Shown here: piece after piece, positions 1 through 64,000 of the stretch | Position numbering within the stretch: the first letter of the stretch is position 1 | Layout: each line of letters begins with the position of its first letter | Source of the DNA: Candidatus Cloacimonadales bacterium | GTDB taxonomy: Bacteria; Cloacimonadota; Cloacimonadia; Cloacimonadales; JAIOQZ01 | Assembly: GCA_963665815.1 (NCBI GenBank) | Contig: OY762463.1 | Coordinates: 1,632,001 to 1,696,000, forward strand | Reading direction: 5' to 3' | Length of the DNA stretch: 64,000 nucleotides | The notes under the pieces: generated by a model | Told to the model about the DNA's origin: nothing | Databases searched by the model: none | The model's input: only the letters and a program-made list of their open reading frames with translations | Program-made: the position numbers and the translations under genes

Positions 1-2160
1 TTTTTCTTCCAGTCCACCTATTGGCAGAACATCTCCGGATAGTGTAATCTCTCCTGTCATAGCATAAGTATGGTTAACCTTTCTCCCACTGAGACAGGAT
101 ATCAAAGCTGTTGCAATAGTAATTCCCGCTGAAGGTCCGTCTTTAGGGATTGCTCCTTCAGGAATATGCAGGTGAATATCAAACTCTTTGTAGAAGTTCT
201 CAGGCAAATCATAATCTTCGGCATGCAGTCGAGCATAGCTATAAGCTGCCTGTGCTGATTCCTGCATAACATCGCCCAGTTTACCGGTAAGTTTGATCTT
301 CCCTTCGCCCTTCATTTTTATAACTTCTATCGTCAATGTTTCTCCACCAAAGGCTGTCCAGGCAAGTCCGGTAACGATACCCGGTTTACTTTCCTGATGA
401 ACTTCTGAATCAAGAAACATTGGAACGCCAAGATACTTTTTCAGGTTTCCGGTAGAAATTGTTTTCTTACCACTAAACGGTTTTTCAACGTAAGCTCTCA
501 CAGTTTTTCTTACAATTGTCGCAATTTTTCTTTCAAGTTCTCTCACACCTGCTTCACGAGTATATGAAGTTATGATATTCCGTATTGCAGGTTTCTGAAA
601 GCTCAGTGAATAGTTTCCGTTAATACTATGCTCTTCTATTTGCTTAGGGATAAGATGCTGTGTTGCAATATTGAATTTTTCCAGAGATGTATACCCGGGG
701 ATATGAATAACTTCCATTCTGTCGAGAAGCGGTTGAGGGATAGAAGACAATGAGTTAGCAGTTGTAATGAACAGCACATTACTTAAGTCATACCCAAAAT
801 CCAGATAATGATCTCTGAACTGGTTATTCTGTTCAGAGTCCAGCACTTCAAGAAGAGCAGAAGACGGGTCTCCACGGAAATCTACACTCATTTTATCAAT
901 CTCATCCATCATAATCAATGGATTCATTGTTCCGGCTTTTTTCATGCTCTGCATTATAATTCCCGGAAGAGCTCCTATATATGTTCTTCTATGTCCACGG
1001 ATCTCAGCCTCATCTCTTACTCCACCAAGAGAAAGTCTTATAAATTCACGTTTCAGCGATTTAGCAATTGATTTTCCGAGTGAGGTTTTACCCACTCCCG
1101 GAGGTCCTACAAAACAGAGAATCTGTCCTTTGGACTTCTTTGTCATTTTCAGTACAGCGAGATAGTCAAGAATTCTGTCCTTAACTTTCTCCAACCCGTA
1201 ATGGTCATTATCAAGAACTGCTTTTGCAGATTTCATCTCAAAATCATCATGCTCCGGTTCATTCCATGGAATATCAAAAAGCCAGCTCAAATAATTGAAA
1301 AGCACGGTATATTCCTGAGAATGGGTGGAGATTCTTGACATCTTTCTGATTTCTTCCTGAGCTTTTTTACGAGCCTCTTCATTAAGTGGAGTATTTTTCA
1401 ATTGCTCATTAAACTCAAGCAGATCGTCCGACTCTTCACTTGTAATTCCAAGCTCTTTATGTATGATTTTCAATTGCTCATTCAGATAATAATCTTTTTG
1501 CAATTTACTCAGTTTCGTTTTCACTTTTACATCTATTTTTTTCTCAAGTTTGAGAAGCTCTATTTCTTTATTAAGTATGTTATATATTTTTAATAATGCC
1601 CTGGAGAATTCTTCAATTTCAAAAACCTTCTGTTTTATCTTAATATCTACATCTGTATTAGCGAGCACAAAATAGAACAGCTCATCCAATTTCCTTATTT
1701 CCTGAAATGGAATCATAGATTCTTCGGGAATAGATTTGTTCAATTCTATATAATCAAGAAATGTCTTCTTAAATGTCCTGAATAAAGCCTCAGTTTCAGA
1801 ACTGATTGACCCGATAGAAAGTGGAAATTCAGTAACTTCAGCCTGCAGCATCCCTTTTTTTCGCTTAAATTTATCAATAAGCACCCTTGACTGCCCTTCA
1901 ATCAATGCCCTGATATTTCCATCCGGCATTCTGAAAATTTGCATAATTCTACAGATAGTTCCCATTCTGTATAAATCAGATGCTTTAGGATCGTCTTCCA
2001 GTTCAGCATTACCTTTCTGAGATATACATAAAATTTCTTTATTCGAAGTATAGGATGTTTCAAGAGCTTCCAGTGATGCAGGTCTGCCAACCAGAATTGG
2101 TGTTATAACATATGGCACCATCATGGCATTTCTTAAGGGTATAACAGGATAAGTGGACAT
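1..2160 (-). CDS. lon: ATP-dependent protease La (Lon), 3' end truncated by window edge
   Basis: Not in the ORF track; translated by hand. ATG at 2160 after an AGGAG SD; N-terminus [17 protein letters not shown]; Walker [13 protein letters not shown] (~1081-1116); catalytic [16 protein letters not shown] (~121-168). Confidence 0.97.
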
Positions 2161-2272
2161 TAATTCTCCTTCAGTAATCTCAAAATATATAAACTTATGA
2201 TAAGTTATTTTACATGTACTATCAAAACAAACAAATATTTTTTGTCAATGTCTTCATGTATTTAGAAGTATT

Positions 2273-3301
2273 TTACTTGTTTACTGACTTCTCAGAGAAA
2301 GTTAACTTAACACCTTCCCCACAGTTTCTGCACATTTTTATTGCAGATCTGTTCGTCAGAATGGTATTCCTCATTTTCTGGAATTTTTCGTTCTTAAAAA
2401 TAGATTTTACGGAATTTGTTTTTACATTGCCAACAGGATAATCAATATCTTTGTCGAAACAACAGACTGCCATTTCCCCATTCCAGTTTATCACAGGCTG
2501 ATCCCAGATTCTGCGGCAGCGATTCTTAATACCAAACTTCAACTCAAAATCATCACCTGAAATCTTGTAACGTCTGTATTTGGGGTTTTCCGGTAGAAAA
2601 TTCTTGATGTCATCTTTTTCATAAATCTGAACTGTCTTCAACGAAAGTGAATCTACTCCCAATTCCTTAGCCAGATTACGAATTGACTCTATTTCATGTT
2701 CATTATGTTTCATTACAATAAACTGCCAGAGAATTTTAGGGAATATTGACTTCTTCTTCTTCTTTGCTTCAACAAGCTTCCTGACATTCTCTTTAACCTT
2801 ATCAATTTCACCATTGATGCGGTACTGATTATATGTTTCCTGAGAAGCTCCATCAAGAGATACAATAAGTCTATCAAGTCCTGAATCCACTATTTCCTCA
2901 GCAGGTGGCAGAATGTTAGCATTCGTGGAAACCAATGTATACAGACGCTTAGAGTGTGCATATTTGATCATCTTCACCATGTCTTTATTCAGGAAAGGTT
3001 CTCCCTGATTCCACAAAATCAGCATAAAAGCATATTCGGAAACTTCATCTATCACCTTTTTATACAATTCAAAATCCATGTATCCCTTTGCCCTTTTGAG
3101 GGTTCCGTTTCCGGAAGGACACATAGGACACCGAAGATTACAAATATTGGTCGGTTCAATCATTATAACACCGGGCATTCCCCATACGTATGCCTTTCGG
3201 GTTAAAATCGAAAAACCGTAAGATGCATATTTAAGCAGAGAATTGAACAATCTTTTCCAGGTGAAAATTCTAAAAAAAACATTTATCTTTCTTTTAAGCA
3301 T
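2273..3301 (-). CDS. Radical SAM protein with C-terminal SPASM/twitch-like domain
   Basis: CNLRCPMC motif, GEP and SLDG motifs, C-terminal CRRIW...GEMAVCC...CRNC. Confidence 0.85.
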   Translation of the reverse strand: MLKRKINVFFRIFTWKRLFNSLLKYASYGFSILTRKAYVWGMPGVIMIEPTNICNLRCPMCPSGNGTLKRAKGYMDFELYKKVIDEVSEYAFMLILWNQGEPFLNKDMVKMIKYAHSKRLYTLVSTNANILPPAEEIVDSGLDRLIVSLDGASQETYNQYRINGEIDKVKENVRKLVEAKKKKKSIFPKILWQFIVMKHNEHEIESIRNLAKELGVDSLSLKTVQIYEKDDIKNFLPENPKYRRYKISGDDFELKFGIKNRCRRIWDQPVINWNGEMAVCCFDKDIDYPVGNVKTNSVKSIFKNEKFQKMRNTILTNRSAIKMCRNCGEGVKLTFSEKSVNK

Positions 3302-3309
3302 AGCTTCCT

Positions 3310-5244
3310 CTATTGAGTTTTCCTTTCTTCATTTTTTACAATCAGCATTTCCAGTAAGAACAACCCAAGAACAATCAGGACAATAATTCTCCATAATTCA
3401 TAACCATATCTGGTATGCAGAACATTGTTAAACCAGTCATTTTCCAAGACATTAAGATTCTTTATCCGTAATGAGTCGACCGGTATATATGTACTCTCTT
3501 TCTTATCAATATTTACAGCAATTTTGTCTGTTCTATCTCCATTAAGGCTATATATTCCGGATTCTTTAAGAATCAGTTCTCGTTCAGTCATTATGTTACC
3601 GTCAGGTAGAATAACTGAATTGACTCCCCGTAGCTTATCTCCTACAAGATACCTTTCAGAAGCAAAGGCTTCCTGATTCTGCATTTGAGCAGCACGGAAC
3701 AACAGTACAGGGAATACTTTATCGTAAACAAGTGTGTTATTGGTATTACTGAAGTCTATCAACCACAGAATACTGTTATTTCTTTCCAGAATAAGAGGTT
3801 TAGAATTTCCTCCTGCCAGCACAGTTGTATTACTCGATCTGGCATCAAAATATCCATATACAGAATGTTCTTCTTTATCCTCGTCCAATATCTTTGTTAT
3901 CTCATGATAATTATTGAACTCCGTAATTATTATCTCTTCGTTCACATAGTCGTTTATGTTGACAGAAAAAATATCTGCAAGATCAGATTTCCATTGTTGA
4001 TCAAGCTGTTCACTGGCAAAGAACATGAAGTTCCTGCCGGTGTTATTCATCTCTCTGAGCAATGCTGAAAGCTTGGTAGAGTATGCCGGATTATAGAGAA
4101 CAACAACATCATAAGCTGTCATTGACTTAAGATTTTCTGTATTTACATTTTTCAAGTATCTTACATTCTCTCTGCTTCCGGAATATATGTTCAGAATAGT
4201 CCTTACTGGCAATGGGACATCTTTCTCGGATCTGCATATTACTGCAATATCCTGTTTCATTTTGTTATAATATGAGAAATATGCCTTGTTATCAAACGAT
4301 AGTCGTTCATCATCAACTTCTATATAACCGTTGTACCAGCCATTTCTTTCAAATCTGACAGGTAGAGAAAGCTCTCTTGTCTGTCCTGCTTTAAGGGAAA
4401 CACTTCGTTCCTGAACTGTCTGTTCATTAACAATCAATCTGTATATCTGATCTTCAACATCCTGAGAAGAATGGTTTGTCATACTGAAAACAACTTCTTT
4501 CTGTTGATTTCTATCAACATACCTGTAACTGATGTGAGCATTACTACAGCTTATATTGCGTATACTTTCCATATCTGAGATTCTAACAAAATTTACAGGA
4601 ATGTCTGAAACCATATTCTCCGAGTAAACATAATTCTGCATATCCGTGAAAACAACAATCTCCTTGTTAGGCAGATGAATCTTATCTAAGAGATAGTAAG
4701 CCTTATCGAGAACTTCATTGAAATCCATGATATCAGAAACAGGTTGGACGGATTCCAGAGTCTTCTTATTAACTTTTCCCTGTGTCATATCTGAGATAAA
4801 TCCGTTGTATCCCGAATCAAATGTCAGGACTGCACAATAATCCTGAGATGTCAGAATACTGTTTATTTTTTGAGCATTTTCTTTTGCTCTTTCAAGATTT
4901 GTTATTTCCGACTCCAGATAATCCATAGAATATGAGTTATCAATAATCATTACAATAGCTGTCGGGGGATGTTTGTCCGAAGCCTTAAATATTCTGTGTC
5001 TGACAGCCGGTCGGGCAATAGCGAGAACACTTAGAACAATAATCAGAATCCTTATAATAAGCAGAATAATATTCTTGATTGTAACTCTTTTGGTCTGCTG
5101 TTTCGTTATCTGCTTGAGAAACATCAATGAACTGAAAACCAGCTTATCAGGTCTTCTTTTAGCAAACAGATAAATCAGAATTGGAACAACTGCCGTAGAA
5201 AGCAGTGCAAGAAATCCTGAGTTTAAGAATGACAGTTGAAACAT
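3310..5244 (-). CDS. BatA N-terminal/vWA domain membrane protein
   Basis: N-terminal LSFLN...P.LIYL...FSSL.FL BatA-type segment, vWA MIDAS DNSYSM, C-terminal LWR transmembrane helix. Confidence 0.8.
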   Translation of the reverse strand: MFQLSFLNSGFLALLSTAVVPILIYLFAKRRPDKLVFSSLMFLKQITKQQTKRVTIKNIILLIIRILIIVLSVLAIARPAVRHRIFKASDKHPPTAIVMIIDNSYSMDYLESEITNLERAKENAQKINSILTSQDYCAVLTFDSGYNGFISDMTQGKVNKKTLESVQPVSDIMDFNEVLDKAYYLLDKIHLPNKEIVVFTDMQNYVYSENMVSDIPVNFVRISDMESIRNISCSNAHISYRYVDRNQQKEVVFSMTNHSSQDVEDQIYRLIVNEQTVQERSVSLKAGQTRELSLPVRFERNGWYNGYIEVDDERLSFDNKAYFSYYNKMKQDIAVICRSEKDVPLPVRTILNIYSGSRENVRYLKNVNTENLKSMTAYDVVVLYNPAYSTKLSALLREMNNTGRNFMFFASEQLDQQWKSDLADIFSVNINDYVNEEIIITEFNNYHEITKILDEDKEEHSVYGYFDARSSNTTVLAGGNSKPLILERNNSILWLIDFSNTNNTLVYDKVFPVLLFRAAQMQNQEAFASERYLVGDKLRGVNSVILPDGNIMTERELILKESGIYSLNGDRTDKIAVNIDKKESTYIPVDSLRIKNLNVLENDWFNNVLHTRYGYELWRIIVLIVLGLFLLEMLIVKNEERKTQ

Positions 5245-5255
5245 TCAGTCTCCGT

Positions 5256-6263
5256 TTATTCACCGAAAGATATTGTAAGCAGATACTTAGCAGTATCAAT
5301 ATTCAGATCATTCACAACCATTGCAAACTCAAAATTTATCTTATCATAACTATATGTTGAACCCATTGTGACATATATGTCTTTCTGTGAAGAAAAATCT
5401 CTGCTGAAAACGCCTGTTCTCACACTTGAATTCTTTCTTGAACTTCCCAGAATTGAATAATTTCTGACTATTCCAAAATGATATGTCTGCTTCATGCTCT
5501 TCCTGACATACCCGGTAACAGTTGAGATAAAAGCACCTTCTTCATTGCCATATTGATTACCAAAGGCAAAACGCTGTTTTAGAGTCACATTCCCACTCTT
5601 CTTCCAGTACAATTGAGATACAATGTCATAAACAACAAGTCCGGATGAATAGTTCCCTGATTTATATAAAAAACCCAGATCAGTAGAAAATCCGTGAACT
5701 CTGTCATCAATAAAGTCCTCATTAATAATCACATCGCTTGTAACATCATCTTTCTTGTATATCAGACGTCCAAACATATACTTGAAATTCAGTCCGAAAG
5801 AAGCTCCTTTTCTTTTTTCAGCGTAAGTAAATCCAACTGAATTCAATGTATAGGAACTGTAATCAGTGTATGTTTTGCCAGAATCGCTGTATGTGTTTGT
5901 CTCAGATAAATCTGCAAGAGGCTGAATAGAGATAGCTCCCTGTTTGGCAACAGCATTTGCATATACAAACTGGCTTCTTTTTAGTTTATTCGAGTTTTCA
6001 ATAAGAAGTCCGGTGTTTTCATTACTGCTGTTTCTCATCTGATAGGATACTGAAGCCTTCATACTGTTTAGATATGCAAGTATCGCAGGATTATTATATT
6101 CAGGAGCAGAACAACCTCTATAAGTAACATTGCTTCCGCCAAGGCTTAATGAAATTGCAGACACCTGCTTTTCCGGTAAATGATACTCATAACGTCTTAT
6201 AGGAAATGCCGCAAGTTGAATCCCAACAAGCAATAATATAAATAATGATATAATTCTTTTCAT
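5256..6263 (-). CDS. Putative outer-membrane beta-barrel protein (PorV/FadL-like)
   Basis: Signal peptide, A.SLSLGG...YNNPA.L motif, alternating aromatic beta-strands, C-terminal aromatic strand. Confidence 0.5.
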   Translation of the reverse strand: MKRIISLFILLLVGIQLAAFPIRRYEYHLPEKQVSAISLSLGGSNVTYRGCSAPEYNNPAILAYLNSMKASVSYQMRNSSNENTGLLIENSNKLKRSQFVYANAVAKQGAISIQPLADLSETNTYSDSGKTYTDYSSYTLNSVGFTYAEKRKGASFGLNFKYMFGRLIYKKDDVTSDVIINEDFIDDRVHGFSTDLGFLYKSGNYSSGLVVYDIVSQLYWKKSGNVTLKQRFAFGNQYGNEEGAFISTVTGYVRKSMKQTYHFGIVRNYSILGSSRKNSSVRTGVFSRDFSSQKDIYVTMGSTYSYDKINFEFAMVVNDLNIDTAKYLLTISFGE

Positions 6264-6280
6264 AATTTCTCTTTTGTTAA

Positions 6281-6970
6281 TTATTTTGAGTAATCTCTGA
6301 CTCCGAATATTGCTGAGCCAATCCTGATTATGTTAGCACCTTCTTCAATTGCAATTTCGAAATCCCCGCTCATACCCATCGATAAGTATTTGAACTTAAC
6401 TCCTGGAAGTTTTTCTGCTTCATCATAAAGCTTTTTCAGCTTTCTAAAACATTCCCTGATAATATCTTCATCTGAGATAAACATCCCGATTGTCATCAGA
6501 CCACGAATTCTGATATTTGAGAAACAAGCTGCCTGCTTCAGGAATTCTATTGTTTCATTCGGTTCTATTCCTGATTTTGACGCTTCTCCTGATGTATTTA
6601 CCTGTACCAGTATATCCTGTACAATTCCCATTTCCTGAGCAACATTATTCAGCTTTTTTATTGTAGATAACTTATCGAGAGAATGAATCAGTGTTGGCTT
6701 AAGCTCCATCAGTTTTCTTATTTTGTTAGACTGTAAATGTCCTATGAAATGAAACTCATCTATTTCATCCTGAAGTTCCGGGATCTTTGTCAGAGACTCC
6801 TGAATTTTATTCTCAGCTATGCAGGTTAACCCATTTTTTATACCTTCTCTTATAGTCTCAACATCATGCGTTTTAGTTACTGCAAGCAGTAAAATTTCAT
6901 CTGCTGATCTGTTGCAGGCGTCTGCTGCATCAGCAATTTTTTTCCTTATAAAATCAATTCTTTCTTTCAT
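6281..6970 (-). CDS. yggS: YggS family pyridoxal phosphate homeostasis protein
   Basis: LLAVTK, HFIGHLQSNK, GLMTIG, LSMGMSGDFE and IRIGSAIFG motifs. Confidence 0.95.
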   Translation of the reverse strand: MKERIDFIRKKIADAADACNRSADEILLLAVTKTHDVETIREGIKNGLTCIAENKIQESLTKIPELQDEIDEFHFIGHLQSNKIRKLMELKPTLIHSLDKLSTIKKLNNVAQEMGIVQDILVQVNTSGEASKSGIEPNETIEFLKQAACFSNIRIRGLMTIGMFISDEDIIRECFRKLKKLYDEAEKLPGVKFKYLSMGMSGDFEIAIEEGANIIRIGSAIFGVRDYSK

Positions 6971-7393
6971 TTATATAACTCCACGAGATCTTTGCATAAT
7001 TGGAGTAGTTGACTCGATATTATTTATCCATAGTGAGACTGTTATGTTATAATATTCCATAAGCTCATCTATAGCTTTTAAGTTTACTTTATTATATCAA
7101 AACTGTTTGATTCTGCTATTATGCAAAGCTATCTCCACTTCAAAAAAGTAAAAAGCAGGCGTTCAGACTATGTGTCAAGCTTAATTCATTGATTAGTTAA
7201 TATACACATAAAAATCATGGAATGCAATTGTATTAACGTAATAATATTCTAGAGTGTTACATCACATTTACAGATGTATTACTAATGCCGGCATATTAAA
7301 ACTTGATGAATTGATAATGTCGGCTGTTTTATTATGACAATTTTATTAAATACTCAGTTCAGAACTCATGAAGCAAGCTTAAAACAAACATGT

Positions 7394-8809
7394 TCAATCC
7401 TTTGTAACCTGATTCTTAACATAATATTCCTCAAGTACATGCTGTCCAACTTGCTTAAGTAAAAAAATGTAAACCTTTAGAAGATTTTCAATCTGCTTTC
7501 TGAATTTTAAACATTCATAAATATTGTTTTTAAAACTTCCATCTGAGGCAAAATTGATATAACAGGAAGAACATAAATATCTTGCCCAGCAATTAGCACA
7601 TGTTTTCTCTCTGAACTCAATCCATTTATTAACAATAACTGACATTCCCTGATAATCCAGTCCATCTTCAACAGAACCTATTTTAAAATCATGATCTATC
7701 TTCTCACAAATGTAATATGATCCCTCAGATGAAACAAAAAGCTTCTGATTTCCAGGAACACATGTTTTATAGCTTATGTACTCACCATACTCACGCTTAT
7801 GAATAAAAGAAAGTGAATCCATAAAAATATGATTATCCAAAGACATATCTCCGCTTTTCAGACCTTGCACTAAGTCAAAGATTTCGGAGTTACCTTTTAC
7901 ACTATCCATGTCACTGTTAAGAAAATACTCGGTATAATACTGCTTTCTCTCATCATGTGTTGGATGCATTCTGGATATTCTCAGATTCAATTTAAGATTC
8001 TTTCGTAAATCAACAAGTTTGTTGTATTCATCTAAATTTGTAACAGTAGCCAACAATAGAATATTCTGACTATGCTTATCGATTTTACTTTTGATTAACT
8101 CAATATTTCGCTCTACTATATTGTATGTGAATGTTCCGTTAGCATGGACTCTATGTTTATCATGAATCTCTTTCAACCCATCAAAACTTATTGAAATGTT
8201 AAATGCATGCTTTACTAAATATTCAATGTTCTCTGAATCAAGTAGATATCCATTTGTTGTTATTGCATATCTAATGTTAAGATTTAAAGTGCTGCAATAC
8301 TGTACAATCTTTTCTATCAGATCCATATTAAGTAAAGGTTCTCCCCCATAAAATCCTACAAGAAGGTCTTTTCTACCGTTCTTTAAGCAAATCTCGTATA
8401 CTTTTTGAATCGCAGCAATCGCTATTTCATAGGTCATTACTTTGCTGGAATGTTTTCTCAATTTATTTTCTTCGTAAGAACCACCATAAATACAATAAGA
8501 ACATCTGAAATTGCAGTTTTCTGTAATACAAAGAGTTATCGCTTCAGGGCAAATACTCTCAGCATTTACTTCAGGTTTAAAGTACACTGCATCCTTATCA
8601 TCGATACTACTTAACAGAGTTTGAAAATCATTGTAAATTTCTCTCGCATTCCTGAATATCCCTATATATCTTTCGACATAGTCTTCCCCAGACATTGATA
8701 TCAAGCTATTCAATGTTTTATACACCACTTCATTAATTCTGACCATTTGTCCTGTTACATCAATATAAATGTAAAACTCATTCTCAAACTTGAATTTCTT
8801 AATATTCAT
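7394..8809 (-). CDS. Radical SAM/SPASM peptide maturase (cluster 1)
   Basis: TENCNFRCSYCIY, FYGGEPLL, ITTNG; SPASM cysteines CVPG..LFV..G..YICEK and CANCWARYLCSSC..C; N-terminal ~80 aa RRE-like extension. Confidence 0.9.
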   Translation of the reverse strand: MNIKKFKFENEFYIYIDVTGQMVRINEVVYKTLNSLISMSGEDYVERYIGIFRNAREIYNDFQTLLSSIDDKDAVYFKPEVNAESICPEAITLCITENCNFRCSYCIYGGSYEENKLRKHSSKVMTYEIAIAAIQKVYEICLKNGRKDLLVGFYGGEPLLNMDLIEKIVQYCSTLNLNIRYAITTNGYLLDSENIEYLVKHAFNISISFDGLKEIHDKHRVHANGTFTYNIVERNIELIKSKIDKHSQNILLLATVTNLDEYNKLVDLRKNLKLNLRISRMHPTHDERKQYYTEYFLNSDMDSVKGNSEIFDLVQGLKSGDMSLDNHIFMDSLSFIHKREYGEYISYKTCVPGNQKLFVSSEGSYYICEKIDHDFKIGSVEDGLDYQGMSVIVNKWIEFREKTCANCWARYLCSSCYINFASDGSFKNNIYECLKFRKQIENLLKVYIFLLKQVGQHVLEEYYVKNQVTKD

Positions 8810-9789
8810 TACCGGCTCAACCTGAATTTATAATAATTCTGTGAACCAGAATCTTGAATATGAACAAATTTGTCATCCACAATCATTGTATTCATAACAG
8901 TATAAATATTATCGGGAATCTTCCAGAATTGAATAAGATTAAAATTACTGTCATATTTACAGAGATACTCTCGAATCTCGAAAGCAGCTTTTATCTGCGA
9001 AGAACTTGAGTTTTTGTAATCTATTTTTGCATCAGTATTTCCCATAAACGTATGAATCACAAATATCTCATTATCAGAAGAATCGATGTTCAACACATAA
9101 GACTTCTCTGTTGGAAGATTGTCTGAAAACAAATTCTCAACTGAAATTAGCTCGTTTTTAACTTCATCATACATATAGATGTTTGATTTGTACTGAGTAA
9201 ATGCTAAATAATATTTTCCATTAGATTTCAACAATGAATTTTCTCTTTCCGTTCTTTCTATACCTATGTCATCGAATAACTTACTAAGGTCAATCCTTTG
9301 CTTTACTGAATCATTTTCTATGTTGAAGTACTTGCAGCCTGGGAGAGCATAGAATTGGGAGAAAGACACTTTGCCTTCATCCAGATATAAATCTGAAGGC
9401 AATACAGCTTTCATTGAAGAAAGAAATTCACCTTCTATGCTAAAGGTTGAGATTCTATTACTACCAATATCCGATACCAGTAAATTATCTCCAACAACAA
9501 GTATTTTCCCATTTAAAGACAATTCTCCGGGACCTTTACCTTCTTTACCAATCTTGTGAATAAATGAATAATCCTCTGAACTATATACATATACTGAGTG
9601 AGATGTATCATAGAAGAAAATCTTCCCGTCACTATATTCTACATCGAAAAATCCCATATTCATTTCACAATTTTCCTGCCATCCTAATGAATCTGCAACG
9701 GTTAAAGAACCTTCTTTCAATCGTGAGCTACATCCGAAAATTAACAGAGATAACAAAATAGATAAGACAATAATTCTTTCTTTAAACAT
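8809..9789 (-). CDS. 6-bladed beta-propeller (NHL/TolB-like) lipoprotein (cluster 1)
   Basis: Lipobox LIFGC; IGKEGKGPGEL and LLVSD..SNRISTFS..GEFL blade motifs; stop overlaps the rSAM start. Confidence 0.8.
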   Translation of the reverse strand: MFKERIIVLSILLSLLIFGCSSRLKEGSLTVADSLGWQENCEMNMGFFDVEYSDGKIFFYDTSHSVYVYSSEDYSFIHKIGKEGKGPGELSLNGKILVVGDNLLVSDIGSNRISTFSIEGEFLSSMKAVLPSDLYLDEGKVSFSQFYALPGCKYFNIENDSVKQRIDLSKLFDDIGIERTERENSLLKSNGKYYLAFTQYKSNIYMYDEVKNELISVENLFSDNLPTEKSYVLNIDSSDNEIFVIHTFMGNTDAKIDYKNSSSSQIKAAFEIREYLCKYDSNFNLIQFWKIPDNIYTVMNTMIVDDKFVHIQDSGSQNYYKFRLSR

Positions 9790-9832
9790 ATAAACTCCAA
9801 TTCATAGTGAGGGAATTATCTATTATTTATTG

Positions 9833-10003
9833 TTATTTAGAATTTGAAGATTGACCACCAAGAAGGTCGTCAATGTAAGCATTTGAAGAGTGAACACTTG
9901 ATGCATGTGCAACGTCGCATTCACAGACTGATTTTCTGCCTTTAACTTCGTTTTCATCACTTGTTGTAACAGGGCTAGAAACTACATCATAAGTACTTGT
10001 CAT
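9833..10003 (-). CDS. Putative RiPP precursor peptide, 56 aa: MTSTYDVVSSPVTTSDENEVKGRKSVCECDVAHASSVHSSNAYIDDLLGGQSSNSK
   Basis: Translated by hand (below the ORF-track cutoff). Strong SD TAAGGAG 6 nt before ATG 10003, TAA at 9835-9833, CxC motif, first gene before the propeller and rSAM. Confidence 0.8.
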   Translation of the reverse strand: MTSTYDVVSSPVTTSDENEVKGRKSVCECDVAHASSVHSSNAYIDDLLGGQSSNSK

Positions 10004-10104
10004 ACATTTCTCCTTAGATATTATAATTAGTTGTTGATAATTCCCTCATTTCCATACATAATTGCCTTTTGAGCATGTATGACAATTATCAAACACCATA
10101 AGAC

Positions 10105-10133
10105 AATAAAAAGTATTTTTTTTTACATGTCAA
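10105..10133 (-). promoter_or_regulatory. Putative sigma70 promoter of RiPP cluster 1
   Basis: TTGACA (10133-10128), 17-nt spacer, TTTATT. Confidence 0.5.
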
Positions 10134-10362
10134 TTTTATTTTCTTCAGAATATTTCTTAATGGTAAATTTAATTTTCCCCTTTCATTTTCATAGATTTTA
10201 AAAACAAGCATGATATTTTACATGAAAAATATCAGGACTGGAATTACGGTACCCTAATTAAAGAATAATTACCTCAAATGTATATTTCACACTTATAGAA
10301 GCAAATAAAACTACACTAACTCAAAAACTCGTATTACTGAAGTAGAGTAGATAAAATCCCAC

Positions 10363-10400
10363 AACAGGAGTTCAGAAATTTTTCGGACTCCTGTTTTTTT
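10363..10400. terminator. Intrinsic terminator-like hairpin, possibly bidirectional
   Basis: AACAGGAGT...ACTCCTGTT stem with a T-run on +, 10 nt beyond the stop of the minus-strand gene at 10410. Confidence 0.6.
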
Positions 10401-10409
10401 CTCGAAAAC

Positions 10410-11177
10410 TTACCCAAAATGCTTTGTAATTGCCTGAACACCTTTCTGCAGGATTTCTCTCAGTTGTAATTGTTTTTCGGAATCCACTTCTCCTGTCCAT
10501 TCATCCATAAAAGTTTTCTTAAACTCAATTGCCAGACACATTGCGTTATCGGGATAAAAATGATTAATCCAACGAGGGAAATATCCGCCGGGGAACTTCA
10601 CATTTACCCTGGCATCAATCTTATGGTCATCATAAGTCTCTTCCAGCATAGCTTGCTGGAATTCTTTCACGATAGGAAACCACTTCTCATCAAGATTGCT
10701 TGTTCCAATAATTATTTCAGGGTTCTTTTCAGGATCATCATATTCCTGCCCCGGTCCTAACCTGTGATGATTATAAGAATGTATATCCAGCACCAGAAAT
10801 TTACCGAACCTTTTCCTCATCTCATCCAGATGATACTTGATTCCTTTATAGAAATCGTCATATATCGCAAGGCTTGCCTGTACCTGTTCTTCTGAGGGTT
10901 GGACTTTTCTGACAGTCATACCCCAGGCATCCTCCGGTTTTATATAGACAGCTCTGTCTCGAGGTCTGTTTAGATCGGTTTCAAAACGACTGAACTCGGC
11001 AATAACCGTATTCTTGCATATTTCTGTAAAAAAAGCTGTAAACGGATCTTCTTCTCTGAGCTGATCAGCATCGGAAATACCCAGATTAGCTTTTGTTAAT
11101 TCGTTGAGTTTATGGCCGTTATGCACGGCAGTACATATAAAGGGTTCCTGATATGTAAATGTTGATATTGCAGACAT
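10410..11177 (-). CDS. N-formylglutamate amidohydrolase family protein
   Basis: AVHNGH, REEDPFT, SRF..DLNR, LDIHSY, FPGGY and LAIEF motifs. Confidence 0.88.
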   Translation of the reverse strand: MSAISTFTYQEPFICTAVHNGHKLNELTKANLGISDADQLREEDPFTAFFTEICKNTVIAEFSRFETDLNRPRDRAVYIKPEDAWGMTVRKVQPSEEQVQASLAIYDDFYKGIKYHLDEMRKRFGKFLVLDIHSYNHHRLGPGQEYDDPEKNPEIIIGTSNLDEKWFPIVKEFQQAMLEETYDDHKIDARVNVKFPGGYFPRWINHFYPDNAMCLAIEFKKTFMDEWTGEVDSEKQLQLREILQKGVQAITKHFG

Positions 11178-11335
11178 AGTTCATCCTTTCTTACTATTAA
11201 TGCTTTGATGGATTTTTTTTATAATATGATAAATGGCAAGATTTTTATTATTAATTCACAAAAATAAGTTTACTTGATTGTTAGACCCCACTGAACTGTT
11301 CTTCATTATGGGTTCAGATCTTCTAAAAACGGTTC

Positions 11336-11512
11336 CGCTCCTGACGGAGCAACTAACCTATTGAATTATTTGTAGACGTTACCAAAAGTTAAAATATTAT
11401 AGATATTGTACAAAGCACTATTATCTGTTTTTATCCACAAGCCTGCTCCGGAGGAGCTATATGTTTGTAGCAATCTTTAACACAAAAAGACATATTAACT
11501 CCGTAGGAGTGA
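11336..11512. repeat. REP-like palindromic cluster (CTCC-N3-5-GGAG units)
   Basis: GCTCCTGACGGAGC, GCTCCGGAGGAGC and AACTCCGTAGGAGTGA; the last 16-mer recurs exactly at 28689-28704. Confidence 0.6.
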
Positions 11513-11649
11513 CCCTTTTAATCAGCCCAATTAAACAAATATTTTTCATTATATTCAATATCAAATTTGTTTAAGAACTCTATATATTCCTGTCTAAATG
11601 TTTTCCTTTCATTTTGAGGTAGAAAAATCATTTTATTGCTTTTGTTCTA

Positions 11650-12357
11650 CTAATCAATATCCATTACTTCCACAGCAAATTGAGTATGACCATTATGGCA
11701 ATACTTGTCTATTAAGTATACTTTATCGCCCTGTTGATTTGCATATGCATAAACATAATCCGGATATTCTACCATTCCTGATTCCTGCCCTGTCTTAACC
11801 AGAAATTTACTTATAGGTTCACTTTCAATTAAATCATATGTATGATAATCATAAACATAGAAACCGGGACGAAAGTATCCTCCGAAACTTAGACTGGTAA
11901 TTAATATTTTACCGACATCCCCAGTACAGTCTAAGCTATATATACCCGGATTACTTATCATACCAACCTGTTGCATATCTGTTTCTTCTGAATCTGATAA
12001 GCTTATCACGTATCCACCAGGTAAAATAGCTTTTTCCCCGGACTCAGGAATATACATTTTGTTCAAGTCAGAGGGAAACTCACCATGATACTGCCATTCA
12101 TATAGGAATTTTGCAGGACCATTACTGATGTCATATTTATTCAGGTGTCGAGGAGAATATATTGTACTGAATGAGTAAATACTGTTTCCCGAAGGATGAA
12201 TATACAGATTTGATCTGGTTCTGAATTCAAAATCACTCAAAACAACCTGTTCACTTGCCAGGTCTATGGACATTAACAAATCATCCTCTCCATCATCTGC
12301 AGAAGCGTAAGCCCATCCATTTGAGGACATTACAAGCCTCCATGGTTTTAAGGGCAA
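11650..12357 (-). pseudogene. Probable 5'-truncated beta-propeller-like protein fragment
   Basis: 235-aa frame with a TTG start, no clear SD or signal peptide, in-frame TGA 15 codons upstream; beta-rich, propeller-like sequence. Confidence 0.4.
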
Positions 12358-12832
12358 TGTATAATCATTTAATACAAACCATTTATTAACATGTCCACTT
12401 CAGATCAGAGTCATATTTTTTTACATTTTGTTGATTATAAAAACTATGAGTCAAGTAAATTTTCATGACTTTGCTCCCTGTTCTTTTAAAGTCTTTTTTC
12501 AAAATATCCGGAAGTTGTTTTCAGCAGACATTCCAGAAAAATGTTCTACCTGATAAATTCATGAGGGAGAGTTTTGACCTCAATCAGATCGAGTGTATTG
12601 ATCATGAAATTATATATAATATTTAAACTATCCATAATCTTATACCACAAATCATAAGTCTTTTCTTAACATTTTATGGTGGTAAAACATTCTAAAATAG
12701 TCAGTCTACATCACAATTCTATTTAGTTTCTATGAATTCCTGAAAAATTATTTACAGACTATAATATAGAAAATGTACATTATTATGACATTATGGTTTG
12801 TTTGGGGAAAATATATTAAGTGGTCAGAAAAA

Positions 12833-12908
12833 TGGGGTGGCTGATGGGACTCGAACCCACAACGCCTGGAACCACAATCCAGTGCTCTACCATTGAACTA
12901 CAACCACC
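12833..12908 (-). tRNA. tRNA-His (GTG), G-1 and CCA encoded
   Basis: GGTGGTTGTAGTTCAATGGTAGAGCACTGGATTGTGGTTCCAG...GGTTCGAGTCCCATCAGCCACCCCA. Confidence 0.97.
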
Positions 12909-12917
12909 ATTGAAAAA

Positions 12918-12994
<77 letters not shown>

Positions 12995-13035
12995 GCTTAT
13001 CAAAAAAAACTGCTCGCCTTTAACGACAAGCTCTA

Positions 13036-13112
13036 TGGTAGCGGCGCAGGGACTCGAACCCCGGACACTCGGATTATGATTCCGATGCTCTAACCAACTG
13101 AGCTACGCCGCC
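13036..13112 (-). tRNA. tRNA with CAT anticodon, probably elongator Met
   Basis: GGCGGCGTAGCTCAG...TCGGAATCATAATCCGA...CGCCGCTACCA; lacks initiator signatures. Ile2 is not fully excluded. Confidence 0.9.
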
Positions 13113-13126
13113 GCGTATTTAATAAA

Positions 13127-13203
<77 letters not shown>

Positions 13204-13313
13204 ATGACTTCGCCCATATTTCTTTTGCCGATTTTTGTGTCAAGAAAAAATCGAAAATAATTTCGCTTGACGAATAACCATTCATTTGAAATACTAAATT
13301 TTTGAGGAAAAGA

Positions 13314-14810
13314 ATGTTTAGCGAAATAATTATAAATGTACATCCGTTTGAAAAACGGGTAGCCATCCTGGAAGACCATAAGTTGGTTGAGCTGTTTGTA
13401 GAAAAGAAACAGCAGGAGAATATTGTTGGTAATATCTATAAAGGTATTATCAAAGACATACTCCCTGGGATGGGTGCGGCCTTTGTAGATATAGGACTCG
13501 AAAGAACAGCATTCCTGCATTTCTCAGATATCGCTCCGGAATATCTTGATGGTTTCCATAATAAAAAACGTCAGAAAGGTAACGGTAGCGAAACGATTGC
13601 AAAATTCCTGAAAGAAGGTCAGGAAATTGTTGTCCAGATACAGAAAGGTCCTATAGGTAAAAAAGGAGCACGTCTTACGGGACAAATTTCTATTCCAGGA
13701 AAATTCCTGGTGTACTTCCCTAATAAGAAAAAGGTAGCTCTTTCCCGTAAGATTTCTTCGCACGCAGAAAGAAACAGAATAAAGGGAATAATTAATAAAG
13801 TTAAACATGATAATGTCGGTCTTATTATAAGAACTGATGCCGATGGAAACTCCGAAGAAGAATTCAAAGCTGAATATGACGGACTTCATAAAACCTGGAA
13901 GTTTATTGAAAAACAGACAAAGTATGAAGTCGCTCCCAGTTGCCTATACTCGGAAGGTAATCTTTTCAGTACTCTCATCAGAGACTTATTCAGCACTAAT
14001 ATAGATAGGCTTATTGTTGATGATAAACTTTTTAAATCTCAACTTGTTTCCAGCCTGAGAGCTGCTGCTCCTGAGCTGGTTAACAAAATGGAGCTATACT
14101 CTGAGGATTCTCCTATTTTTGATGCCTATGGAATTGAAAAAGAGATAAAGAGTATGTTTAATGCACGGTGTAATCTGCCAAGTGGTGGAAATATCGTGAT
14201 TGAACAGACCGAAGCACTATGTGCTATTGATATCAACACAGGAAGTTTTACAGGCTCCAGAAATTATCAGGAGACTGTGCGCAGAACTAATGTTGAAGCG
14301 GCGGCAGAAGCTGCCAGACAGATTCGACTCAGGAATCTGAGTGGGATAATGGTAATAGATTTCATAGATATGCTTGACGAAAATAATAAGAATGAAGTTT
14401 TGGAAACATTAAGAGCTATCCTCAAGAGGGATAGAGCTAAAAATAAAGTCTTTCCTTTCGGACCTCTCGGCCTGGTGCATATTACCAGAAAGAGAACAAG
14501 ACAAAATCTGCTGGTCTCTTATTCAGAGCACTGTCCATGCTGTAAGGGAACCGGTAGAGTAATGGCACGCGATTCTGTTGCCATGCAGATATACAGATGG
14601 CTGAGCAGATCGGAGTATTTTATCAGAAACACTCCCCTGCGAATCGTTGTCCACCCGAATGTGAAAGCATTTCTAGATAAAAACCCTACATATTTCATCG
14701 ATATTCCTAACGATATATTTATTGTTTCAGAGGAAGACTTTAAACCCGATCAGTACAAGATCTTCAATAATCGAAATAATAAAGAAATTACAGCGAAATT
14801 TTCTACTTAG
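13314..14810 (+). CDS. Rne/Rng family ribonuclease
   Basis: VGNIYKG S1 domain, AAFVDIG, KGARLT, IDINTG, LRNLSG.MVIDFIDM, CPCCKGTG. ATG at 13314 follows a GAGG SD. Confidence 0.93.
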   Translation: MFSEIIINVHPFEKRVAILEDHKLVELFVEKKQQENIVGNIYKGIIKDILPGMGAAFVDIGLERTAFLHFSDIAPEYLDGFHNKKRQKGNGSETIAKFLKEGQEIVVQIQKGPIGKKGARLTGQISIPGKFLVYFPNKKKVALSRKISSHAERNRIKGIINKVKHDNVGLIIRTDADGNSEEEFKAEYDGLHKTWKFIEKQTKYEVAPSCLYSEGNLFSTLIRDLFSTNIDRLIVDDKLFKSQLVSSLRAAAPELVNKMELYSEDSPIFDAYGIEKEIKSMFNARCNLPSGGNIVIEQTEALCAIDINTGSFTGSRNYQETVRRTNVEAAAEAARQIRLRNLSGIMVIDFIDMLDENNKNEVLETLRAILKRDRAKNKVFPFGPLGLVHITRKRTRQNLLVSYSEHCPCCKGTGRVMARDSVAMQIYRWLSRSEYFIRNTPLRIVVHPNVKAFLDKNPTYFIDIPNDIFIVSEEDFKPDQYKIFNNRNNKEITAKFST

Positions 14811-14992
14811 GCTTACCGACATGAAAATGTCTCGGATTCAGTGATCAAGCCAAATACTGTATGTTCGTTAGTTAAAAATGATATATGAAGGATAAATAGT
14901 GACAATAGAATTAGATAATTGCTTGACAATCAGTCTAAAGGAAAATTTATTGTCTACTTTATATGTGAATGTAAGCACTAAAGGAGATAGAA

Positions 14993-15307
14993 ATGTTTGC
15001 AATAGTTGGATTTAAAGGACACCAGTTCAGAGCTGAAAAAGGCAAATCCATCAAAGTTCCTTTCCTTGGCGACATGGAAGAAGGAAAATCATTTGAGATT
15101 TCAGATGTTCTGATGCTCAAAGATGATGCAGATGTGATAGTCGGACGTCCAACTGTAGCTAATGCTAAAGTTGTGGCTGAAGTTGTTGCTCATAAAAAAG
15201 ATAAAAAGATAATTGTATTTAAGAAGAAACGCAGAAAAGGTTATCGTGTGAAAAACGGTCACCGTCAGAATTTTACAGAAATCAAAATTACTGATATTGT
15301 GAAATAG
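14993..15307 (+). CDS. rplU: 50S ribosomal protein L21
   Basis: [21 protein letters not shown] motif. Confidence 0.98.
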
Positions 15308-15323
15308 GTACAAAGGAAGTATT

Positions 15324-15584
15324 ATGGCTCATAAAAAAGGTGTTGGTAGTAGTAAAAACGGTCGGGACAGTAATCCGCAATATCTTGGTGTCAAAAGATA
15401 TGATGGCGAATACGTACTTGCTGGAAATATCCTTGTAAGACAAAGAGGATCCAAAATAAAGCAAGGTAAAAACGTTGGTGTTGGAAGAGATTATACCATT
15501 TTCAGTTTAATCAACGGATACGTAAAGTTTGAAACTAAAGCAGCTGGCAGAAAATTTGCCAATGTGTATCCCGATAAAGTATAA
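15324..15584 (+). CDS. rpmA: 50S ribosomal protein L27
   Basis: [17 protein letters not shown]-terminus, ILVRQRG motif. Confidence 0.98.
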
Positions 15585-15603
15585 TTTTAAAAAAAATCAT
15601 GTG

Positions 15604-15630
15604 AAGGCAGTTCTAACTGCCTTTTTTTTT
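15604..15630 (+). terminator. Intrinsic terminator after rpmA
   Basis: AAGGCAGTT-CT-AACTGCCTT followed by a T-run. Confidence 0.85.
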
Positions 15631-15696
15631 ATGCTGAATTTTCTGGAATATTATAATAAATCAATACACAAAACATCATGGAGGTAGGTACAAATC

Positions 15697-17349
15697 ATGA
15701 CTTGTAATGAATTTGTAACTAATGTAAGTACATTGATTGAAAAACATCATAATGTGCTTGAAAATGTCTCAAGGAATACTCTCATACAAGAGAGTATTGA
15801 CAACGGCGAAACCATGGTTTCTAAGAATGGGTCATTAGTCACCTGGACGCCTAAAGAATCAACCGGCAGAAGCCCTAAGGATACATATATTGTATCTCAT
15901 GAAGAATCTAAAGGTACAATTGACTGGGATTCTCCTAATAACATCGCTCTTAGCCCTGAAACATTTGATTTGCTGTTTGAGGATGCTTTAGACACGTTAT
16001 CTAAAAAAAACAAGATATACGTGACTGATCGTGTTATCGGTGCTGATGTAAAGTATGCTCTGCCTACAAAAACCATTACTGACAAAGCTGTTAGCGCATT
16101 ATTCACTGACAATATGTTCAGACCGGTTCATGAGGATATCAACAAAAGCGTATTCCATAACAATGGTTTTACTCTTATTCTCGTTCCGGATGATAAACTC
16201 AATGCAGATAAGTATTGCGGTCGTCTCAGAGAATGCAAACCGGGTCAGACATCAAACATGGCAATAGCTATTGATTTTGACAGAAGAATCGGTATTGTAT
16301 ACGGTTCTCAGTACTGCGGCAGTGCTAAAAAACTAATGTTTACAGTAATGAACTATTACCTTCCTGATGTTGGTGTTCTGCCTTTACATTGTTCAGCAAA
16401 TGAAGGCAAGAATCAGGATTCAGCATTATTACTCGGTCTATCCGGAACAGGAAAAACTACCCTCTCAGCAGATCCAAACAGAGCTCTTCTTGGTGATGAT
16501 GAGCATGGATGGAGCGATGATGGTATCGCGAACTTCGAAAATGGATGTTATGCAAAACTTATTAATCTTAATAAGGAAAAAGAACCTGAAATTTACAATG
16601 CTGTTTTCCATGACGATGATTACCTCAATCATGGTTCAATTGTTGAAAACTGTATGATGTATCCTGACGGAACATTCGATCTCGATGATGAACGAATCAC
16701 CCCTAACTCCAGAGGATCATACCCACTGGAATTCTTATCTAACATCAAACCGGAATCTGTCGCAGGACATCCTAAGACAATACTGTTCCTCACTGCTGAT
16801 GCGAATGGGGTTATCCCTCCAATATCCAGATTGAATGCGGATCAGGCTATGCTCTGGTTCCTCATGGGATACACAAGTAAACTCGCCGGAACTGAAACAG
16901 GTATTACAGAACCGGTATCAACTTTCTCAAGATTCTTTGGCGAACCTTTCATGCCGCGTAATCCTGATGTTTATGCTAACATGCTTGGTGAAAAGATGAA
17001 AGAATTTGGTACTAAGGTTTATCTTGTGAATACAGGCTGGAGTCACGGACCATACGGTGTTGGTTCCAGAATGGATATAAACCTGACAAGAACTCTTGTA
17101 AATTGCGCTCTTGACGGTACACTTGAAAAAGCTGAATATACTAAAGATGATATCTTCCATCTTGAAGTTCCTGTAAAATTACCGGGAATAGACTCTGATG
17201 TTCTTATTCCAAGAAATACCTGGCAGGATGAAGATGCTTTTGACAAGAGAGCAGCAAAACTTGCAGAAGATTTCGCAAAACATTTCGATAAAGCATATGG
17301 CAATAAAAACCTCGGTGAAAACATCGAGAAACAATGCCCGGGTAAATAA
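15697..17349 (+). CDS. pckA: Phosphoenolpyruvate carboxykinase (ATP)
   Basis: TGRSPKD, LHCSAN, GLSGTGKTTLS, GDDEHGW and FENGCYAK motifs. Confidence 0.97.
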   Translation: MTCNEFVTNVSTLIEKHHNVLENVSRNTLIQESIDNGETMVSKNGSLVTWTPKESTGRSPKDTYIVSHEESKGTIDWDSPNNIALSPETFDLLFEDALDTLSKKNKIYVTDRVIGADVKYALPTKTITDKAVSALFTDNMFRPVHEDINKSVFHNNGFTLILVPDDKLNADKYCGRLRECKPGQTSNMAIAIDFDRRIGIVYGSQYCGSAKKLMFTVMNYYLPDVGVLPLHCSANEGKNQDSALLLGLSGTGKTTLSADPNRALLGDDEHGWSDDGIANFENGCYAKLINLNKEKEPEIYNAVFHDDDYLNHGSIVENCMMYPDGTFDLDDERITPNSRGSYPLEFLSNIKPESVAGHPKTILFLTADANGVIPPISRLNADQAMLWFLMGYTSKLAGTETGITEPVSTFSRFFGEPFMPRNPDVYANMLGEKMKEFGTKVYLVNTGWSHGPYGVGSRMDINLTRTLVNCALDGTLEKAEYTKDDIFHLEVPVKLPGIDSDVLIPRNTWQDEDAFDKRAAKLAEDFAKHFDKAYGNKNLGENIEKQCPGK

Positions 17350-17358
17350 ATAAACTTT

Positions 17359-17385
17359 GGCTGCTGATTCTTCGGCAGCCTTTTT
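17359..17385 (+). terminator. Intrinsic terminator after pckA
   Basis: GGCTGCTGA...TCGGCAGCC followed by TTTTT. Confidence 0.8.
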
Positions 17386-17393
17386 CTTCTATT

Positions 17394-18116
17394 ATGTTTG
17401 ACTACGGTATCATCGATTCACATATCCACCTGACAAATAAAAGAGTTATATCTAACTTCTCAGAGTCCATTTCCTTGGCTTTAGACAAGAATATTACAGG
17501 ATTTATCGGTTGTGCATTAACGAAATCGGATATTCAGTTGTATTCAGAACTTAAAGATACAAAGCTGCATTATACTGCAGGATTTCATCCTTACGAGAAA
17601 ACTGATGATTCTCTTACATTTGATAACATAGTAAAGTTATGCGATCAAAAGAAAATCTGCGGAATTGGAGAAATTGGTCTGGACAAAAGAAACTCTGACC
17701 TCGAATCACAAGTCAGTCTATTCAAAACACAACTTGATATTGCGAAACAATACAATCTACCTGTTGTAATTCACTGTGTAAAAAGCTATTATGAGATACT
17801 TAAGATTATCAAGCAGGACTTTCCGTCAATACGAGGATATTTCCATAGTTTTGGCGGATCTACAGATGTTATTGATAATGTATTAAAGACTAACCTGATG
17901 ATGAGTACCGGCAACAATACTCTCGCTAAGAAAAAAGTACTGCCTGAGATCATCAAGTCAGGAAGATACATTTTCGAGTCTGATGCTCCGTTTACGAACG
18001 GTTTTTACTCAACTCCGCATATTCTGAAGGTTAATGAGATAATAAATGCTGTACAGGAAGACAGAGACAAGCTAATTGAGATTCAGTACAAAAATATCTG
18101 CGAGGTATACAAATAG
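17394..18116 (+). CDS. tatD: TatD family hydrolase
   Basis: IDSHIH, GFHP, IGEIGLD, VVIHC and ESDAP motifs. Confidence 0.9.
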   Translation: MFDYGIIDSHIHLTNKRVISNFSESISLALDKNITGFIGCALTKSDIQLYSELKDTKLHYTAGFHPYEKTDDSLTFDNIVKLCDQKKICGIGEIGLDKRNSDLESQVSLFKTQLDIAKQYNLPVVIHCVKSYYEILKIIKQDFPSIRGYFHSFGGSTDVIDNVLKTNLMMSTGNNTLAKKKVLPEIIKSGRYIFESDAPFTNGFYSTPHILKVNEIINAVQEDRDKLIEIQYKNICEVYK

Positions 18117-18844
18117 TGGATCAGTTTCACAGATTAACTCTTATCTATGGTGAAGACTACGTCAGAAGGATTGCTGAAAAACGCGTGGTAATTATCGGTC
18201 TGGGCGGTGTTGGTTCTTACGCTGCCGAAATTCTGGTTAGAAGCGGATTCAGTAATATCCTGCTTGTAGACTTTGATAAGGTCAAGGTGACGAACCTTAA
18301 CAGGCAGATAATCGCTCTTCACAGCACAATTGGTAAACAGAAAACCGAAGTGATGCAGGAAAGAATGCTGGATATAAATCCGGAAGCGAACATAGAAATT
18401 ATGACGGATTTCTGCTCTGACGAAACAATGCCTGATATCCTCAAAGATGCTGATTTTGTGATTGATGCCATAGACAGCGTTGTACCTAAGACAAACCTGA
18501 TTGTTAAACTGCACACTGAGAAAATACCGTTTATCTCTGTAATGGGAGCAGGTGGAAAAACCGATCCATCCAAAATTGCACAGGCAGATCTGTTTAAAAC
18601 CCAGAACTGCGCCTTAGCGAGAAGAATCCGCAAATACCTGCGACGACGCGGTATAAAGAGTAAGGTTCCGGTGATATACTCCTCAGAAGTAACAACTCTG
18701 CATTCCCATGAAATGGAAGATCAGGAGAGGACATCCACGCGGGGACGCTCCCGTAACCTGATCAGTTCTGTTGCCTATTTACCGGCTATTATGGGCTGCT
18801 GGGCAGCGGGATATGTGCTGGAGTTTTTTAGAGAGCAAGATTAG
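18116..18844 (+). CDS. tcdA: tRNA threonylcarbamoyladenosine dehydratase (ThiF/E1-like)
   Basis: GLGGVGS, TNLNRQ, VIDAID, MGAGGK.DP and LARRIRK.LR motifs. Confidence 0.85.
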   Translation: MDQFHRLTLIYGEDYVRRIAEKRVVIIGLGGVGSYAAEILVRSGFSNILLVDFDKVKVTNLNRQIIALHSTIGKQKTEVMQERMLDINPEANIEIMTDFCSDETMPDILKDADFVIDAIDSVVPKTNLIVKLHTEKIPFISVMGAGGKTDPSKIAQADLFKTQNCALARRIRKYLRRRGIKSKVPVIYSSEVTTLHSHEMEDQERTSTRGRSRNLISSVAYLPAIMGCWAAGYVLEFFREQD

Positions 18845-19520
18845 TTTTCTCCCTCAAATACTCCTCCAACTTCTCAACACGTTCCGTTCTTCCTCTGCGT
18901 CTGTTAGCGTTAATCATAAACTCAATGGGTGGTACTTTAATTGTATAACCATTCCATTGTATAGTCTGCAGTTGGTTTAAGGCTGTTGGGCCACAATCAA
19001 CCGGATCAGGATCGTCTATTGCAGGGCTGGGATCAGATGCCAGGTCAATTCTGCCATGCAGGAACAACACTCCAAAGTCTTTCGTTACCCATCCACCGGT
19101 ATCAAGTAAAGGTTCTATAAAATATTCAGAGAACACTTCCCGGAATCTATCAATATCTTTGCTGTCGAACATAATGTCCACATCGTGCGGATTGAAATCT
19201 ATTCCTCTTATACAGGCAGAGCAGGATCCGGTCAACCACCAGTCGAGATTGTTCTCTTTGGTTATCCGGCAGAATTCCAGAAGAGCTTTTTCCCATTTAA
19301 CTTCGGTAAAGTAACCAAGCTGATCGTGCATTTCCAGTACGTGGTTTTCAAAGTTCCTTATCACGGAATCTATGTCAGGAGCATCTTCAGAATATTCCTT
19401 ATAGTATACATTGTCATCTTTATGGTAAAAACACATCTCAAGAACCGGGAAATACTTTGTTTCAACATCATACAGCTCAAAACGATACAGAGATCCTGAT
19501 TTTATAATTCTTTTTTTCAC
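18828..19520 (-). CDS. Nucleotidyltransferase-fold protein
   Basis: WWLTGS...RGI...PHDVDI, a GS...DxD NTase signature. Confidence 0.7.
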   Translation of the reverse strand: MKKRIIKSGSLYRFELYDVETKYFPVLEMCFYHKDDNVYYKEYSEDAPDIDSVIRNFENHVLEMHDQLGYFTEVKWEKALLEFCRITKENNLDWWLTGSCSACIRGIDFNPHDVDIMFDSKDIDRFREVFSEYFIEPLLDTGGWVTKDFGVLFLHGRIDLASDPSPAIDDPDPVDCGPTALNQLQTIQWNGYTIKVPPIEFMINANRRRGRTERVEKLEEYLREKTNLAL

Positions 19521-19612
19521 AATTCCTCCAATGTGCTTAGTTTCGAAATACGATGTCTGGAGTCAAAAGCTTGTATGTCTCTACTACTAATTGCACATTT
19601 TCAACTTACAAA

Positions 19613-21553
19613 TCACTTCAGCATTATACACTTTTTAAGGATTGATTCTCCTTTTGCAGGTGTAATCTTATAGAAGTACACTCCTGAACCTACGCCATTA
19701 CCATTATTATCATCTCCATTCCAAATAACTTCATGTGGTCCTTTTCTCATTGATTTATTGAGAAGATTCTTAACCTTTTGTCCCTTGATATTGTAGATAC
19801 TTACATTGATATTCTGTTCTTCGGTAATTGAGAAACTTATTGTCGTTCTGGGGTTAAATGGATTAGGATAGTTACAGACATTATTAACAAGTTCAAGCGT
19901 AACATCATCGTTATCTATAGCACCATCCAGGGCTATTGCATCCAGAATAACTATATCATTATCGTAGCCTATTTTGTGCCAGGCAATTCGGATATGCTCA
20001 CCGGTGTAAGAAGCCAAATCTACTGCAACGTGTTCCCAGTCAAGAGTACTGAGGTTGTCTTCTTCGGCATGCCAGACTTCAGTCCAGTTATCACCATCGT
20101 CAGTTGTAACTTTTACGGTGTAGTCTGTATGATCCATTAATCCTGAATTATAGCATGTCCAGAATTCCAGATACCCGTTCAGTCGTTCATCAATAATAAG
20201 AGTTGGAGAAATCAGCCATTCATCCTGATAATCACTTAAATCCACGTAAGGGCAAAATGCTGAGTATATATTGAAAGGATCGTATTCAGAGAATGAATAC
20301 CCCTGAATGTTACCAGGTTGCCAGGTGAAACTGTTATGAGTGTTATCCAACATCCACCATTTAGGCGGGAACCTTACCTGATCGAAATCCTGTCTGAAGT
20401 TAGTGTTCACTATTCTCGGAACAGCAATGATTCTTGAAATTTCTACCGTATCAATTGTTGAATAAAGTGTAATTCTGATCTCTTCCTGAGAATTCTGCTG
20501 AGGATTGGAAGCGTAGATAGCCCATTTACAACCACTTATTTCACCAGTGGAAATCATTTCAGGGCTCATAGTTTGAGTAGCAGTGGAATTAGCAAATCTC
20601 AAATTCTCAGACAATTCCATAACGGCATACATTGTATCAGCCGGCACATTATGATTATTCCTTGCAAACATCTGAACTGTTACAGACGCAGGAAGAATGT
20701 CTTCGTAGTTCTGTTCGAAATTATCCAACGTTGAAACAGAGAGATCAATACTATCATTTAAAGTAGTAATATTCCCGAGTCCAATATACTGCCCGAATGT
20801 ATTTTTATCATCTACATCATAAGTTTCAACATTCCATCTCATAAACAGTCCGGGAGAAGTGATAGGTACAACCTGATCCGTTTCCATATCCCAGACAACA
20901 TTAGAAAGAGTATCTGAGTTACCGAAAATCACCATACTTGGAGCAGTTGCCTCAAGACCGTTGGTGATTGTCTGAAATACTGTACCATCCGTAATGATAT
21001 CATCATTTTCGTACATCTGTATAACCTGAGGAATCACATGACCGGAAAGTTCAAGAGTAGAACTGATCTGTTGCCCGTTCCCCCAGAACGATCTCGTCCC
21101 GGTACCGGGACATTGCGGAGCATAAAAATGAGCAATTCCTATATCATGTATAATCTGGTCCTGATTATCAATCTCATATCTTAGAGTAACAAAATGCGAG
21201 TTAATGAAATCTTGAAACTCCAGAATCTGTTTGATTTCCACATCCCCAATCTCATATACAGTTTCTATCCGATCCGAATATTCGCTCACACTATAGGGAA
21301 TCAATGCAGTAACGTTTGTCAATGCATCGGAATTGGAGTAAAAATTATCATCGAGAGATACAATAAAATGTGTATTAAATGTATCAGGATATCCGGAAAT
21401 AACAGAGTTACCTGAGGCATCCCCTATGTTAAACATACCCGTTGTATCATCTACAACAACCGTGAAGTGCGAATTATTGATTGAATAATCTTCTGCTGCC
21501 AGACTACAGAGCAGACCTAATACAGCAACAAGGATAAATACCGGCTTATACAT
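19613..21553 (-). CDS. Secreted protein with cleaved-adhesin/choice-of-anchor-J-like domain and FlgD-Ig C-terminal sorting domain
   Basis: Signal peptide; QDEWLISP...VDLASYTGEHIRIAW; C-terminal NYPNPFNPRTTISF...IYNIKGQKV...W.G.D..G..V.SGVYFY. Confidence 0.8.
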   Translation of the reverse strand: MYKPVFILVAVLGLLCSLAAEDYSINNSHFTVVVDDTTGMFNIGDASGNSVISGYPDTFNTHFIVSLDDNFYSNSDALTNVTALIPYSVSEYSDRIETVYEIGDVEIKQILEFQDFINSHFVTLRYEIDNQDQIIHDIGIAHFYAPQCPGTGTRSFWGNGQQISSTLELSGHVIPQVIQMYENDDIITDGTVFQTITNGLEATAPSMVIFGNSDTLSNVVWDMETDQVVPITSPGLFMRWNVETYDVDDKNTFGQYIGLGNITTLNDSIDLSVSTLDNFEQNYEDILPASVTVQMFARNNHNVPADTMYAVMELSENLRFANSTATQTMSPEMISTGEISGCKWAIYASNPQQNSQEEIRITLYSTIDTVEISRIIAVPRIVNTNFRQDFDQVRFPPKWWMLDNTHNSFTWQPGNIQGYSFSEYDPFNIYSAFCPYVDLSDYQDEWLISPTLIIDERLNGYLEFWTCYNSGLMDHTDYTVKVTTDDGDNWTEVWHAEEDNLSTLDWEHVAVDLASYTGEHIRIAWHKIGYDNDIVILDAIALDGAIDNDDVTLELVNNVCNYPNPFNPRTTISFSITEEQNINVSIYNIKGQKVKNLLNKSMRKGPHEVIWNGDDNNGNGVGSGVYFYKITPAKGESILKKCIMLK

Positions 21554-21561
21554 AAAACCTC

Positions 21562-22680
21562 CTATTTTAATTGCAGGTATATTTTTTTTATGAGTGATGG
21601 GCTTATATTGCCCGGTGTATTGTTTACATGAGAACTGTGAGCAACTTCTATAGCCTGTTTCTCAATAAAAGTGTCTGTTATTTCAACATTAACATCTGTT
21701 AGAAGCTCTCTCAACCAGGAAAAGAAAACAAGCTTATTGATCCCGATAAAATGGAAAAGCTGATTAAGTTCATATTTTATATGCGGATAATATGCTTCCA
21801 TTATGTCTTTCATGACAACCCCATTTGCCAGTCCATGAGCAACACCATATTCTGTAGTAAGAGGGTAACCGATTGAATGCTGCACTGTTGTTCCGGTCTG
21901 AGCTATAGCAACTCCACCATATAGAGATGCAATCATGAGTTTTTCTCTCAGCTCATAGTTTTCCGGATTCTGAAGGCATTTTTTCAGATTATCATAAATC
22001 AACTTTACTCCCTGAAAGATTACCGGATAAGTCAGCGGATTTCTTCTTTTGGAGTAAATACCTTCCAGAAGGTGGCTTAAAGCATCAATTGCAGTGTTTC
22101 TTGTTACATTCTCACTGAGAGAAATTGTATAGGTCGGATCAAGAAAAGAGCATACCGGAAAAATAGCCGGATGAGCAATACCTTTCTTAGTGTTTGAGTC
22201 AGTATCAGTAATAATGCTGTACTGAGTTGCTTCGGAACCCGTACCGGATGTAGTTGGAATAGCAACTACAGGGAATGCTTCAGAGAAATCAGTAGAGAAG
22301 AACTCTTCTTTGGATGTTACATTATGTTTTGCAGCCAGAGCAATTGCTTTTCCTGCATCAAGCGGTGAACCTCCACCAATCGCAATAACATGATCACAAT
22401 TATTCTCTTTGAATATCCCGGCACCTTTAACAACTGAATCTACAGTCGGGTTTTCCACTATTTCATTGTATATCACATGTTCGATAGATTTCTCAGCAAG
22501 TACCAAGAGGATATCCTGTTGTGCTCCGCTTTTTACTGCTGAAGATCTGCCGGTGACTATAAGAGCTTTTTTACCAAATTCACTGAATTTATCTTTTGAT
22601 TTCTCTATACATTTCTTTCCAAGATGCACTTCTGTAGGCATGAAATATTTATTTATATCCGTTTCTTTATTAGAATACAT
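21562..22680 (-). CDS. Iron-containing alcohol dehydrogenase
   Basis: IGGGSPLDAGK, IPTTSGTGSE, DALSHLLE and HGLAN motifs; ATG 22680 follows GGAGG. Confidence 0.92.
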   Translation of the reverse strand: MYSNKETDINKYFMPTEVHLGKKCIEKSKDKFSEFGKKALIVTGRSSAVKSGAQQDILLVLAEKSIEHVIYNEIVENPTVDSVVKGAGIFKENNCDHVIAIGGGSPLDAGKAIALAAKHNVTSKEEFFSTDFSEAFPVVAIPTTSGTGSEATQYSIITDTDSNTKKGIAHPAIFPVCSFLDPTYTISLSENVTRNTAIDALSHLLEGIYSKRRNPLTYPVIFQGVKLIYDNLKKCLQNPENYELREKLMIASLYGGVAIAQTGTTVQHSIGYPLTTEYGVAHGLANGVVMKDIMEAYYPHIKYELNQLFHFIGINKLVFFSWLRELLTDVNVEITDTFIEKQAIEVAHSSHVNNTPGNISPSLIKKIYLQLK

Positions 22681-22910
22681 GGATTCCTCCGAATTTTTTC
22701 GCAATATTATTTATATAACGCTTACAAGTCAAAATTTATTTCACTTGACTGTGTAGAGCTAACTCGGAATTTTAATTAATTGGTGATAAATTCACTAATA
22801 ATAATAAGATAAAGATTTCTGCATAACTGAAGTAATAAACTATAAGTTATTGTCATTAATGGTTGGTTCTCTATTATGCATAAATCTCGATAAAGATACT
22901 TGGAGGAATA

Positions 22911-25369
<2,459 letters not shown>

Positions 25370-25403
25370 ATTATACTTTAGACCTTATATTGAGGTATGC
25401 ATT

Positions 25404-26207
25404 ATGATTAATAAGAATACTTTCTTGAAAATGAAGAAAAAAACGGATAAGATTGTTATGATGACAGCTTATGATTATCCGTCAGCCATGCAGGTTGAGG
25501 CAGCAGGAGTAGATGTTATTCTTGTTGGTGATACCGTTGGAATGGTAGTTATGGGGATGGAAGACACTCTTGAAGTGACTCTCAATGATATTATTTACCA
25601 TTGTAAAGCCGTGCGAAGAGGAGCTCCTCAAACATTTGTCATAGCAGATATGCCTTTTATGACATATCATATTAATAGTGAAGAAACAAAAAGAAACGCA
25701 TCTCGTTTAATTATTGAAGGAAAAGCTAATGCCGTGAAACTTGAAGGTGGAACTCCTGAAAGAATTGCTGCAATAAGAGATATTATCTCCTGCGAAATAC
25801 CTGTTGTTGCTCATCTGGGGCTGACTCCTCAATCTATTCATCAGATGGGTGGATATAAAGTTCAGGGAAAAGATTCCGAATCTTATGACAGATTAATTGA
25901 TCAGGCAAAAGAAGTAGAAAATGCAGGAGCTTTCATGCTTGTTCTTGAGGCAATTCCGGAAAAGTTAGGAAAAGCTATTACAGAAGAAGTCGGAATCCCA
26001 ACAATTGGTATCGGTGCAGGCAGATTCACTGACGGCCAGGTACTTGTGTATCATGATATGCTCGGTTTAAGCACTGTCCAGCCGAAGTTTGTCAAAGGTT
26101 ATGGGAAGTATGGTCAGCAGATCGTTGAGAGCATAAAAGATTATAAACAGGATGTAAAAGATAAAAAATATCCGGAAATAGATCATGTCTATTATCCGGA
26201 AACATAG
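25404..26207 (+). CDS. panB: 3-methyl-2-oxobutanoate hydroxymethyltransferase
   Basis: TAYD, ILVGD, ADMPF, AVKLEG, HLGLTPQS and IGIGAG..DGQVLV motifs. Confidence 0.97.
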   Translation: MINKNTFLKMKKKTDKIVMMTAYDYPSAMQVEAAGVDVILVGDTVGMVVMGMEDTLEVTLNDIIYHCKAVRRGAPQTFVIADMPFMTYHINSEETKRNASRLIIEGKANAVKLEGGTPERIAAIRDIISCEIPVVAHLGLTPQSIHQMGGYKVQGKDSESYDRLIDQAKEVENAGAFMLVLEAIPEKLGKAITEEVGIPTIGIGAGRFTDGQVLVYHDMLGLSTVQPKFVKGYGKYGQQIVESIKDYKQDVKDKKYPEIDHVYYPET

Positions 26208-26216
26208 AGGTAAAAT

Positions 26217-26840
26217 ATGGACGAAGTAATCGGACAAGAATTAGAGCAGAGTCCTGAGGAGAAACTTCAGGCATTATTTAGTCTCAAGGCAAAACTTGAG
26301 GATGATTTTGTAGCTATTGGACAGCTTTTGTCAGAAGTAAAAAGAAAAGGGCTGTATAAAATTAAAGGTTATAACAAATTTAAGGATTTCATCGAACAGG
26401 AATATAATATAGCCGGAACATTTGCCTCAAAGCTGATTTCCATATATGATCTTTTTGTTGATGAACTTGATATAGATGAATCTTCTCTGAAAAACATCGG
26501 TGTTGATAAACTTAACATGATAAAGCCGCTTGTTAAAAACAAAACTTATTCGGAATCAGAAGAATGGCTTAACAAAGCTAATGAGCTTTCTGCTACTGAT
26601 CTGAGAGAAGATATCAAGGAAGTTCGTAAGCAAACCCAATCCAAGTCAATGAAAGAAGTTCTCATTGACCAGTTCTACGAAACAATGGTAACATTCTTCA
26701 ATTGCTCCAGAAAAGAGCTAAATTATAAACTGGCTATTTATTTTCAGGACACTGACCTTGAACAGGTTAAGAATGAAATTAAAATAAAACAGAGAAATTA
26801 TGAAAAGGAAAGCGAAGGGGAGGGTCCCGGCATTAGTTGA
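26217..26840 (+). CDS. Hypothetical protein, DUF3102/plasmid-partition (PF49)-like DNA-binding candidate
   Basis: F.AIG.LL.EVK...LY...GY..FKDFIE.EY.....A.KLI pattern. Confidence 0.5.
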   Translation: MDEVIGQELEQSPEEKLQALFSLKAKLEDDFVAIGQLLSEVKRKGLYKIKGYNKFKDFIEQEYNIAGTFASKLISIYDLFVDELDIDESSLKNIGVDKLNMIKPLVKNKTYSESEEWLNKANELSATDLREDIKEVRKQTQSKSMKEVLIDQFYETMVTFFNCSRKELNYKLAIYFQDTDLEQVKNEIKIKQRNYEKESEGEGPGIS

Positions 26841-26881
26841 TAAGAATCAGATCTAAACAAAAAACTGATAATGAGGTAAAA

Positions 26882-28441
26882 ATGCGCAAATTAAAAATAT
26901 TATGGGTAGATGATGAAATAGACTTACTGGAACCGTTTGTAATATTCCTGCAGGATAAAGGATATCACGTGCAGAAGGTGTCTAATGGAACAGATGCTGT
27001 TGCAATGGTTCTTAACGAGAAATTCGATCTGGTGCTTCTCGATGAGATGATGCCCGGAATGGACGGACTTGCTACTCTTCAGGAGATAAAACAAATTAAT
27101 CCTAATCTGGCTGTTGTTATGGTTACCAAATCCGAAGAAGAAGGATTGATGGATAAAGCAATTGCCCGTCAGATCTCTGACTATCTGATTAAACCTATTA
27201 ATCCTAATCAGATTATTATGACAGTGAAGAAAATTTTCCAGGCTGATGAAATAAGACACAATCAGATTGGTGAAGAATACTCCAGATATATTGCTCAACT
27301 GAATCAATCTCTCTTCCAGAGTCCGGACTGGAATGACTGGAAAAACATATATAATGAAATGTGTAAATGGGATGTTGTTATCGATGAAATAAACGATCAG
27401 GCCCTTGCTCACACTCATTTTCTGGAAAAACGTAATTGTAATACCGAGTTCACAAACTACATATCATCGAACTATTCTGACTGGTTGCAGAGTGATGAGA
27501 GACCGACCTTCTCATTTGACGTACTTTCCGAAACTGTAACCCCGCTTTTTGATGAAGGTAAACCGGTTTACTTCATAATTCTGGATTGCATGAGACTGGA
27601 CCAGTATCTCGCAATCGAACCTTTCCTTCAGGAATTGTTTGATGTTGACCTTGATCTGTATTACTCTATTCTCCCAACTGCAACTCCATATTCGAGAAAC
27701 TCGCTGTTCAGCGGACTTCTTCCAATTGATATTGCAAGAATGTTCCCGCAATACTGGAATGACTCCTCCGACAATGAAAACAGTCGTAACAGAAACGAAC
27801 ATCAGCTTCTTGATGCTCATATTAACGATTTGGGATACAATATCAATCCAACTTCCAAGTATATAAAAATATTCAATATGGAAGAAGCAAATTTTGTACT
27901 TAGAAAAATCAATTCCTGGTCTAAAGAAAAGCTGGTTGTTCTGGTATATAACTTCCTGGATTTACTGGCTCACCATAGATCTAAAGACAGTATACTGAAA
28001 GAAGCAATTCCGGATGAAGAAGCACTGAGAGCATTCACAAAACACTGGTTCCTGCATTCAGCATTTTACGATGCACTGAAACAAATTGCTGAACAGGATG
28101 CAACTGTTGTTATTACGACTGATCACGGTTCAATTCGTGTAAACAGAGCTACTCAGGCTATTGGTGATAAAGATACAACAATCACTGTACGTTACAAGCA
28201 GGGAAGAAATCTGACATGTAATGACAGACATGCTATCTACCTGAAAGATCCGAAAGATTTCGGATTACCATCTAACAACATTGTAGATAACTACATATTT
28301 GCCAAAGATGATTACTACTTTGTATATCCAAATTCATTCCACCAGTATCAGAGACAGTATAACGGAACATTCCAGCATGGTGGTATATCCATGGAGGAAA
28401 TGCTCCTGCCATTGGCTGTCTGCCGATCTAAAAAGAAATAA
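26882..28441 (+). CDS. porX: PorX-type response regulator (REC + PglZ alkaline-phosphatase-like domain)
   Basis: ILWVDDEIDLL, LDEMMPGMDGL, ILPTATPYSRN, TTDHG, FQHGGISMEEM; ATG 26882 follows GAGGT. Confidence 0.88.
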   Translation: MRKLKILWVDDEIDLLEPFVIFLQDKGYHVQKVSNGTDAVAMVLNEKFDLVLLDEMMPGMDGLATLQEIKQINPNLAVVMVTKSEEEGLMDKAIARQISDYLIKPINPNQIIMTVKKIFQADEIRHNQIGEEYSRYIAQLNQSLFQSPDWNDWKNIYNEMCKWDVVIDEINDQALAHTHFLEKRNCNTEFTNYISSNYSDWLQSDERPTFSFDVLSETVTPLFDEGKPVYFIILDCMRLDQYLAIEPFLQELFDVDLDLYYSILPTATPYSRNSLFSGLLPIDIARMFPQYWNDSSDNENSRNRNEHQLLDAHINDLGYNINPTSKYIKIFNMEEANFVLRKINSWSKEKLVVLVYNFLDLLAHHRSKDSILKEAIPDEEALRAFTKHWFLHSAFYDALKQIAEQDATVVITTDHGSIRVNRATQAIGDKDTTITVRYKQGRNLTCNDRHAIYLKDPKDFGLPSNNIVDNYIFAKDDYYFVYPNSFHQYQRQYNGTFQHGGISMEEMLLPLAVCRSKKK

Positions 28442-28460
28442 CCAATATCTGACATATACA

Positions 28461-28488
28461 AGCCTCTGCACGCAGGGGCTTTTTTTTA
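28461..28488 (+). terminator. Intrinsic terminator
   Basis: AGCCTCTGC-AC-GCAGGGGCT followed by a T-run. Confidence 0.8.
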
Positions 28489-28634
28489 TTCCGGAACAGG
28501 ATATTACGTGTAGCCAAAGAACTTTAACCTGATGTAGAATAGAACGGGTGTATACCATTTAAGAATTAGAATAACACTAACGTTGCACACAATGTCTATG
28601 GCAAACTTTGCCCCTGAAATTACCCGATATTGAT

Positions 28635-28704
28635 ATCAGCCCAGTAGGTGTAAACTGTTTGCAGATCAACATGGCTAATAAAAGACTGAACTCCGTAGGA
28701 GTGA
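28635..28704. repeat. Second copy of the REP-like CTCCGTAGGAG element
   Basis: AACTCCGTAGGAGTGA is identical to 11497-11512; a degenerate unit lies about 50 nt upstream in both copies. Confidence 0.55.
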
Positions 28705-28746
28705 TCCGGTTAGGAAATTAATTTTCATGTTTTTCGTGGTTAAAGC

Positions 28747-28771
28747 AAAAAAAACACCTGTCGAACAGGTG
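28747..28771 (-). terminator. Intrinsic terminator after the PDZ gene
   Basis: CACCTGT-CGA-ACAGGTG preceded by an A-run on + (a T-run on -). Confidence 0.8.
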
Positions 28772-28801
28772 CTGATGATTGAGGAGGGAATTTGTATGTT
28801 T

Positions 28802-29659
28802 CTAATGTTTATTTTTTAATTCGTTAAATTGTTGTTGAAGCTTATAGAGTTCAGACTTTATTGCTTCAATCTCTGACTTAGTTTGTACAGTATCCTCTGT
28901 AGTGGTGTGATGCATTGTGAACTCAGGGCTGTACACGAATACACTATTACCGTTAGGATTCACATCTATACTGTATGTTTCTGTGAATTTATCATAATCC
29001 GGATGGAGAAGCATTCTCAGGAGTTTTCCTTTCCTGACTGTAAGAATTTCTATTCCATTCTTGTGGCTCTTATCCATAGCAATAGAGTAAAGATCGTTAT
29101 TGTTCTCAATCTTGTTTCCAATTGCTTCGATAATGATGTCACCGGCTTTTAATCCGTTTTTATCTGCCGGACTACCATCAATAACAGTCCTTACAAGCAA
29201 CCCGTTTTTAACTTCAAAGAATTCCATAAGTTGAGGAGTAAGTGTCTGTGTTTCTACTCCCAGTACATTATTGAAGAATACGGAAAACACATTAACAGGA
29301 GTGTCCGGAGTAACTTTCTCTGCAAGAGTCAGCTTTACTTTTCTCTTCTTCCCATTTTCAAGAATGAGAAATTCCAGCTTATCTCCCGGTTTTTTACCTT
29401 TCAAAACATTAACAATATCTTCCTGATTATGTATTTTCTTTGAATTAATCTCCAGAACCAGCATATTAACTTTCAAGCCTGCTTCTTCAGCAGGAGAATC
29501 TTCCACAATAGCTGTAAGAAGAACACCATAGTCAGAGTTCAATTTCTTCAGAACCTGTTCGTAAGGCACTTCTATGAAGATACCTATGTAAGGCTCAGGA
29601 ATTGACGCTGCCAGCGCTCCTGCTGCAAAGATTAAGATAAGAATCAGACTTCGTTTCAT
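28802..29659 (-). CDS. Exported tandem-PDZ-domain protein
   Basis: Signal peptide MKRSLILILIFAAGALAA, two PDZ repeats (IVEDSPAEEAGLK; VIDGSPADKNGLKAGD), C-terminal coiled coil, no protease domain visible. Confidence 0.8.
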   Translation of the reverse strand: MKRSLILILIFAAGALAASIPEPYIGIFIEVPYEQVLKKLNSDYGVLLTAIVEDSPAEEAGLKVNMLVLEINSKKIHNQEDIVNVLKGKKPGDKLEFLILENGKKRKVKLTLAEKVTPDTPVNVFSVFFNNVLGVETQTLTPQLMEFFEVKNGLLVRTVIDGSPADKNGLKAGDIIIEAIGNKIENNNDLYSIAMDKSHKNGIEILTVRKGKLLRMLLHPDYDKFTETYSIDVNPNGNSVFVYSPEFTMHHTTTEDTVQTKSEIEAIKSELYKLQQQFNELKNKH

Positions 29660-29670
29660 TTCTGTCTCCA

Positions 29671-30123
29671 CTAATACTGAAGTTTAACTTTAGGCTGCTG
29701 CCCTTTGTATTCACTTACGTAGAATATTGATCTGTTGTTTCTGTCTCTGACCTTCTTGATGACATAAGATTTGGATTCATCAAGATTGGAAAGATTGTTC
29801 ACAGGAACAAAATTACTCTGATCGACTATACTGTTCGGTGCACTCTGGGCAATACCTGAGTTTTCTGCAAATAACTGGTATTGTTTACCTTCAGCACGCC
29901 AGAATGCGTAGTGAGCCTTATCAGCCAAATCCGGTTTGAAAATGAATACTGCAAAAGCAAATACCATGACAACCAGAGCTGCAGTCGCAAAGGCAGGATA
30001 CCAGCCAAAGCTTTTTTTTCTGTGGAAATACTCTTTCTCAAGCTCGTATTTTAGTCTTACAGAAAACGGTCCCGGATGAACTTCCGGTGTGTTTATGTTC
30101 TCAAGATACTTTTTGATAGACAT
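29671..30123 (-). CDS. Putative membrane anti-sigma factor
   Basis: One transmembrane helix after a short N-terminal domain; overlaps the 3' end of the ECF sigma gene. Confidence 0.6.
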   Translation of the reverse strand: MSIKKYLENINTPEVHPGPFSVRLKYELEKEYFHRKKSFGWYPAFATAALVVMVFAFAVFIFKPDLADKAHYAFWRAEGKQYQLFAENSGIAQSAPNSIVDQSNFVPVNNLSNLDESKSYVIKKVRDRNNRSIFYVSEYKGQQPKVKLQY

Positions 30124-30646
30124 CTTCCAATACCTCCGCCGGGATTAATTTTTCTAATTTCTTCAGTGATCTGTGTAAATTGACTCTTAAAGTACTCTCT
30201 TTTTTTCCCAGCATTTCGGAAATTTCACTGAAGCTTTTCTTCTCGAAAAAACGTAATATTATAATATTCTGATCTTTTTCAGGCAGTTGCTTTATATACT
30301 GATGTATGAAATCGTATGAAAATCTTTCGGTCTTCTCATCAAGTACAGCCTTGTCGACATACATGTTTTCAATTTTCTTATGTCTTTTGTCTGCACGAAA
30401 ATAATTACTTATCTCACTGACTGCAATTCTGAACAGCCAGGCAGAAAACGGTATGGAGCGCCACTTGAACAGGTGTAGCTTATCCATAGCCTTAAAAAAA
30501 GTGTTTGAAACGATTTCTTCAGCATAACTCCTGTTACCAACCCGGTACATAACAAACCGGAATATATCAGGAAAGTATCTCTGATATAAAGCTTCAAAAG
30601 CCTGAATATCTTTTTTAGCCTGTAATACTAATTTTTTTTCGTCCAT
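30101..30646 (-). CDS. ECF-family RNA polymerase sigma factor
   Basis: AFEALYQRY, AEEIVS.TF, FSAWLFRIA; region 4 LP...ILRFFE.KSFSEISEMLG; ATG 30646 follows GAGGTG. Confidence 0.93.
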   Translation of the reverse strand: MDEKKLVLQAKKDIQAFEALYQRYFPDIFRFVMYRVGNRSYAEEIVSNTFFKAMDKLHLFKWRSIPFSAWLFRIAVSEISNYFRADKRHKKIENMYVDKAVLDEKTERFSYDFIHQYIKQLPEKDQNIIILRFFEKKSFSEISEMLGKKESTLRVNLHRSLKKLEKLIPAEVLEDVYQKVS

Positions 30647-30662
30647 AATCACCTCTGCAAAC

Positions 30663-30690
30663 ATAACGCCATGCTTATGTTTTAGTTTCA
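30663..30690 (-). promoter_or_regulatory. Putative ECF autoregulatory promoter
   Basis: TGAAAC-N16-CGTTAT immediately upstream of the sigma gene SD. Confidence 0.6.
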
Positions 30691-30778
30691 TGTTTTTTCA
30701 TTTTTTGCAGACTTTAAAAGTTGTCAACCCGGAAGTTATTGAAATTTAGGGAGTTCTGAGATCAATTATGATCATAAC

Positions 30779-31264
30779 CTACGCATTATTCACCTGACCA
30801 AGTTTCTTCTGTATCTTATGAGCAAAAGGAAGCTCAATAAACCTTGGTAGAGAGTTATGTTCTTTTTTGAATGTCAGAAAGATAAATTTGTGTTCCAGCA
30901 GATTCAGGTTCGCAGAAATATCATATAGCGGAGGTATAACAACAGTTACCATCTTCCCCACTCTGGCAAGCTCATCAAAAAATCGTTGAGGATCGTCCAC
31001 ATGTTCCATTGTGTGAGAGCATAAAACAGTATCGAACTGCTTATTTGCAAAGGGCAGGTTATAGATATCGTTTACCAGCACAAAATTAGGAACATCCTTA
31101 TGCTGGAAGATATCACAATTAGTTCCTCCACCGTCGGTTTTACCGCAGCAGATGTTAAGATCCCATTTTTGTTTCTTCAGGATTCGAGTTTTCTCAAGTT
31201 TGTAACTGATATAGTGGGCAATAACTACATAAGCAATAATAAAAGCGACAATAATATAAAACAT
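30779..31264 (-). CDS. Class I SAM-dependent methyltransferase-like protein with N-terminal TM helix
   Basis: LNICCG motif I variant; LPFANKQFDTVLCSHTMEHV. Confidence 0.75.
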   Translation of the reverse strand: MFYIIVAFIIAYVVIAHYISYKLEKTRILKKQKWDLNICCGKTDGGGTNCDIFQHKDVPNFVLVNDIYNLPFANKQFDTVLCSHTMEHVDDPQRFFDELARVGKMVTVVIPPLYDISANLNLLEHKFIFLTFKKEHNSLPRFIELPFAHKIQKKLGQVNNA

Positions 31265-31412
31265 AGGAACTCCTTATTGATTAACTGACTCAACAGCAAG
31301 TCAAATTATGTAATCAATAAGTCGCAGCACATTCAAACCTCATCGCAGTGCAGTATACTGACTGTTTTGTGTCAAGGGAAATAGATCAATCCAAAAAGAC
31401 ATCTACGAAAAA

Positions 31413-33143
31413 TCATCCATGATTGAGCATATTGAAGTACTCTCCCTTCACTTCCATTAATTCGCCGTGACTTCCCTCTTCAGATATTGCTCCATTACTC
31501 ATAACACATATCTTGTCACATTCTTTTATTGTAGACAACCTGTGTGCGACAATTATCACAATAATATCATCCGGTAATTTGTGCAGTGTTTCCATTATGC
31601 TTTTTTCACTGATTGGATCAATGTTTGATGTTGCTTCATCCAATAATAGAATTTTAGGATTCTTTATCAGAGCTCTTGCCAGACTTATCCTTTGTTTTTG
31701 CCCAATTGAAAGACTGTTTCCTTTTACTCCGACATGCGTATCATATTTATCCGGCAAGTTCATTATTTGAGCATGGACAGATGCCATTTTACAAACAGCT
31801 ACAACATCTTCATATCCTGCTGACATGTTCGCAAATCGTATATTATCCATAATACTGCCATCAATTAGAACTGGTTCCTGATCGACAATTCCGATATATT
31901 TTCTTAATGCTACAATTTGACTATCACTTAGCTTATCACCATTTATATAAATCTCACCTGATATTGACTTGTGTAATCCTGATAATATTTTCAATAAAGT
32001 TGTTTTTCCACATCCGGACACTCCCACAATACCTATTTTCTCTCCCTGATTAATCTCAATATTCACATTTTCCAATATAGGCTTGTCTTCTTTGTAAAAA
32101 AATTTCAATTCTCTGATTGAAAGCCTTTCAATTACAGATATGTTATAGTTGTAATCTATTACTTCACTCGGGAATGTCATTATTTCTTTAACTCGCTTCA
32201 GGGAAACCATTGCCGTTTGCAATCTTACATTTAAATCAATAAGATTCCTTGCAGGATTGAACAAATACCTGATAAAAGAATTGAATGCAATCATAGAACC
32301 AATTGTCAAACGGTCGTTAATAATCTCATATCCACCATACCCAATAATTATTAATGGAATCAGACCAATTATCATATTGGAAGAAACCTGGTAGATACTG
32401 GTTATCTTTGTAAGTTTTACAGATTCTCTATATGCTGACTTCGATGAAGAGAAAAACTGGTAAATACTGAATCGGCTTCGAAGAAACTGTTTTATCAGAC
32501 GAATAAGTGATAAACACTGCTCCAACGTAGAAACGCTTTTTGCCATTACTTCGTATGTAACCTCTGTTTGCGCTTTAATTCTCTTTCCGAAGAACACGGA
32601 TAACCATACATATGGAATTATTAGAATTACTGAGAATAATGCAAGCTTGAAATGAATTGTAAAAATCACTGATAATCCTGCAATTAAATACAGAAGATCC
32701 TTGAGTACCGCTACAAATGTTTCTGCGAAAAAAGATCTCAGACCTTCAGAATCACTATTTATCCTGGAAAGAAGATATCCTGAACTGTACTTGTTAATTG
32801 TACTCAGAGGAGCATTATTAAGCCTTTCTAAAAGTGCAACTTTAATATCCAATATGATTTTATCATTTACCCGTTTCAACATTAAAGAATGAATATAGGC
32901 TACCGCATTCTGAAATAATAGTATTGATAAAGTTATACCAACTAATACTATTAGTTCCGTTAAGTTCTTCCCGGGTAATGTAACATCAATAATTCTTCTT
33001 GTTATTAATGGTGTAGGCAAGATCAGTAGAGAAAGGATAATGATCAGACAGCAGACAAGCAGAATACTCTTCATGTATTTTTTATAGAAGTTCAGATATA
33101 AAAATCTGATAAAATTCAAGTTTTCATTCTTTGCTATTTTCAT
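31413..33143 (-). CDS. ABC exporter (TMD+NBD), no C39 peptidase domain (cluster 2)
   Basis: N-terminal TM helices, GVSGCGKTT, LSIGQKQR, LLLDEATS, VAHRLST; 576 aa. Confidence 0.92.
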   Translation of the reverse strand: MKIAKNENLNFIRFLYLNFYKKYMKSILLVCCLIIILSLLILPTPLITRRIIDVTLPGKNLTELIVLVGITLSILLFQNAVAYIHSLMLKRVNDKIILDIKVALLERLNNAPLSTINKYSSGYLLSRINSDSEGLRSFFAETFVAVLKDLLYLIAGLSVIFTIHFKLALFSVILIIPYVWLSVFFGKRIKAQTEVTYEVMAKSVSTLEQCLSLIRLIKQFLRSRFSIYQFFSSSKSAYRESVKLTKITSIYQVSSNMIIGLIPLIIIGYGGYEIINDRLTIGSMIAFNSFIRYLFNPARNLIDLNVRLQTAMVSLKRVKEIMTFPSEVIDYNYNISVIERLSIRELKFFYKEDKPILENVNIEINQGEKIGIVGVSGCGKTTLLKILSGLHKSISGEIYINGDKLSDSQIVALRKYIGIVDQEPVLIDGSIMDNIRFANMSAGYEDVVAVCKMASVHAQIMNLPDKYDTHVGVKGNSLSIGQKQRISLARALIKNPKILLLDEATSNIDPISEKSIMETLHKLPDDIIVIIVAHRLSTIKECDKICVMSNGAISEEGSHGELMEVKGEYFNMLNHG

Positions 33144-33161
33144 TGTCAGTGTATTCAGAAA

Positions 33162-34556
33162 TTACGAAGTTTCACTCTGGTTGAAGTAATTATCGATGCT
33201 TTCCTTACCTACATGGTCAAGAAGTCTGACATATAGTTGAAGCATACCTTCAATTTCACTTTTCTTTTCTGAGCATATTGAATTACTTGGAGATATATTT
33301 TCTGATCTCACGAAACTCACATAGCATAAATCGCAAAGATGAGCTCCCCAGCACTTGCTGCAGTTCTTCCCTTTGAAATAAAGCCAATCTCTTTCAATTT
33401 CATTTTTTCTGGCAGAAATTATTCCTTTATCAAGATCTCCTATGGGCATTGCGTGATCAATTTTCTCACACATATGAAAATTTCCTTCGGGAGAGACAAA
33501 CAACATTGCATTTCCCGGAGAACAGGCATGATAATTGACATCACTTCCTGAGTTTCTGAAATGTATCCTCTTTATACTTGTAATCAGATCCAGGTCTCCA
33601 CTCAAAAGCTTGCGATTTTTAAATCTATCTATAAATCCTGCTCTTCTAGCTCCGGTAATATCATCAATTCTACTTACTTCATCTTCATCAAAAGATTCAA
33701 TTTTTTCAGCATCATCGCTATCCCAAATCATAGATACATGTGAAAAAATTGGATTATCCTGTTGCAGATCAAAAAGTTCAACGAAAATTCCGGGAGTTGC
33801 CGCAGTAGCTACGAAATTAACATATTCCCTGTAATAATCAGGATACCTGTCTGAAATAGGCTTCAAGTTGTTCATTATTCTATCATAGGTCGGTTCACCA
33901 TTCAAAGCGATTCTGTATTTGTCATGAATTTCTTTTGTCCCATCTACACTTACAAATAATCTGATCTTGTTGGCTAAAAAGAAATCGATATGCTCTTCTG
34001 ACATTGCATAACCATTAGTAGTAATTGAAAATGTTATTTCGGACGGAAGCTCTTTTAAGTTTTTCACAATGTATTTCATAATGTCGAAATTTAATAGTGG
34101 TTCTCCTCCATAAAATCCGATATTCAGGTTCTCTTCCACATTGTAGTTTTCGTCAATCCATCTGATAAACTTGTCTGCTATCGTATAAGACATTTTCTTT
34201 GTTGAACTTGTTCTTGTGTAAGAATAGCTGTCCGAGTAGATACAGTACTTGCATTTTAAATTGCAGGCTTCAGTTAACCCAATAACAATTTTGAAAGGAT
34301 TTTTCTTCCTGTTTTCGTTCTTGATAGGCAAAAATGAGAATCCATTGCTTTCAGCTCTGTTTTTCATGTAATTCCGGAATTTATCGAAAACTTTCTCTAT
34401 TTCTGCATTTTCAGCATACTTATCAATATACTCATCTCTTGACATGCCCAAAAGATCATAAAATGTATTATACATGAATTCATTGATCTTAATAATGTTC
34501 GAGTTTAAAGAATCATAAAAGTAGACACCACTTACAGCTCTAAACTTTTTAAGCAC
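33162..34556 (-). CDS. Radical SAM/SPASM peptide maturase (cluster 2)
   Basis: TEACNLKCKYCIY, FYGGEPLL, ITTNG; CSPG..LFV..G.FHMCEK and CSKCWGAHLCDLC..C; RRE-like N-terminus. Confidence 0.9.
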   Translation of the reverse strand: MLKKFRAVSGVYFYDSLNSNIIKINEFMYNTFYDLLGMSRDEYIDKYAENAEIEKVFDKFRNYMKNRAESNGFSFLPIKNENRKKNPFKIVIGLTEACNLKCKYCIYSDSYSYTRTSSTKKMSYTIADKFIRWIDENYNVEENLNIGFYGGEPLLNFDIMKYIVKNLKELPSEITFSITTNGYAMSEEHIDFFLANKIRLFVSVDGTKEIHDKYRIALNGEPTYDRIMNNLKPISDRYPDYYREYVNFVATAATPGIFVELFDLQQDNPIFSHVSMIWDSDDAEKIESFDEDEVSRIDDITGARRAGFIDRFKNRKLLSGDLDLITSIKRIHFRNSGSDVNYHACSPGNAMLFVSPEGNFHMCEKIDHAMPIGDLDKGIISARKNEIERDWLYFKGKNCSKCWGAHLCDLCYVSFVRSENISPSNSICSEKKSEIEGMLQLYVRLLDHVGKESIDNYFNQSETS

Positions 34557-34573
34557 TTCATCCTCCAGTATAT

Positions 34574-35596
34574 TTATGATCCCTTCACTTCGGATTTCGT
34601 TAACTTAAATATTATTCCATTATAGTTAGATACCAGAAATACTTTTCCATTTGAGGACAGTATTTCTCCTGACAAAGTCATCATATCTCCGGGTAGCTCA
34701 CATGAAGATTTCAATTCTCCTGTGATTGAGTATTCGCAAACAAACTCTCTTATATCATAAAAATGCTTAATATCTTCTATCTTTGTCAGTGATGAATTTT
34801 TCTTCTGGGCTGGATCTACACCATATGCTCTTTCAACAACGTAAAATCTGTCGTTCATCAGCACTGCATTACTTGTTTTTGAGTATTCCGGAACAGCATC
34901 CCTGTTTACTGATGATGAGAACTGAATTTTCTCATTATTCAAATCTTTGATACACCCAACTCTATTTATTGGTACTCCTATTAGTGAATTCTCATATTTT
35001 ATAATATCTATATGTTTATTTTCTTCCTTTAAATCATTATCCGAGCAGAATTGATCCAACTTCCTCACAGTTTTAAACTCTCCATTATTATATACCGTTA
35101 ACTTATAATCAGGTGCAAAATGAGCAGTTGTAACATATATGCTGTCTTCATAATTGTATACTTTACCAATCGGGTGGAATTTCTCAGCTTTAAGAAAATC
35201 ACCTTGCTTAGAAATCCATTGTATTCTGGAATTAGCAAAATCACCTACAACTATATCACCATTTTTATCAAATGTGAATGAGTTAGGATAAAGAAATTCT
35301 CCGGGACCTCTGCCCTTACTTCCAAATTTTCTCAGAAATTTCAAACTGTTAATCTCGTAAACATAAAAAACTGCATTATCAATATCCAATACGTACAGTT
35401 CTTCACCATCAATATTGTGAATATTGTTAGCTCCAAAAGTAAAGTTTTCATCATCCTGCCATCCCAATGAATCAGCTACTACTAATACAGATTTTGAACC
35501 ACTTTCACCACTCTTGTCCTGCCTGACACAAGAAACAGAGTTCAAAATTATAAGTGTTAATACTGTGAACGTTAAACTTGCTATTCCTTTCCTCAT
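34574..35596 (-). CDS. 6-bladed beta-propeller lipoprotein (cluster 2)
   Basis: Lipobox-like NSVSC; FGSKGRGPGEFLYP; IVVGD..NSRIQW...G.FL. Confidence 0.8.
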   Translation of the reverse strand: MRKGIASLTFTVLTLIILNSVSCVRQDKSGESGSKSVLVVADSLGWQDDENFTFGANNIHNIDGEELYVLDIDNAVFYVYEINSLKFLRKFGSKGRGPGEFLYPNSFTFDKNGDIVVGDFANSRIQWISKQGDFLKAEKFHPIGKVYNYEDSIYVTTAHFAPDYKLTVYNNGEFKTVRKLDQFCSDNDLKEENKHIDIIKYENSLIGVPINRVGCIKDLNNEKIQFSSSVNRDAVPEYSKTSNAVLMNDRFYVVERAYGVDPAQKKNSSLTKIEDIKHFYDIREFVCEYSITGELKSSCELPGDMMTLSGEILSSNGKVFLVSNYNGIIFKLTKSEVKGS

Positions 35597-35669
35597 ATAT
35601 TCTCCTAAAATTAAGCTATCCGATGTTTTCCCTACTTATAAAATACAGCCCTTCAACTTAATTATCTTA

Positions 35670-35888
35670 CTATGATATACCTGAACTTGTATTGTTGCTG
35701 GATGAATTTACCAGTTTTCTGGCAGCATTCTGTTTAGCGCATCTTCTAGTTGATGCATCTCCAGCAGGATATGGTAAATTCTCACAAGTTTGACATTCCT
35801 GTGTGCTTCCACTGCCTGTGTCTTTATCAAGTGTAGAAGCTGTACTCACTATTTCCATTGAACATAAGTCAATTACATTATTATCCAT
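35670..35888 (-). CDS. Putative RiPP precursor peptide, 72 aa
   Basis: SD GAGGAG before ATG; four Cys including CQTC; Ser/Thr/Asn-rich; first gene of the propeller-rSAM-ABC operon. Confidence 0.82.
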   Translation of the reverse strand: MDNNVIDLCSMEIVSTASTLDKDTGSGSTQECQTCENLPYPAGDASTRRCAKQNAARKLVNSSSNNTSSGIS

Positions 35889-36150
35889 AATTTCTCCTCA
35901 TAATTTTATTACATCAGATAGCTTTTATTGTTTATTGTTTTGTTTAGTATTTTCTATCTTGCTAAGTAAAAAATATGTCGAAGGGGAAAACAAATGAGAT
36001 CCCTCTTACCTCTACATATATAAATCTTTTCTAAAGAACTTTTTGATATGTGTCAAGTTTTTTGTTTATACAAACTCATTTATGAATATTAAATTCATTC
36101 TAAAGAGATTAATGATTATCATATCAATTCCTGCTCACCATTATTTCCAC

Positions 36151-36637
36151 CTTCCCTCACAAAAAGCGGAAGTTGGTGAATGTTCTCCAAACCTTCACCG
36201 AGTCATAATAGCACAATCTTTCAGTTGTAAGTAGCCGATCTTATTCTTTTTTACTGTATAATAAATTTTCCCGTGAAGAAATCCTGAAGCCTTGGAAGGA
36301 TTTCAGGTGAGATTTATGGTTCCAGCTTGCTGGAAATACATTTAAAAAAGATGTCATTTCTTTTGCTTCGTTTTCTTTAGTCATATAAAGAAAATGAAGG
36401 ACTGTATCAATACTCTATCTCTTTTTGTTCTCTTCCCTCACAAAAAGCAGGAGTTGGTGAATGTTTTCCAAACCTTCACCGAGTCATTAAGTCAAAGAAA
36501 TTACAGAAAATCAATACTCTATCTCTTTTTGTTCTCTTTCCTCACAAAAAGCAGAAGTTGGTGAATGTTTTCCAAACCTTCACCGAGTCATTAAGTCAAA
36601 GAAATCACAGAAAATCAATACTCTATCTCTTTTTGTT
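36151..36637. repeat. 104-bp tandem repeat (2.2 units, 36406-36637) plus a separate 56-bp core copy (36151-36206)
   Basis: ATCAATACTCTATCTCTTTTTGTT starts at 36406, 36510 and 36614. The core CCTCACAAAAAGC...GTTGGTGAA-N13-TTCACCGAGTCAT occurs three times. Confidence 0.92.
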
Positions 36638-36700
36638 GACAGAAATTATCCCTTACAAGTTGATGTTCCTGAAAAAACATTAAAAAAGCAGGAGATTTCT

Positions 36701-38044
36701 ATGCCGTATATTTCTAATACTGAACAAGATAGAAAAGAAATGCTTCAGAAAATCGGTGTTTCCGAATTTAAGGAACTTATAGCCGATGTTCCGGAAAAAC
36801 TCCAGTTAAATAAACTGCTTGATCTGGAAGAAGCATATTCAGAAATCGAAATCACACGTAAAATGACCTGTCTTGCTAACAAGAACAAAACTACCGTTAC
36901 AACAAACTCATTCCTCGGTGCAGGAGTTTACGATCACTTTGTACCGGCTGTTGTGGATCACGTTATATCCAGACCGGAATTCCTCACAGCTTACACACCT
37001 TATCAGGCAGAAGTAAGCCAGGGAACACTCCAGTACATCTATGAGTATCAGACATTAATCTGCAACCTTACCGGAATGGAAGTAGCTAACGCCGGTATGT
37101 ATGACGGTGCTTCCGCTGCAGCCGAAGCTATTCTTATGGCAGTCAGAAAAACCAGAAAGAATAAAGCGGTTATCGCAGGAACAATCAATCCGGATTACGT
37201 TAAAGTAATTAAAGCCTATACAGAAGGTATTGGTGTTGAAATTGTTGTTGTTAACAATAAAAACGGACTTGTTGATGCTGAAGATCTGAAAGCTAAAATG
37301 GATAATGATACAGCCTGTTTCCTTCTGCAGACACCTAACTTCTGCGGTAGTCTGGAAAATCCGTTTGAAATAGAAGAAATCGTTCACAGCTTCAAAAAAG
37401 CTCTTTATATTGTCGCAGTAGATCCTATCTCTCTTGCAGTTCTTAACGCACCATCAGAATACAAAGCTGACATCGTTATCGGTGAAGGTCAGGTTCTGGG
37501 TAATAAACCTAATTTCGGTGGACCATTATGCGGATTCTTTGCAACTCATACTTCACTTGCCCGTATGATGCCGGGACGTATTGTTGGCGCAACCAAAGAC
37601 GTTGAAGGTAAAAAAGGCTATGTCCTTACACTTCAGGCTCGTGAACAGCATATAAGAAGAACCAAAGCAACCTCAAACATCTGTTCCAACCAGTCTCTCG
37701 CAGCTCTGGCAGCAACAGTCTACATGGTAACAATGGGACCGGAAGGGCTCAAAGAAGTTGCAGTTCAGTCTACCACTAAAGCACATTACCTTGCAGAAAA
37801 ACTCACAGCTATAGATGGCGTAAGTCTGGCAACAGATAACCCATTCTTTAAAGAGTTTGCCGTTAAGTTCGACAAGCCTGTAAAAGATGTTCAGAAAGCT
37901 CTGCTCGAAAAAGGTATTATTGCCGGTACAGATCTTTCAAAATGCGGATTTGAGAACACCCTTCTCATTGCTGTAACAGAAATGAAGACAAAGAAACAAC
38001 TCGATGAATTAGTTGAAGCTGTTAAGGAGGTATTCAATGCCTGA
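36701..38044 (+). CDS. gcvPA: Glycine dehydrogenase (decarboxylating) subunit 1
   Basis: FLGAGVYDH, TAYTPYQAEVSQG, AREQHIRR.KATSNICSN. Confidence 0.97.
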   Translation: MPYISNTEQDRKEMLQKIGVSEFKELIADVPEKLQLNKLLDLEEAYSEIEITRKMTCLANKNKTTVTTNSFLGAGVYDHFVPAVVDHVISRPEFLTAYTPYQAEVSQGTLQYIYEYQTLICNLTGMEVANAGMYDGASAAAEAILMAVRKTRKNKAVIAGTINPDYVKVIKAYTEGIGVEIVVVNNKNGLVDAEDLKAKMDNDTACFLLQTPNFCGSLENPFEIEEIVHSFKKALYIVAVDPISLAVLNAPSEYKADIVIGEGQVLGNKPNFGGPLCGFFATHTSLARMMPGRIVGATKDVEGKKGYVLTLQAREQHIRRTKATSNICSNQSLAALAATVYMVTMGPEGLKEVAVQSTTKAHYLAEKLTAIDGVSLATDNPFFKEFAVKFDKPVKDVQKALLEKGIIAGTDLSKCGFENTLLIAVTEMKTKKQLDELVEAVKEVFNA

Positions 38045-39488
38045 AACAATCTTTGAAAAACATGCTCCGGGAAGAAAAGGCTACACATTACCTGTTAATG
38101 ATGTAGATTTAAATATAGAAAACTGCATTCCTGCAGAATTCAGAAGAAAAGAAGCTGTAAAGTTTCCTGAATGCAGCGAATTAGATATAATGAGACACTT
38201 TGTTGAGCTGTCTCATCTGAATCATTGTATTGAGAAAGGATTTTATCCGCTTGGATCATGTACAATGAAATACAATCCAAAAATCAATGAAAATCTGGCG
38301 AGAATATCAGGATTGTGCGATATTCACCCTAACCAGCCGGAAGAAACCGTTCAGGGTGCACTCCAGTTATTGCATGAACTTCAGCAGGATCTCGCTGAAA
38401 CATCCGGTTTTGCTAATGTAACTCTCCAGCCTGTTGCAGGTGCACACGGAGAATTCACCGGACTGAAAATCATGCATGCATACCATCTGGCAAAAGGTAA
38501 TCACCATAAAAACGTTATTATCATGCCTGACTCAGCACATGGAACAAATCCTGCCAGCTGTACACTTAACGGATTCGAAGTGATCGAGCTTAAATCCAAC
38601 GATAAAGGTATGGTTGACCTTGAAGAACTGAAATCTCACATGTCAGACAACGTTGCAGGATTCATGCTTACTAATCCTAACACGCTGGGTATCTTTGAAT
38701 CACAGGTTGAACAGATTGCAGAGATTATTCACAGTGTTGACGGACTTATGTATATGGATGGAGCTAACTTCAATGCTCTGCTTGGAATCGTTAAGCCGGG
38801 TGAAATCGGATTTGACGTAATGCACTTCAATCTGCACAAAACATTTGCAACCCCTCACGGTGGCGGTGGTCCTGGGTCAGGTCCTGTCGGTGTAAGAGAA
38901 GACCTGCTTAAATTCCTTCCTGTTCCAATGGTAGGAAAAAGAGAAGACGGTACTTTCTTCCTGGATTATTCAAATGAAGAAACTTCTATCGGTAAAGTAC
39001 ACTCTTTCTTCGGAAACTTCTCACAAAACCTGAGAGCTTATGCATATATTAAAATGCAGGGAGCTAAAGGCCTGAGAAAAGTAGCAGAAAACGCTATTAT
39101 CAATGCTAACTATATCAGAAAATCTCTGGAAGATTATTATGATATTCCACATAACGAATCATGTATGCATGAATTTGTTGCCAGCGGTGAAAGACAGAAA
39201 AAGCTCTATGGAGTAAAAACTCTGGATATCGCTAAACGCCTTCTTGATAAAGGTTATCACGCTCCAACAATCTACTTCCCGCTTATTGTGCACGAAGCTA
39301 TGATGATTGAACCTACCGAAACCGAAAGCAAGAAAACACTGGATGAGTTTATTCAAGTGATGATCGATATTGCAGAAGAAGCTAAGAACGAACCTGAGAA
39401 CCTGAAGAACGCTCCGCTAACAACACCAGTAAGACGTCTTGACGAAACCGGTGCTGTTAAAAACCTGAATGTAAGATTCGAGATGTAA
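38037..39488 (+). CDS. gcvPB: Glycine dehydrogenase (decarboxylating) subunit 2
   Basis: YPLGSCTMKYNP, SAHGTNPAS, NLHKTFATPHGGGGPG; ATG 38037 follows AAGGAGG. Confidence 0.97.
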   Translation: MPETIFEKHAPGRKGYTLPVNDVDLNIENCIPAEFRRKEAVKFPECSELDIMRHFVELSHLNHCIEKGFYPLGSCTMKYNPKINENLARISGLCDIHPNQPEETVQGALQLLHELQQDLAETSGFANVTLQPVAGAHGEFTGLKIMHAYHLAKGNHHKNVIIMPDSAHGTNPASCTLNGFEVIELKSNDKGMVDLEELKSHMSDNVAGFMLTNPNTLGIFESQVEQIAEIIHSVDGLMYMDGANFNALLGIVKPGEIGFDVMHFNLHKTFATPHGGGGPGSGPVGVREDLLKFLPVPMVGKREDGTFFLDYSNEETSIGKVHSFFGNFSQNLRAYAYIKMQGAKGLRKVAENAIINANYIRKSLEDYYDIPHNESCMHEFVASGERQKKLYGVKTLDIAKRLLDKGYHAPTIYFPLIVHEAMMIEPTETESKKTLDEFIQVMIDIAEEAKNEPENLKNAPLTTPVRRLDETGAVKNLNVRFEM

Positions 39489-39510
39489 TCAATTACATAA
39501 ATAATATTTG

Positions 39511-39542
39511 AGAGACACGGCTCCGGCTGTGTCTCTTTTTTT
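39511..39542 (+). terminator. Intrinsic terminator after gcvPB
   Basis: AGAGACACGGC-TCCG-GCTGTGTCTCT followed by a T-run. Confidence 0.85.
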
Positions 39543-39588
39543 ATCAGGTGTAGTTATAACAAAGCGGGATGGGGTGTGTAGAATAGCT

Positions 39589-39615
39589 GTAGGGAACAAT
39601 AATCATTGTTCCGTA
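39589..39615 (+). repeat. GTAG-type REP-like palindrome
   Basis: GTAG+GGAACAAT-AATC-ATTGTTCC; a similar GTAG-led hairpin lies at 41267-41296. Confidence 0.5.
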
Positions 39616-39620
39616 TTATG

Positions 39621-39683
39621 AACCCTCTGTCTCGTATACTCGACATCTCCCTGCTGATGTTTTAGCAAACATCAAGGCAGAAC
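39621..39683 (+). repeat. Dispersed intergenic repeat element, copy 1
   Basis: AACCCTCTGTCTC..TCGACATCTCCCTG-hairpin-AGGCAGAAC; inverted homolog at 61810-61877. Confidence 0.7.
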
Positions 39684-39904
39684 TTTGTCTGCATCAGTCT
39701 GTGCAGTTCTGTAATACGCGTAGAGACATCCGGACAGTTGACTCAGATATTGCATAATTATAAAAATACAGCGAAAGAAAGTCAATACCGTTTTGCAAGT
39801 GGAATATGTAACAGTCACGAATAATTTTCTTGACCTATATCTTATACCAGAATCAACTTCTGATCAGGATTTCCCAGTGAATTTGATTAATAAGGAAAAT
39901 TAAG

Positions 39905-40314
39905 ATGAAAAATATATTCTTTATCATTCTTTTATCATTCTTTTACCATTGTTATTAGCAAGCTGCAGATTCCCTGTCGATTACATTCAATTAGGTAATG
40001 GTTACGTAATTGATCAAGAGAATAAATACCACTTATCTCTATTAAAATCTGTTTATAAGAACCATAGTTACCAGACAATAATACCTGGAGCATTAATTGA
40101 TTATAATTTTGATGATAACCACATTGTTTTACTGAGATTGGTTGTAGGAAGGGAAGGTCTTGATAGCGATATTTTACCTGATACTCCAAAACCTTATCAA
40201 TTATGGATTAATGATAAAAATTCACATAAAGTTTATGGACCGTTTAATCTTAATGATTATTTCAAAACAAGGCATGTTCTAAACATATCTGATAAAATCA
40301 AAGTCAGTATTTGA
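39905..40314 (+). pseudogene. DUF3997-like lipoprotein frameshifted by an 11-bp tandem duplication in the signal peptide
   Basis: The ATG 39905 frame stops at 39956. Removing one TCATTCTTTTA copy gives MKNIFFIILLPLLLASC joined to the 39949 ORF. Confidence 0.75.
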
Positions 40315-40330
40315 ACAGCATCATACTTCT

Positions 40331-41140
40331 TTAATCAATATTTCTTCTATGAAGCATCTCAAAATAAAGATTTTCCAGTTTTTCGACAGGAGGTAAATTG
40401 AGATTCCTGTATTTTTGAAGTATCAATATTGCTGAATCAATATCGTTAAGATAATTACAATAAGTATTTGCAATATTGATGTAACAGGAAGTATTTGATT
40501 CGTCCAAATCAATAAGCTTATTACAACATTGAATTGCTTTCTCAAAATCATTGAGATAAATGTACTTATCCCACATATAACTTAAAATCAGTTCGTTATC
40601 TGAATTTGCAATATCAATCTCATTTAAAATTGTTTCTGAAAATTTATTATATGTATGCCAGAACCTTAATACTAAATCATTAGAGATATTCAATTCTTTT
40701 CTTTTATGGATATAATCAAAAACATTCATCGAATCATAAACAATATCATTGTCTTTATCTATAATACAGAACTGTGATAAAGTATCAACTCTCACAGTAT
40801 GCCAATAAGCTAATGGATTGGTAACACCAACAGGTTTCCTCTGAAATGCCACTATGAAGTCGTCATTGAAAACATAGTCCTCAACAAAACTATCAACGAC
40901 AATATCTGCTGAGCCTTTGAATCTTTCTCTATATATACCTTTTCGGGGATCAGGACTAAGCATGAAGTAGTTACTGCCTAGCGAAATGTAATTATCGGGA
41001 AACCATTTAAATTCAGATTCAAACATCCTGATTAGCTTCTCAGTGTATGATAAATCTGATTTAAGAAACAAAGTAGGAACTATGGTCAATACAACACACA
41101 CAATTATTAGTAAAGTAACAATACTGATATTTCGTTTCAT
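40331..41140 (-). CDS. Membrane-anchored DUF3997-like domain plus C-terminal TPR-like repeat
   Basis: N-terminal TM helix; DYVFNDDFIV...IIDK...VY...DY...R..LNIS; DFEKAIQCCNKLIDLD TPR-like segment. Confidence 0.5.
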   Translation of the reverse strand: MKRNISIVTLLIIVCVVLTIVPTLFLKSDLSYTEKLIRMFESEFKWFPDNYISLGSNYFMLSPDPRKGIYRERFKGSADIVVDSFVEDYVFNDDFIVAFQRKPVGVTNPLAYWHTVRVDTLSQFCIIDKDNDIVYDSMNVFDYIHKRKELNISNDLVLRFWHTYNKFSETILNEIDIANSDNELILSYMWDKYIYLNDFEKAIQCCNKLIDLDESNTSCYINIANTYCNYLNDIDSAILILQKYRNLNLPPVEKLENLYFEMLHRRNID

Positions 41141-41335
41141 CTATCTGGAATCCGCAGTTTTTTTTATGAGCTACTACGCCTGAAATTTAGTCAAGAAATT
41201 TCACTTTTTCTGACATTTCAATCTGATATGAAATTAAATATCTGATCAATCCTCTACCACCATTCCGTAGATGTTTCCGATTTCTTAGTCGGAAACTGAG
41301 TGTTTATTCCTGAAATAACGAGAAAAATCAGTCAT

Positions 41336-42061
41336 CTATGATTTCATAATACTTGCTTTAGGCATATCAAACAAATCGGCCTCAAGAACAATATTACTTT
41401 TTAATGATGTTAAAGCATATGTTTGCACTTTTCCGGTTGATAAGTTTGATATCTTAGTGTCATGAGCTCTCATTATCCCGTTAATCTCTTTATAATCACC
41501 GTATTCTGTAAGAACCGTTTCACCAGTTCCCCATTCTTTTTCCTGAGTAAGCATAAATGTTTCAGCATCGAATGATTTCTCTATTCTCTTGTTTGTCAGC
41601 CTGTTTGTAATCAGCACTTTGAGGTTCTTCTTGCCATCAATAAATGTAATACCTTCAAAGTCTACTGTGAAGTCTTTGTTATCCTGATCCAGATGTTTAT
41701 ATTCATTCATTGCTTCCCGGACTTTTCTGGAATTTTCTTCAGAGTCATCAAATTCAGTGATATCCCCATTTACATATTGCCATATTTCTTCACCTGTGTC
41801 ACCCGATTCAAAATAGAGCTCGTCCTCAAAATAGTACTCTTTTCTGTTGTAACTGGGAATCTTGTTCCATTCCTTAACAACATAAGTATCTGAATCTCCG
41901 GACATTTCCGACTCGGTATATGTGTTGATTTCGTCAAGCAAAGCATCCAGACCACCCAAAGCTTCAGCATTTGCGTAAAGAACATCGTAACCACTGAGTT
42001 CTCGAACATTCTCTTTTATTTTCTGGATGGATTCTATTCCATTTATAGCACTTAATTCCAT
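41336..42061 (-). CDS. Hypothetical protein (LolA-like/lipoprotein-sorting-like C-terminus)
   Basis: 241-aa ORF after AGGAG; A.GG.DAL and FDAET.ML...EYGDYKEINGI patterns. Confidence 0.45.
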   Translation of the reverse strand: MELSAINGIESIQKIKENVRELSGYDVLYANAEALGGLDALLDEINTYTESEMSGDSDTYVVKEWNKIPSYNRKEYYFEDELYFESGDTGEEIWQYVNGDITEFDDSEENSRKVREAMNEYKHLDQDNKDFTVDFEGITFIDGKKNLKVLITNRLTNKRIEKSFDAETFMLTQEKEWGTGETVLTEYGDYKEINGIMRAHDTKISNLSTGKVQTYALTSLKSNIVLEADLFDMPKASIMKS

Positions 42062-42151
42062 AGTAACTCCTGCTGTATTATCGAATAAACGGGATAATTC
42101 TTTACAGATTAAATTAAAATTAATATATGGAATTAAATTTAAGAGGTAATT

Positions 42152-43402
42152 ATGTCAAAATATAAGTTGATTTTTGTTATACTTTTCATTTCAGCTTTTT
42201 GCTCAGCTGATATTCTTATCCCTATGGATAATACTCAAACAGATCACCTAAAAGCCTATGGAGTTGCCTTTAAAGCATTGAAGAACCATAGAACCGTCAA
42301 ATGGCTGTTGAACTATAGAGGAGGTTCATTTCTGGTTGAAGCAGGAAGCGATGAGATAAATGACTGCAAAATCAACGGAGTATTATACAATAGTATATCT
42401 CAGTCTGAAATCGGGCAGATAATGCTTGAAATAGAACAATCAAATATGGAGTCTGTGCTTCTTGAAAAAGAACCCAGAATAGCTGTTTATACTCCACCTA
42501 CAAGTCAACCCTGGGATGATGCTGTTACACTTGTACTTAAATATGCCGATATAGAATACGACACTGTCTGGGATAGAGAAGTCCTGGAAGATAAACTGAA
42601 CGATTACGACTGGATTCACCTTCATCACGAAGATTTCACAGGTCAATATGGTAAATTCTATGCAAGTTTCAGGAATTACCAATGGTATAAGGATGAAGTA
42701 GCAACAAATGAAAAAATAGCTTCAGAACTTGGTTTTGATTCTGTCTGGAAGCTTAAACATGCAGTTGCTGAAAAAATTAGATCTTATGTTGTTGGTGGTG
42801 GATTCCTCTTTGCCATGTGTGCAGCTACAGACACATATGATATTGCTCTATCAGCCAAAGATGTTGATATATGTGAATCTGTATATGATAATTCCGGAGT
42901 TGACCCCAATTATCCTGCAAAACTGGATTTTGACAGGACTTTTGCTTTTACCGACTTCTCTCTGGAAACAAGTCCTATGGTATATGAGTTCTCTTCAATA
43001 GACGGTTCTGATTACGCAAAAATCAGGGGAGCAGAAGAAGACTATTTCGTATTGTTTGATTTTTCTGCAAAGTATGATCAGATTCCGACTATGCTGACAC
43101 AAAACCATACTGAATACATAAATGGATTTCTGGGACAAACAACCTCATTCATCAAGAAGTACATTAAAAAAAGTGTTATCATCATGGGTGATGTTCCTGA
43201 ATCAGAAGAAGCAAAATATATTCATGGTAACATCGGGAAAGGGACATTCACGTTTTATGGTGGTCATGATCCGGAAGATTATCAGCATAAAGTTGGAGAT
43301 CCCCCAACAGTACTGGATCTGCATAAAAATTCACCGGGCTACAGATTAATCCTGAATAATGTTCTTTTTCCTGCAGCCCAGAAAAAGAAACTTAAAACCT
43401 GA
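42152..43402 (+). CDS. Conserved exported protein (FCB-group family often labelled asparagine synthetase B; function unverified)
   Basis: LIPMD..Q.DHLKAYG, WLLNYRGGSF, PWDDAVTL, HLHHEDFTGQYGKF, GGHDPEDYQH. Confidence 0.7.
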   Translation: MSKYKLIFVILFISAFCSADILIPMDNTQTDHLKAYGVAFKALKNHRTVKWLLNYRGGSFLVEAGSDEINDCKINGVLYNSISQSEIGQIMLEIEQSNMESVLLEKEPRIAVYTPPTSQPWDDAVTLVLKYADIEYDTVWDREVLEDKLNDYDWIHLHHEDFTGQYGKFYASFRNYQWYKDEVATNEKIASELGFDSVWKLKHAVAEKIRSYVVGGGFLFAMCAATDTYDIALSAKDVDICESVYDNSGVDPNYPAKLDFDRTFAFTDFSLETSPMVYEFSSIDGSDYAKIRGAEEDYFVLFDFSAKYDQIPTMLTQNHTEYINGFLGQTTSFIKKYIKKSVIIMGDVPESEEAKYIHGNIGKGTFTFYGGHDPEDYQHKVGDPPTVLDLHKNSPGYRLILNNVLFPAAQKKKLKT

Positions 43403-43457
43403 GACCTTTGCATAACCGCAATTTTAATTACTCCAGTTATCCAAAAGCCTCATTCGT

Positions 43458-44105
43458 TTAATCCAATTGCAACAATACGGAAGGAGATGCAGCTATCATT
43501 TCTGCTCCGCTTTTCTGCAGAACAAGAGCTGATCTATATCCCCAGCTTACTCCGATTCTGTGAATACCGACATTCATACCAGTTTTCATGTCAACATCAG
43601 AATCACCAACCATTGCACTTACTTCTTTATCAAGAGAATGTGAGTTGAAAAAATCATCCAGAAACTGTGAATCCGGCTTTGGTCTGAATCCCTTCTGATG
43701 TCCGTATACACCTTTTAGAAAAGGAGTCAGTTTCGCCTGTTTTACCAGATTAACAGTAAACGCATGCGGTTTATTGGAATAAATATAAACCTGTTTACCT
43801 CTTGTGTACAACTCTTTAACTACCATTTCCATACCCGGATAAACCTTAGATCTCACAAAAAGATTTCTCGAATACAAATCTCTGTACTTTTCCATTAATA
43901 CTGCAGCTTCAACCTTAACTCCTGTAACCTCTATAATGTTCTCAATCAGAGGCATAAGCCCTTTTCCCACTCCAAGTCTTACAGTTTCAATTGAAACAGG
44001 TTCCACCTCATAAGTCTTAAGCACTTCGTTCATACAATAAGTCAGATCAGCAAGTGTATCTACAATAGTTCCATCCAGATCAAAAAAGAAGTTATTGATT
44101 TTCAT
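43458..44105 (-). CDS. HAD family hydrolase (phosphoglycolate phosphatase-like)
   Basis: FDLDGT, SNK, KPD, MVGDSDVD and VSWGY motifs. Confidence 0.9.
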   Translation of the reverse strand: MKINNFFFDLDGTIVDTLADLTYCMNEVLKTYEVEPVSIETVRLGVGKGLMPLIENIIEVTGVKVEAAVLMEKYRDLYSRNLFVRSKVYPGMEMVVKELYTRGKQVYIYSNKPHAFTVNLVKQAKLTPFLKGVYGHQKGFRPKPDSQFLDDFFNSHSLDKEVSAMVGDSDVDMKTGMNVGIHRIGVSWGYRSALVLQKSGAEMIAASPSVLLQLD

Positions 44106-44108
44106 ACA

Positions 44109-45377
44109 TTATCCTTCGTTGAGTATTTCGGATATAGTGTAGAGAGATCCGGTTACTACAATAATATCATCGCTGGCTGCATTAGCAACTGCTGCCTCTT
44201 TTGCTTCCTGAACATTGTTTGTCACGAAGAACGGTAATCCTGCTTTCTCAACAATTTCTACCTGATCCTGAATTTCAGCAGCTCTGTTAGATTTGTTCTT
44301 ACTGATAAAGAATTTTTCACCTATTTCACACATAGCACTAATCATTTTATCAATCTTCTTGTCTCTGAGAATTGCCAGAACAAATGTTATTTTCTTGTCC
44401 GGGAAGAGTTTTTTAAGGTTATCAACAAGACGGAAAACACCTTCTTCATTATGAGCCCCATCAAGAAGGACAAGAGGTGTCTTCTGAATAATCTGCATCC
44501 TGCCTTTCCATGTAACTTCTTCCAGACCTTTTCTGATCAGGCTGATGTTTTCTTCTATATCATGATTCGCAGCGTATTCAATAAAGGCAGTAATAGCCAG
44601 TCCGGCATTCAATGCCTGATGTTCACCGAGAAGTCCAACTCTTACATCTTTCATTGTAATACCGTTATAAGAATAATCAAACAATGTGCTATGAAGATCA
44701 ACTCGAATATTACTTACTGTGTAATCTATATCAGGCTGGATAAGCTCTGCACTTCTCTGTTGACAGACTTCTTTGATAACGTCAACAGCTTCAACAGGAA
44801 GATAACCAATTATAACCTTTTGATTTTCCTTAATGATTCCCGCTTTTTCAAAAGCAATTTTTTCTATTGTATCTCCCAGACTTTTAGGATGATCAATTGA
44901 GATACTTGTGATAACTGAGACATCGGCGTTAAACGGATTTGTTCCATCGAGACGTCCACCGAGACCTACCTCGAAAATAGCAGTGTCGACTTCCTGCTCC
45001 AGAAGATAATAAAATGCCAGAGCGGTAGTAATCTCAAAGAAAGATGCTTCGTTCTTCTGAAGTACATCTTCCCATTTATTGTATATTCTGAGAATATCTT
45101 CAAACTTGATATCCTCTTTGTTTATCCTTATTCTTTCTCTATAGTCTACGAGGTGAGGAGATGTATTCAATCCTGTCTTTAACCCATGCTCCATTGCTAA
45201 TGATTCACACATTGCTGAAGTTGAACCTTTTCCATTTGTACCTGCAACATGAATACCTTTAAGCTTCTGATCAGGATTTCCCATTTCTTTCAGAATGTTC
45301 AGCATTCTATCCAGTCCAAGTTTGACATTACCTGAGTGTCTTTCGTAGATATATTCCAGAAATTCTTTATATTCCAT
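44109..45377 (-). CDS. folC: Folylpolyglutamate synthase/dihydrofolate synthase
   Basis: IHVAGTNGKGST, TSPHL, EVGLGGRLD, EKAGIIK and DGAHN motifs. Confidence 0.96.
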   Translation of the reverse strand: MEYKEFLEYIYERHSGNVKLGLDRMLNILKEMGNPDQKLKGIHVAGTNGKGSTSAMCESLAMEHGLKTGLNTSPHLVDYRERIRINKEDIKFEDILRIYNKWEDVLQKNEASFFEITTALAFYYLLEQEVDTAIFEVGLGGRLDGTNPFNADVSVITSISIDHPKSLGDTIEKIAFEKAGIIKENQKVIIGYLPVEAVDVIKEVCQQRSAELIQPDIDYTVSNIRVDLHSTLFDYSYNGITMKDVRVGLLGEHQALNAGLAITAFIEYAANHDIEENISLIRKGLEEVTWKGRMQIIQKTPLVLLDGAHNEEGVFRLVDNLKKLFPDKKITFVLAILRDKKIDKMISAMCEIGEKFFISKNKSNRAAEIQDQVEIVEKAGLPFFVTNNVQEAKEAAVANAASDDIIVVTGSLYTISEILNEG

Positions 45378-45394
45378 CTTTTCTCCTGTATATT

Positions 45395-45423
45395 AAAAAA
45401 ACCTTCAAGATAACTTGAAGGTT
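45395..45423 (-). terminator. Intrinsic terminator after the pilin-like gene
   Basis: AACCTTCAAG-ATAA-CTTGAAGGTT with an A-run on +. Confidence 0.75.
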
Positions 45424-45440
45424 GTAAGTACTAAAAATGT

Positions 45441-45851
45441 TTATTCCAAATCAGGAATTGCATGATCCTTAAAACCGTTATGTCCAGCCCTTGGTTCATG
45501 GTTTGGGCAAACAACAGTTACTTTGTATGTCTGATTACCATATTCATCAGTAACAATCCTGCCAATAGCCTGATATTTATCACCAACACCGTTTTCAGGG
45601 CACTCATAAGTTTTCTTCAAAAAACCTGTTCTTTGCAGATCAAGCAGATCACCATTGAAATCTTCATGTCTGTCTTCCATATAATCTTTAACTGCTGCCT
45701 GTATAAGCTTCATGTTTTTAATACATTGCTCAGTATTCTCTTTTTCTTTAAGATTAAAACATCTTGGCAGTACAAGTATGAACAATAATGCTGCAAGAGC
45801 AACAATAGTTATTACTGTATACATACTGAAACCTTTATTTGATAACTGCAT
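45441..45851 (-). CDS. Type IV pilin/pseudopilin-like protein
   Basis: NKG|FSM class III cleavage site, hydrophobic helix ending in LP, C..NM..I..A, CP...CP.H. Confidence 0.65.
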   Translation of the reverse strand: MQLSNKGFSMYTVITIVALAALLFILVLPRCFNLKEKENTEQCIKNMKLIQAAVKDYMEDRHEDFNGDLLDLQRTGFLKKTYECPENGVGDKYQAIGRIVTDEYGNQTYKVTVVCPNHEPRAGHNGFKDHAIPDLE

Positions 45852-45986
45852 ATGAGCTCCTATGGTTTTTCTTTTAATTCAATTTCATCCTTGATTTCCG
45901 TCAAGTTTTTTTACACATAACCTTTTTACAGCCTCAAGGGTATATGATTTTATATCAATAAAACACAGATAGTGATTACTCTAAGT

Positions 45987-46520
45987 TCACTTTTCTTTGA
46001 AAATATCATTACCTTCAGAATCTATTGCCACAATGCAAGGAAATTCCTTAAGTTTGAGTCTATATATTGCTTCAGGTCCAAGATCCGGAAATGCAATTAG
46101 ATCATTTTCGACAACACATTCGGAGAGCACAGCACTGATTCCACCAACAGCTACGAAATATACTGCTCCGAGTTCTTCGATCTCATCTATCACTTCCTGC
46201 CGTCTTTTACCTTTACCAATCATTCCGTTTACACCGTTTTCAAGAAGTATTCCGGTATACTTGTCCATTCTTGTTGACGTTGTCGGTCCTATAGAGCCAA
46301 TCACTCTTTCAGGTGGATTTGGTGTTGGTCCCGTATAGAATATTGTCTGATTCTTCAAATCGAAAGGTAATTTCTCATCATTGCGAATCATCTTTTTAAT
46401 TCTTCTGTGAGCAACATCTCTCATTGTATATACATAACCGGAAAGCAGAACATAATCTCCGACTTTCAGCATTTTAATATCTTCATCGTTAAGCGGTAAA
46501 TATATTTCAATAGGTTTCAT
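45987..46520 (-). CDS. Fe-S hydro-lyase (fumarate/tartrate) beta subunit
   Basis: RDVAH, GPTTSTRM, MIGKG, DLGPEAI, VAIDSEG. Confidence 0.92.
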   Translation of the reverse strand: MKPIEIYLPLNDEDIKMLKVGDYVLLSGYVYTMRDVAHRRIKKMIRNDEKLPFDLKNQTIFYTGPTPNPPERVIGSIGPTTSTRMDKYTGILLENGVNGMIGKGKRRQEVIDEIEELGAVYFVAVGGISAVLSECVVENDLIAFPDLGPEAIYRLKLKEFPCIVAIDSEGNDIFKEK

Positions 46521-47365
46521 TATATCTCCACACTGCTGTGTCTTGCTGCATGACATTGCAGGTTAATAGCTAAAGGCATTGAAGCAATATGACATGATTC
46601 TGCCATGATTTTAACTCCAATAGCAGTTGTATTTCCACCAAGTCCCTGTGGACCTGTTCCGGTATCATTTATTTCTTTCAGTAATCGTTCTTCAAGCTTA
46701 TTCCATTTATCATCAGGATTTTCATCATACAGATCTCTCAGCAAAGCCTTTTTTGCCAGAAGAGCACAATAATCAATTGTTCCCCCGATACCAATACCAA
46801 CAATCAATGGAGCACAGGCATTAGCAGCATTCTTCTTTACATGCTCAACAACAAATTCAACAATTTGATCTTCCTTAATATCAACCGGCATCATTTTAAC
46901 ACAGCTTACATTCTCAGAACCTGCCCCTTTATTCAGAACAGTTATTTTCAGATCTCTGCCCTCTGCAATATCTGTATAGATTATTGCAGGAGTGTTAGTT
47001 CCTGTGTTTTTTCTATCGAAAAGAGGATCTTTTACAATAGATTTCCTCAAATAAAACTCATCATAAGCTTCCTGAACTCCATCCTGAATAGCTTTATTCA
47101 ATACACCGCCTGTGATATGGACATCACTGCCCATCTCAACAAAAACAATTACAATACCGGTATCCTGACATAACGGGATACGTTTATCTACAGCTACTTT
47201 GTGATTTTTAAGAATCAGCTCAAGTATATGCTTTGCTCTGTCATTGGTCTCCTTCTCTGCAAATTCCTTTAATTTACTGCGGACATCAGCATTAACATGA
47301 AAGTTTGCCCGGAAACACATTTCCTTAACGTTTTCCTTTATTGTGATGCAATCAATTTTTCTCAT
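46520..47365 (-). CDS. Fe-S hydro-lyase (fumarate/tartrate) alpha subunit
   Basis: PLCQDTG, KGAGSEN, GIGIGG, GPQGLGG, HIASMP...CHAAR. Confidence 0.92.
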   Translation of the reverse strand: MRKIDCITIKENVKEMCFRANFHVNADVRSKLKEFAEKETNDRAKHILELILKNHKVAVDKRIPLCQDTGIVIVFVEMGSDVHITGGVLNKAIQDGVQEAYDEFYLRKSIVKDPLFDRKNTGTNTPAIIYTDIAEGRDLKITVLNKGAGSENVSCVKMMPVDIKEDQIVEFVVEHVKKNAANACAPLIVGIGIGGTIDYCALLAKKALLRDLYDENPDDKWNKLEERLLKEINDTGTGPQGLGGNTTAIGVKIMAESCHIASMPLAINLQCHAARHSSVEI

Positions 47366-50300
47366 TTCCATTCCATTTTCCGATAAACTCAAGAATTTCA
47401 ATTGCTTTTGCAACGATCGAAACTTTTGAGCTATTCTTGTCTGCCGGTAATGTATATATAATTTTCAGAGACTTCATTGTCTCAAACTTTACCGGATATG
47501 TAAATTTTGACATTAATAATCCTATATTCTTCCTTGGTGGAAGATTCTTCAAATCATACTCTATTATAAATTGTTCATTCTTCAGCTTACAGGATTTCAT
47601 GCCTGCTTTTGCTGAAAAACATCTCAGCCTGTAAAAATTTATTGTTTCCTGAGCCGGTCCCGGAATCTCTCCGAATCTGTCATGCAGTTCCTTTTCAAGA
47701 TCATTGAACTGCTCAGGTTCGCTAAGTCCAAGCAAACGTTTATACATTTTCAGACGTACAGATTCACTTTTAATGTATTCTTCTGGGAAATAGTTATCTG
47801 TCTCTATTCTTACTCTGACTGTTTCTTCATGCTTTTCTTCTTCCCAGACAGGTTTGTTGTTTTCCATGTTTTCAACTGCCTGCTCCAAAAGTTTATAGTA
47901 GTAATTAAATCCTACAGAATTTATCACTCCACTCTGCTTTGTACCAAGCATTGTTCCGGCTCCACGCAGTTCCAGATCCCGCATGGCAATCTGATAACCT
48001 GCTCCAAGATAATCATACTCCGTAAGAGTCTCAAGCCTTTTTCGTGCCTGTTCATTCATTTTACCCGGCATGACAAGATACGCATAAGCTCTTCTGTTGG
48101 AGCGTCCAACACGACCTCTGAGCTGATAAAGCTGTGCCAGTCCGAACATGTCAGCTCTGTTTATGATTATGGTATTAGCATTAGGTATATCAATCCCTGA
48201 TTCGATGATTGTTGATGCTATCAGCACATCAAACTTGTGATTTGAGAATGCTACCATTATAGATTCAAGCTGCTTCTCCGGCATCTGACCATGTGCAACT
48301 TCCATACTTGCATTCGGTACAAGCTTTCTCAGCTCTCTTTTAACACTGTCTATAGTCTGTACACGATTATGCAGAAAGAATATCTGACCTCCACGGTCTA
48401 TCTCTCTGTTAATTGCATCTTTTATCACTTCTTCATCATAAGGTACAACAATTGTACGTACCGGAAGCCTGGCTTTGGGTGATGTCTGAATCAGCGAAAT
48501 CTCCTTAAGTTTGGACAATGCCATTCCAAGTGTTCTCGGAATAGGAGTTGCAGACATATACAAAGTATCTACGTTGGATTTAATTTTTCTGATTTTTTCC
48601 TTATGTCTAACCCCGAATCTATGTTCTTCATCAATAATCAATAAACCAAGTTTATTGAACTGAATATCTTTGGAAAGCAGTCTGTGAGTTCCGATTGCAA
48701 TATCGACTTCACCTTTCATAATCCTGACAACATCTCTATCTATATTAGCTTTTGAGCGGAATCGACTGAACATCGCAATATTAACCGGATACTGAGCGAG
48801 ACGTTCCTTGAACACATAGTAATGCTGCTCTGCCAGTAAAGTTGTCGGAACCAGTACTACTACCTGCCAGCCACTGACAACAGCCTTGAACGCTGCCCTG
48901 ATAGCTACCTCAGTTTTACCAAAACCAACATCTCCACATAAAAGCCTTTCCATTGGTACGATTGATTCCATATCTGCTTTAATCTCATTTGTAGCTCTTT
49001 TCTGGTCAGGTGTATCCTCGTAAATGAAAGATTCTTCCATCTCAGTCTGCCAGACTGTATCTTTTTCAAACGCAACTCCTCTGCGTGATTTCCTTTCTGC
49101 ATAGAGTTTTACAATATCATCGGCTACAAGCTCAATCTGCTTTCTGGCACGGGATTTCATCTGATCCCATTTTTTACCGCCAAGCTTGTGAATTACCGGC
49201 TTGAATCCCTCATCGGATACATATTTGGAAACAAGATCAAGTTGATAAGTCGGTACATAGACCTTGTCACCACCGGCATAAGCTATTGACAGACATTCAA
49301 TTTCACTACCATCTATATTCTGAATGACCAAACCTTCATATATTCCTATACCATAATTGATATGAACAATATAGTCTCCCGGATTAAGAGATTCATAGTC
49401 CACCAGTGCTTCATTCTTGGAAAACTTTGCCTGATATTTTTTCTTTTTGTATCTGCTGAAAATCTCATGATCAGTGTATACTGCGAGTTTTGTATCCTGA
49501 TCAATGAAGCCCTTATGCAGAACACCAAGTGAGAATTTTATCTTATGAGCCAGATCCGGAATAAGTTCCTTCATCCTCTTTGACTGGCTTTTATTGTCTG
49601 ACTGAATAAATATCGTATAATCTTCTTCAATCTTTTCATTTAAATTAGTTTCGAATGCAGAAAGATCACCATGCATATTAGTCTGCGAAATATAAGGTGA
49701 TTCAATTTTATCCTGAATAGCTCTGAAGTTCTGAAATGAATTACATATAAAGAAAACTTTGTTATTCCTGAACAGCTTTGAAACAAGTGATTTACCTGCA
49801 AAAACTTTGTCCGGTTCCGGTATCAGAATTCTTCCTGTTTTCTTTGCCTTTTCCCACAGCTCTACGGTTTCATCTTCCATCTCTTTTATGTATGTATTCA
49901 CATATTGATATTCATCAAAAAATATAATGCTTTCATTGCGATCGAAATATTCATGGAAGTTCTCTGTTGTCTTGAAAAGCAATGGAATATCAACTTCAAT
50001 TCCTTCATAGAATCCACTATTGTGCACCTTGTTCCAGAGTTTTTCATCAGCTTCAATGTTCTGTATTGAGATCTCTCTCGATGGAAGGATAGTAATCTCT
50101 GCAACATCATTTCCGGTTGATCGCTGTGAACTGACATGGAATTCCCTGATGGATACAATTTCATCTCCAAAGAACTCAATTCTGTAAGGGGAATAGTGGT
50201 TCGGACTGAAAACATCTATCAATCCGCCTCTACGTGCAAAGTCACCAACTTTCGCAACCTGATACTCTGTATTATATCCGGCACTTACAAGATTAGATAC

Positions 50301-50762
50301 CAGGACATCCAGATCATACTCTTTTCCTGCTTCAAGTTTCAGTATTGTTTTACTCAGCATTTTCGCAGGAGTAATATACCTCAAGAATGCTCTCAAAGAA
50401 AGAGAATAGATTCCAGGATTACCGGACACAGCAGCAGCAAGAGTTTCAATCCTCTGAGCTCTGATAGAATAGTGAGGAGAACGTTCTTCATAAGGCAGAA
50501 CCTCAAAATCAGGCAGAAAATGAGCATTGTCTTTCCCACATAATAATGCCAGATCGTCATACAGTTCTTCAGCTAACCTGTCATCAGCACTGACCGCTAT
50601 TATGTTCTTTTCAGTTTTCTTAAACGCACGAGCCAGAACTATGGCTTTTGTAGATTTGTTTAACCCGTAAAACAAGGTTTTGTTGTTTGATATAAGCTGT
50701 TCGTTGAAAATATGCCAGAACGAAGACTTGTCTAAATATTGCTCCAGAGAATTATAAAACAT
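47352..50762 (-). CDS. mfd: Transcription-repair coupling factor
   Basis: CGDVGFGKTEVA, DEEHRFGV, MSATPIPRTL, QLRGRVGRS and DLELRGAG motifs. Confidence 0.98.
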   Translation of the reverse strand: MFYNSLEQYLDKSSFWHIFNEQLISNNKTLFYGLNKSTKAIVLARAFKKTEKNIIAVSADDRLAEELYDDLALLCGKDNAHFLPDFEVLPYEERSPHYSIRAQRIETLAAAVSGNPGIYSLSLRAFLRYITPAKMLSKTILKLEAGKEYDLDVLVSNLVSAGYNTEYQVAKVGDFARRGGLIDVFSPNHYSPYRIEFFGDEIVSIREFHVSSQRSTGNDVAEITILPSREISIQNIEADEKLWNKVHNSGFYEGIEVDIPLLFKTTENFHEYFDRNESIIFFDEYQYVNTYIKEMEDETVELWEKAKKTGRILIPEPDKVFAGKSLVSKLFRNNKVFFICNSFQNFRAIQDKIESPYISQTNMHGDLSAFETNLNEKIEEDYTIFIQSDNKSQSKRMKELIPDLAHKIKFSLGVLHKGFIDQDTKLAVYTDHEIFSRYKKKKYQAKFSKNEALVDYESLNPGDYIVHINYGIGIYEGLVIQNIDGSEIECLSIAYAGGDKVYVPTYQLDLVSKYVSDEGFKPVIHKLGGKKWDQMKSRARKQIELVADDIVKLYAERKSRRGVAFEKDTVWQTEMEESFIYEDTPDQKRATNEIKADMESIVPMERLLCGDVGFGKTEVAIRAAFKAVVSGWQVVVLVPTTLLAEQHYYVFKERLAQYPVNIAMFSRFRSKANIDRDVVRIMKGEVDIAIGTHRLLSKDIQFNKLGLLIIDEEHRFGVRHKEKIRKIKSNVDTLYMSATPIPRTLGMALSKLKEISLIQTSPKARLPVRTIVVPYDEEVIKDAINREIDRGGQIFFLHNRVQTIDSVKRELRKLVPNASMEVAHGQMPEKQLESIMVAFSNHKFDVLIASTIIESGIDIPNANTIIINRADMFGLAQLYQLRGRVGRSNRRAYAYLVMPGKMNEQARKRLETLTEYDYLGAGYQIAMRDLELRGAGTMLGTKQSGVINSVGFNYYYKLLEQAVENMENNKPVWEEEKHEETVRVRIETDNYFPEEYIKSESVRLKMYKRLLGLSEPEQFNDLEKELHDRFGEIPGPAQETINFYRLRCFSAKAGMKSCKLKNEQFIIEYDLKNLPPRKNIGLLMSKFTYPVKFETMKSLKIIYTLPADKNSSKVSIVAKAIEILEFIGKWNGNEKN

Positions 50763-50812
50763 TGACACCTCAGTCATTATTTCATTAAGTTAAAACAAAA
50801 AATCAGGTTTAC

Positions 50813-51472
50813 ATGAACAAAAAATTATTCTCAGGAAAAATTGACAAACTCTTTTATGAAAATGTTGCACTTATCAGTGATTTTGAGTTTGAAATCGACA
50901 CAGATTCAAAGATAGTGATCTTCGGAAAAACAGGTACCGGAAAGACTTCACTACTGCATTTGTTCAATAAACTGAACACTAACTTCGAAGGGCAAATTTC
51001 TTATAAAGGGGATTCTCTCAAAGTTGTTAATCCTATTGTGCTTCGCTCTTCAATTATGGAACTTACACAACACATGCCTGCTGAGAAAATGAAGGTCAGT
51101 GATTTTATGCATATTCCATATTCATTCTGTAAGAATAAAGACAAATCTTATGATAAAATCCAGACTAATTCTCTGATAAAGAAGTTCGAGCTTCAGGAAA
51201 ATGTCTTAGAGGCTGATTTGAGTGAGCTGTCCGGTGGTGAAAGACAGAGAATCTATCTGATTCGTTTGCTGGGGCTTAAACCGCAAATGATACTGCTGGA
51301 TGAGCCATCCTCCGCTCTGGATAAAGAAATTTCCGGTATTGTATGTGAATATATTCTGAATGAATATGAAGGAGCTGTGCTCTGTATCAGTCATGATCAT
51401 GTCTGGCAGAATGCTTTTCCCGAAAAATGGGAGCTGATCAATAAACAGGTGACAAGGACGGTAGTAAAATGA
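50813..51472 (+). CDS. ABC transporter ATP-binding protein (FetA/YbbL-like)
   Basis: GKTGTGKTS, LSGGERQR, LLDEPSSALD, ISHD. Confidence 0.8.
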   Translation: MNKKLFSGKIDKLFYENVALISDFEFEIDTDSKIVIFGKTGTGKTSLLHLFNKLNTNFEGQISYKGDSLKVVNPIVLRSSIMELTQHMPAEKMKVSDFMHIPYSFCKNKDKSYDKIQTNSLIKKFELQENVLEADLSELSGGERQRIYLIRLLGLKPQMILLDEPSSALDKEISGIVCEYILNEYEGAVLCISHDHVWQNAFPEKWELINKQVTRTVVK

Positions 51473-52242
51473 TCATTGAATTGAATCTGTTCTTCGCCGG
51501 ATTACTCCTGCTTATCCCGCTTGTCATTATTATTGTTTGTAAGCTTAATCTGATAAAGGACACAATTGTAGCCTTCTCCAGAATGATTATCCAGTTTGCC
51601 ATCATTGCTGTTATACTACAGTTTTTGTTTAATTCCGAGTCATTTCTTACAACTTCACTGTGGTTATTGGTTATGATAACAGCAGCTGTACTCACGGTTT
51701 ACGAGAAATTAAAACTACCTGCAAAAATCGTGATTCCTGTTCTCGGAGCTGCATTCCTGACAACAGTATTGTTTCTCCTGCCCTATATGGCATTTCTTGT
51801 TCTTAAGGCAGAACCATTTTATAAACCACAGTATGTAATCCCTATGTTCGGTATGATTCTGGGAAACAGCATGAGTGGTACAGCTCTGGCTTTAGAGCGT
51901 TATTACAGTGATCTGACAACAAATAAGGCAATATACCTCAACAAAATTGTACTTGGAGCAAAAGTATCTGAAGCCACAGAAAGTTTTTTCAAACCTGCAT
52001 TCAGAGCTGCACTTATTCCAAGAATTCTCAATATTGCTTCACTGGGACTGATCAGTCTACCCGGAATGATGACAGGTCAGATTATCAGTGGAACCAATCC
52101 GGTAGAAGCTATAAAATACCAGTCCATGATAATGGTATTTATCGTCACAGGAGTTACTATTTCAGTGCTTATAAGTCTGAAACTGTTTGAAAAACTAATC
52201 TTTGATTGTAACCTGATGCTGAAAGTGAATGGGAAGAAGTAA
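51469..52242 (+). CDS. ABC permease (FetB/YbbM, UPF0014)
   Basis: PQYVIP..GMILGNSM; GLISLPGMMTGQI..G..P.EA..YQ. Confidence 0.88.
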   Translation: MIIELNLFFAGLLLLIPLVIIIVCKLNLIKDTIVAFSRMIIQFAIIAVILQFLFNSESFLTTSLWLLVMITAAVLTVYEKLKLPAKIVIPVLGAAFLTTVLFLLPYMAFLVLKAEPFYKPQYVIPMFGMILGNSMSGTALALERYYSDLTTNKAIYLNKIVLGAKVSEATESFFKPAFRAALIPRILNIASLGLISLPGMMTGQIISGTNPVEAIKYQSMIMVFIVTGVTISVLISLKLFEKLIFDCNLMLKVNGKK

Positions 52243-52316
52243 CTCGGGTACATACATAGAAACAGAATAATGCATACTTTTAGCAGGCTTTTCCATATGT
52301 GAAATACACAATCTAT

Positions 52317-52344
52317 AAAAAAAGGCTGCGCATCAGGCAGCCTT
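52317..52344 (-). terminator. Intrinsic terminator after the Na/Pi transporter
   Basis: AAGGCTGC-N7-GCAGCCTT with an A-run on +. Confidence 0.8.
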
Positions 52345-52368
52345 CTATTTAGTAATATATGTAATACT

Positions 52369-54039
52369 CTAGTATATTTCTCTCAGTGCTTCGGCAATAT
52401 TAAGTGAATTGTCACCGATATGCTCAAAGTGTCTGATCATGTCGATATAGAGGAGCTCGGATTTAACGTTTGCTCCATCCTGAATTCTATGCCTTGATTC
52501 TTTTTTTAATGTATCTCGAAGATTATCGATCTGTTCTTCAAGTTTATATGCAAGGTTAAGGTCTTCCTTATGAAGGTGTTTATTCAGGTTAGTTCGGTAC
52601 AAACTGATGAATTCACTGACCAGTTTACTGATTCTCTTAACTTCGCTTCTTGAGTTAGGATGAAGCTGGATTTTATCATTATATTTCTTTTCCGTGAACA
52701 GCATAAGTCTGAAGCATGAGTCAGCAACACTTTCAAGTTCATGGACAATACGCATAAGAGCATTTACATTCTTGATATTGATTTCACCAAGGTCCTCACT
52801 GGTACATTCAACGAGGAATTTTGATATTTCTATCTGCATCTGGTCAGTAAGATCTTCCTGATCACGCAGTTTTTCGACAAAACTTCCCATATTTTTGTCA
52901 GGATTATTGAATACTTCCTGGAATGTATTAAACATTTCCTCGGTAACTTCAGCCATTTTAACAATTTCTTCTTTCGCTTTAATCAAATTAAGTTGAGGTG
53001 TATTTTGAACTCCCGTTTTGATATACTGAAGTTTATAGACATTAGCATTATCCGAAGTCTTTTCTTTAACCAATTTTCTTACAATCTTTGCAAATTGAGG
53101 AACAAAGCTCAGGAATATAATGGTATTTGTAATATTAAACAATGTATGAAACAATGACAGATTCAATGGAAGATTGCTTTGCAGAGAAGTATCCCACGGG
53201 GCAATGAGATTTACAAGTTTTGTAAATGGAACAAATATTATGGAAATCCAGACAACCCCCAGAATGTTAAAAAGCATGTGCCCTCGAGCAGCCCGTTTTG
53301 CATTTACATTAGCCCCTATTGAAGCAAGAAATGCTGTTATCGTTGTTCCAATGTTTTCTCCAAGAACAATAGCTGCAGCAGTAGGGAAATCAATCCATCC
53401 TTTAAATGCCATTGTTACAGTGATTGCCATCGCAGCAGATGAGGATTGCACAATTACAGTAAGTACTGTACCAACCATAACAAAGAATAAATAGGAGAAA
53501 AATCCGTAATTCGTCCAGTGTCTTAGGAACTCCAGAACTTCAGGATGGTGTTTAATATCCGGTACAGCGTCTTTCAGGAAGGAAAGTCCAAGAAACAGGA
53601 GTCCGAAACCAATCAGAACTTCTCCCCAATCCTTACTTTTTCTGTTTTTTGACATTATAAAGGGCAGACCAATACCTATAATAGGTACAGCAATAGCGGT
53701 TATCTTGAATTTAAATCCTATAAAGGAGACAATCCAGGTTGTGACTGTTGTACCAATATTAGCTCCCATTATAACACCAATAGCCTGTGTTAAGTTGAGA
53801 AGACTGGCATTAACAAAACTCACAATCATAACAGTTGTTGCTGAAGATGATTGCACAAGTGCGGTGATAAAAAAACCAGTAAGAACCGCTACAAAACGGT
53901 TTCTGGTCATATAATTAAGAATTTTCTGTAATCGGCTTCCGGCAACTTTTTGAATACCATCACTCATTACCTTCATTCCATAAAGGAAAATCCCTAAAGA
54001 TCCTGCTAATTGAAAAAATGCAGAAAAGAAAGACGACAT
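52369..54039 (-). CDS. Na/Pi cotransporter with C-terminal PhoU-like domains
   Basis: QSSSATT/GANIGTT and QSSSAAM/GENIGTT repeats; C-terminal LESVAD and FEHIGD PhoU-type helices. Confidence 0.93.
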   Translation of the reverse strand: MSSFFSAFFQLAGSLGIFLYGMKVMSDGIQKVAGSRLQKILNYMTRNRFVAVLTGFFITALVQSSSATTVMIVSFVNASLLNLTQAIGVIMGANIGTTVTTWIVSFIGFKFKITAIAVPIIGIGLPFIMSKNRKSKDWGEVLIGFGLLFLGLSFLKDAVPDIKHHPEVLEFLRHWTNYGFFSYLFFVMVGTVLTVIVQSSSAAMAITVTMAFKGWIDFPTAAAIVLGENIGTTITAFLASIGANVNAKRAARGHMLFNILGVVWISIIFVPFTKLVNLIAPWDTSLQSNLPLNLSLFHTLFNITNTIIFLSFVPQFAKIVRKLVKEKTSDNANVYKLQYIKTGVQNTPQLNLIKAKEEIVKMAEVTEEMFNTFQEVFNNPDKNMGSFVEKLRDQEDLTDQMQIEISKFLVECTSEDLGEINIKNVNALMRIVHELESVADSCFRLMLFTEKKYNDKIQLHPNSRSEVKRISKLVSEFISLYRTNLNKHLHKEDLNLAYKLEEQIDNLRDTLKKESRHRIQDGANVKSELLYIDMIRHFEHIGDNSLNIAEALREIY

Positions 54040-54049
54040 AAGCTTTCTC

Positions 54050-54196
54050 CGTTAGTTTAGTGTTAATGTCCTGTTAATATTTTCTTAAAGTATGTCAACA
54101 AGAAAATAGAATCTTCTAAAGATTTTCATTTTGCAGGTCTTGAATTATAACATTTTAAGAATCAAAGTGTTAGGATTGTGTTAAGATTGTGTTAAA
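54050..54196 (-). promoter_or_regulatory. Pho-box-like 11-bp-period direct repeats (TTAACA on -)
   Basis: TGTTA on + at 54168, 54179, 54190 and at 54061, 54072, upstream of a phosphate transporter. Confidence 0.6.
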
Positions 54197-54483
54197 ATGA
54201 TATAAATTAGGAGGTTTCGGCTACAGGAATTGTCGTTTTTCGGTGAAAATAGTTAACCCCGTTTATTAACTTTTTCTTGTTTTTGGCATTCATACCGGAA
54301 CCGAATATTCTTCGAAAATGAAGAGTGGTAAAAAGGGCACTATTCGAAAACGAATATACGAAAATGAAATGAAGAATATTCAATAAAGTGTTTACTCATT
54401 GAGAATAAATGATTTATAATATTTGAAGAAATTGGCACTGAAAATGTTATATAGAATGTAAAATAAAATTTGTGGAGGAAACC

Positions 54484-54813
54484 ATGAACCAAGACATCAT
54501 AATCTCAGCAAAGTTTGTCAGCAAGAAGACAGGAAGACCGGTATCAAGTTCAAAGTACTGGAGTAAAGTAATGGCAAAAGGATTTTTCAAGGATTGTTTC
54601 CTTGATATGCAGAACCTTGATGATGAAGGAAAGATTAAAGGATACTCAAATCTCGATTTAACCGGAAACGTAAAACCGGACATTTATTTTGAATTGTACT
54701 TCGAAGACAAAAAAGTATTCAAAAGCCGTGTATACAAGAAATCAGACTTTCTGAAGGGAAGACGTATCAGCAATCATCCATTCGCGTTGGATTTCGGTAC
54801 TATACAAGTTTAA
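54484..54813 (+). CDS. Hypothetical protein
   Basis: ATG after GGAGG; first gene of a co-oriented six-gene run. Confidence 0.6.
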   Translation: MNQDIIISAKFVSKKTGRPVSSSKYWSKVMAKGFFKDCFLDMQNLDDEGKIKGYSNLDLTGNVKPDIYFELYFEDKKVFKSRVYKKSDFLKGRRISNHPFALDFGTIQV

Positions 54814-54848
54814 ACAGTTCTTATCGAAATATGAATACCGGAGGAAAA

Positions 54849-57089
54849 ATGCGTGAAGTATATATCTGCCACAACCCATTTACGATTCATACTGAGTTCA
54901 AGGTTGATGGAAAAGAGATCAATAATCCGGAGCTGACTAAGCTCAGAAACTCCAGATTTCAAACTTTTGTTTCGAAACTAGTTCCACTGATTTCATTTAT
55001 AATTCAGTCCCGAGAGTTCAACCTGAAATTCCATGGTAGATCCCTGGATTTTGAAGATTTGATGTCGGAAGTTGAACAGCACAACCAGGAAGGTTATAAA
55101 ATCAATGTAACCTTCAGTAAAGGTGTTGATGAAGGTGCGAAAGAAGACCAGCTGAGAGACTTGTTCAGTGAGATTCAGGATGGACCCTTTGACGAAGTGA
55201 AGTCGGAACGAGTAGTAACAGAATTTGAACAGGCATTAAACTCTAATGTGGAAGTATCAGTAATTGCAACAATGAGCTCCGGTAAATCAACATTAATCAA
55301 TGCAATACTAGGTAATGAGCTGATGCCGTCAAAGAATATGGCTTGTACATCCAGTATTACGAGAATCAATAATTGCAGGGATACTGAAGAAATGATGGCA
55401 AGAGTTTTTGACGATGAAGGAAAACAAATAATGAACTGGAAACAGGTTACAGCTGAAGAACTGGATAGACTTAATGCCAGAGAGGATGTTTCCACAATAG
55501 AAATCAAAACTCCTGTAGAAAGTATTAACACTAAGCACATGAATCTAACGATTATTGATACTCCGGGACCAAACAACTCCCAGAACAAATCTCACAGAGA
55601 AAAAACTATTGAGTTTATAAAAAACAATAAGCGACCAATTATTCTTTATATACTTAATGCAACTCAGTTTGGTATTAACGATGATGCCATGCTGCTTGAA
55701 ACAGTAGCCGATTCAATGAAAGGTGAAGATCGTCAGGTTATAGACAGATTCATTTTTGCATTGAACAGAGTAGATGATTTTGACCCGGGTAAGGAAGACA
55801 TCGGAAGTCTGCTTGAAACTGCGAAACAATATCTTACAAGCAAAGGTATTAAAGAGCCGAATGTATATCCTGTATCAGCATTAATCGGCAAATTATCCAG
55901 AATGAAGCTCAGTGGAATTGATATCGGTATGGAAGAATTTGAACTGATGAAATTCCAGGCTGTAACCAAAAAGTACTCTCAGATGAATTTGCAGCAATAT
56001 GCACCACTTACCAAAGCATATAAAGACAAGCTTGATAAACAGCTTGAAGAAGCAGATGATGCTCAAAAACTGCTATATTATTCAGGGGTTCCGGCGATCG
56101 AAGCAGCAATTGAAGAGTATCTTGAAAAATACGCTGTCCCGGCTAAATTCCTTAATGCAGTTAAAACATTTGAATCTATACTCAATGAAAAGGAATGGGA
56201 CAGAGAACTTAAGCTGAAGATTCATGAAAATGAATCGACCAGAAAGCAGATACGTGAGAGTATGAAAGCAATTCAATCAGTTCTTGATAAAGGAGAGCAG
56301 GCTCTGGAATTCGACAGGAAAATCAGTGAGCTGCAGTTTGATAACGGATCGATAAAAGCAATAAGAAGAAAACTCCCTAAACTTATATCATCAGTTATTG
56401 CTTCCTTTATGGAAAATGATGAGTTATCTCCCGACGAAGCCAGGATATACATTGACAGTGCCGAAAAGAAAATAGCATATTTTGAGTCAGAGATAAAAGT
56501 TGAACTGGAAAACGTATTCGTTAATGGACTACTTAAGGAAGCCAAGAAGATTCTCGAAGAATACACATGTTTCATTCAGAACATTTTTGAGACAAACAAT
56601 ATGATAAATCTCGAGCTGAAAGAAGATTTGCTTAAGAACTTCACAGTTAAACTACCCAAACCGGAAGAACTGGTAAGCAAAACATCTACTCGCAAAAAAG
56701 TGGTTACATACGAATATGTAAAAAGATCAATATTTAATGTTAACCGTTGGTTGGGTGAAGCATACAGAGAAGAAAAAAGAGGACTACAAGATGTAGAAAG
56801 AATTGATATTGAGAACCTTGTAGACTCTTTTACATCAATTGTAAAACAGAATTTCTATAAGAATATTGAAGAAACCGAAAAGATTCTGAAATCAGAAATA
56901 GAGAAGCTGAAAATTGAATTCAAGCATCAGAGAGATAACTTCCATGGTATTCTGAAAAAGAAAATAAACGAGATGAATACTTTCACAAGAGATCATGAAA
57001 GCCTTGGAGAAGAAATCCTCAAATACAGAAAGCAACAACTCTGGACAAAGAACATCAAATCAGAATTAGGCAATATACTCGTTATCTGA
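54849..57089 (+). CDS. Bacterial dynamin-like GTPase
   Basis: G1 ATMSSGKSTLINA, G2 ACT, G3 DTPG, G4 NRVD, long helical C-terminus; ATG 54849 follows GGAGG. Confidence 0.85.
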   Translation: MREVYICHNPFTIHTEFKVDGKEINNPELTKLRNSRFQTFVSKLVPLISFIIQSREFNLKFHGRSLDFEDLMSEVEQHNQEGYKINVTFSKGVDEGAKEDQLRDLFSEIQDGPFDEVKSERVVTEFEQALNSNVEVSVIATMSSGKSTLINAILGNELMPSKNMACTSSITRINNCRDTEEMMARVFDDEGKQIMNWKQVTAEELDRLNAREDVSTIEIKTPVESINTKHMNLTIIDTPGPNNSQNKSHREKTIEFIKNNKRPIILYILNATQFGINDDAMLLETVADSMKGEDRQVIDRFIFALNRVDDFDPGKEDIGSLLETAKQYLTSKGIKEPNVYPVSALIGKLSRMKLSGIDIGMEEFELMKFQAVTKKYSQMNLQQYAPLTKAYKDKLDKQLEEADDAQKLLYYSGVPAIEAAIEEYLEKYAVPAKFLNAVKTFESILNEKEWDRELKLKIHENESTRKQIRESMKAIQSVLDKGEQALEFDRKISELQFDNGSIKAIRRKLPKLISSVIASFMENDELSPDEARIYIDSAEKKIAYFESEIKVELENVFVNGLLKEAKKILEEYTCFIQNIFETNNMINLELKEDLLKNFTVKLPKPEELVSKTSTRKKVVTYEYVKRSIFNVNRWLGEAYREEKRGLQDVERIDIENLVDSFTSIVKQNFYKNIEETEKILKSEIEKLKIEFKHQRDNFHGILKKKINEMNTFTRDHESLGEEILKYRKQQLWTKNIKSELGNILVI

Positions 57090-57104
57090 GTATAGGGAGA
57101 AACG

Positions 57105-57602
57105 ATGCAAACAACACTTTTTAATCGACTTGAAGAAGCGATTGCCGATAAAGATCGGATCAGTGTAAAGGTGCATCTGACTTCATTCATAGATAAATAT
57201 CCTGCAAACAGAGACAATGCTATTATTGACGCATTCCATTTTGCAGAGAATTGCTTCCCAAATTTTCTTGATGAGCACGAAGGAGAAAAATTCAAAACTG
57301 ATCGGCTGGACTGGGATGACGACTACTTTGCTCTTCTTATGGATGATCTCATTGATAATTTCTCCAAGGAACGATTCTATCATACAATTGAAGTATCCGG
57401 TCATTTATACAGCAAACAGCATCCGGGTATAGAACAGAAAACACAGGAAAACATTGAACCTCAGGAAGTCGCTGCTGAAACCCGAGTTGAGGAAAGTCAG
57501 CCGGAACCAGATAGTAATTTTATTCAGAAAATAATCATAATCAGTGTAAGCATTCTGATTGTTGCCGGTACTATAGCATACCTGATTCAGCAGTCGATGT
57601 GA
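57105..57602 (+). CDS. Small C-terminally membrane-anchored protein adjacent to the dynamin
   Basis: WDDDYF...L..NFSKER..H.IEV helical motif, acidic linker, C-terminal TM helix. Confidence 0.65.
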   Translation: MQTTLFNRLEEAIADKDRISVKVHLTSFIDKYPANRDNAIIDAFHFAENCFPNFLDEHEGEKFKTDRLDWDDDYFALLMDDLIDNFSKERFYHTIEVSGHLYSKQHPGIEQKTQENIEPQEVAAETRVEESQPEPDSNFIQKIIIISVSILIVAGTIAYLIQQSM

Positions 57603-57613
57603 CGGGAGACATT

Positions 57614-58348
57614 ATGAGCAACGAAAACGAATATGAATTAAACAACCGGACAGAACATAAAGCGGATGTAAATAATTATCATTATCATGATGAAAACCTT
57701 CCATTCAATATAACAGAGATTGAAAAGCGTATTTCCCGATCTGATAAGGACTATAAGTCGAAAGCACTGCATATAGCATTGGATTTTGTCTGGTTGAGAA
57801 AAGAATGGAGAGAAGGTAAAATTCCTGACAGTATCAGAGCGAATACAAGCTTCAGGAAATATGTACAGGAATATGCACCTTACAGTTACCACTATTGTTA
57901 CAGACTTGAGAAAACACTCTATCTGATAATCAATTATATGGAAAGAGAGTACAAAATTACTCAAGATGAAATTTTCAGATCAAAAAAATACATTGCAGAA
58001 GTTGAACATGTTTTTAACTCTATCGGAATAACAAAACTGAAACTTCTTCTGCTTGAGCATGACGAAATTGAAAGAATGAAAGTTCTGAATCAGCTTATAT
58101 CAGATCCTTATTCTTTCACAACCAACGATCTGAGAAAACGTGTAGGTCGCAAAATACCTTCTAAACCAGTAGAAAAACCGGTAAGTAACGATAAATTGTC
58201 AGGAAGACATCTGTCTATGGAAGACAGGCTGTTTTCCATGTTCGAACATCTGATCTGTGACACATTGAGTGAACAGGATCTGAAAAACATAATAAAAAAA
58301 TTCGGTCTGACACTTCTTACCGAAATAAAAACAAAAATGTATGAGTAA
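57614..58348 (+). CDS. Hypothetical protein, possible DUF3102-like DNA-binding domain
   Basis: ATG after GGGAG; IA.D...LR........SFRKYVQE...YS...YRL pattern. Confidence 0.45.
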   Translation: MSNENEYELNNRTEHKADVNNYHYHDENLPFNITEIEKRISRSDKDYKSKALHIALDFVWLRKEWREGKIPDSIRANTSFRKYVQEYAPYSYHYCYRLEKTLYLIINYMEREYKITQDEIFRSKKYIAEVEHVFNSIGITKLKLLLLEHDEIERMKVLNQLISDPYSFTTNDLRKRVGRKIPSKPVEKPVSNDKLSGRHLSMEDRLFSMFEHLICDTLSEQDLKNIIKKFGLTLLTEIKTKMYE

Positions 58349-58351
58349 ATT

Positions 58352-59248
58352 ATGGTACAATACGACACACATTACAGAAATGCCGTTTCGGTGCAGGATA
58401 TAATAATTCAGGCCTCAAGAAGCCGTCTGTCAACATTAAGGCAGGTGGTTTACACTCTTCAGAAATCACTTTTGAACAGAGACCAGAGTGCCGGTAAACT
58501 GAAAGAATTGATTGAAAAAGATCCTGCTCTCACAACGACTTTGATGAAGGAAGCTAACTCAGCTTTCTATGGTTACAAAAACAAAATTGATGATATAAAG
58601 AAAGCAATCATTCTGGTTGGTTTTGACAGAGTACGTCAAATGGCACTGCGTCAGAAAATGTTTGATTTCTTTAGTAAGTTATCCAGTTCAAACAAGCAGA
58701 TTATCTATGGACTCTGGAATCACAGTATTCTGGTGGCAACATGTGCAAAATCCATCTACCGAAAAGAATTCGGACTTCCCGGTGATGATATATATCTTGC
58801 AGGTCTACTGCATGATTTTGGACAAATTGCAGAATTTCAATTTATGCAGGCGGAGTTTATTCAGATTATTTCTCAGACAAAGCTTGTCAACATAGACATT
58901 GATAAGCTTGAAAAAAGAAAATTCGGATTTGATCACGCTTTTCTCGGTAAAAGCATTGCCAAAGCCTGGAACTTCCCGGATGTTATATCTGAAAGCATCG
59001 GTGGACATTGCAACCCAATGGCAGTAAGAGATCAATACAGAAAACTCACTATGGTTTTGTTTATTGCCGATTATATCTGCACTGAGCTTTATCCTGTTTT
59101 TTCTAAACCCGGCTATGTTCAGAAGAAAATACTTGTTTCCTGTCTTAACTCATTGAGAATTAAACAGGAAGCCCTTGAGCTTTTCGTGGAAGAGCTTAAG
59201 GCTGAATACCTGAACCTTGAAGAAAATAACTGGTTACTGAAACCATGA
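58352..59248 (+). CDS. HDOD domain protein
   Basis: DPALT..L...ANSAFYG, W.HS, AGLLHDFG, FGFDHA.LG..IA..W.FP. Confidence 0.9.
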   Translation: MVQYDTHYRNAVSVQDIIIQASRSRLSTLRQVVYTLQKSLLNRDQSAGKLKELIEKDPALTTTLMKEANSAFYGYKNKIDDIKKAIILVGFDRVRQMALRQKMFDFFSKLSSSNKQIIYGLWNHSILVATCAKSIYRKEFGLPGDDIYLAGLLHDFGQIAEFQFMQAEFIQIISQTKLVNIDIDKLEKRKFGFDHAFLGKSIAKAWNFPDVISESIGGHCNPMAVRDQYRKLTMVLFIADYICTELYPVFSKPGYVQKKILVSCLNSLRIKQEALELFVEELKAEYLNLEENNWLLKP

Positions 59249-60015
59249 TTCCTGATATTGATTATATGCCAGATTATGACACAATGAGAGACCGGCTGAT
59301 AAAGCTGGAAATTGAGCTTCGTCATTTACAGAATGACTATGCTTTGACCAAAGATGAAAATCAGAAGACAATGGTTAAATATCTGGAAATTATGGCTGAT
59401 CTTGAACGTACAAATCAGGAATTGGAGAATTCCAGAAAGGAGATGCAGGTGTTATTGGGTGAATTGAAAACTAAAAATGAAGAGCTGCAGAAAGCACAGG
59501 AAAAGCTGAAGGAGCTTGCCAGTACAGACGAATTGACAAAATTGATAAACCGCAGAGTAATGCTTGAACATATTGATGATGAACTGATTCGCTTTGAACG
59601 TAGTAATAAGAAGTTTTGTATAGCAATTGCCGATATTGATAATTTTAAGGATATTAACGATACTTACGGACATAACATAGGTGATGAAGTACTGTTTGAG
59701 ACAGCATCCTTGTTCAAGGAATCCATAAGAAAGCAGGATATTGTTGCTCGCTGGGGTGGTGAAGAATTTCTTTTTCTCCTTCCGGAAACCGATATCCATG
59801 GTGGTGTAATTATCTGTGATAAAATCAGATCACTGATTAGTAAGCTTAATCTCAAACATAAAGGTTCTAAAGTGAACTTCACAATTACATTCGGGGTCTG
59901 TGAATTTTGTGGAGACAAAACAGTCATGGATACAATTTCCTGTGCAGATAAATATCTCTATAAAGGAAAAGAGACAGGCAAAAACGTTACCATGTCATCT
60001 ATTAATTCAATATAA
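59245..60015 (+). CDS. Diguanylate cyclase (coiled coil + GGDEF)
   Basis: DELTKL.NRR, DIDNFK.INDTYGH, RKQD I-site, ARWGGEEF. Confidence 0.93.
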   Translation: MIPDIDYMPDYDTMRDRLIKLEIELRHLQNDYALTKDENQKTMVKYLEIMADLERTNQELENSRKEMQVLLGELKTKNEELQKAQEKLKELASTDELTKLINRRVMLEHIDDELIRFERSNKKFCIAIADIDNFKDINDTYGHNIGDEVLFETASLFKESIRKQDIVARWGGEEFLFLLPETDIHGGVIICDKIRSLISKLNLKHKGSKVNFTITFGVCEFCGDKTVMDTISCADKYLYKGKETGKNVTMSSINSI

Positions 60016-60035
60016 CAGTTTCAGATAATCATAGA

Positions 60036-60797
60036 TCAACTGTCTGTATAACATGATTTCTTTAAATCATAAACTATTGATTCAAGACTGTCAATAACCT
60101 GTGGAATATAATATCCTATCAGATATGGAGATGTTACATACCTTGGTACAACCCGACAGATAATGAATTTTTCTCTTTTGAAGAAAAAAAGATTATAACT
60201 TGAACAATTATGACGACCAAGAGCATATTTAACAACTTTTCTGATATTCTCAGCAAGAAAGCGAGTATTGTGCTTAGATGGTACAATGATATTAAACTCA
60301 ACAGCAGTTGCATTGGGCTGCAAAGCTACATTTACAATTGATTCTTGTTCTCTATAAACTTCTATCCCAATAAAAATCTTCTCATTAATATGCTGCATGT
60401 AATCCAGATTCTTCAGTCCAGCAATCTGCATGTGGGCATGTCCGACAGTTCCTCCAGATAACGGACCATGATTCTTGAAGAACACAACCGATTTATATTC
60501 TCCGCTTTCCTCCATCCTGTCCCAGTGCTTGAACCCAAATTCAAGTACCTTCTGCAAGTGCTCTACAGGATATTCTGTGAGGTAGCTGTTACATTTATCT
60601 GTTTCAATCAGGACTGTCTGAAAAGCATGTTCCAGAGTCTGATATTTGTTTTTGACGAGAGTAATCGAACCATCCTGATCAATAATACCAGACAATCTGC
60701 TTTTCTTACAGAAAGGGCATTCTGTTGTTGCTCCCTGCTCTTCAGCTTTAAATCTGACTTTCGGGAATATAAAACAAAGATGTGTGTCATTTTTCAT
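60036..60797 (-). CDS. DUF4931-like (GalT/HIT-related) protein
   Basis: CPFC, NKY..L...FQTVLIET, FKNHGPLSGG...HAHMQI.GL. Confidence 0.75.
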   Translation of the reverse strand: MKNDTHLCFIFPKVRFKAEEQGATTECPFCKKSRLSGIIDQDGSITLVKNKYQTLEHAFQTVLIETDKCNSYLTEYPVEHLQKVLEFGFKHWDRMEESGEYKSVVFFKNHGPLSGGTVGHAHMQIAGLKNLDYMQHINEKIFIGIEVYREQESIVNVALQPNATAVEFNIIVPSKHNTRFLAENIRKVVKYALGRHNCSSYNLFFFKREKFIICRVVPRYVTSPYLIGYYIPQVIDSLESIVYDLKKSCYTDS

Positions 60798-61158
60798 CAG
60801 TATTCTCATCACTTTTATGTAGTAACACGAAATCAAAAATCTCTTGTGCCCAGTTTCTTGACCACTCTCCGAAAGGTTTGAGTAGTTCTATCAGTTCATT
60901 ACCTCTTTTTGTCAGTTGATAACCTTCAAGTGTTCTTTCTACAATATCTGCTTCTCTAAGATCTTTAAGCCTGCTGTTGAGAATGGATGGTGATATTGAT
61001 TCACAACGAGCCTGTAGATCTCTGAATGTATAAGGACCATTCTGCAGCTGCCAGATTACTCCCATAGCCCAGGTTCGACCAACCAGATCGAACAATGCCA
61101 TGATTGGTACACCTGACTTGGATCCTCTGACCGGTTTCCCCGGAGTCGGTATAGACAT
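60787..61158 (-). CDS. HxlR family winged-helix transcriptional regulator
   Basis: P....DL.GR.W...IW.L...F.DL...ISP..L..RLK.L...Y.LT..G. Confidence 0.88.
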   Translation of the reverse strand: MSIPTPGKPVRGSKSGVPIMALFDLVGRTWAMGVIWQLQNGPYTFRDLQARCESISPSILNSRLKDLREADIVERTLEGYQLTKRGNELIELLKPFGEWSRNWAQEIFDFVLLHKSDENTDEK

Positions 61159-61257
61159 ATAATCTCCTGCTCTTGATATTACTATCTAATAATTAAAATA
61201 TTCTTGTAAATGAACAATGCCATAATCCCTGTACACTGAATCATGGCAAGTTCCTTC

Positions 61258-61455
61258 TTAACCTATTAATTCTTTGATTGATTTTCCTGCGTGTCCAATG
61301 TTTTCAAGTGGATATTCCTCAATGAAAACCGTGAATTTTTCAGCATCAATTTTTGTGGCTCCTACAGCAATTTCTGTGAACCCTTTGATAAGTTCTTTCT
61401 TAACATCTTCATTGATAGAGTCAATTTTACCGATTGATAATGTGATAACTGGCAT
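61258..61455 (-). CDS. 4-oxalocrotonate tautomerase family protein
   Basis: Pro1 after Met (MPVI), K..LI...T, V.IEE....N.G.AG; 65 aa. Confidence 0.88.
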   Translation of the reverse strand: MPVITLSIGKIDSINEDVKKELIKGFTEIAVGATKIDAEKFTVFIEEYPLENIGHAGKSIKELIG

Positions 61456-61587
61456 TTTTTCTCCTTTTAAAGCTTACTTCAGCTTTTCAGATTTTGTTTC
61501 CCTATGGCACCCTTATTCCGGATTGCGAGTGCTTTCAGGGTTATAATTACACTATGAGTACTCATTATTGCTTCGCAATAAATAGCT

Positions 61588-61623
61588 TGCTACATATTTT
61601 GTAGCACAAGGATTTCTTGTCAA
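61588..61623 (-). promoter_or_regulatory. Promoter with an overlapping palindromic operator candidate
   Basis: TTGACA 61623-61618; TGCTACA-N5-TGTAGCA at 61588-61606 spans the expected -10. Confidence 0.5.
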
Positions 61624-61809
61624 TAATTTTTTTGATACGTTGGAGCTTTGCAGGACTTGTATTGTTAAGACTAGTTTCCTGAGGATGTGAATTGTTATAG
61701 ACCGTAGATCGTGACAGGCTTTATTTTACTATTCGACATAAACAACCTGAGTCAAACATCCGGTTGCCTCTACGAGATTGGAGAACCTGTTCAAGTTTTG
61801 ACGGACATT

Positions 61810-61877
61810 GTTCTCCCTGGATGTGTTCCTTTAGAACCATCCACAGGGAGATGTCGACAGAATGGAGACAGAGAGTT
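61810..61877 (-). repeat. Dispersed intergenic repeat element, copy 2
   Basis: Minus strand AACTCTCTGTCTC..TCGACATCTCCCTG-hairpin-AGGGAGAAC, homologous to 39621-39683. Confidence 0.7.
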
Positions 61878-62100
61878 AAACAGGAACATTGCCACAGTCA
61901 ATGTACTCCGAAAATAGCTTCTTCTCAACATCAAAATCATCTATAATCGTAAAATCCTGCAATACAGCCAATTCCCCTCTATAAAGAGGAGTAATTCATT
62001 TCAAATTGAAATGAATTGGGGTGTGTATGGGACTTAACATCACACCATTTAGACGGATTTTCCAACAATTCTAAGGGTGATTGAGGGTGATCCACAATCC

Positions 62101-62697
62101 TTACATCGTAATCACATTATGTGATGTCAGAATCTCAACGATTGAATACATATTGGAGATCTCACCCACTTCAAGCTGATCTTTCATCTCAAAGAAATCC
62201 AGGCAAGTTCCGCAGCAGACAATTCTTACACCTTGTTCATCCAGTTTCTTGATATTCTCAACTGTTTCTGCACCGGATACACAAGTAAGTACTCCACCAT
62301 TCATAAACACAATATACGAAGGCTTATCATCCATAGTTGTAAGTGTATAGAAGAAAGCGTTCATCAGCTTTTTACCGAGAATCTGAGAACCGGAACCAAT
62401 AGCTTCGGAGTTAATGAATACAGCAGTATCCTGATAATTGATGTTAGTACAACCACAAGCTTCAACTTCTTCAGTCTTTGCTTCACCTTTGGAAGCACTG
62501 ATGTAGAAATCACCGTCTTTTTCTTCTGTAGCAGTAACATTCACATTGCGGTTATTGAGAAATCTTACAACATTGTTCTTAGCTACTTCATTATCAACAA
62601 TAACCTGAAATTCTGTACTTTCTTTATTCTCTACTTCTTTTTTGGTTAAAACTACAGGCTGCGGACAGGCAAGTCCTCTCCCATCAACAATTTTCAT
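62101..62697 (-). CDS. yedF: Selenium metabolism protein YedF (SirA/TusA + DsrE domains)
   Basis: VDGRGLACPQPVV, F.NGGV, CGTCLDFF and VGEISNMY motifs. Confidence 0.9.
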   Translation of the reverse strand: MKIVDGRGLACPQPVVLTKKEVENKESTEFQVIVDNEVAKNNVVRFLNNRNVNVTATEEKDGDFYISASKGEAKTEEVEACGCTNINYQDTAVFINSEAIGSGSQILGKKLMNAFFYTLTTMDDKPSYIVFMNGGVLTCVSGAETVENIKKLDEQGVRIVCCGTCLDFFEMKDQLEVGEISNMYSIVEILTSHNVITM

Positions 62698-62945
62698 TTT
62701 TCCTCCAATATATATTGATTATCTTTAAATTCAAAAATTTCGGAAACATCTGCATCATTAAGTACAGATTTAAGTTCTTTTTTTTTTATGTACAGCAGTA
62801 AAGAAAATCCACACTCCGAGCTGATCTCACGCGGTGTTGGTATCATTTTCAGTTTAAAGCCACCGGATTTAAGTATACTTTCACATTGCATTGCTTTATG
62901 CACAGTCGTAAAGGTCAGTAGAAAGGTGTTTACATCAACAGTCAT
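62694..62945 (-). CDS. DUF3343 protein
   Basis: F.T.H.AM..E..LK; IPTPREISSECG. Confidence 0.85.
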   Translation of the reverse strand: MTVDVNTFLLTFTTVHKAMQCESILKSGGFKLKMIPTPREISSECGFSLLLYIKKKELKSVLNDADVSEIFEFKDNQYILEEK

Positions 62946-64000
62946 AATGTTTCAAAACTGCAAACAGTTCATCGATTTCCTCAAATGTGTTGAAGAAACC
63001 AAGACTGACTCTGATTGTACCACCCTGGTCGAATGTACCAAGAGCTTTATGGGCAAGCGGAGCACAATGCAGACCCATGCGGGAAGCAATTTCTTTTTCA
63101 TCCAGAATTCCGATCAGCTCCGTAATACTCATATTTGCGGGAGTCAAAGAAAACACTCCTGCCTGCTTCTGTACATTCAGACAGCTATGGATTATAGTAT
63201 TCTCAAGATTATCAAGGCATTCTATAAAATGCTTTATTAAGGCTATTTTGTGTTTTCGTATAACATTAATACCTATATCAAGAATAAACTCCAGGGATGT
63301 ATTAAGCCCAACTATTCCTGTTGTATTCGGTGTGCCGGCTTCAAACATATCAGGCATGATTTCTGGATGCTTGATTGATTCGGAATTACTGCCTGTTCCA
63401 CCTGTAAGAAAAGCCTCAGGAATTGTTTCTGAGTTCAAAACCATTACTCCGGTTCCGGTTGGTCCCAGCAATCCTTTATGTCCGGAACTACAGACAACAT
63501 CAGCTTTTACATCCTGTAGATCAAGAGGATAGCTCCCCATTAACTGAGATGCATCCAGAATAGAAATGACTCCGTATTCACGGCAACGGTCTACCATTTC
63601 CTTAAATGGCATAATGTTGCCGGTAACATTTGAACACGCTGTAAATACTGCAACCTGCGGTTTTTGCTTGAGGAGGTTCTCAAAATCAGTCAGTTCCGGA
63701 AAATAATCCTCATCATAAGCAGTATAACTGACTTTAATATTCCTGGTTCTCCTCAGATATTCCAATGGCCTCAGCACGGAATTATGCTCAAAGTGTGTCG
63801 TTACAACATGGTCGTTCTCCTTAACCAACCCATGAATAGCCATGTTCAGTGCATGGGTGGCATTATTGGTGAATATCACTCGATCGCTCTTATCTGCGTT
63901 CAACAGTTTTCTGATATTCTCTCTTGCCTGAAACACTGTTCTGGAAATTTCGATAGCATTGCTATAAGAGGCTCTACCCACGTTTGAACAACTTGTCTTG
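62935..64000 (-). CDS. Cysteine desulfurase/selenocysteine lyase family PLP enzyme, 5' end beyond window
   Basis: FTNNATHALN, EHNSV.RP, DASQ, SGHKGLLGP.GTG, R.GLHCAPLAH; the frame stays open to the window edge. Confidence 0.9.
   Translation of the reverse strand, partial: KTSCSNVGRASYSNAIEISRTVFQARENIRKLLNADKSDRVIFTNNATHALNMAIHGLVKENDHVVTTHFEHNSVLRPLEYLRRTRNIKVSYTAYDEDYFPELTDFENLLKQKPQVAVFTACSNVTGNIMPFKEMVDRCREYGVISILDASQLMGSYPLDLQDVKADVVCSSGHKGLLGPTGTGVMVLNSETIPEAFLTGGTGSNSESIKHPEIMPDMFEAGTPNTTGIVGLNTSLEFILDIGINVIRKHKIALIKHFIECLDNLENTIIHSCLNVQKQAGVFSLTPANMSITELIGILDEKEIASRMGLHCAPLAHKALGTFDQGGTIRVSLGFFNTFEEIDELFAVLKHYDC

Follow-up and report, generated by a model that had tools for sequence, protein, structure and literature searches.

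The locus analysed here raises the question of whether a small open reading frame ahead of a propeller lipoprotein gene and a radical SAM gene encodes the substrate of the radical SAM enzyme, and what the three gene products make together. It lies within a 64-kb window, the whole stretch of DNA that was analysed (64,000 nucleotides), of a Candidatus Cloacimonadales bacterium. The operon of pep1, propeller and rSAM genes most likely yields a cross-linked peptide of a hitherto undescribed family. With a probability of about 60% by our estimate, it is a three-gene RiPP-type operon in which the peptide (pep1) would be thioether-linked by the enzyme (rSAM1), exported and met by the anchored propeller, as suggested by structural models and by analogy with known systems. 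The three open reading frames of the preliminary description were recovered at the same coordinates on the minus strand, with an identical translation of pep1:

9833-10003, minus strand: pep1, putative precursor of 56 aa (open reading frame listing and coding-like codon usage)
10010-10016, minus strand: Shine-Dalgarno sequence TAAGGAG of pep1, 6 nt before the ATG (from the sequence)
8809-9789, minus strand: NHL-type propeller of 326 aa, a predicted lipoprotein with a lipobox-like pattern read from the sequence (Pfam PF17170, AF2 model, Foldseek)
7394-8809, minus strand: rSAM1, 471 aa, RRE, radical SAM and seven-Cys SPASM domains (Pfam, alignment, AF2 model)

On the minus strand the gene order in this set (cluster 1) is pep1, propeller and rSAM1. 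All three open reading frames are intact, and the ATG of rSAM1 and the TAA of the propeller gene overlap by one base at 8809 (TAATG). The G+C content is low, 31-33% compared with 35-41% in the surroundings, and no gene for a protease or an exporter is present in cluster 1. The cluster is a real RiPP cluster that probably forms thioethers; its precursor is an orphan, and its exported propeller partner has not been described before.

The codon usage of pep1 is that of a gene. Its log-odds of 0.171 per codon compares with 0.201 ± 0.081 for 56-codon pieces of real genes (n = 266) and -0.092 ± 0.080 for spurious open reading frames (n = 153), and none of the 153 spurious frames scored as high. A Shine-Dalgarno motif was detected upstream of 29 of the 50 genes in the window, compared with 8.8% of random 15-mers. 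The peptide comprises a modelled leader strand (residues 3-13), a C27-E-C29-D30 core and a Ser/Asn-rich tail; its two cysteines form one C-x-C, whereas related precursors are mostly Cys-rich. The hidden precursor gene proposed earlier was thus upheld by its strong Shine-Dalgarno sequence, its gene-like codon usage and the complex model described below, and the small open reading frame is very probably a genuine gene that encodes the substrate of rSAM1.

The earlier statement that no described precursor family fits pep1 also held, with searches of NCBIfam (no family at E up to 0.1), of Pfam and for homologues all negative. A word-based search returned pep1 itself as the sole match, and an exhaustive phmmer search against 1.84 billion representatives returned pep1 and one 2775-aa repeat protein (P0128), which matched residues 18-39 seven times, resembles vertebrate immunoglobulin domains and was judged spurious. 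The ESM Atlas gave no usable match to pep1. Relatives of pep1 near rSAM homologues, expected from the preliminary description, were not found when the stop-to-stop open reading frames of 80 related loci were searched with phmmer.

The domain organization of rSAM1 is that of a peptide maturase. Pfam Radical_SAM (PF04055) scored 65.0 bits against a gathering score of 29.5, and the CX3CX2C motif corresponds to C99, C103 and C106. The seven SPASM cysteines are C350, C368, C404-X2-C407-X5-C413-X2-C416 and C433; all ten cysteines were invariant across 43 homologues. Pfam SPASM (PF13186), at 16.4 bits, was under its gathering score of 21.5, and the family profile aligned this region with the SPASM domain of CteB. 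In the AF2 model (pLDDT 84.3), the N-terminus was modelled as an RRE with strands at residues 3-8, 11-16 and 21-25 and helices at 27-70 (pLDDT of about 90), and the profile aligned it to CteB residues 6-90. These data bear out the RRE and the seven-Cys SPASM domain that had been read from the sequence. Foldseek placed CteB (5WGG/5WHY) on top, with an E value of 3e-21, 469-493 aligned columns and 21-23% identity; SuiB, TigE and ChlB were also among the fold matches. The rSAM1 family profile matched CteB end to end (positions 5-470, E 5e-66). The alignment of this profile with anSME started only at position 112, downstream of the RRE, so the N-terminal RRE of rSAM1 is extra to anSME. A grouping with anaerobic sulfatase maturases, which would have spoken against the earlier proposal, was rejected: rSAM1 was CteB-like by fold and by profile, carries an RRE and scored 87.8 bits with TIGR03942 against a cut-off of 349.

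In the comparison with curated SPASM maturase families that had been suggested earlier, the best-scoring NCBIfam models were without exception those of peptide maturases (CcpM, GG_samocin, lachnocin, PapB, RumMC, QhpD and SCIFF), but every curated cut-off in NCBIfam was missed. CcpM (TIGR04068) was the best match, with 226.7 bits against a cut-off of 500, and GG_samocin_CFB (TIGR04148), whose GG-type precursor is TIGR04149, scored 155.9 bits against 300; both matches were near full-length. PapB (NF047865) scored 142.3 bits against 340 and the SCIFF maturase (TIGR03974) 127.4 bits against 425.

The complex model of pep1 with rSAM1 scored 0.67 and the best control 0.02; 58 of 80 solved complexes attained the mark for this score, as did 2 of 110 mismatched pairs. 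The partner pLDDT was at least 46 and the contact agreement at least 48%. Residues 3-13 of pep1 were modelled in contact with rSAM1 residues 19-26 and 57-65 in the RRE, and pep1 residues 23 and 27 in contact with residues 337-350, C368 and C416, which placed Cys27 of pep1 beside SPASM cysteines. The high score may be due in part to resemblance to the solved RRE-leader complexes of CteB, SuiB and ChlB in the PDB.

The third protein belongs to a family of beta-propellers. It matched Pfam DUF5128 (PF17170, '6-bladed beta-propeller') with 30.6 bits (gathering score 22.9), and its N-terminus, MFKER..LLIFGC, reads as Lys/Arg followed by a hydrophobic segment up to IFGC, with a lipobox-like Cys21. 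The AF2 model was all-beta (pLDDT 78); its best Foldseek matches were six-bladed NHL domains (TM 0.65-0.75), BF0058 (4RAA) was also recovered by fold, and the propeller profile (A2) gave E values of 1e-33 with the NHL domain of TRIM2 and 9e-11 with 4RAA. The nearest Atlas clusters bear DUF5128 or BF3164-like names. Among eight aligned propellers only the initiator Met and a structural G-x-G-P-G motif were invariant. An IRE-[YF]-[LV]-C-[EK]-Y motif was common to three close propellers and absent from distant ones. Amidating lyase activity was considered and dropped, given a weak match to the PAL domain of PAM (E 0.002) and no conserved catalytic residues. A propeller from elsewhere (P0123, encoded on a 446-kb contig) was 53% identical to that of cluster 1, and the closest rSAM homologues (P0002-P0004) are encoded on short metagenomic contigs, but no rSAM homologue above 33% identity to rSAM1 was returned by a word-based search, which could have missed some; the trio therefore may not be conserved as a unit. 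The literature search found no paper linking DUF5128, BF3164 or NHL propellers to radical SAM peptide maturation; the one propeller encountered in the papers on radical SAM RiPP precursors was QhpB, and a Bacteroidales RiPP-mining paper (PMC10352776) mentions neither a propeller, nor a lipoprotein, nor TIGR04148.

A second, diverged copy of the three-gene set was detected 24 kb from cluster 1, at 31413-35888, together with an ABC exporter; no better comparator for cluster 1 was available than this paralogous set within the window:

35670-35888, minus strand: pep2, putative precursor of 72 aa with a GAGGAG Shine-Dalgarno sequence and four Cys, including an E-flanked CxxC
34574-35596, minus strand: paralogous propeller of 340 aa, a predicted lipoprotein (similarity to the first propeller, PF17170)
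33162-34556, minus strand: rSAM2, RRE-rSAM-SPASM maturase of 464 aa (similarity to rSAM1, tree)
31413-33143, minus strand: ABC exporter with TMD and NBD (ABC_membrane and ABC_tran only), terminal gene of the paralogous set

In both clusters the operon begins with the gene for the small peptide. The codon log-odds of pep2 was 0.115, a value reached by 1 of the 153 spurious frames. The two propellers were 25% identical (E 4e-17) and have VADSLGWQ in common right after the lipobox; the paralog contains PF17170 (35.3 bits) and one NHL repeat, and a lipobox-like pattern can be read in its sequence and in that of P0123. rSAM2 was 31% identical to rSAM1 over the full length (E 2e-80), was its sister in the tree (SH-aLRT 98) and scored 223.8 bits with NCBIfam CcpM against the cut-off of 500. 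The two peptides gave no BLASTP alignment, and their Smith-Waterman score of 25 was equalled by 2666 of 5000 shuffles. With similarity at the shuffle level, the impression of a leader motif shared by pep1 and pep2 was abandoned. The double-glycine-type leader end suggested earlier for pep1 was not supported either: no C39 peptidase is encoded in either cluster, and the only exporter consists of ABC_membrane and ABC_tran and aligned with peptidase-containing exporters only from their position of about 134-155 onward.

Eighty related loci, in which the rSAM was 34% or less identical to rSAM1, were kept for comparison. A similar propeller adjoined the rSAM gene in four of these, and a richer propeller HMM built from eight sequences added none in the 80 loci. 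The arrangement had been called typical of such enzymes; among related loci the propeller lipoprotein is instead an unusual element. Small Cys peptides preceded the rSAM gene in the propeller-bearing loci (L066, L077, L007 and L016), and five of the six propeller-linked enzymes fell within one 20-row clade (SH-aLRT 98). A same-strand small open reading frame with C-x-C-x-C adjoined the rSAM gene in 29 of the 80 loci, compared with 3 of 80 in the opposite-strand control.

In the mechanism that we propose, pep1 would be translated in the cytoplasm and, in the model, its residues 3-13 form an additional strand alongside beta3 of the rSAM1 RRE, against the flanking helix. This would bring the C27-E-C29-D30 core to the radical SAM/SPASM active site, with Cys27 predicted to lie near auxiliary-cluster cysteines. 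A seven-Cys SPASM domain leaves the AuxI iron open, and this iron could bind a substrate Cys (PMC13692751). By analogy with CteB, PapB, QhpD and CrpC, rSAM1 would cleave SAM reductively, take a hydrogen atom from an acceptor residue and join that residue to a Cys sulfur, giving one or two intramolecular thioethers of the ranthionine type (Cys sulfur to C-beta or C-gamma) or the sactionine type (Cys sulfur to C-alpha). Asp30 and Glu28 are plausible acceptors. QhpD forms Cys-to-Asp/Glu thioethers (PMC7876137), and C-X-X-Q/D motifs have been interpreted as thioether sites (PMC13692751); we infer the thioether chemistry of rSAM1 solely from such relatives of the enzyme. The modified peptide would then be exported; as no exporter gene is present in cluster 1, a candidate for this step is the ABC exporter encoded in the paralogous set, which both clusters may share. 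Outside the cytoplasm, the modified peptide would encounter the NHL propeller, predicted to be anchored in the membrane; the signal/lipobox in every propeller copy and the recurrence of the propeller beside this enzyme clade suggest such an encounter. We conjecture that the propeller would act as a binding partner (in immunity, retention or presentation) rather than as an enzyme.

The chemistry is one point at which other explanations enter. The operon and substrate could be as proposed with rSAM1 making a C-C or C-O crosslink, epimerizing a residue or performing another radical modification. Such chemistry is known from the same-fold RRE-rSAM-SPASM enzymes SuiB, TigE and ChlB, and the failure of rSAM1 to reach any curated cut-off and the presence of only two Cys in pep1 leave room for it; nonetheless, CteB was closer by profile than TigE (E 3e-32), the seven-Cys SPASM domain is invariant, Cys motifs dominate the precursors of relatives relative to the control, and Cys27 is modelled at SPASM cysteines, all of which make a non-thioether outcome unlikely. 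The fate of the product is another. Thioether-stapled pep1, a small acidic Cys peptide, could dock permanently on the NHL propeller as its stable and rigid small subunit or ligand, with no free product, forming a two-part extracytoplasmic module that would extend the logic of QhpC and QhpB beyond amine dehydrogenases. In quinohemoprotein amine dehydrogenase, a thioether-linked gamma subunit sits with a beta-propeller subunit, and the gene set here parallels qhp in its leader-bearing peptide with Cys and Asp/Glu, its rSAM/SPASM cross-linker, its exported beta-propeller and, in cluster 2, its peptidase-free ABC exporter (PMC7876137; PMC8172795). The QhpD model (TIGR03906) matched residues 56-454 of rSAM1 (E 1.8e-37), and the propeller gene is tightly coupled to rSAM1 and recurs with the enzyme clade. 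The QhpD score, however, was 129.1 bits against a cut-off of 453, the predicted lipid-anchored propeller is of the six-bladed NHL type, and a haem subunit, a QhpE-like protease and QhpG are absent from both clusters. Neither pep1 nor pep2 contains Trp, so a tryptophylquinone is impossible. We regard permanent docking as having a slim chance of being correct.

Two further explanations would deny pep1 its role as substrate. The enzyme might act on the propeller itself or on another protein ahead of its export by Sec, in the way that anSME modifies sulfatases, and the small open reading frame would then be incidental. The overlap of the propeller and rSAM1 genes and the Cys-containing motif of the three close propellers would fit this explanation, and RRE-rSAM-SPASM enzymes with protein substrates exist (CrpA; PMC13692751). 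We consider it very improbable, given the loss of the Cys motif in distant propellers, the low anSME score, the small Cys peptides ahead of the rSAM gene in the four propeller-bearing loci and, for pep1, a strong Shine-Dalgarno sequence, a coding signal and a high-scoring RRE/active-site model. Slightly less probable still is that pep1 is a chance open reading frame or an unrelated small gene in a degenerate or silent remnant. Three intact frames, a pep1 codon usage in the range of real genes, intact catalytic cysteines and the same layout in the paralogous cluster argue against this explanation, even though pep1 had no homologue in any search, cluster 1 has no exporter or protease and the low G+C content would fit a recently acquired, possibly decaying island.

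On the preferred reading, a thioether-forming operon with an exported peptide, the closest known system is the ranthipeptide thioether synthase CteB, a SCIFF maturase. It has the same order of RRE, radical SAM and seven-Cys SPASM domains, was the best match of rSAM1 by both structure and profile, and has a leader and Cys geometry of the same kind as that modelled here; it differs in its low identity to rSAM1 and in a six-Cys SCIFF precursor unlike pep1. We know of no SCIFF cluster with a propeller lipoprotein. CcpM and GG_samocin_CFB were the top-scoring curated families, and relatives of rSAM1 adjoin C-x-C-x-C peptides; rSAM1 is below both cut-offs, however, and pep1 has a single C-x-C. The sections of PMC9062424 that mention CcpM name it merely as a 'previously annotated' cluster and report no chemistry for it. 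CrpC of Methanococcus voltae (TIGR04463) is an RRE-rSAM-SPASM enzyme with seven SPASM cysteines like rSAM1, and C-X-X-Q/D motifs have been read as ranthionine sites (PMC13692751), a motif to which C27-x-x-D30 of pep1 corresponds. In contrast to the 56-aa pep1, CrpA is a 28.8-kDa repeat protein, and rSAM1 scored 68 bits with TIGR04463, far under the cut-off of 525. The propeller belongs by Pfam, profile and fold with the DUF5128/BF3164 six-bladed propeller lipoproteins of Bacteroidota such as BF0058, which form very large families.

If confirmed, the preferred reading would add to the thioether RiPPs a precursor family without sequence relatives, from an FCB-group bacterium, and would link the maturation of peptides by radical SAM enzymes to an exported propeller lipoprotein of the NHL/DUF5128 kind. 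Should permanent docking prove true, the large DUF5128/BF3164 propeller families would gain their first function. Together with the four distant loci, the two diverged copies of this genome form a comparative set for the role of the propeller, whether in immunity, in retention, as a receptor or as a partner subunit. The cluster is one among very many uncharacterised rSAM-SPASM clusters, and the surprise is therefore moderate.

A promoter scan of 6900-10500 was uninformative, with 21 promoter-like sites compared with 20.9 expected, as was the one terminator-like site in this interval, which lies on the other strand. Parts of a type IX secretion system are encoded in the 64-kb window, and the host is an FCB-group bacterium.

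Cluster 1 consists of three intact, tightly packed genes on the minus strand, which are listed here with their immediate surroundings.

10410-11177: formylglutamate-amidohydrolase-family gene, upstream neighbor of cluster 1
10016-10010, minus strand: Shine-Dalgarno site TAAGGAG, six bases 5' of the pep1 ATG
9833-10003, minus strand: pep1 ORF, 56 aa, first of the three ORFs
8809-9789, minus strand: propeller ORF, 326 aa, after a gap of 43 nt
7394-8809, minus strand: rSAM1 ORF, 471 aa, whose ATG shares base 8809 with the propeller TAA (TAATG)

From this packing, a hairpin 3' of the formylglutamate-amidohydrolase-family gene and a gap of about 420 nt between rSAM1 and the downstream YggS-family gene, we read pep1, the propeller and rSAM1 as one putative unit. 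The G+C content of cluster 1 was 31-33% compared to 35-41% across most of the surrounding window. Four tRNA genes (His-GTG, Arg-TCT, Met and Met; 12833-13203, minus strand) lie 3 kb from cluster 1 and are adjoined by a 235-aa ORF (11650-12357) in a low-G+C stretch and without a family match; together, these could mark an integration site.

The preliminary description had proposed a small gene with a strong Shine-Dalgarno site, and codon usage supports its being a gene. With log-odds trained on the long genes of the window (both clusters excluded), pep1 scored 0.171 per codon in its own frame and negative in the other five. Pieces of real genes of 56 codons scored 0.201 ± 0.081 (n = 266) and spurious ORFs (40-100 aa, in wrong frames of real genes) scored -0.092 ± 0.080, with none of the 153 attaining 0.171. 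The organism uses Shine-Dalgarno sites: GGAG, GAGG or AGGA was detected at -18 to -4 of 29 of 50 window genes vs. 8.8% of random 15-mers. No second Cys-containing small ORF with comparable signal was found in the flanks of cluster 1. Homologs of pep1 were absent from clustered protein databases, an exhaustive search and the ESM Atlas, and the precursor appears to be without relatives. The sole non-self match of the exhaustive search was P0128, a protein of 2775 aa with repeated domains that resemble immunoglobulin. It matched pep1 residues 18-39 seven times, and we judged the match to be fortuitous, with its score raised by the repeats.

The rSAM1 gene product is of a known kind, the RRE-rSAM-SPASM peptide cross-linkers, and belongs to no curated family. 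It contains the radical SAM cysteines C99, C103, and C106 and seven others (C350, C368, C404-X2-C407-X5-C413-X2-C416, and C433), all ten of which were invariant in an alignment of 43 homologs. Pfam detected Radical_SAM (65 bits) and, below threshold, SPASM (16.4 vs. 21.5). RiPP maturases headed the best 25 NCBIfam matches, with a few non-peptide enzymes, including anSME, MoaA and viperin, lower; no curated cut-off was attained among these 25 (bits/cut-off: CcpM, which ranked first, 226.7/500; GG_samocin_CFB 155.9/300; PapB 142.3/340; QhpD 129.1/453; SCIFF 127.4/425; anSME 87.8/349). In the AlphaFold model (pLDDT 84.3), the N-terminus forms three strands and a helical bundle (pLDDT about 90), a predicted fold with the winged-helix shape of an RRE. 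Foldseek comparison of the model to the PDB placed CteB (5WGG/5WHY) at the top (E 3e-21, 469-493 columns aligned), followed by TigE, anSME, ChlB, and SuiB. Between the rSAM1 family profile and CteB, the alignment spanned positions 5-470 (E 5e-66), and with anSME it began only at position 112; the N-terminal domain is therefore homologous to the RRE of CteB. The RRE-like N-terminus noted earlier thus stands, and rSAM1 does not group with anSME.

Complex prediction using rSAM1 with its alignment and pep1 gave a passing score of 0.67 (0.66-0.68 in three runs) compared to 0.02 for the best control; in the calibration of the method, 58 of 80 solved complexes attained this mark, as did 2 of 110 mismatched pairs. 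The pLDDT of the partner was 46-48, with contact agreement of at least 48%. The confident contacts joined pep1 residues 3-13 to rSAM1 residues 19-26 (RRE strand 3) and 57-65 (helix), and pep1 residues 23 and 27 (Cys27) touched rSAM1 residues 337-350 and the SPASM cysteines C368 and C416. The model places a leader at the N-terminus of pep1 and C27-E-C29-D30 in the predicted active site. Because this geometry is known from RRE-leader complexes with solved structures, likeness to these may account for part of the score, and we regard the complex as support rather than proof. In PMC13692751, a C-X-X-Q/D pattern is taken as the ranthionine site of CrpA, with which C27-x-x-D30 of pep1 agrees, and a 7-Cys SPASM is thought to keep one AuxI iron open to a substrate Cys.

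A phmmer comparison of the three cluster 1 proteins to the window ORFs detected a second set of genes.

35670-35888, minus strand: pep2, 72 aa, with a GAGGAG Shine-Dalgarno site, four Cys and a Ser/Asn-rich tail, upstream of propeller 2
34574-35596, minus strand: propeller 2, match to the cluster 1 propeller
33162-34556, minus strand: rSAM2, match to rSAM1
31413-33143, minus strand: ABC exporter, at the downstream end of cluster 2

The rSAM1 and rSAM2 gene products were 31% identical over their full length (E 2e-80), a score above those of all 927 database matches. The propellers were 25% identical (E 4e-17) and kept VADSLGWQ past the lipobox. The codon log-odds of pep2, 0.115, was attained by 1 of 153 spurious ORFs, and one pair of its cysteines forms an E-flanked CxxC. 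The two peptides are alike in position, size, charge, and composition (S+T+N, 19 of 56 residues in pep1 and 26 of 72 in pep2; D+E, eight each; Trp absent from both); pairwise comparison detected no significant sequence similarity and they could not be aligned. Cluster 2 (31413-35888, minus strand) is a diverged paralog of the whole of cluster 1 and its nearest relative found anywhere. Between cluster 2 and gcvPA, positions 36125-36613 contain a 104-nt direct repeat in triplicate (a tandem pair at 97% identity and another copy at 63%), each copy with a 19-nt core unique to this stretch of the window (three matches, none expected). The repeats matched no Rfam family at the gathering score.

The best non-self match to rSAM1 among 5.8 billion clustered proteins was 33% identical, and the propeller relatives were P0123, a homolog with 53% identity on a 446-kb contig, and otherwise fragments. 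An rSAM counterpart as close as P0123 was absent from the clustered proteins (at most 33% vs. 53%), a gap that reflects either incomplete data or a lack of conservation of the trio. Scanning 185,579 species genomes by pattern yielded 545 rSAM relatives, of which we analyzed the best 80 (24-34% identity), a set that does not include the genome of the window itself. Small ORFs of 25-110 aa were counted on the same strand, within 1.8 kb on the upstream side of the rSAM gene and 0.7 kb on the downstream side. A C-x-C-x-C small ORF was present in 29 of these 80 loci and in 3 of 80 in the opposite-strand control, which suggests that alternating-Cys peptides are the usual substrates of rSAM1's enzyme group. 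The single C-x-C of pep1 would be a minimal version of this pattern.

The trio recurs in this set. A propeller HMM detected a propeller adjoining the rSAM gene in 4 of the best 80 of 545 loci (L007, with two copies, L016, L066, and L077; E 2e-8 to 5e-3), and a richer HMM detected no others in the 80. Two of the five distant propeller ORFs (L066 and the first L007 copy) passed PF17170, with the others weaker. All five have an N-terminal hydrophobic segment, and in L077, L016 and the second copy of L007 this segment resembles a signal or lipobox. A small Cys peptide adjoins the rSAM gene in L066, L077, and L016, and several small Cys-containing ORFs are spread over the L007 cluster. In L066 (Eubacteriales MAG), four successive small ORFs with C-x-C-x-C-x-C cores (186-908) lie upstream of the genes for the rSAM, the DUF5128 propeller and an ABC exporter, a multi-precursor form of the cluster 1 architecture. 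An additional SPASM-only protein or domain, fused to or following the rSAM, was detected in L007 (4413-6551), L077 (3751-4686), and L016 (6929-7738), whose hosts are Aminicenantes and an unclassified bacterium. These proteins resemble TIGR04193, the "grasp-with-spasm" maturase, with scores of 88-100 bits compared to a cut-off of 175. The SPASM-only protein of L016 is separated from the propeller by an IS-type transposase. In a quick maximum likelihood tree of 82 rows (SH-aLRT only), rSAM1 and rSAM2 were sisters (98) and five of the six propeller-linked enzymes fell in a single 20-row clade (98). The propeller label required 4 changes compared to 5.9 in shuffles, 3 of 500 of which were as good.

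The cluster 1 propeller exceeded the threshold of Pfam DUF5128, "6-bladed beta-propeller" (30.6 vs. 22.9), and its N-terminus looks, by sequence pattern, like a lipoprotein signal. A profile of eight propellers matched NHL domains (E 1e-33 for TRIM2) and 4RAA, an exported protein of Bacteroides (E 9e-11), with a weak match to the PAL domain of PAM (E 0.002). The structural model (pLDDT 78) matched NHL domains at TM 0.65-0.75, 4RAA and BamB, and the closest ESM Atlas clusters, both Bacteroidota, were "6-bladed beta-propeller" and "BF3164 family lipoprotein." Nothing in the propeller alignment was invariant besides the initiator Met and a structural G-x-G-P-G motif, and residue conservation gave no sign of an active site. 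In the open-access literature searched, we found no account of DUF5128/NHL propeller lipoproteins recurring as partners of RRE-rSAM-SPASM enzymes.

In the working that we propose, the pep1 leader would bind the RRE of rSAM1 with Cys27 at an auxiliary cluster, as modeled. By analogy with PapB, QhpD, and CrpC, Cys27, Cys29 or both may become linked by a thioether to a nearby residue, for which Asp30 and Glu28 are candidates. The peptide would then be exported, for which the cluster 2 ABC exporter is the only candidate within the window, and could meet the anchored propeller outside the cytoplasm. Because rSAM1 acts in the cytoplasm and the propeller bears a putative export signal, the propeller cannot assist in the rSAM reaction. 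The double-glycine-type leader end proposed in the preliminary description lacks a partner peptidase, as cluster 1 encodes no protease and the cluster 2 exporter has no peptidase domain.

A third radical SAM/SPASM protein (2273-3301, minus strand; 342 aa, without an RRE) adjoins a BatA/VWA protein. Its best match was the tungsten-cofactor oxidoreductase maturase TIGR04317 (122 bits, cut-off 380), and a relation to the peptide cluster is unlikely. At 19613-21553 and 26837-28441, the window encodes a protein with a C-terminal sorting domain for type IX secretion and a PorX response regulator of full length (684 bits). Together, these two assign the organism to the FCB group; even so, 29 of the 50 window genes have Shine-Dalgarno sites. 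At 62101-63981 (minus strand), a YedF-type selenium-metabolism protein adjoins a cysteine desulfurase that also matches the selenocysteine lyase SclA (301 bits, cut-off 525), a pair that hints at selenium handling.

Follow-up and report, generated by a model that had tools for sequence, protein, structure and literature searches.

A set of three genes, encoding in this order a small cysteine-containing peptide, a putative beta-propeller lipoprotein and a radical SAM (rSAM) enzyme, is present twice on the minus strand of the 64,000-nucleotide stretch of Candidatus Cloacimonadales DNA analysed here ('the window'), with the peptide starts of the two copies, A and B, lying 25,885 bp apart (Table 1). 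A first-pass annotation of the window had described identical gene order about 25 kb apart, which is correct for peptide, propeller and rSAM but does not extend beyond them: copy B continues with a gene for an ABC exporter that begins 18 nt downstream of rSAM B, while beyond rSAM A there is a 423-bp gap and then a gene for a YggS-type PLP enzyme. The propeller gene stands between peptide and enzyme, and in copy A it is translationally coupled to the latter, the stop of propeller A and the start of rSAM A overlapping by 1 nt. Cassette genes are near the bottom in G+C (ranks 3, 4, 5, 5 and 7 among 56 genes). No leader peptidase was identified.

Table 1. Genes of the two cassettes and the copy-B exporter (positions counted from the first nucleotide of the window).
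Feature	Position	Strand	Description
peptide A	9833-10003	-	56 aa; candidate rSAM substrate
propeller A	8809-9789	-	326 aa; DUF5128/NHL-type six-bladed beta-propeller, lipoprotein-type signal
rSAM A	7394-8809	-	471 aa; CteB/CcpM-like radical SAM/SPASM maturase
peptide B	35670-35888	-	72 aa; candidate rSAM B substrate
propeller B	34574-35596	-	340 aa; NHL-type six-bladed propeller, lipoprotein-type signal
rSAM B	33162-34556	-	464 aa; paralog of rSAM A, same domain layout
ABC exporter, copy B only	31413-33143	-	576 aa; fused permease + ATPase; PF00664, PF00005

Judged by its position alone, the copy-B exporter likely carries the peptide out of the cell. It lacks a C39 peptidase domain at its N-terminus: Pfam finds in the protein only ABC_membrane, ABC_tran and weak ATPase-related matches, and peptidase-containing exporter models align to it only from profile positions 120-176 (for example, from position 138 of TIGR01193 and 155 of TIGR03796). 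A peptidase-containing bacteriocin ABC exporter (PCAT) is ruled out by the missing domain.

The rSAM enzymes and their closest families

The pairwise alignment and phylogeny with which the first-pass annotation proposed to check its claim of paralogy bear that claim out for the enzymes, which are 31% identical (E 2e-80) and fall in a common 5-member clade (SH-aLRT 98 in one tree, 95/96 in another) and not in unrelated ones. Among 235 proteins drawn from a 5.8-billion-cluster database they are reciprocal best hits by phmmer (254 and 251 bits), the best foreign protein, P0002, scoring lower against them (229 and 223 bits). A topology test does not reject A and B as sisters (p-AU 0.64; the tree constrained to hold them together is better by 3.76 lnL units). 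Judging from their sequences, we regard rSAM A and rSAM B as true, specific paralogs. The retrieved homologs include no rSAM that exceeds 33% identity to either.

All five rSAM motifs quoted in the first-pass annotation are present in both enzymes exactly as quoted, and in their strict forms they are close to specific for the pair, occurring in just 0 to 11 of 233 homologs (none carries the strict C.PGN..LFVS.EG....CEKIDH...IG); the exception is GFYGGEPLLN, found in 65 of the 233. In looser form the motifs are spread throughout the family (61 to 163 of the 233), and the consensus of a 67-sequence alignment already contains VTExCN..C.YC, IGFYGGEPLLN, ITTNG and CxxCWxxxLCxxC. Motifs so common would be expected also if two enzymes of the large rSAM/SPASM maturase family, otherwise unrelated, stood near propeller genes by chance. 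That reading is contradicted by the reciprocal best hits, the clade with its 95-98% support and the rarity of the strict motifs, and the three-gene order and strand are moreover identical and the two propellers align at E 4e-17, both with VADSLGWQ; we consider it highly improbable.

Both enzymes belong to the radical SAM superfamily (PF04055, 65.0 and 64.5 bits against a cut-off of 29.5). In rSAM A the core cysteines C99, C103 and C106 (CX3CX2C) are invariant in 67 sequences, as are seven C-terminal cysteines (C350, C368, C404, C407, C413, C416 and C433), the number that serves two auxiliary [4Fe-4S] clusters in the SPASM subfamily, and a profile alignment with CteB runs from end to end, while the Pfam SPASM model PF13186 matches neither enzyme at E <= 0.01. 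The AF2 model of rSAM A (pLDDT 87.4) has an N-terminal RRE-like domain at about residues 1-67 (pLDDT above 88 at 3-67), with strands at 3-8, 11-16 and 21-25 and helices at 27-31, 33-38, 41-48 and 55-67, and rSAM A is thus predicted to be an RRE-containing RiPP maturase, a class in which an N-terminal winged-helix domain takes up the leader as an extra strand between beta3 and alpha3.

By sequence profile the best solved relative is CteB, the SCIFF/ranthipeptide maturase of Clostridium thermocellum (5wgg, 5why; E 7.7e-70 over CteB residues 5-447), and 5wgg is also the best fold match to rSAM A (E 1.4e-21, TMq 0.64). Like the cassette enzymes, CteB combines an N-terminal RRE, a radical SAM barrel and a 7-Cys SPASM domain, although the aligned identity is only about 21% and the excerpts of the CteB literature drawn on here describe no propeller lipoprotein alongside it. 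SCIFF peptides are named for 'six Cys in forty-five'; the cassette peptides, with two (A) and four (B) cysteines and long Ser-rich tails, are therefore not of this kind.

The top NCBIfam model for both enzymes is CcpM (TIGR04068, radical SAM maturases of Cys-rich peptides; 227/224 bits over profile positions 2-459 of 462), but they are not members of that family since they score below half of its 500-bit cut-off. The cassette peptides, moreover, are not Cys-rich, and the relatives of the propellers point to a host that appears Cloacimonadota-like. The scores of A and B lie below the cut-off in every equivalog family considered: CcpM (226.7 and 223.8 against 500 bits), the SCIFF maturase TIGR03974 (127 and 113 against 425), PapB NF047865 (142 and 140 against 340), QhpD TIGR03906 (129 and 113 against 453) and GG_samocin_CFB TIGR04148 (156 and 160 against 300). 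Because the shortfall from every NCBIfam equivalog cut-off is large, the chemistry of rSAM A and B is not assignable from family membership.

The putative propeller lipoproteins and the origin of the cassettes

The propellers are DUF5128/NHL six-bladed propellers by Pfam score and by fold: both exceed the PF17170 (DUF5128) cut-off of 22.9 bits (A 30.6, B 35.3), and propeller B is also above the cut-offs for PF01436 NHL (23.0 bits against 20, in B only) and PF15869. The AF2 model of propeller B (pLDDT 84.7) best matches the NHL domains of Mei-P26 and TRIM71 in Foldseek, and also matches Bacteroides DUF4221/BF0058 structures. These Bacteroidota DUF5128/DUF4221/TolB_like propellers (4raa BF0058, E 6e-11; 3s9j BVU_1028, E 2e-10) are, like those of the cassettes, exported FCB-group proteins of no known function, but their TM-scores are modest (0.55-0.58), the eukaryotic NHL domains match better, and the cassette family has its own N-terminal motif, [VI][VAI]DSLGW[QK][DE]. 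The motif comes after the lipoprotein-type signal, with its Cys20 in propeller A (then VADSLGWQE) and Cys23 in propeller B (then VADSLGWQD). This signal consists of a hydrophobic N-terminus and a Cys that all 13 of 13 family members share; IFGC in A would fit the usual lipobox, whereas SVSC in B is atypical.

A peptidyl-alpha-hydroxyglycine alpha-amidating lyase (an NHL-type enzyme, 3fvz) was considered as an identity for the propeller and rejected. Such lyases have conserved metal-binding histidines in the propeller centre; among the 13 aligned members no His is invariant or nearly so, similarity to 3fvz is confined to a single repeat (profile positions 90-133), and a C-terminal Gly is missing from both peptides.

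Alignment and phylogeny, proposed as a check for the propellers as well, show them to be homologous (25% identity, E 4e-17) but not nearest relatives. Propeller A groups with P0240 (100/99), to which it is 54% identical, and the two with L003_7980, L003_9973 and L003_10950 (89/93), while B groups with P0248 and L003_8981 (100/100); A and B as sisters are rejected (p-AU about 1e-48), and their two lineages as a single clade receive p-AU 0.036, for a group named post hoc with the tree already seen. In a species-representative genome collection the propeller motif has only four confirmed loci, all in Cloacimonadota, and an rSAM stands in the flanks of none of the four, so that the propeller is not an obligate partner of such enzymes. 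Propellers of other MAGs are in tandem arrays or beside unrelated genes, again with no rSAM; one closer relative, L003_8981, belongs to a propeller array, and the 8 kb around it are free of rSAM genes. The contigs that carry P0240 and P0248 are 446 kb and 163 kb long, respectively, and still no rSAM of more than 33% identity was retrieved.

Since the propellers are not sisters and each has closer kin in other Cloacimonadota sequences, the cassettes either go back to an old duplication or were put together by assembly. Under assembly, a diverging rSAM and peptide pair would have been attached to two paralogs from a pre-existing, lineage-expanded Cloacimonadota lipoprotein family, or acquired twice from an unsampled donor. 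The separate groupings of propellers A and B, the rejection of their sisterhood, the rSAM-free arrays in other MAGs, the low G+C of the cassette genes and the failure to retrieve an rSAM ortholog above 33% identity all speak for such a history. Against it, the propeller lies between peptide and enzyme in both copies, and it is unlikely that two independent insertions would each have split a peptide-enzyme pair around a resident gene in this manner; an old, integrated operon is suggested by the 1 nt that propeller A and rSAM A share; and the word-based retrieval is leaky, having failed to list the paralog itself, so an rSAM ortholog may have been overlooked. On balance we regard assembly as possible but rather unlikely. 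The duplicated and diversified cassette of the first-pass annotation is upheld by the enzymes, as reciprocal best hits within a small clade, whereas the propellers speak against a simple, recent duplication. We favour an old duplication of the whole three-gene unit, after which the enzymes would have drifted to 31% and the propellers to 25% identity, and the peptides beyond detection.

The small peptides and a modelled leader site

Both peptide genes have a strong Shine-Dalgarno sequence (AAGGAG, 7-8 nt ahead of the ATG, in A; GAGGAG, about 7 nt ahead, in B), and both products occur as called proteins in public sources. Peptide A has a leader-like N-terminus with YDVVSSPVT at residues 5-13, then Cys27-Glu-Cys29-Asp and a Ser-rich tail; peptide B has EIVSTAS at residues 12-18 and cysteines at positions 9, 32, 35 and 50.

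The two had been described as a precursor family whose divergent members still align by eye, but their similarity is at chance level. BLASTP gives no alignment at E <= 100, the Smith-Waterman score of 26 compares with a shuffle mean of 26.2 (sd 5.2) and is reached by 2434 of 5000 shuffles, and the semi-global score by 3308 of 5000. Further members were not found: phmmer --max, applied to 1111 six-frame segments from the window and four loci, gave no cross-hit between the peptides, Pfam and NCBIfam scans gave no family match, an Atlas search gave no usable match, and of four candidates that a profile search drew from 5.8 billion protein clusters only the two window peptides themselves reached E <= 10. 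With neither measurable similarity nor relatives, a 'precursor family' is not established, and conservation cannot serve as evidence that the ORFs are genes. Of the individual motifs, the leader pattern [D/E][V/I]VS[S/T]..T..D fits peptide A but not B (EIVSTASTLD, one residue short); the central C-E is present as quoted (VCECD in A, CQTCEN in B), within an overall alignment no better than shuffles; and the NA...L[L/V]...SSN tail fits both peptides only if its gap lengths differ between them.

Prediction of the peptide A-rSAM A complex gave a score of 0.63 (runs 0.66, 0.63 and 0.61), against 0.00 for the best of three controls. In calibration, 58 of 80 solved complexes came up to this mark, as did 2 of 110 mismatched pairs, counts that hold only roughly here because a custom alignment served as input. 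The runs have at least 41% of contacts in common, and the fold of the peptide itself is uncertain (pLDDT 44-46). Its contacts involve residues 1, 3-13 and 27, and those of the enzyme residues 13, 19-26, 28-29, 57-58, 61-62, 65, 337-341, 349-350, 416 and 447-463; the model places peptide residues 3-13 in the beta3/alpha3 groove of the RRE-like domain, against enzyme residues 19-26 and 57-65, and Cys27 close to the SPASM cysteines. This arrangement resembles that described for CteB-CteA, where the RRE holds the leader strand between its alpha3 and beta3 and a Cys of the substrate sits at the SPASM cluster's open iron (PMC8326336), and the score may reflect the prediction model's memory of that solved complex. 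The suggestion that the VVS/IVS segment is the RRE-binding motif thereby gains support for VVS in copy A, to which the complex prediction with its controls applies.

The small ORFs might instead not be substrates, or not be genes, and the enzymes might modify a protein such as the propeller or another exported protein. The peptides' want of homologs and family matches and the close linkage of each rSAM to a propeller would fit this, as would the presence of anSME and QhpD models, both of enzymes acting on proteins, among the significant matches, and of anSME as a top structural match; a SPASM enzyme is also reported to install thioether cross-links on proteins (PMC13692751). Yet rSAM A has a confidently modelled N-terminal RRE-like domain, which anSME does not, the complex prediction seats the peptide leader in its groove with all controls at 0.00, and both ORFs have a strong Shine-Dalgarno sequence at the expected place. 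Because they carry export signals, moreover, the propellers leave the cytoplasm, where the rSAM works, and their sole conserved non-lipobox Cys (EYLC) is Arg in P0248. We consider a protein substrate improbable, and the small peptides the likelier substrates.

A candidate peptide-modification module

We propose, with a probability of roughly 0.55, that each cassette works as a RiPP-like module for rSAM-dependent peptide modification and that the two arose from a single ancestral three-gene unit through an old duplication. The small ORF would be translated from its strong ribosome-binding site, and the N-terminal segment of the peptide (YDVVSSPVT in A) would, according to the model, dock as an additional strand in the beta3/alpha3 groove that the RRE-like domain offers, bringing the cysteine motif (Cys27 in A) close to the auxiliary-cluster cysteines of the SPASM domain of this CteB/CcpM-like enzyme. 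By analogy drawn solely from the nearest characterised relatives (CteB, CcpM-type enzymes, PapB and QhpD), the product would most likely contain a single thioether cross-link or a few of them, joining the CxC/CxxC cysteines to a nearby acceptor, for example Glu, Asp or Thr, and we infer from the same relatives that the mature peptide may carry a bond of the ranthipeptide/sactipeptide type, in which the sulfur of a Cys is attached to a carbon of the acceptor residue.

In the QhpD system, which matures quinohemoprotein amine dehydrogenase, a small subunit, served by an ABC-type exporter, joins a beta-propeller subunit outside the cytoplasm. The cassettes likewise pair a small peptide bearing C-E/C-D motifs with a propeller, copy B has an ABC exporter, and TIGR03906 matches rSAM A at E 1.8e-37 and rSAM B at 1.2e-32. 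QhpD itself is described as an rSAM/SPASM enzyme that cross-links Cys to Asp/Glu in the small subunit (PMC8326336). The differences are that no heme subunit, dedicated protease or flavoprotein is found near the cassettes, that the cassette propeller is a six-bladed NHL-type putative lipoprotein, and that a CTQ-type cofactor is impossible because neither peptide contains Trp.

The modified peptide would then leave the cell through the ABC transporter of copy B, and the propeller lipoprotein may bind it outside the cytoplasm as a receptor, a scaffold or a means of self-protection. On this reading the cassettes are an rSAM-RiPP-like module, of a type already known, with an unusual partner in the propeller.

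Two peptide-propeller-rSAM cassettes

The same three-gene order, a peptide-encoding small ORF, a propeller gene and a radical SAM (rSAM) gene, occurs twice in the window, both times on the minus strand and with 25,885 bp between the starts of the two peptides, so that the cassettes described by the first-pass annotation are real (copies A and B; see table). The repetition is limited to these three genes: copy A is followed by a 423-bp gap and then a YggS-type PLP enzyme, and copy B by a fused ABC exporter. As the two are separated by housekeeping genes (tRNAs, RNase G, L21, PEP carboxykinase, Tgt, PanB, RseP and the T9SS regulator PorX), they do not form one island. In G+C, the genes for the rSAMs, the propellers and the ABC exporter rank low (0.316-0.344; ranks 3, 4, 5, 5 and 7 of 56 genes from the lowest); the other 49 window genes have a mean of 0.375 (sd 0.026), and the peptide ORFs are average (0.374 for A, 0.379 for B). 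Promoter and terminator scans gave counts equal to those of shuffles (21 vs 20.7; 31 vs 33.2), the sole notable site being a terminator-like hairpin that follows the PDZ gene, and an Rfam scan of the whole window returned four tRNAs and nothing else. The T9SS cargo-type protein and PorX, taken with Shine-Dalgarno use and the propeller relatives, suggest a Cloacimonadota-like host of the FCB group.

The surroundings of copy B hold two further features. First, the spacer upstream of peptide B carries a 104-bp repeat, each copy of which contains a GGTGAA...TTCACC hairpin; this form has three matches in the window vs none in shuffles, and belongs to no Rfam family. Second, the gene string past the exporter includes a 161-aa ORF matching part of a methyltransferase domain only, an ECF sigma factor, a 150-aa overlapping ORF without a family and a two-PDZ-domain protein, and is closed by the terminator-like hairpin. 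This string may be a regulatory module tied to copy B.

Features of the window and, for L002-L004, of foreign loci with DSLGW-type propellers (locus coordinates)
Feature	Position	Strand	Remarks
rSAM A	7394-8809	-	471 aa
Propeller A	8809-9789	-	326 aa
Peptide A (small ORF)	9833-10003	-	56 aa
rSAM B	33162-34556	-	464 aa
Propeller B	34574-35596	-	340 aa
Peptide B (small ORF)	35670-35888	-	72 aa
Fused ABC exporter	31413-33143		576 aa, without peptidase domain; 18 nt past rSAM B (copy B)
Gene string past ABC exporter	28802-31264	-	copy B
ECF sigma factor	30101-30691		in the gene string
Two-PDZ-domain protein	28802-29671		in the gene string
Terminator-like hairpin	28773-28753		closes the gene string
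104-bp unit repeated 2.2 times	36406-36637	+	97% matches; 800-bp spacer, peptide B to gcvPA
Further hairpin core	36175-36202		
Third radical SAM/SPASM protein	2273-3301	-	342 aa; Pfam SPASM model matched
Four-tRNA gene cluster	12836-13203	-	
T9SS cargo-type protein	19613-21553	-	choice-of-anchor J and T9SS sorting domains
T9SS response regulator PorX	26837-28441	+	684 bits
L002	7201-8954		propeller overlaps stop of methyltransferase gene; no rSAM nearby
L003	7980-11897		four propellers in tandem; no rSAM nearby
L004	1590-6149		three propellers interleaved with AcrB-like and outer-membrane efflux genes; no rSAM nearby

Descent of the maturases and propellers

Both rSAM proteins carry a Radical_SAM domain above cut-off, and two sets of cysteines are invariant across 67 aligned sequences: those of the CX3CX2C motif (C99, C103 and C106 in rSAM A) and seven in the C-terminal part (C350, C368, C404, C407, C413, C416 and C433). 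The Pfam SPASM model matches neither, and all NCBIfam equivalogs are missed widely by both, the nearest being CcpM (227 and 224 bits vs a cut-off of 500). The family profile can be aligned from end to end with CteB (5wgg; E 7.7e-70), the SCIFF/ranthipeptide maturase of Clostridium thermocellum, which is also the top fold match (E 1.4e-21, TMq 0.64) for the modelled structure of rSAM A (AF2, pLDDT 87.4), followed by TigE and anSME. Family membership of the two enzymes is shown at superfamily level. The third radical SAM/SPASM protein of the window adjoins BatA/VWA-type genes in a layout unrelated to that of rSAM A and B, and is nearest to a tungsten-cofactor oxidoreductase maturase model (122 bits vs a cut-off of 380).

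The two enzymes share 31% identity (BLASTP, E 2e-80), and no foreign protein exceeded 33% identity to either among the matches listed in two database searches. Such absences are weak evidence, because the word-indexed retrieval proved leaky: in both searches the other window paralog is missing from the list, though phmmer ranks it above every listed foreign protein. For this reason all 235 retrieved proteins were rescored with phmmer, by which rSAM A and B are each other's top match (254 and 251 bits, vs 229 and 223 for P0002, one of the nearest foreign rSAMs). In both a quick tree (45 rows) and a careful one (30 rows) they fall in a single clade with P0002 and two other foreign enzymes, P0007 and P0010 (support 98; 95/96), rather than in unrelated clades. 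Left unconstrained, the careful tree separates A from a group of B and the three foreign enzymes, at weak support (89/81) and on long branches; a tree constrained to make A and B sisters is 3.76 lnL units better (p-AU 0.64). Both enzymes carry all five rSAM motifs quoted in the first-pass annotation; the loose forms of these motifs are family-wide (61 to 163 of 233 homologs) and the strict forms rare (0, 1, 8 and 11 of 233), with GFYGGEPLLN found in 65/233. rSAM A and B are thus paralogs, as had been proposed.

Both propellers match DUF5128, and B matches NHL and TolB_like as well; both begin with a signal-like segment that runs up to a conserved Cys and is followed by the common motif VADSLGWQ[ED], and the two share 25% identity (E 4e-17). 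Sisterhood of A and B, however, is rejected (p-AU about 1e-48): propeller A groups with the foreign relative P0240 (54% identity; support 100/99), and B with P0248 and L003_8981, a propeller of locus L003 (100/100). The AF2 model of propeller B (pLDDT 84.7) is a propeller, and by fold it best matches the six-bladed NHL domains of Mei-P26 and TRIM71 and two Bacteroides structures, 3s9j and 4raa. Because the 13-sequence family alignment contains no conserved His, a PAL-like metal site is improbable, and we reject a PAL-like or other enzymatic role on that ground and because the fold matches are binding-type NHL domains.

Relatives of the propellers were found away from such enzymes. An exhaustive profile search yielded mostly giant NHL-repeat proteins and four full-length relatives (P0240, P0248, P0294 and P0346); P0240 comes from a 446-kb contig and P0248 from one of 163 kb, and no matching rSAM ortholog was retrieved for either. 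A motif scan of species-representative genomes gave 25 pattern matches, of which four were confirmed loci (L001-L004), all within two Cloacimonadota MAGs, in which DSLGW-type propeller lipoproteins are amplified, and no rSAM occurs in the flanks of any of the four (0/4). A 493-aa ORF upstream of the L001 propeller (6280-7761) was considered as a degenerate rSAM and rejected (hhalign probability 0.3%).

Since sisterhood of propellers A and B is rejected and each has relatives elsewhere, the propeller split is older than the divergence of these organisms. Either the propeller relatives lost the enzyme and peptide, or an enzyme-peptide pair joined resident propeller genes. We favour an old duplication of the three-gene unit, because the propeller lies between peptide and enzyme in both copies and propeller A overlaps the start of rSAM A by 1 nt.

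The peptides and predicted leader recognition

Both peptide ORFs are preceded, at 7-8 nt, by strong Shine-Dalgarno sites (AAGGAG for A, GAGGAG for B), and both are present as called proteins in public sources. The first-pass annotation had aligned them by eye into a precursor family with shared leader and tail motifs. The leader motif as written fits peptide A and not B, and the tail motif requires different gaps in the two. BLASTP gives no alignment between them, and their similarity is at chance level: the local score is 26 vs 26.2 ± 5.2 for shuffles (2434 of 5000 reach or exceed it), and the semi-global score is reached by 3308/5000 shuffles. Six-frame phmmer searches of the window and the four propeller loci found neither a cross-match nor a further member; a profile search of 5.8 billion clusters gave four candidates, and none but the two window peptides passed; the ESM Atlas gave no usable match, and NCBIfam and Pfam none. 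Small ORFs are often uncalled in metagenomes and the peptide search requires shared 5-residue words, so these results do not amount to an absence of relatives. On sequence, the family is neither established nor refuted, the latter because no homologous locus with an rSAM was readable. Motifs seen by eye in short Ser/Thr-rich peptides are no evidence of a family, and the shared motifs are unsupported, save for a model-based leader contact in copy A.

That contact concerns the VVS segment, suggested earlier to bind the RRE, the N-terminal leader-binding domain, and is favoured by complex prediction for copy A only. One pair, rSAM A (with its 67-row alignment) and peptide A, scored 0.63 (runs 0.66, 0.63 and 0.61) vs 0.00 for the best of three controls; in the tool's calibration the mark is reached by 58/80 solved complexes and 2/110 mismatched pairs, counts that are only rough here because the alignment supplied was one built for this analysis. 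At least 41% of contacts are common to the runs, and partner pLDDT is at least 44, so that the peptide's own fold is uncertain. Confident contacts involve residues 1, 3-13 and 27 of peptide A and residues 13, 19-26, 28-29, 57-58, 61-62, 65, 337-341, 349-350, 416 and 447-463 of rSAM A, whose single-chain model has the third strand of the N-terminal domain at 21-25 and its last helix at 55-67. The same arrangement is described for the peptide CteA on CteB (PMC8326336), where a strand of the leader lies between alpha3 and beta3 and the open iron of a SPASM cluster is next to a substrate Cys. The passing score may therefore stem from likeness to that solved complex.

A possible peptide-propeller partnership

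One possibility is that the cross-linked peptide is not a free antibiotic but a dedicated ligand or small subunit of the neighbouring NHL propeller lipoprotein on the cell envelope, duplicated into two private pairs, and that it may feed the ECF sigma, anti-sigma-like and PDZ genes downstream of copy B; we put the chance of this being correct at about one in eight. Quinohemoprotein amine dehydrogenase, with a cross-linked small subunit and a propeller subunit, is comparable in logic. The maturation scheme itself is likelier: the leader is modelled in contact with the RRE and Cys27 near the SPASM cluster; the enzyme would form thioethers on the CxC/CxxC cysteines of the peptides, the ABC transporter would export the product, and the propeller would bind it outside the cytoplasm. 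No leader peptidase was found.

In the literature, we found no account of an rSAM-RiPP module that includes a DUF5128/NHL lipoprotein, nor of a propeller lipoprotein whose gene lies between those of peptide and enzyme and is translationally coupled to the latter. The terms propeller, lipoprotein and NHL have zero occurrences in the text of two RiPP/rSAM surveys (PMC10352776, PMC10288494), whose supplementary material might list such neighbourhoods. RRE-bearing rSAM/SPASM maturases are a main route toward new peptide natural products, and here two of them, below all curated family cut-offs and with no retrieved relative above 33% identity, occur in a Cloacimonadota-like genome, from a group whose natural-product biology is little known. 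If true, the proposal would give an rSAM/SPASM maturase a role not described before, in a lineage without a cultured model. Should the pair work in this way, the two copies would offer a natural test of leader/RRE co-divergence after duplication, and a first lead on what the DUF5128/NHL lipoprotein family does.

Follow-up and report, generated by a model that had tools for sequence, protein, structure and literature searches.

Complementary segments bracketing radical-SAM RiPP precursor genes in a Candidatus Cloacimonadales genome and at distant maturase loci: candidates for an hbs-like mRNA clamp

To our knowledge, the proven long-range pairings between the 5′ and 3′ regions of bacterial mRNAs are few, namely those of hbs, icaR and the type I toxin mRNAs, and they are usually treated as one-off cases. 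For the lantibiotic gene lanA, the microcin C gene mccA and Rhodobacter pufBA, local hairpins or attenuating terminators raise the level of structural-gene mRNA over that of enzyme mRNA. Among type I toxin mRNAs, hok contains a 5′-3′ fold-back interaction, termed fbi. A 5′-3′ fold-back interaction is also described for the type I toxin mRNA aapA1 of H. pylori (PMC6733600).

The closest described system is the hbs mRNA of B. subtilis. According to Braun, Durand and Condon (2017, PMC5737220), a fully complementary 14-nt pair with an energy of −19 kcal/mol joins the 5′ UTR of this mRNA to the 3′ UTR just before the terminator. Transcripts mutated in either arm had a shorter half-life, and stability was regained when compensatory mutations were present in both arms. 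Leader cleavage by RNase Y is limited by the pairing, and deletion of RNase III had no effect (PMC5737220).

In this study, we analyzed one 64,000-nucleotide stretch of DNA from a Candidatus Cloacimonadales bacterium (hereafter, the window), which carries two radical-SAM gene clusters. As in hbs, both clusters contain complementary segments of about 14 nt located in the 5′ UTR and past the stop codon of a short ORF. No literature linking RiPP precursors with bracketing stems was found in the paper library searched, and subscription journals may hold such reports.

Two bracketed precursor genes in the window

Cluster 1 consists of precursor 1, a 43-nt spacer, propeller 1 and then the overlapping maturase 1. 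Its features and those of its upstream surroundings, in window coordinates, are as follows.

7394..8809, minus strand: radical SAM/SPASM peptide maturase 1, 471 aa (TIGR04068, 226.7 bits, cutoff 500)
8809..9789, minus strand: propeller 1, 6-bladed beta-propeller lipoprotein-like protein (DUF5128), 326 aa (PF17170, 30.6 bits, cutoff 22.9; SD GGAG at 9798-9795)
9808..9820, minus strand: stem 1, 3′ arm (13 nt), within the intergenic spacer that separates precursor 1 from propeller 1
9833..10003, minus strand: precursor 1 ORF, 56 aa, with a CECD motif, upstream of the propeller and radical SAM genes (SD AAGGAG at 10015-10010)
10036..10048, minus strand: stem 1, 5′ arm (13 nt), within the precursor 1 5′ UTR, paired in the minimum-energy and centroid folds
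10128..10133, minus strand: TTGACA, possible −35 box for the precursor transcript, identified by eye, outside the repeat
10363..10395, minus strand: hairpin after the upstream FGase-family gene (10410..11177), likely terminator

The 56-aa ORF had no family match in Pfam or NCBIfam and is read as the likely precursor of a ribosomally synthesized and post-translationally modified peptide (RiPP) because of its gene position and Cys motif. In a search of the protein collection, the closest relatives of maturase 1 were ~33% identical, and propeller 1 had one close relative (P0122, 53% identical). The contig carrying the P0122 propeller also encodes a PckA that is 94% identical to the PckA of the window organism. 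The latter PckA also shares 69-72% identity with proteins that carry NCBI names from Cloacimonadota MAGs, a few differently labelled ones being among them, and a T9SS sorting domain is encoded within the window as well; both observations point to a probable relationship with Cloacimonadota.

Since the hairpin at 10363..10395 is likely a terminator, precursor 1 probably has its own promoter. The hexamer TTGACA at 10128..10133 may possibly serve as its −35 box; a promoter scan did not list this hexamer and returned other weak matches only. Terminator-like sites, taken as local GC-rich hairpins with a trailing U run, were absent from both scanned regions (9700-10420 and 35500-36700), and the reading as an intrinsic terminator or attenuator after the precursor was rejected. 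Rfam models at gathering thresholds matched four tRNAs only in the whole window.

The initial annotation of this DNA described a perfect 13-bp inverted repeat that runs from UTR to UTR and encloses precursor 1. This was confirmed: the 13-mers at 9808-9820 (TGAGGGAATTATC) and 10036-10048 are exact reverse complements of each other, and each arm occurs once within the 64-kb window. On the minus-strand mRNA, the helix has 13 bp, no G·U pairs and an energy of −18.7 kcal/mol, and its loop of 215 nt holds the entire precursor 1 cistron, which upholds the earlier statement that the pairing can loop out the whole ORF. A gap of 20 nt separates the 5′ arm from the precursor 1 SD, and both this SD and the start codon lie outside the helix, free in the loop. 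The 3′ arm begins 12 nt after the stop codon and ends 9 nt before the GGAG SD of propeller 1, a distance previously given as about 10 nt.

RNA folding, which had been suggested as a check, placed stem 1 in both the minimum-energy and the centroid fold. Its mean pair probability was 0.73, rising to 0.97 when the ORF was held unpaired, as under translation. The fold energy of the cluster 1 region as a whole was ordinary (z = −1.31, 10 of 100 shuffles).

A second cluster with the same gene order, in which a 72-aa ORF is followed by a propeller gene, a maturase gene and then an ABC exporter gene, is located at 31413-35924.

31413..33143, minus strand: ABC exporter (permease/ATPase), last gene of cluster 2, assigned by family searches
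33162..34556, minus strand: radical SAM/SPASM maturase 2, 31% identical to maturase 1 (TIGR04068, 223.8 bits)
34574..35596, minus strand: propeller 2 (DUF5128/NHL), 25% identical to propeller 1
35613..35626, minus strand: stem 2, 3′ arm (14 nt, one G·U), followed after 6 nt by the propeller 2 SD
35670..35888, minus strand: precursor 2 ORF, 72 aa, without detectable similarity to precursor 1
35911..35924, minus strand: stem 2, 5′ arm (14 nt), separated by 11 nt from the precursor 2 SD

With maturases sharing 31% identity, propellers sharing 25% and precursors that cannot be aligned, cluster 2 is an ancient paralog of cluster 1. Its stem comprises 14 bp with an energy of −19.5 kcal/mol, including one G·U pair on the minus-strand RNA that corresponds to a C-A mismatch on the plus strand, and its arm sequences are unrelated to those of stem 1. 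Stem 2 was present in the minimum-energy and centroid folds with a pair probability of 0.98, which was also 0.98 with the ORF held unpaired, and the whole-region fold energy of cluster 2 was notable (z = −3.29, 0 of 100 shuffles).

On the scale of the window, stem 1 alone is not remarkable. One perfect inverted repeat of at least 13 nt with a loop of 20-400 nt was observed per 64 kb, against a mean of 0.81 in 100 second-order Markov simulations. In a local test, in which the 107 nt upstream of precursor 1 were paired with the 43-nt spacer, a Watson-Crick helix of at least 13 bp was reached in 5 of 5000 dinucleotide shuffles, and in 92 of 5000 when G·U pairs were allowed. The agreement with the simulated mean and the 92 shuffles are what speaks for chance complementarity in AT-rich intergenic DNA. 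The significance of stem 1 comes from its context, because a second, similarly bracketed case exists in cluster 2.

This context was evaluated with a scan of the window for contiguous helices of at least 10 bp (Watson-Crick and G·U pairs, loop 80-500 nt), ranked by stacking energy. The coding (minus) strand contained 232 such long-range helices, and although only 3 of them enclose a precursor, the top two both do: rank 1 was stem 2 (−19.5 kcal/mol) and rank 2 was stem 1 (−18.7 kcal/mol), followed by a third helix at −17.9 kcal/mol. When both strands are counted (425 helices), stems 2 and 1 are separated by one plus-strand helix, formed between copies of a nearby 104-nt repeat (−19.2 kcal/mol, 3 G·U). 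In the standard test used throughout, which compares 180 nt upstream with 150 nt downstream of a precursor over 1000 dinucleotide shuffles, p was 0.002 for cluster 1 and ≤0.001 for cluster 2. A point against the clamp reading is that the RNAduplex energy of cluster 2, with loops allowed, was unimpressive, being matched by 704 of 5000 shuffles.

Stems at distant maturase loci

A profile search of genome contigs with the maturase alignment yielded at least 80 loci from many phyla, which are referred to below by L numbers. In their best segments, the listed loci matched the window maturase with 25-40% identity (25-34% for nearly all of them). Among the matches listed, the window genome and its near relative were absent, and weak propeller-like matches were found only in L050, L012 and L067.

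A precursor HMM built from obvious precursors retrieved 45 small Cys-rich ORFs from the 80 listed loci, all on the maturase strand. For these 45 distant precursors, the standard test gave p ≤ 0.001 in L024, L010, L028 and L046, p = 0.01 in L056, p = 0.017 in L018 and p = 0.02 in L077, with all remaining values above 0.08. The stem of L038 became positive once the start codon was corrected, the start chosen first having been located upstream of the 5′ arm. A narrower test, restricted to the 22 small ORFs that immediately precede the maturase gene, gave p ≤ 0.001 for three, 0.01 for one, 0.04 for two and p > 0.05 for the other 16.

A helix-first scan of the 80 listed loci ranked bracketing helices at the top in several of them. 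Inspection of 17 top helices by hand identified 6 that enclose Cys-rich precursor-like ORFs with an SD (L067, L046, L006, L038, L018 and L028); the stems of L006 and L067 surround Cys-rich ORFs missed by the HMM. The stems of L010 and L024 were also found helix-first. The other 11 inspected helices, mostly from GC-rich loci with implausible ORFs, were dropped as their enclosed ORFs were not precursor-like.

The maturases belong near a described family. TIGR04068 (CcpM) was the top-scoring family for both window maturases, although their 226.7 and 223.8 bits did not reach the curated cutoff of 500. The partner in the window is the DUF5128 propeller, and in the three Bacillota partners scanned a TIGR04066-like protein adjoins the maturase; hhalign of the two partner alignments indicated that the propeller is unrelated to the ~365-aa Bacillota partner (probability 0.14%). 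The window precursors were absent from the 45 matches of the precursor HMM and are not of the MKKLGKK...Cys-rich type. Both clusters are thus relatives, and not members, of the CcpM system, which combines a TIGR04068 maturase, a TIGR04066 partner and a Cys-rich precursor.

To compare cognate with non-cognate flanks, each upstream region was paired with the downstream regions of other loci. The set comprised the 2 window precursors and 44 distinct HMM precursors, with L038 given its corrected start and L025 dropped as a duplicate of L022. Helices of −16.5 kcal/mol or better were present in 9 of 46 cognate pairs versus 16 of 2050 cross-locus pairs, and at −18.5 kcal/mol or better the counts were 7 of 46 versus 6 of 2050. 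Measured against shuffles and cross-locus pairs, about 1 in 5 precursors of this maturase family carries a bracketing stem. The stem was absent in 37 of the 46 precursors and is therefore optional.

Altogether, 12 stems are considered here. Their cores have 12-16 bp and energies of −16.6 to −25.1 kcal/mol, and their loops span 215-344 nt. In 10 of the 12 stems, 13-54 nt separate the 5′ arm from the start codon, which places this arm immediately 5′ of the SD; the stop codon precedes the 3′ arm by 5-80 nt. Pair probabilities across the 12 stems ranged from 0.73 to 0.98, and from 0.78 to 0.99 with the ORF held open. In L006, L038, L028, L056 and L077, a terminator-like hairpin, read by eye, directly follows the 3′ arm. 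The hosts are the Cloacimonadota-like genome, several Bacillota and one Aminicenantes MAG.

Two of the distant stems have homologous arms, those of L010 (Halothermothrix MAG) and L024 (the cultured Dethiothermospora halolimnae SD1, with a 16-bp stem), and 13 shared pair columns could be compared between them. Three columns showed compensatory double changes (A-U to G-C, C-G to U-A and U-A to C-G), two showed U·G to U-A changes, eight were invariant and no pair was broken. The two loci are mutually dependent and count as one homologous pair, and the covariation covers these distant stems and not the window's own. The covariation check proposed initially therefore has a positive outcome for the L010/L024 pair. 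Together with the occurrence of unrelated arms in the same geometry in 12 stems, the compensatory change indicates that the pairing is maintained by selection. Given these changes, the excess of cognate over cross-locus pairs and the placement of the top two coding-strand helices, we regard chance complementarity as extremely improbable.

RNA pairing, DNA elements and the extent of the helix

Invertible DNA segments are bounded by inverted repeats, and their size range includes repeats of 12-16 bp a few hundred bp apart. Perfect inverted repeats of 12-16 bp at distances of 215-344 bp would fit this range, and a DNA-level inversion or cassette exchange had been named initially as the alternative to an RNA function. 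Such an element could consist of recombination sites that invert the precursor cassette (phase variation) or of paired operators of a DNA-looping regulator; for the latter, arms changing in concert would also be expected from two copies of one protein-binding site. Of the features typical of invertons, the flanking repeats, set a few hundred bp apart, were found, but a nearby recombinase and a shared motif were not. Recombinase, integrase, resolvase and transposase domains were detected in none of the 54 window ORFs (64 kb of a ~4-Mb genome) and in none of the 59 ORFs around 10 other positive loci, from which 10 radical SAM ORFs had been left out. Even the two stems of one genome share no arm sequence or motif. 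The arms always fall within transcribed sequence, one downstream of the presumed promoter but ahead of the SD and the other past the stop codon, and an interval of 13-54 nt from 5′ arm to start codon (10 of 12 stems) leaves scant room for an internal promoter.

The two strands also differ. Energies were unequal between strands in 5 of the 9 stems with p ≤ 0.02, and in 4 of these 5 (L010, cluster 2, L018 and L077) the sense strand was better by 4.7-6.5 kcal/mol, their mismatches being G·U pairs on the mRNA strand. Cluster 1 is the exception, with the antisense strand better by 2.0 kcal/mol through a terminal extension. With five informative stems, this asymmetry is suggestive of RNA. In addition, the 3′ arm lies directly before a terminator-like hairpin in five loci, and the arms are therefore probably parts of one short transcript. 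Taken together, the sequence comparison supports the reading of the stems as RNA, and the inversion or exchange of a DNA cassette did not hold up; we consider a DNA-level element of either kind highly improbable.

RNase III stems process rRNA precursors and the early mRNAs of phage T7, and typical RNase III substrates extend over about two helical turns. An RNase III-type stem, one of the initial proposals, would be cut as a duplex by the double-strand-specific nuclease and would release a precursor-only mRNA. The layout is compatible with this, as complementary segments bracketing a unit for release resemble the rRNA processing stems, and RNAduplex yields helices of 14-44 pairs if loops are permitted. 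However, when the core was fixed and the four 20-nt flanks were shuffled, 97 to 482 of 500 shuffles reached the observed energy in all 12 stems. A longer duplex beyond the core was thus rejected: the flanks pair no better than shuffled ones, and selection is therefore limited to the 12-16-bp core, which is below the length of usual substrates. Moreover, in the one tested analogue, hbs, deletion of RNase III had no effect (PMC5737220). A processing stem is therefore unlikely to be the explanation.

Several observations touch on translation. The next SD follows the 3′ arm after 9 nt in cluster 1, after 6 nt in cluster 2 and immediately in L018. In L054, the maturase SD itself is the partner of the precursor 5′ UTR, in a helix of 12 bp (p = 0.01). 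A translational device could limit or couple translation of the propeller gene through the stem before its SD, or it could bring the stop codon near the precursor SD for re-initiation, although ribosome recycling is pure speculation here. The interval separating the 3′ arm from the following gene varies widely, however, reaching 73 nt in L010, and in five loci the arm is followed by a terminator-like hairpin (by eye) and not by a gene; a shared function in downstream gene control is therefore excluded. We judge a translational device to be quite unlikely.

A translation-coupled switch had also been suggested, in which an upstream segment competes for the 5′ arm. The proposed competitor, UUGAUAAUU, is indeed present at 10092-10084, but its 9-bp helix (−5.6 kcal/mol) is at chance level, being reached by 208 of 2000 shuffles, and no counterpart was found in cluster 2 (842 of 2000 shuffles). 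The switch was abandoned on these grounds.

Proposed action and comparison with known systems

The core of the stems matches the hbs pairing in length and energy, and the same kind of action is therefore proposed. We hold with moderate confidence that the bracketing stem is an hbs-like clamp that protects the precursor message from decay. On the minus-strand mRNA of cluster 1, the 13 nt upstream of the precursor ribosome binding site would pair with 13 nt past the stop codon, turning the cistron into a 215-nt loop, and the cluster 2 clamp would work alike with its unrelated 14-bp pair. By analogy with hbs of B. subtilis, the clamp may hide single-stranded entry sites for an endonuclease; the organism has an RNase E/G homolog, whose gene lies at 13302..14810. 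A cut in the AU-rich downstream spacer would then leave the precursor segment with the base-paired 3′ end of the clamp, which would block 3′ exonucleases. The precursor segment would outlive the segment of propeller and maturase, yielding more substrate peptide than enzyme. As a secondary effect, translation of the next gene may be damped because the 3′ arm lies 6-9 nt from its SD.

Among the actions proposed initially, a stabilizing stem that favors precursor over enzyme mRNA is the one best supported by comparison. It is consistent with the paralog, the 10 distant stems with unrelated arms, the compensatory changes, the sense-strand G·U pairs and the hbs precedent; formation of the stem in vivo and the slowing of decay we infer from the analogy.

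The kind of element is already known from hbs. What appears to be new is its recurrence at one gene class across phyla and its use within operons, where the 5′ UTR is paired with an intercistronic spacer. The same device recurs at radical-SAM RiPP precursors with unrelated arms, and one homologous pair carries natural compensatory changes. If the stems stabilize the precursor message, they would explain an excess of substrate peptide over enzyme without a second promoter or attenuator. For heterologous expression of RiPP precursors, they would also supply a simple, portable design rule, in which the gene is flanked by two complementary segments of 12-16 nt, and genome mining would gain a new signature by which unannotated precursors can be recognized. 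A broader proposal is speculative and, as a whole, doubtful: bracketing stems might be a widespread, repeatedly evolved module of RiPP operons, in which a closed-loop mini-mRNA sets the precursor-to-enzyme ratio by insulation from decay and may also bring terminating ribosomes close to the precursor start for re-initiation, a bacterial counterpart of closed-loop translation in one gene class of at least three phyla.

Compared with the hairpins of lanA, mccA and pufBA, the presumed purpose is alike, namely more precursor than enzyme message from one operon. Those elements are local stem-loops downstream of the gene, whereas here a long-range helix with a loop of 215-344 nt brackets the cistron, and no terminator-like site was found in the scanned window regions. 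The RNase III stems of 16S and 23S rRNA likewise have complementary segments flanking the unit, but they are long duplexes, in contrast to the 12-16 bp conserved here.

The type I toxin mRNAs hok and aapA1 share with these loci a small ORF enclosed by end-to-end pairing of the mRNA, in a transcript that is stable. The pairing keeps the toxin mRNAs translationally inert until 3′ trimming, whereas the window stems leave the SD and start codon free. The window stems also differ from these mRNAs in having no antisense RNA or toxin context.

Relative to hbs (PMC5737220), several differences are evident. The 3′ arms in the window precede the next cistron in an operon spacer with no terminator-like site found, the bracketed gene encodes a peptide-natural-product precursor and not a nucleoid protein, and the host has an RNase E/G homolog where Bacillus has RNase Y and J1. 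The hbs pairing has been proven experimentally, whereas the stems described here are predicted from sequence. The similarities concern the architecture itself: the SD is left outside the helix, the core of 12-16 bp and −16.6 to −25.1 kcal/mol is like that of hbs, and in five distant loci the 3′ arm is located just before a terminator-like hairpin (by eye), as it is in hbs.

Divergence of the RiPP cluster and export in cluster 2

On a 445,929-bp contig of the nearest relative, PckA (P0124) was 94% identical to its counterpart in the window (15697-17349), whereas the propeller of the same relative (P0122) shared only 53% identity with the window propeller (8809-9789). Among the maturases listed by the searches, none was above 33% identity. 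These values indicate that the RiPP cluster either diverges at a far higher rate than the housekeeping genes do or was replaced.

When the cluster 2 exporter was compared with bacteriocin and HlyB-type exporter models, the alignment began only at about residue 130 of the models. A C39 peptidase domain was not found in this protein, so leader removal in cluster 2 would have to be the task of something other than its ABC exporter.

Other features of the window

The following features were recorded in the window:

31413-33143, minus strand: ABC exporter of cluster 2
2273-3301, minus strand: third radical SAM/SPASM protein, 342 aa
12836-13203, minus strand: four consecutive tRNA genes (Rfam)
36406-36509 and 36510-36613: copies of a 104-nt repeat, 97% identical
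36125-36228: diverged copy of the 104-nt repeat, 63% identical

The third radical SAM/SPASM gene lies immediately downstream of genes for a BatA/VWA protein (3310..5244) and a TraF-like protein (5256..6263). The tRNA row is located about 2.8 kb upstream of cluster 1.

The three direct copies of the 104-nt unit fall within 36125-36613, in the interval that separates cluster 2 from the gene for the glycine-cleavage P-protein. Each copy appears to contain a short hairpin, and the Rfam scan of the window gave no match to the repeat. The sole plus-strand long-range helix rivalling the precursor stems arises from these copies.

Bracketing helices and partner proteins in distant loci

Among the distant CcpM-like maturase loci (own coordinates), L054 carries a 12-bp helix at ~4485-4746 (-16.6 kcal/mol, p = 0.01) formed by the precursor 5' UTR and the Shine-Dalgarno region of the maturase gene. 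This is a variant of the bracket in which the 3' arm doubles as the ribosome-binding site of the next gene. In L046, the maturase reading frame (4728-6170) is broken into two ORFs (4728-5219 and 5244-6170), an interruption that could be genuine or could stem from faulty sequencing; despite the split, the precursor downstream of it (7604-7834) retains a perfect 16-bp bracket. At a single locus, L048 (7500-8611), four precursor paralogs stand in tandem, none of them with a significant bracketing helix (p = 0.17-0.88), and such multi-copy arrays may use a different solution.

In several loci, the stem-bracketed precursor is placed after a partner gene rather than before the maturase. A protein of 345-372 aa without Pfam match directly follows the maturase in nine loci (L010, L024, L046, L006, L038, L018, L028, L056 and L077). 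L067 has a 380-aa protein in this position, also without Pfam match, which contains a weak match to the window propeller and gave no match to TIGR04066, the partner-protein family of the CcpM system. The NCBIfam scan covered three of the nine partners (L010, L046 and L038), and all three matched TIGR04066 below its cutoff (137-183 bits vs 200).

Follow-up and report, generated by a model that had tools for sequence, protein, structure and literature searches.

A peptide, propeller lipoprotein, radical SAM maturase and ABC transporter operon in a Candidatus Cloacimonadales bacterium

Operon layout and flanking DNA

The window, that is, the whole stretch of 64,000 nucleotides analysed from a Candidatus Cloacimonadales bacterium (GCA_963665815.1 OY762463.1:1632001-1696000), carries a minus-strand set of four genes that is a real operon. 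Its features are as follows.

35894..35899, minus strand: SD GAGGAG, read directly, 5 nt ahead of the pre2 ATG
35670..35888, minus strand: pre2, candidate precursor of 72 aa (Cys 9, 32, 35 and 50)
34574..35596, minus strand: prop2, DUF5128 six-bladed propeller lipoprotein of 340 aa (Pfam and AlphaFold2 model)
33162..34556, minus strand: rSAM2, radical SAM/SPASM peptide maturase of 464 aa with a putative RRE-like N-terminal domain (motifs, profiles, fold)
31413..33143, minus strand: ABC half-transporter of the exporter type, 576 aa, with a transmembrane domain and an ATPase (Pfam ABC_membrane and ABC_tran; without a C39 peptidase domain)

The four ORFs are co-oriented, and the gaps between them, in order from pre2 to the ABC gene, are 73, 17 and 18 nt. 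A preliminary description of this DNA had proposed a compact co-oriented operon, and all four ORFs lie on the minus strand at the positions it gave. Its translation of the 72-aa precursor ORF was reproduced letter by letter, with four Cys and the SD GAGGAG in place, and its family calls for the lipoprotein, the maturase and the exporter pass the Pfam cut-offs (DUF5128; Radical_SAM; ABC_membrane and ABC_tran). The flanks were also correctly described: a small methyltransferase gene (31264..30779) lies on one side, and on the other side an 812-nt spacer with three copies of an approximately 104-nt repeat precedes gcvPA (36701). The operon is AT-richer than its neighbours, as had been stated (GC of 33.8% compared with 36.7% for the window), but the difference is modest in size (9th percentile among equal-sized windows). 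Because the AT-richness is so slight, the GC scan that had been proposed for horizontal acquisition provides no argument for it.

Candidate precursors in two clusters

The small ORF pre2 likely consists of a leader of approximately 30 aa, a Glu-flanked CxxC motif and a polar tail rich in Ser and Asn, and it lacks Trp and any hydrophobic stretch. Cys makes up 5.6% of its residues (0.93% for 20 ordinary window proteins), and one of the four Cys falls within the presumed leader. The length of the ORF alone is weak support for a gene: in first-order Markov simulations of the 1.1-kb intergenic DNA, a 72-codon ORF arose by chance on the operon strand in 479 of 5000 runs with any start and in 231 of 5000 with ATG only, which is a chance of 5 to 10%. 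What favours a real gene is the codon usage, the strong SD and the position of the ORF. The codon score of pre2 was +0.185 bits per codon in frame (0.12 to 0.26 for the long genes of the operon), a value matched by 2 of 60 spurious antisense ORFs, and its GC3 was 0.233. Among spacer ORFs of at least 20 aa, it is the sole one on the operon's strand that bears Cys. No family in Pfam or NCBIfam matched pre2. Among 5.8 billion proteins, the search returned nothing but pre2 itself, and among 1.84 billion representatives the sole hits besides pre2 fell in proteins 3003 and 1117 aa long; these consisted of multiple stretches, and we read them as compositional.

A second trio of peptide, propeller and rSAM genes lies in the window at 10003..7394, with no transporter there.

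9833..10003, minus strand: pre1, candidate precursor of 56 aa; CxC (Cys27, Cys29) flanked by Glu and Asp; SD AAGGAG
8809..9789, minus strand: prop1, DUF5128 propeller lipoprotein of 326 aa, paralogue of prop2 (DUF5128, 30.6 bits)
7394..8809, minus strand: rSAM1, radical SAM/SPASM maturase of 471 aa, paralogue of rSAM2

The codon score of pre1 was 0.236 bits per codon, which 1 of 60 spurious ORFs reached. Its SD stands at a distance from the start similar to that of pre2, and the two upstream regions could be aligned around the SD element only. No similarity was detectable between pre1 and pre2, and the NCBIfam profile search matched pre1 to no family; the two peptides share the same layout and the same position in their clusters. 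The propellers prop1 and prop2 are 25% identical (E 8e-17) and the two maturases 31% (E 2e-80). With the CcpM profile, rSAM1 scored 226.7 bits (cut-off 500), and it paired with rSAM2 in both trees (support 98 and 97/93).

Maturase, lipoprotein, transporter and recurrence of the gene order

The maturase rSAM2 has exactly ten Cys. Three of them (C98, C102 and C105) form the CX3CX2C motif of the SAM-cleaving cluster, and the other seven (C345, C363, C399, C402, C408, C411 and C428) are C-terminal; none of the ten varies in any of the 15 aligned sequences. We take the seven-Cys pattern to be the SPASM signature with two auxiliary clusters; the Pfam SPASM model reported no match on rSAM2, and Radical_SAM matched at 64.5 bits (cut-off 29.5). 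The best curated profiles were CcpM, RumMC, TIGR04148, lachnocin, PapB, QhpD and SCIFF, all of which are maturases of Cys peptides, and the top NCBIfam profile, CcpM, scored 223.8 bits against a cut-off of 500. Among the best 25 of the 79 matched families, rSAM2 stayed under every curated cut-off, so its chemistry cannot be transferred from any equivalog. The nearest relatives are approximately 30% identical. The nearest solved structure, in sequence (E 4.4e-25) as well as in a full-length fold comparison (E 1.2e-20, 479 columns), is CteB (5wgg), the thioether-forming maturase of SCIFF/thermocellin. In the model of rSAM2, residues 2 to 70 form three strands followed by helices, and the enzyme aligns from residue 17 on with the N-terminal region of CteB, presumably its RRE.

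The lipoprotein prop2 scored 35.3 bits with Pfam DUF5128 (cut-off 22.9), and it also passed TolB_like and NHL; all seven propellers examined passed the DUF5128 cut-off. Its N-terminus has a hydrophobic helix and Cys23, with the lipobox judged by eye. The AlphaFold2 model (pLDDT 80.2, pTM 0.77) matches NHL propellers with a TM of about 0.6 and also the Bacteroides proteins 3s9j and 4raa, whose function is unknown. Since these fold matches are binding platforms and proteins of unknown function, they give no functional clue, and no functional study of DUF5128 propeller lipoproteins was found in the literature. Only two full-length relatives of prop2 were found (47% and 30% identity). The propeller has no conserved Cys, and the lipoprotein is therefore unlikely, judged by its sequence, to be the substrate of the enzyme.

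The ABC gene starts 18 nt downstream of the rSAM2 stop codon. The encoded protein aligns with the HlyB profile only from profile position 134 on, with bacteriocin_ABC from 138 and with NHLM_micro_ABC1 from 155, leaving the peptidase part unmatched. Many related rSAM genes have ABC genes nearby, and among the related loci, the most similar ABC gene adjoins the rSAM gene of L002 (31% identity, E 4e-80). The preliminary description spoke of a complete pathway, which is not borne out: the operon contains no leader peptidase, C39 domain, membrane-fusion protein or outer-membrane component. Since a gene for the T9SS regulator PorX is present in the organism, we took it to be diderm. With neither a membrane-fusion nor an outer-membrane component in the operon, the peptide would get only as far as the periplasm.

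Of 80 related loci, 3 share the order of peptide, DUF5128 lipoprotein and rSAM gene that the window shows twice: one KSB1 locus (L025) and two Bacteroidales TIGR04148/04149/04150 cassettes (L021 and L027). Peptide, propeller and rSAM are the constant core of these five clusters, while the transporter varies. In two trees, the propeller-bearing clusters belong to at least two separate rSAM lineages, and the propeller label is weakly clustered (43 of 500 shuffles as low in one tree, 15 of 500 in the other). None of the Bacillota relatives in this set of 80 has a propeller gene as its neighbour. When candidate peptides were chosen by eye from the small ORFs listed for 18 related loci, an ORF with CxC or CxxC stood beside the rSAM gene in 12 (L002, L003, L004, L005, L007, L009, L010, L013, L014, L021, L025 and L027), and the motif had acidic neighbours in L003, L004, L005, L025 and L027.

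Known systems and the likely product

Gut Bacteroides are already known to carry a cassette of this kind, of which the operon is an uncharacterised variant; the unusual component is the propeller lipoprotein. Passages of PMC4573289 and PMC10352776 describe, in silico, cassettes of peptide, lipoprotein and rSAM in Bacteroides in 2015 and 2023, and the TIGR04148 (maturase)/TIGR04149 (GG-leader peptide)/TIGR04150 (pseudo-rSAM) cassette comes, in the same passages, from genome mining only. With these descriptions and the L021 and L027 cassettes, the arrangement has precedents. The remark that the lineage offers no characterised example agrees with our result, as none was found, and Bacteroidales class I bacteriocins remain uncharacterised according to a passage of PMC10352776.

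The TIGR04148/04149/04150 cassette resembles the window operon in its order of small Cys peptide, DUF5128 lipoprotein and rSAM/SPASM maturase and in its peptides, which have CxC or CxxC, acidic neighbours and a long polar tail, and L021 likewise has an ABC exporter. However, rSAM2 scored 159.6 bits with the TIGR04148 profile (cut-off 300), which L021 (445.7) and L027 (418.6) pass, and it sits outside the TIGR04148 clade (clade support 100/100). TIGR04149 left pre2 unmatched, whereas the L021 and L027 precursors pass it (29.2 to 33.4 bits, cut-off 25). The TIGR04150 pseudo-rSAM gene, of which L021 has one (293.2 bits, cut-off 250), is absent from the window operon, and the exporter of L021 has the C39 peptidase domain that the window protein lacks. 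The CcpM family (TIGR04068, mostly Clostridia), the best-scoring curated profile, matches rSAM2 over its full length (residues 2 to 445) and has the same locus type of peptide, rSAM and ABC, but the score is under half of the cut-off and the window peptide is not strongly Cys-rich. For CteB (PDB 5wgg), the alignment with rSAM2 takes in the SPASM domain as well as the presumed peptide-binding domain at the N-terminus, but the sequence identity in the structural alignment is approximately 19%. The SCIFF profile gave rSAM2 113.2 bits (cut-off 425), and pre2 has four Cys compared with the six implied by the SCIFF family name.

The product of the operon is most likely a small cysteine-crosslinked peptide. 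What the sequence shows is which genes are present, their cofactor motifs and a gene order that recurs. We infer a pathway that we hold to be somewhat probable, in which a leader-bearing peptide is crosslinked by the rSAM enzyme via a thioether, exported to the periplasm and handled there by the lipoprotein. The 72-aa ORF would be translated into a peptide with a leader of approximately 30 residues, a CxxC between Glu residues and a polar tail, and the leader would be bound by the putative RRE-like N-terminal domain of the rSAM enzyme. This enzyme would act in the cytoplasm, closing at least one thioether ring of the sactionine or ranthionine type between the sulfur of a Cys and a carbon of a different residue. 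The peptidase-less ABC half-transporter would carry the product across the inner membrane, and in the periplasm, the DUF5128 propeller lipoprotein, as the cognate partner, may bind or handle it.

The weakest rival reading, which we regard as very doubtful, is that the 72-aa ORF is not the substrate but arose by chance or encodes some small protein unrelated to the pathway, with the rSAM target encoded elsewhere. This would fit the orphan status of pre2, the 5 to 10% of simulations with such an ORF and the lack of relationship between pre1 and pre2, and some SPASM enzymes act on proteins, for example anSME and, in an excerpt of PMC13692751, CrpC. However, both window clusters have an SD-bearing small ORF with coding-like codon usage at the same position, Cys peptides adjoin the rSAM genes of relatives, the propeller lacks a conserved Cys, and the operon strand of the spacer holds no other candidate. 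It is less doubtful, but still unlikely, that the crosslinked peptide is an antimicrobial and that the propeller lipoprotein sequesters it at the membrane surface to protect the producer. The LanI lipoproteins of lantibiotic clusters provide producer immunity of this kind, and the propeller would resemble them in function, not in fold. In both window clusters, L021, L025 and L027, the lipoprotein gene directly follows the precursor gene, and the two clusters of the window combine diverged propellers (25% identity) with unrelated peptides, as for cognate pairs; the C39-peptidase ABC exporter of L021 is typical of bacteriocins. Against this, the operon has no outer-membrane export route, the cluster at 10003..7394 lacks any transporter, profile and fold searches revealed nothing resembling known immunity proteins, and no antimicrobial activity is known for any cassette member in the passages of PMC10352776.

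Besides the pathway of a released and handled peptide that we prefer, it is conceivable, but improbable, that the peptide is not released and becomes, after export, a stable partner of the propeller lipoprotein, stiffened by its crosslinks, much as quinohemoprotein amine dehydrogenase (QHNDH) takes up its thioether-crosslinked gamma subunit QhpC. The beta subunit of QHNDH, QhpB, is a propeller, which is the fourth match with the window operon. The other three are found in the qhp operon (QhpC, QhpD and QhpF) as described in passages of PMC7876137: a small leader-bearing polypeptide, an rSAM enzyme that makes thioethers from Cys to Asp/Glu, and an ABC protein for export into the periplasm. The constancy of peptide, propeller and rSAM across the five clusters while the transporter varies is consistent with this reading, and so is an exporter without an outer-membrane route, which fits a periplasmic destination. 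By analogy, the constant unit might build a two-part periplasmic or surface holo-protein instead of a secreted bacteriocin, which we find similarly hard to credit; if true, this would be the first function for DUF5128 propeller lipoproteins and would define a class of rSAM-made "peptide subunits". The QhpD profile (TIGR03906) matches the window enzyme (E 1.2e-32), but its score of 113.1 bits is far under the cut-off of 453. The window operon also differs from the qhp system in that pre2 lacks the Trp that a quinone cofactor would need, in the absence of a heme subunit, a QhpE-like protease and a QhpG-like flavoprotein, and in its propeller, which belongs to another family, DUF5128/NHL with six blades.

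The four-gene operon and its surroundings

The studied operon comprises four ORFs on the minus strand, separated from 5' to 3' by gaps of 73, 17 and 18 nt. This gene set, which was observed directly, and the gene that follows it are as follows.

35888..35670, minus strand: pre2, candidate precursor peptide (72-aa ORF)
35596..34574, minus strand: prop2, propeller lipoprotein (340-aa ORF)
34556..33162, minus strand: rSAM2, radical SAM/SPASM maturase (464-aa ORF)
33143..31413, minus strand: ABC half-transporter (576-aa ORF)
31264..30779, minus strand: small methyltransferase-like gene with a hydrophobic N-terminus, the next gene after the ABC gene

The small ORF translates to exactly the peptide given in the preliminary description, and the SD GAGGAG reported there sits 5 nt before the ATG. 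Pre2 has Cys at positions 9, 32, 35 and 50, and it contains neither Trp nor a hydrophobic stretch. A word-indexed search of 5.8 billion proteins returned pre2 alone (one of two candidates), and the ESM Atlas gave no match. Exhaustive phmmer against 1.84 billion representatives returned pre2 and two long proteins; these matches, 10 stretches in a protein of 3003 aa and 4 in one of 1117 aa, we read as compositional. The length of pre2 alone is weak evidence for a gene, because simulating the intergenic stretch produced an ORF this long by chance in 5 to 10% of runs. Its in-frame codon score was 0.185 bits per codon, like that of the long genes of the operon (GC3 0.233), and was reached by 2 of 60 spurious antisense ORFs. 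The Cys content was six times that of the ordinary proteins of the window, and in the spacer no other Cys-bearing ORF of at least 20 aa was present on the operon strand. The strong SD, the codon usage and the Cys content favour pre2 as a real gene.

The downstream block (28802-31264, minus strand) starts with the methyltransferase-like gene and continues with genes for an ECF sigma factor, for a 150-aa membrane protein and for a protein that has two PDZ domains but no protease domain. The 150-aa protein, with a hydrophobic stretch and no family match, is a possible anti-sigma factor. A scan of 30700..36800 found no intrinsic terminator, including between the operon and the downstream genes so far covered, and promoter-like sites were not in excess (25 vs 27.0 ± 5.6 in shuffles). 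Upstream of the operon lies an 812-nt spacer, and beyond it the divergent gcvPA/gcvPB. The spacer holds three copies of a repeat of about 104 nt at 36125-36637, two in tandem at 97% identity and the third at 63%. Each copy contains a 31-nt core that, within the window, is confined to this repeat (3 matches, 0 expected), and the repeat folded no better than shuffles (z = -0.03). A glycine riboswitch or other known RNA before gcvPA was considered and rejected, with no Rfam match near the gathering score.

The operon had been described by eye as AT-richer than its neighbours, which is true only to a slight degree: its GC content was 33.8% vs 36.7% for the window, at the 9th percentile of equal-sized windows. 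This deficit is too small to argue for a foreign origin, and neither integrase nor tRNA adjoins the operon, so horizontal acquisition was rejected. Plasmid-borne relatives of rSAM2 were at most 28.6% identical among the 12 matches listed, and all 236 matching records were below 60%.

The maturase, the exporter and the propeller lipoprotein

The rSAM2 protein passed Pfam Radical_SAM and has exactly ten Cys, namely C98/C102/C105 (CX3CX2C) and seven in the C-terminal part. These cofactor motifs were plainly present, and all ten Cys were conserved without exception across 15 aligned sequences. The spacing of the seven C-terminal Cys is what we take to be the SPASM signature. The best curated profiles were all of maturases of Cys-containing peptides, and rSAM2 scored below the cut-off of every family among the matches listed (25 of 79).

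Scores of rSAM2 against curated maturase profiles
CcpM: 223.8 (cut-off 500)
RumMC: 162.3 (cut-off 720)
TIGR04148: 159.6 (cut-off 300)
Lachnocin: 156.1 (cut-off 550)
PapB: 140.4 (cut-off 340)
SCIFF: 113.2 (cut-off 425)
QhpD: 113.1 (cut-off 453)

By sequence, the closest solved structure was CteB (5wgg; E 4.4e-25), and the AlphaFold2 model of rSAM2 (pLDDT 73.9) matched the CteB fold over 479 columns (E 1.2e-20). Within residues 1-70 the model has three strands and then helices, and this part aligned with the N-terminal part of CteB, which suggests that these approximately 70 residues may be a leader-binding domain. The best non-self relatives of rSAM2 were 30 to 31% identical among 5.8 billion proteins, and likewise in 185,579 species genomes, a set in which the genome of the window is absent. 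The latter search found 566 stretches encoding a relative, of which the best 80 were kept as related loci.

The ABC protein is a half-transporter of exporter type. Its matches to profiles of peptidase-containing exporters began at profile positions 134 to 155, indicating that the C39 peptidase domain is absent, and the sequence upstream of its start is too short for such a domain. The window also encodes, at 26837-28441 on the plus strand, an orthologue of PorX, the PglZ-domain response regulator of type IX secretion (683.8 bits vs cut-off 300), so the host was taken as probably a diderm of Bacteroidota and allies. Neither a membrane-fusion nor an outer-membrane gene occurs in the operon, so the exported product would reach only the periplasm, the compartment in which the lipoprotein would be located.

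Prop2 begins with a hydrophobic helix that runs up to Cys23, and inspection by eye suggested a lipobox there. The remainder was modelled as a six-bladed propeller (AlphaFold2, pLDDT 80.2, pTM 0.77). The top structural matches were the NHL-repeat propellers of Mei-P26, TRIM2/3/71 and Brat at TM of about 0.6, and matches to 3s9j and 4raa, Bacteroides structural-genomics proteins of unknown function, were also found; no enzyme family was prominent among them. In the 5.8-billion set, prop2 had only two full-length relatives (47% and 30% identity), both with lipoprotein-like N-termini. Among eight propellers, the invariant columns were Gly, Pro and Glu of one NHL-like repeat and one further Gly. 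No Cys column was conserved in this alignment, so the propeller is an unlikely substrate of the enzyme.

The paralogous cluster and related loci

A paralogous trio, cluster 1, lies at 10003..7394 on the minus strand.

First gene, minus strand: pre1, 56-aa ORF preceded by SD AAGGAG; its CxC motif is flanked by Glu and Asp
Second gene, minus strand: prop1, 326 aa, Pfam DUF5128, 25% identical to prop2
Third gene, minus strand: rSAM1, radical SAM/SPASM protein, 31% identical to rSAM2, CcpM profile score 226.7

Because no transporter gene follows rSAM1, cluster 1 may rely on the ABC exporter encoded 21 kb away in the studied operon. The two maturases were mutual closest relatives in both trees, with support of 98 (FastTree) and 97/93 (IQ-TREE). 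There was no detectable similarity between pre1 and pre2; both have coding-like codon usage and a common layout of about 26 to 31 residues, a Cys pair beside acidic residues, and a polar tail. A common promoter or operator was rejected, as the upstream alignment was limited to the SD region. Four tRNA genes (His, Arg and two Met) lie at 12833..13203 on the minus strand, about 2.8 kb from cluster 1, and no integrase was seen near them.

ORFs of at least 30 aa from the 80 related loci and the window (8604) were searched iteratively with a propeller profile. Propellers were found in 4 of the 80 loci, and all seven propellers examined passed Pfam DUF5128. Three of these loci plainly repeat the gene order, in that the propeller gene immediately precedes a co-oriented rSAM gene and has a small Cys peptide before it; in the fourth, L009, the propeller is on the other strand, about 5.5 kb distant.

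Related loci with the peptide-propeller-rSAM order
L021: Bacteroidales genome
L025: candidate division KSB1
L027: Parabacteroides

Eleven of 79 rSAM-bearing loci hold less than 1500 nt upstream and are not judgeable; these include L075 and L080, which fall in the clade of L021 and L027.

L021 and L027 belong to the curated Bacteroidales cassette: their maturases passed TIGR04148 (445.7 and 418.6, cut-off 300) and their peptides passed TIGR04149, the GG-leader peptide family. In L021, a neighbour passed TIGR04150 (pseudo-rSAM), and a C39-peptidase ABC exporter is present. L025 and the window were below the cut-offs of all three families. Trees of these deeply diverged sequences, with long branches, were built by FastTree on 85 rows and by IQ-TREE on 24 chosen rows. 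In the latter, the TIGR04148 clade had 100/100 support and the window pair fell outside it at an unresolved position; the propeller association thus spans at least two maturase lineages. The propeller label was weakly clustered, with shuffles as low in 43 of 500 (FastTree) and 15 of 500 (IQ-TREE).

Candidate peptides were picked by eye, and an ORF with CxC or CxxC stood beside the rSAM gene in 12 of 18 related loci (L002, L003, L004, L005, L007, L009, L010, L013, L014, L021, L025 and L027), with acidic residues flanking the motif in L003, L004, L005, L025 and L027. L009, from Aminicenantia, encodes three paralogous rSAM maturases and five tandem precursors at 4770-13523, each precursor with a GG-type leader and four Cys. 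The maturases of L003 (Methanothrix) and L005 (Chlorobiaceae) are closely related (support 99 to 100). The peptides beside them (7227-7376 and 4490-4624, respectively) have a common core, C-x-D-E-C-V-G-G-T-A, which points to one peptide family across domains of life.

Proposed scheme, alternatives and known cassettes

We infer the substrate, chemistry, destination and role of the lipoprotein as follows. The N-terminal domain of rSAM2 would bind the leader of the 72-aa peptide, and the radical SAM/SPASM core would form a bond between the sulfur of a Cys and a carbon atom in a nearby residue, as the nearest characterised relatives of rSAM2 do. The product would then be exported by the ABC protein, and the propeller lipoprotein would bind or handle it. 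Leader removal is not accounted for in this scheme, which we consider somewhat better than an even chance as a whole.

The alternatives differ mainly in the role of the lipoprotein. It may be an immunity protein for a bacteriocin, which we regard as unlikely. The beta subunit of QHNDH is a propeller, and by analogy with quinohemoprotein amine dehydrogenase the lipoprotein could be a holo-protein partner of the peptide, an explanation we hold to be less likely again. In the accessible text of PMC7876137, the small leader-bearing polypeptide of the qhp system is thioether-crosslinked by QhpD and exported by the ABC transporter QhpF. A complex prediction of prop2 residues 24-340 (8-row alignment) with pre2 scored 0.00 vs a mark of 0.32, with controls not folded, and is evidence neither way. 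A further alternative, in our view the least probable, is that the enzyme acts on something other than the small ORF product. The lack of relatives of pre2 would agree with this; its codon usage and the small Cys peptides beside the rSAM genes of related loci speak against it.

Radical SAM peptide clusters are common. Neither a characterised one from this bacterial group, of which the preliminary description also knew none, nor a characterised Bacteroides cassette with a lipoprotein was found in the searchable literature. Full-text search found no paper on the role of the DUF5128 or NHL propeller in connection with radical SAM enzymes or RiPPs; supplements to the papers cited here may contain relevant cluster tables. 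As far as the accessible text of the sources goes, related cassettes are known from genome mining only. For example, a four-gene cluster of B. fragilis, described in silico, encodes two rSAM-type proteins besides a peptide of family TIGR04149 and a putative lipoprotein (PMC4573289). Bacteroidales clusters with rSAM and pseudo-rSAM genes have been reported, in which 'putative signaling proteins' come after the precursors, and class I bacteriocins of Bacteroidales are described as remaining uncharacterised (accessible text of PMC10352776). The gene order of the window operon is like that of the Bacteroidales cassette, but its maturase is of a different lineage, its peptide has neither a GG-type leader nor any family, it has no pseudo-rSAM, and its exporter lacks the peptidase. 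On these differences, the operon would be a variant of a cassette type already noticed.

The window holds two diverged copies of a minimal unit of peptide, propeller lipoprotein and maturase, one with its own exporter, and so offers a compact system for asking whether the propeller serves in immunity, as a receptor, in processing or as a holo-protein partner. It also gives access to the crosslink chemistry of maturases from a lineage outside the curated families; should the product prove to be just one more thioether peptide accompanied by an accessory lipoprotein, the advance would be incremental. A third radical SAM/SPASM protein of the window (342 aa; 2273-3301, minus strand) is unrelated to both peptide clusters, and its best profile was that of a tungsten-cofactor oxidoreductase maturase (122.4 bits vs cut-off 380).
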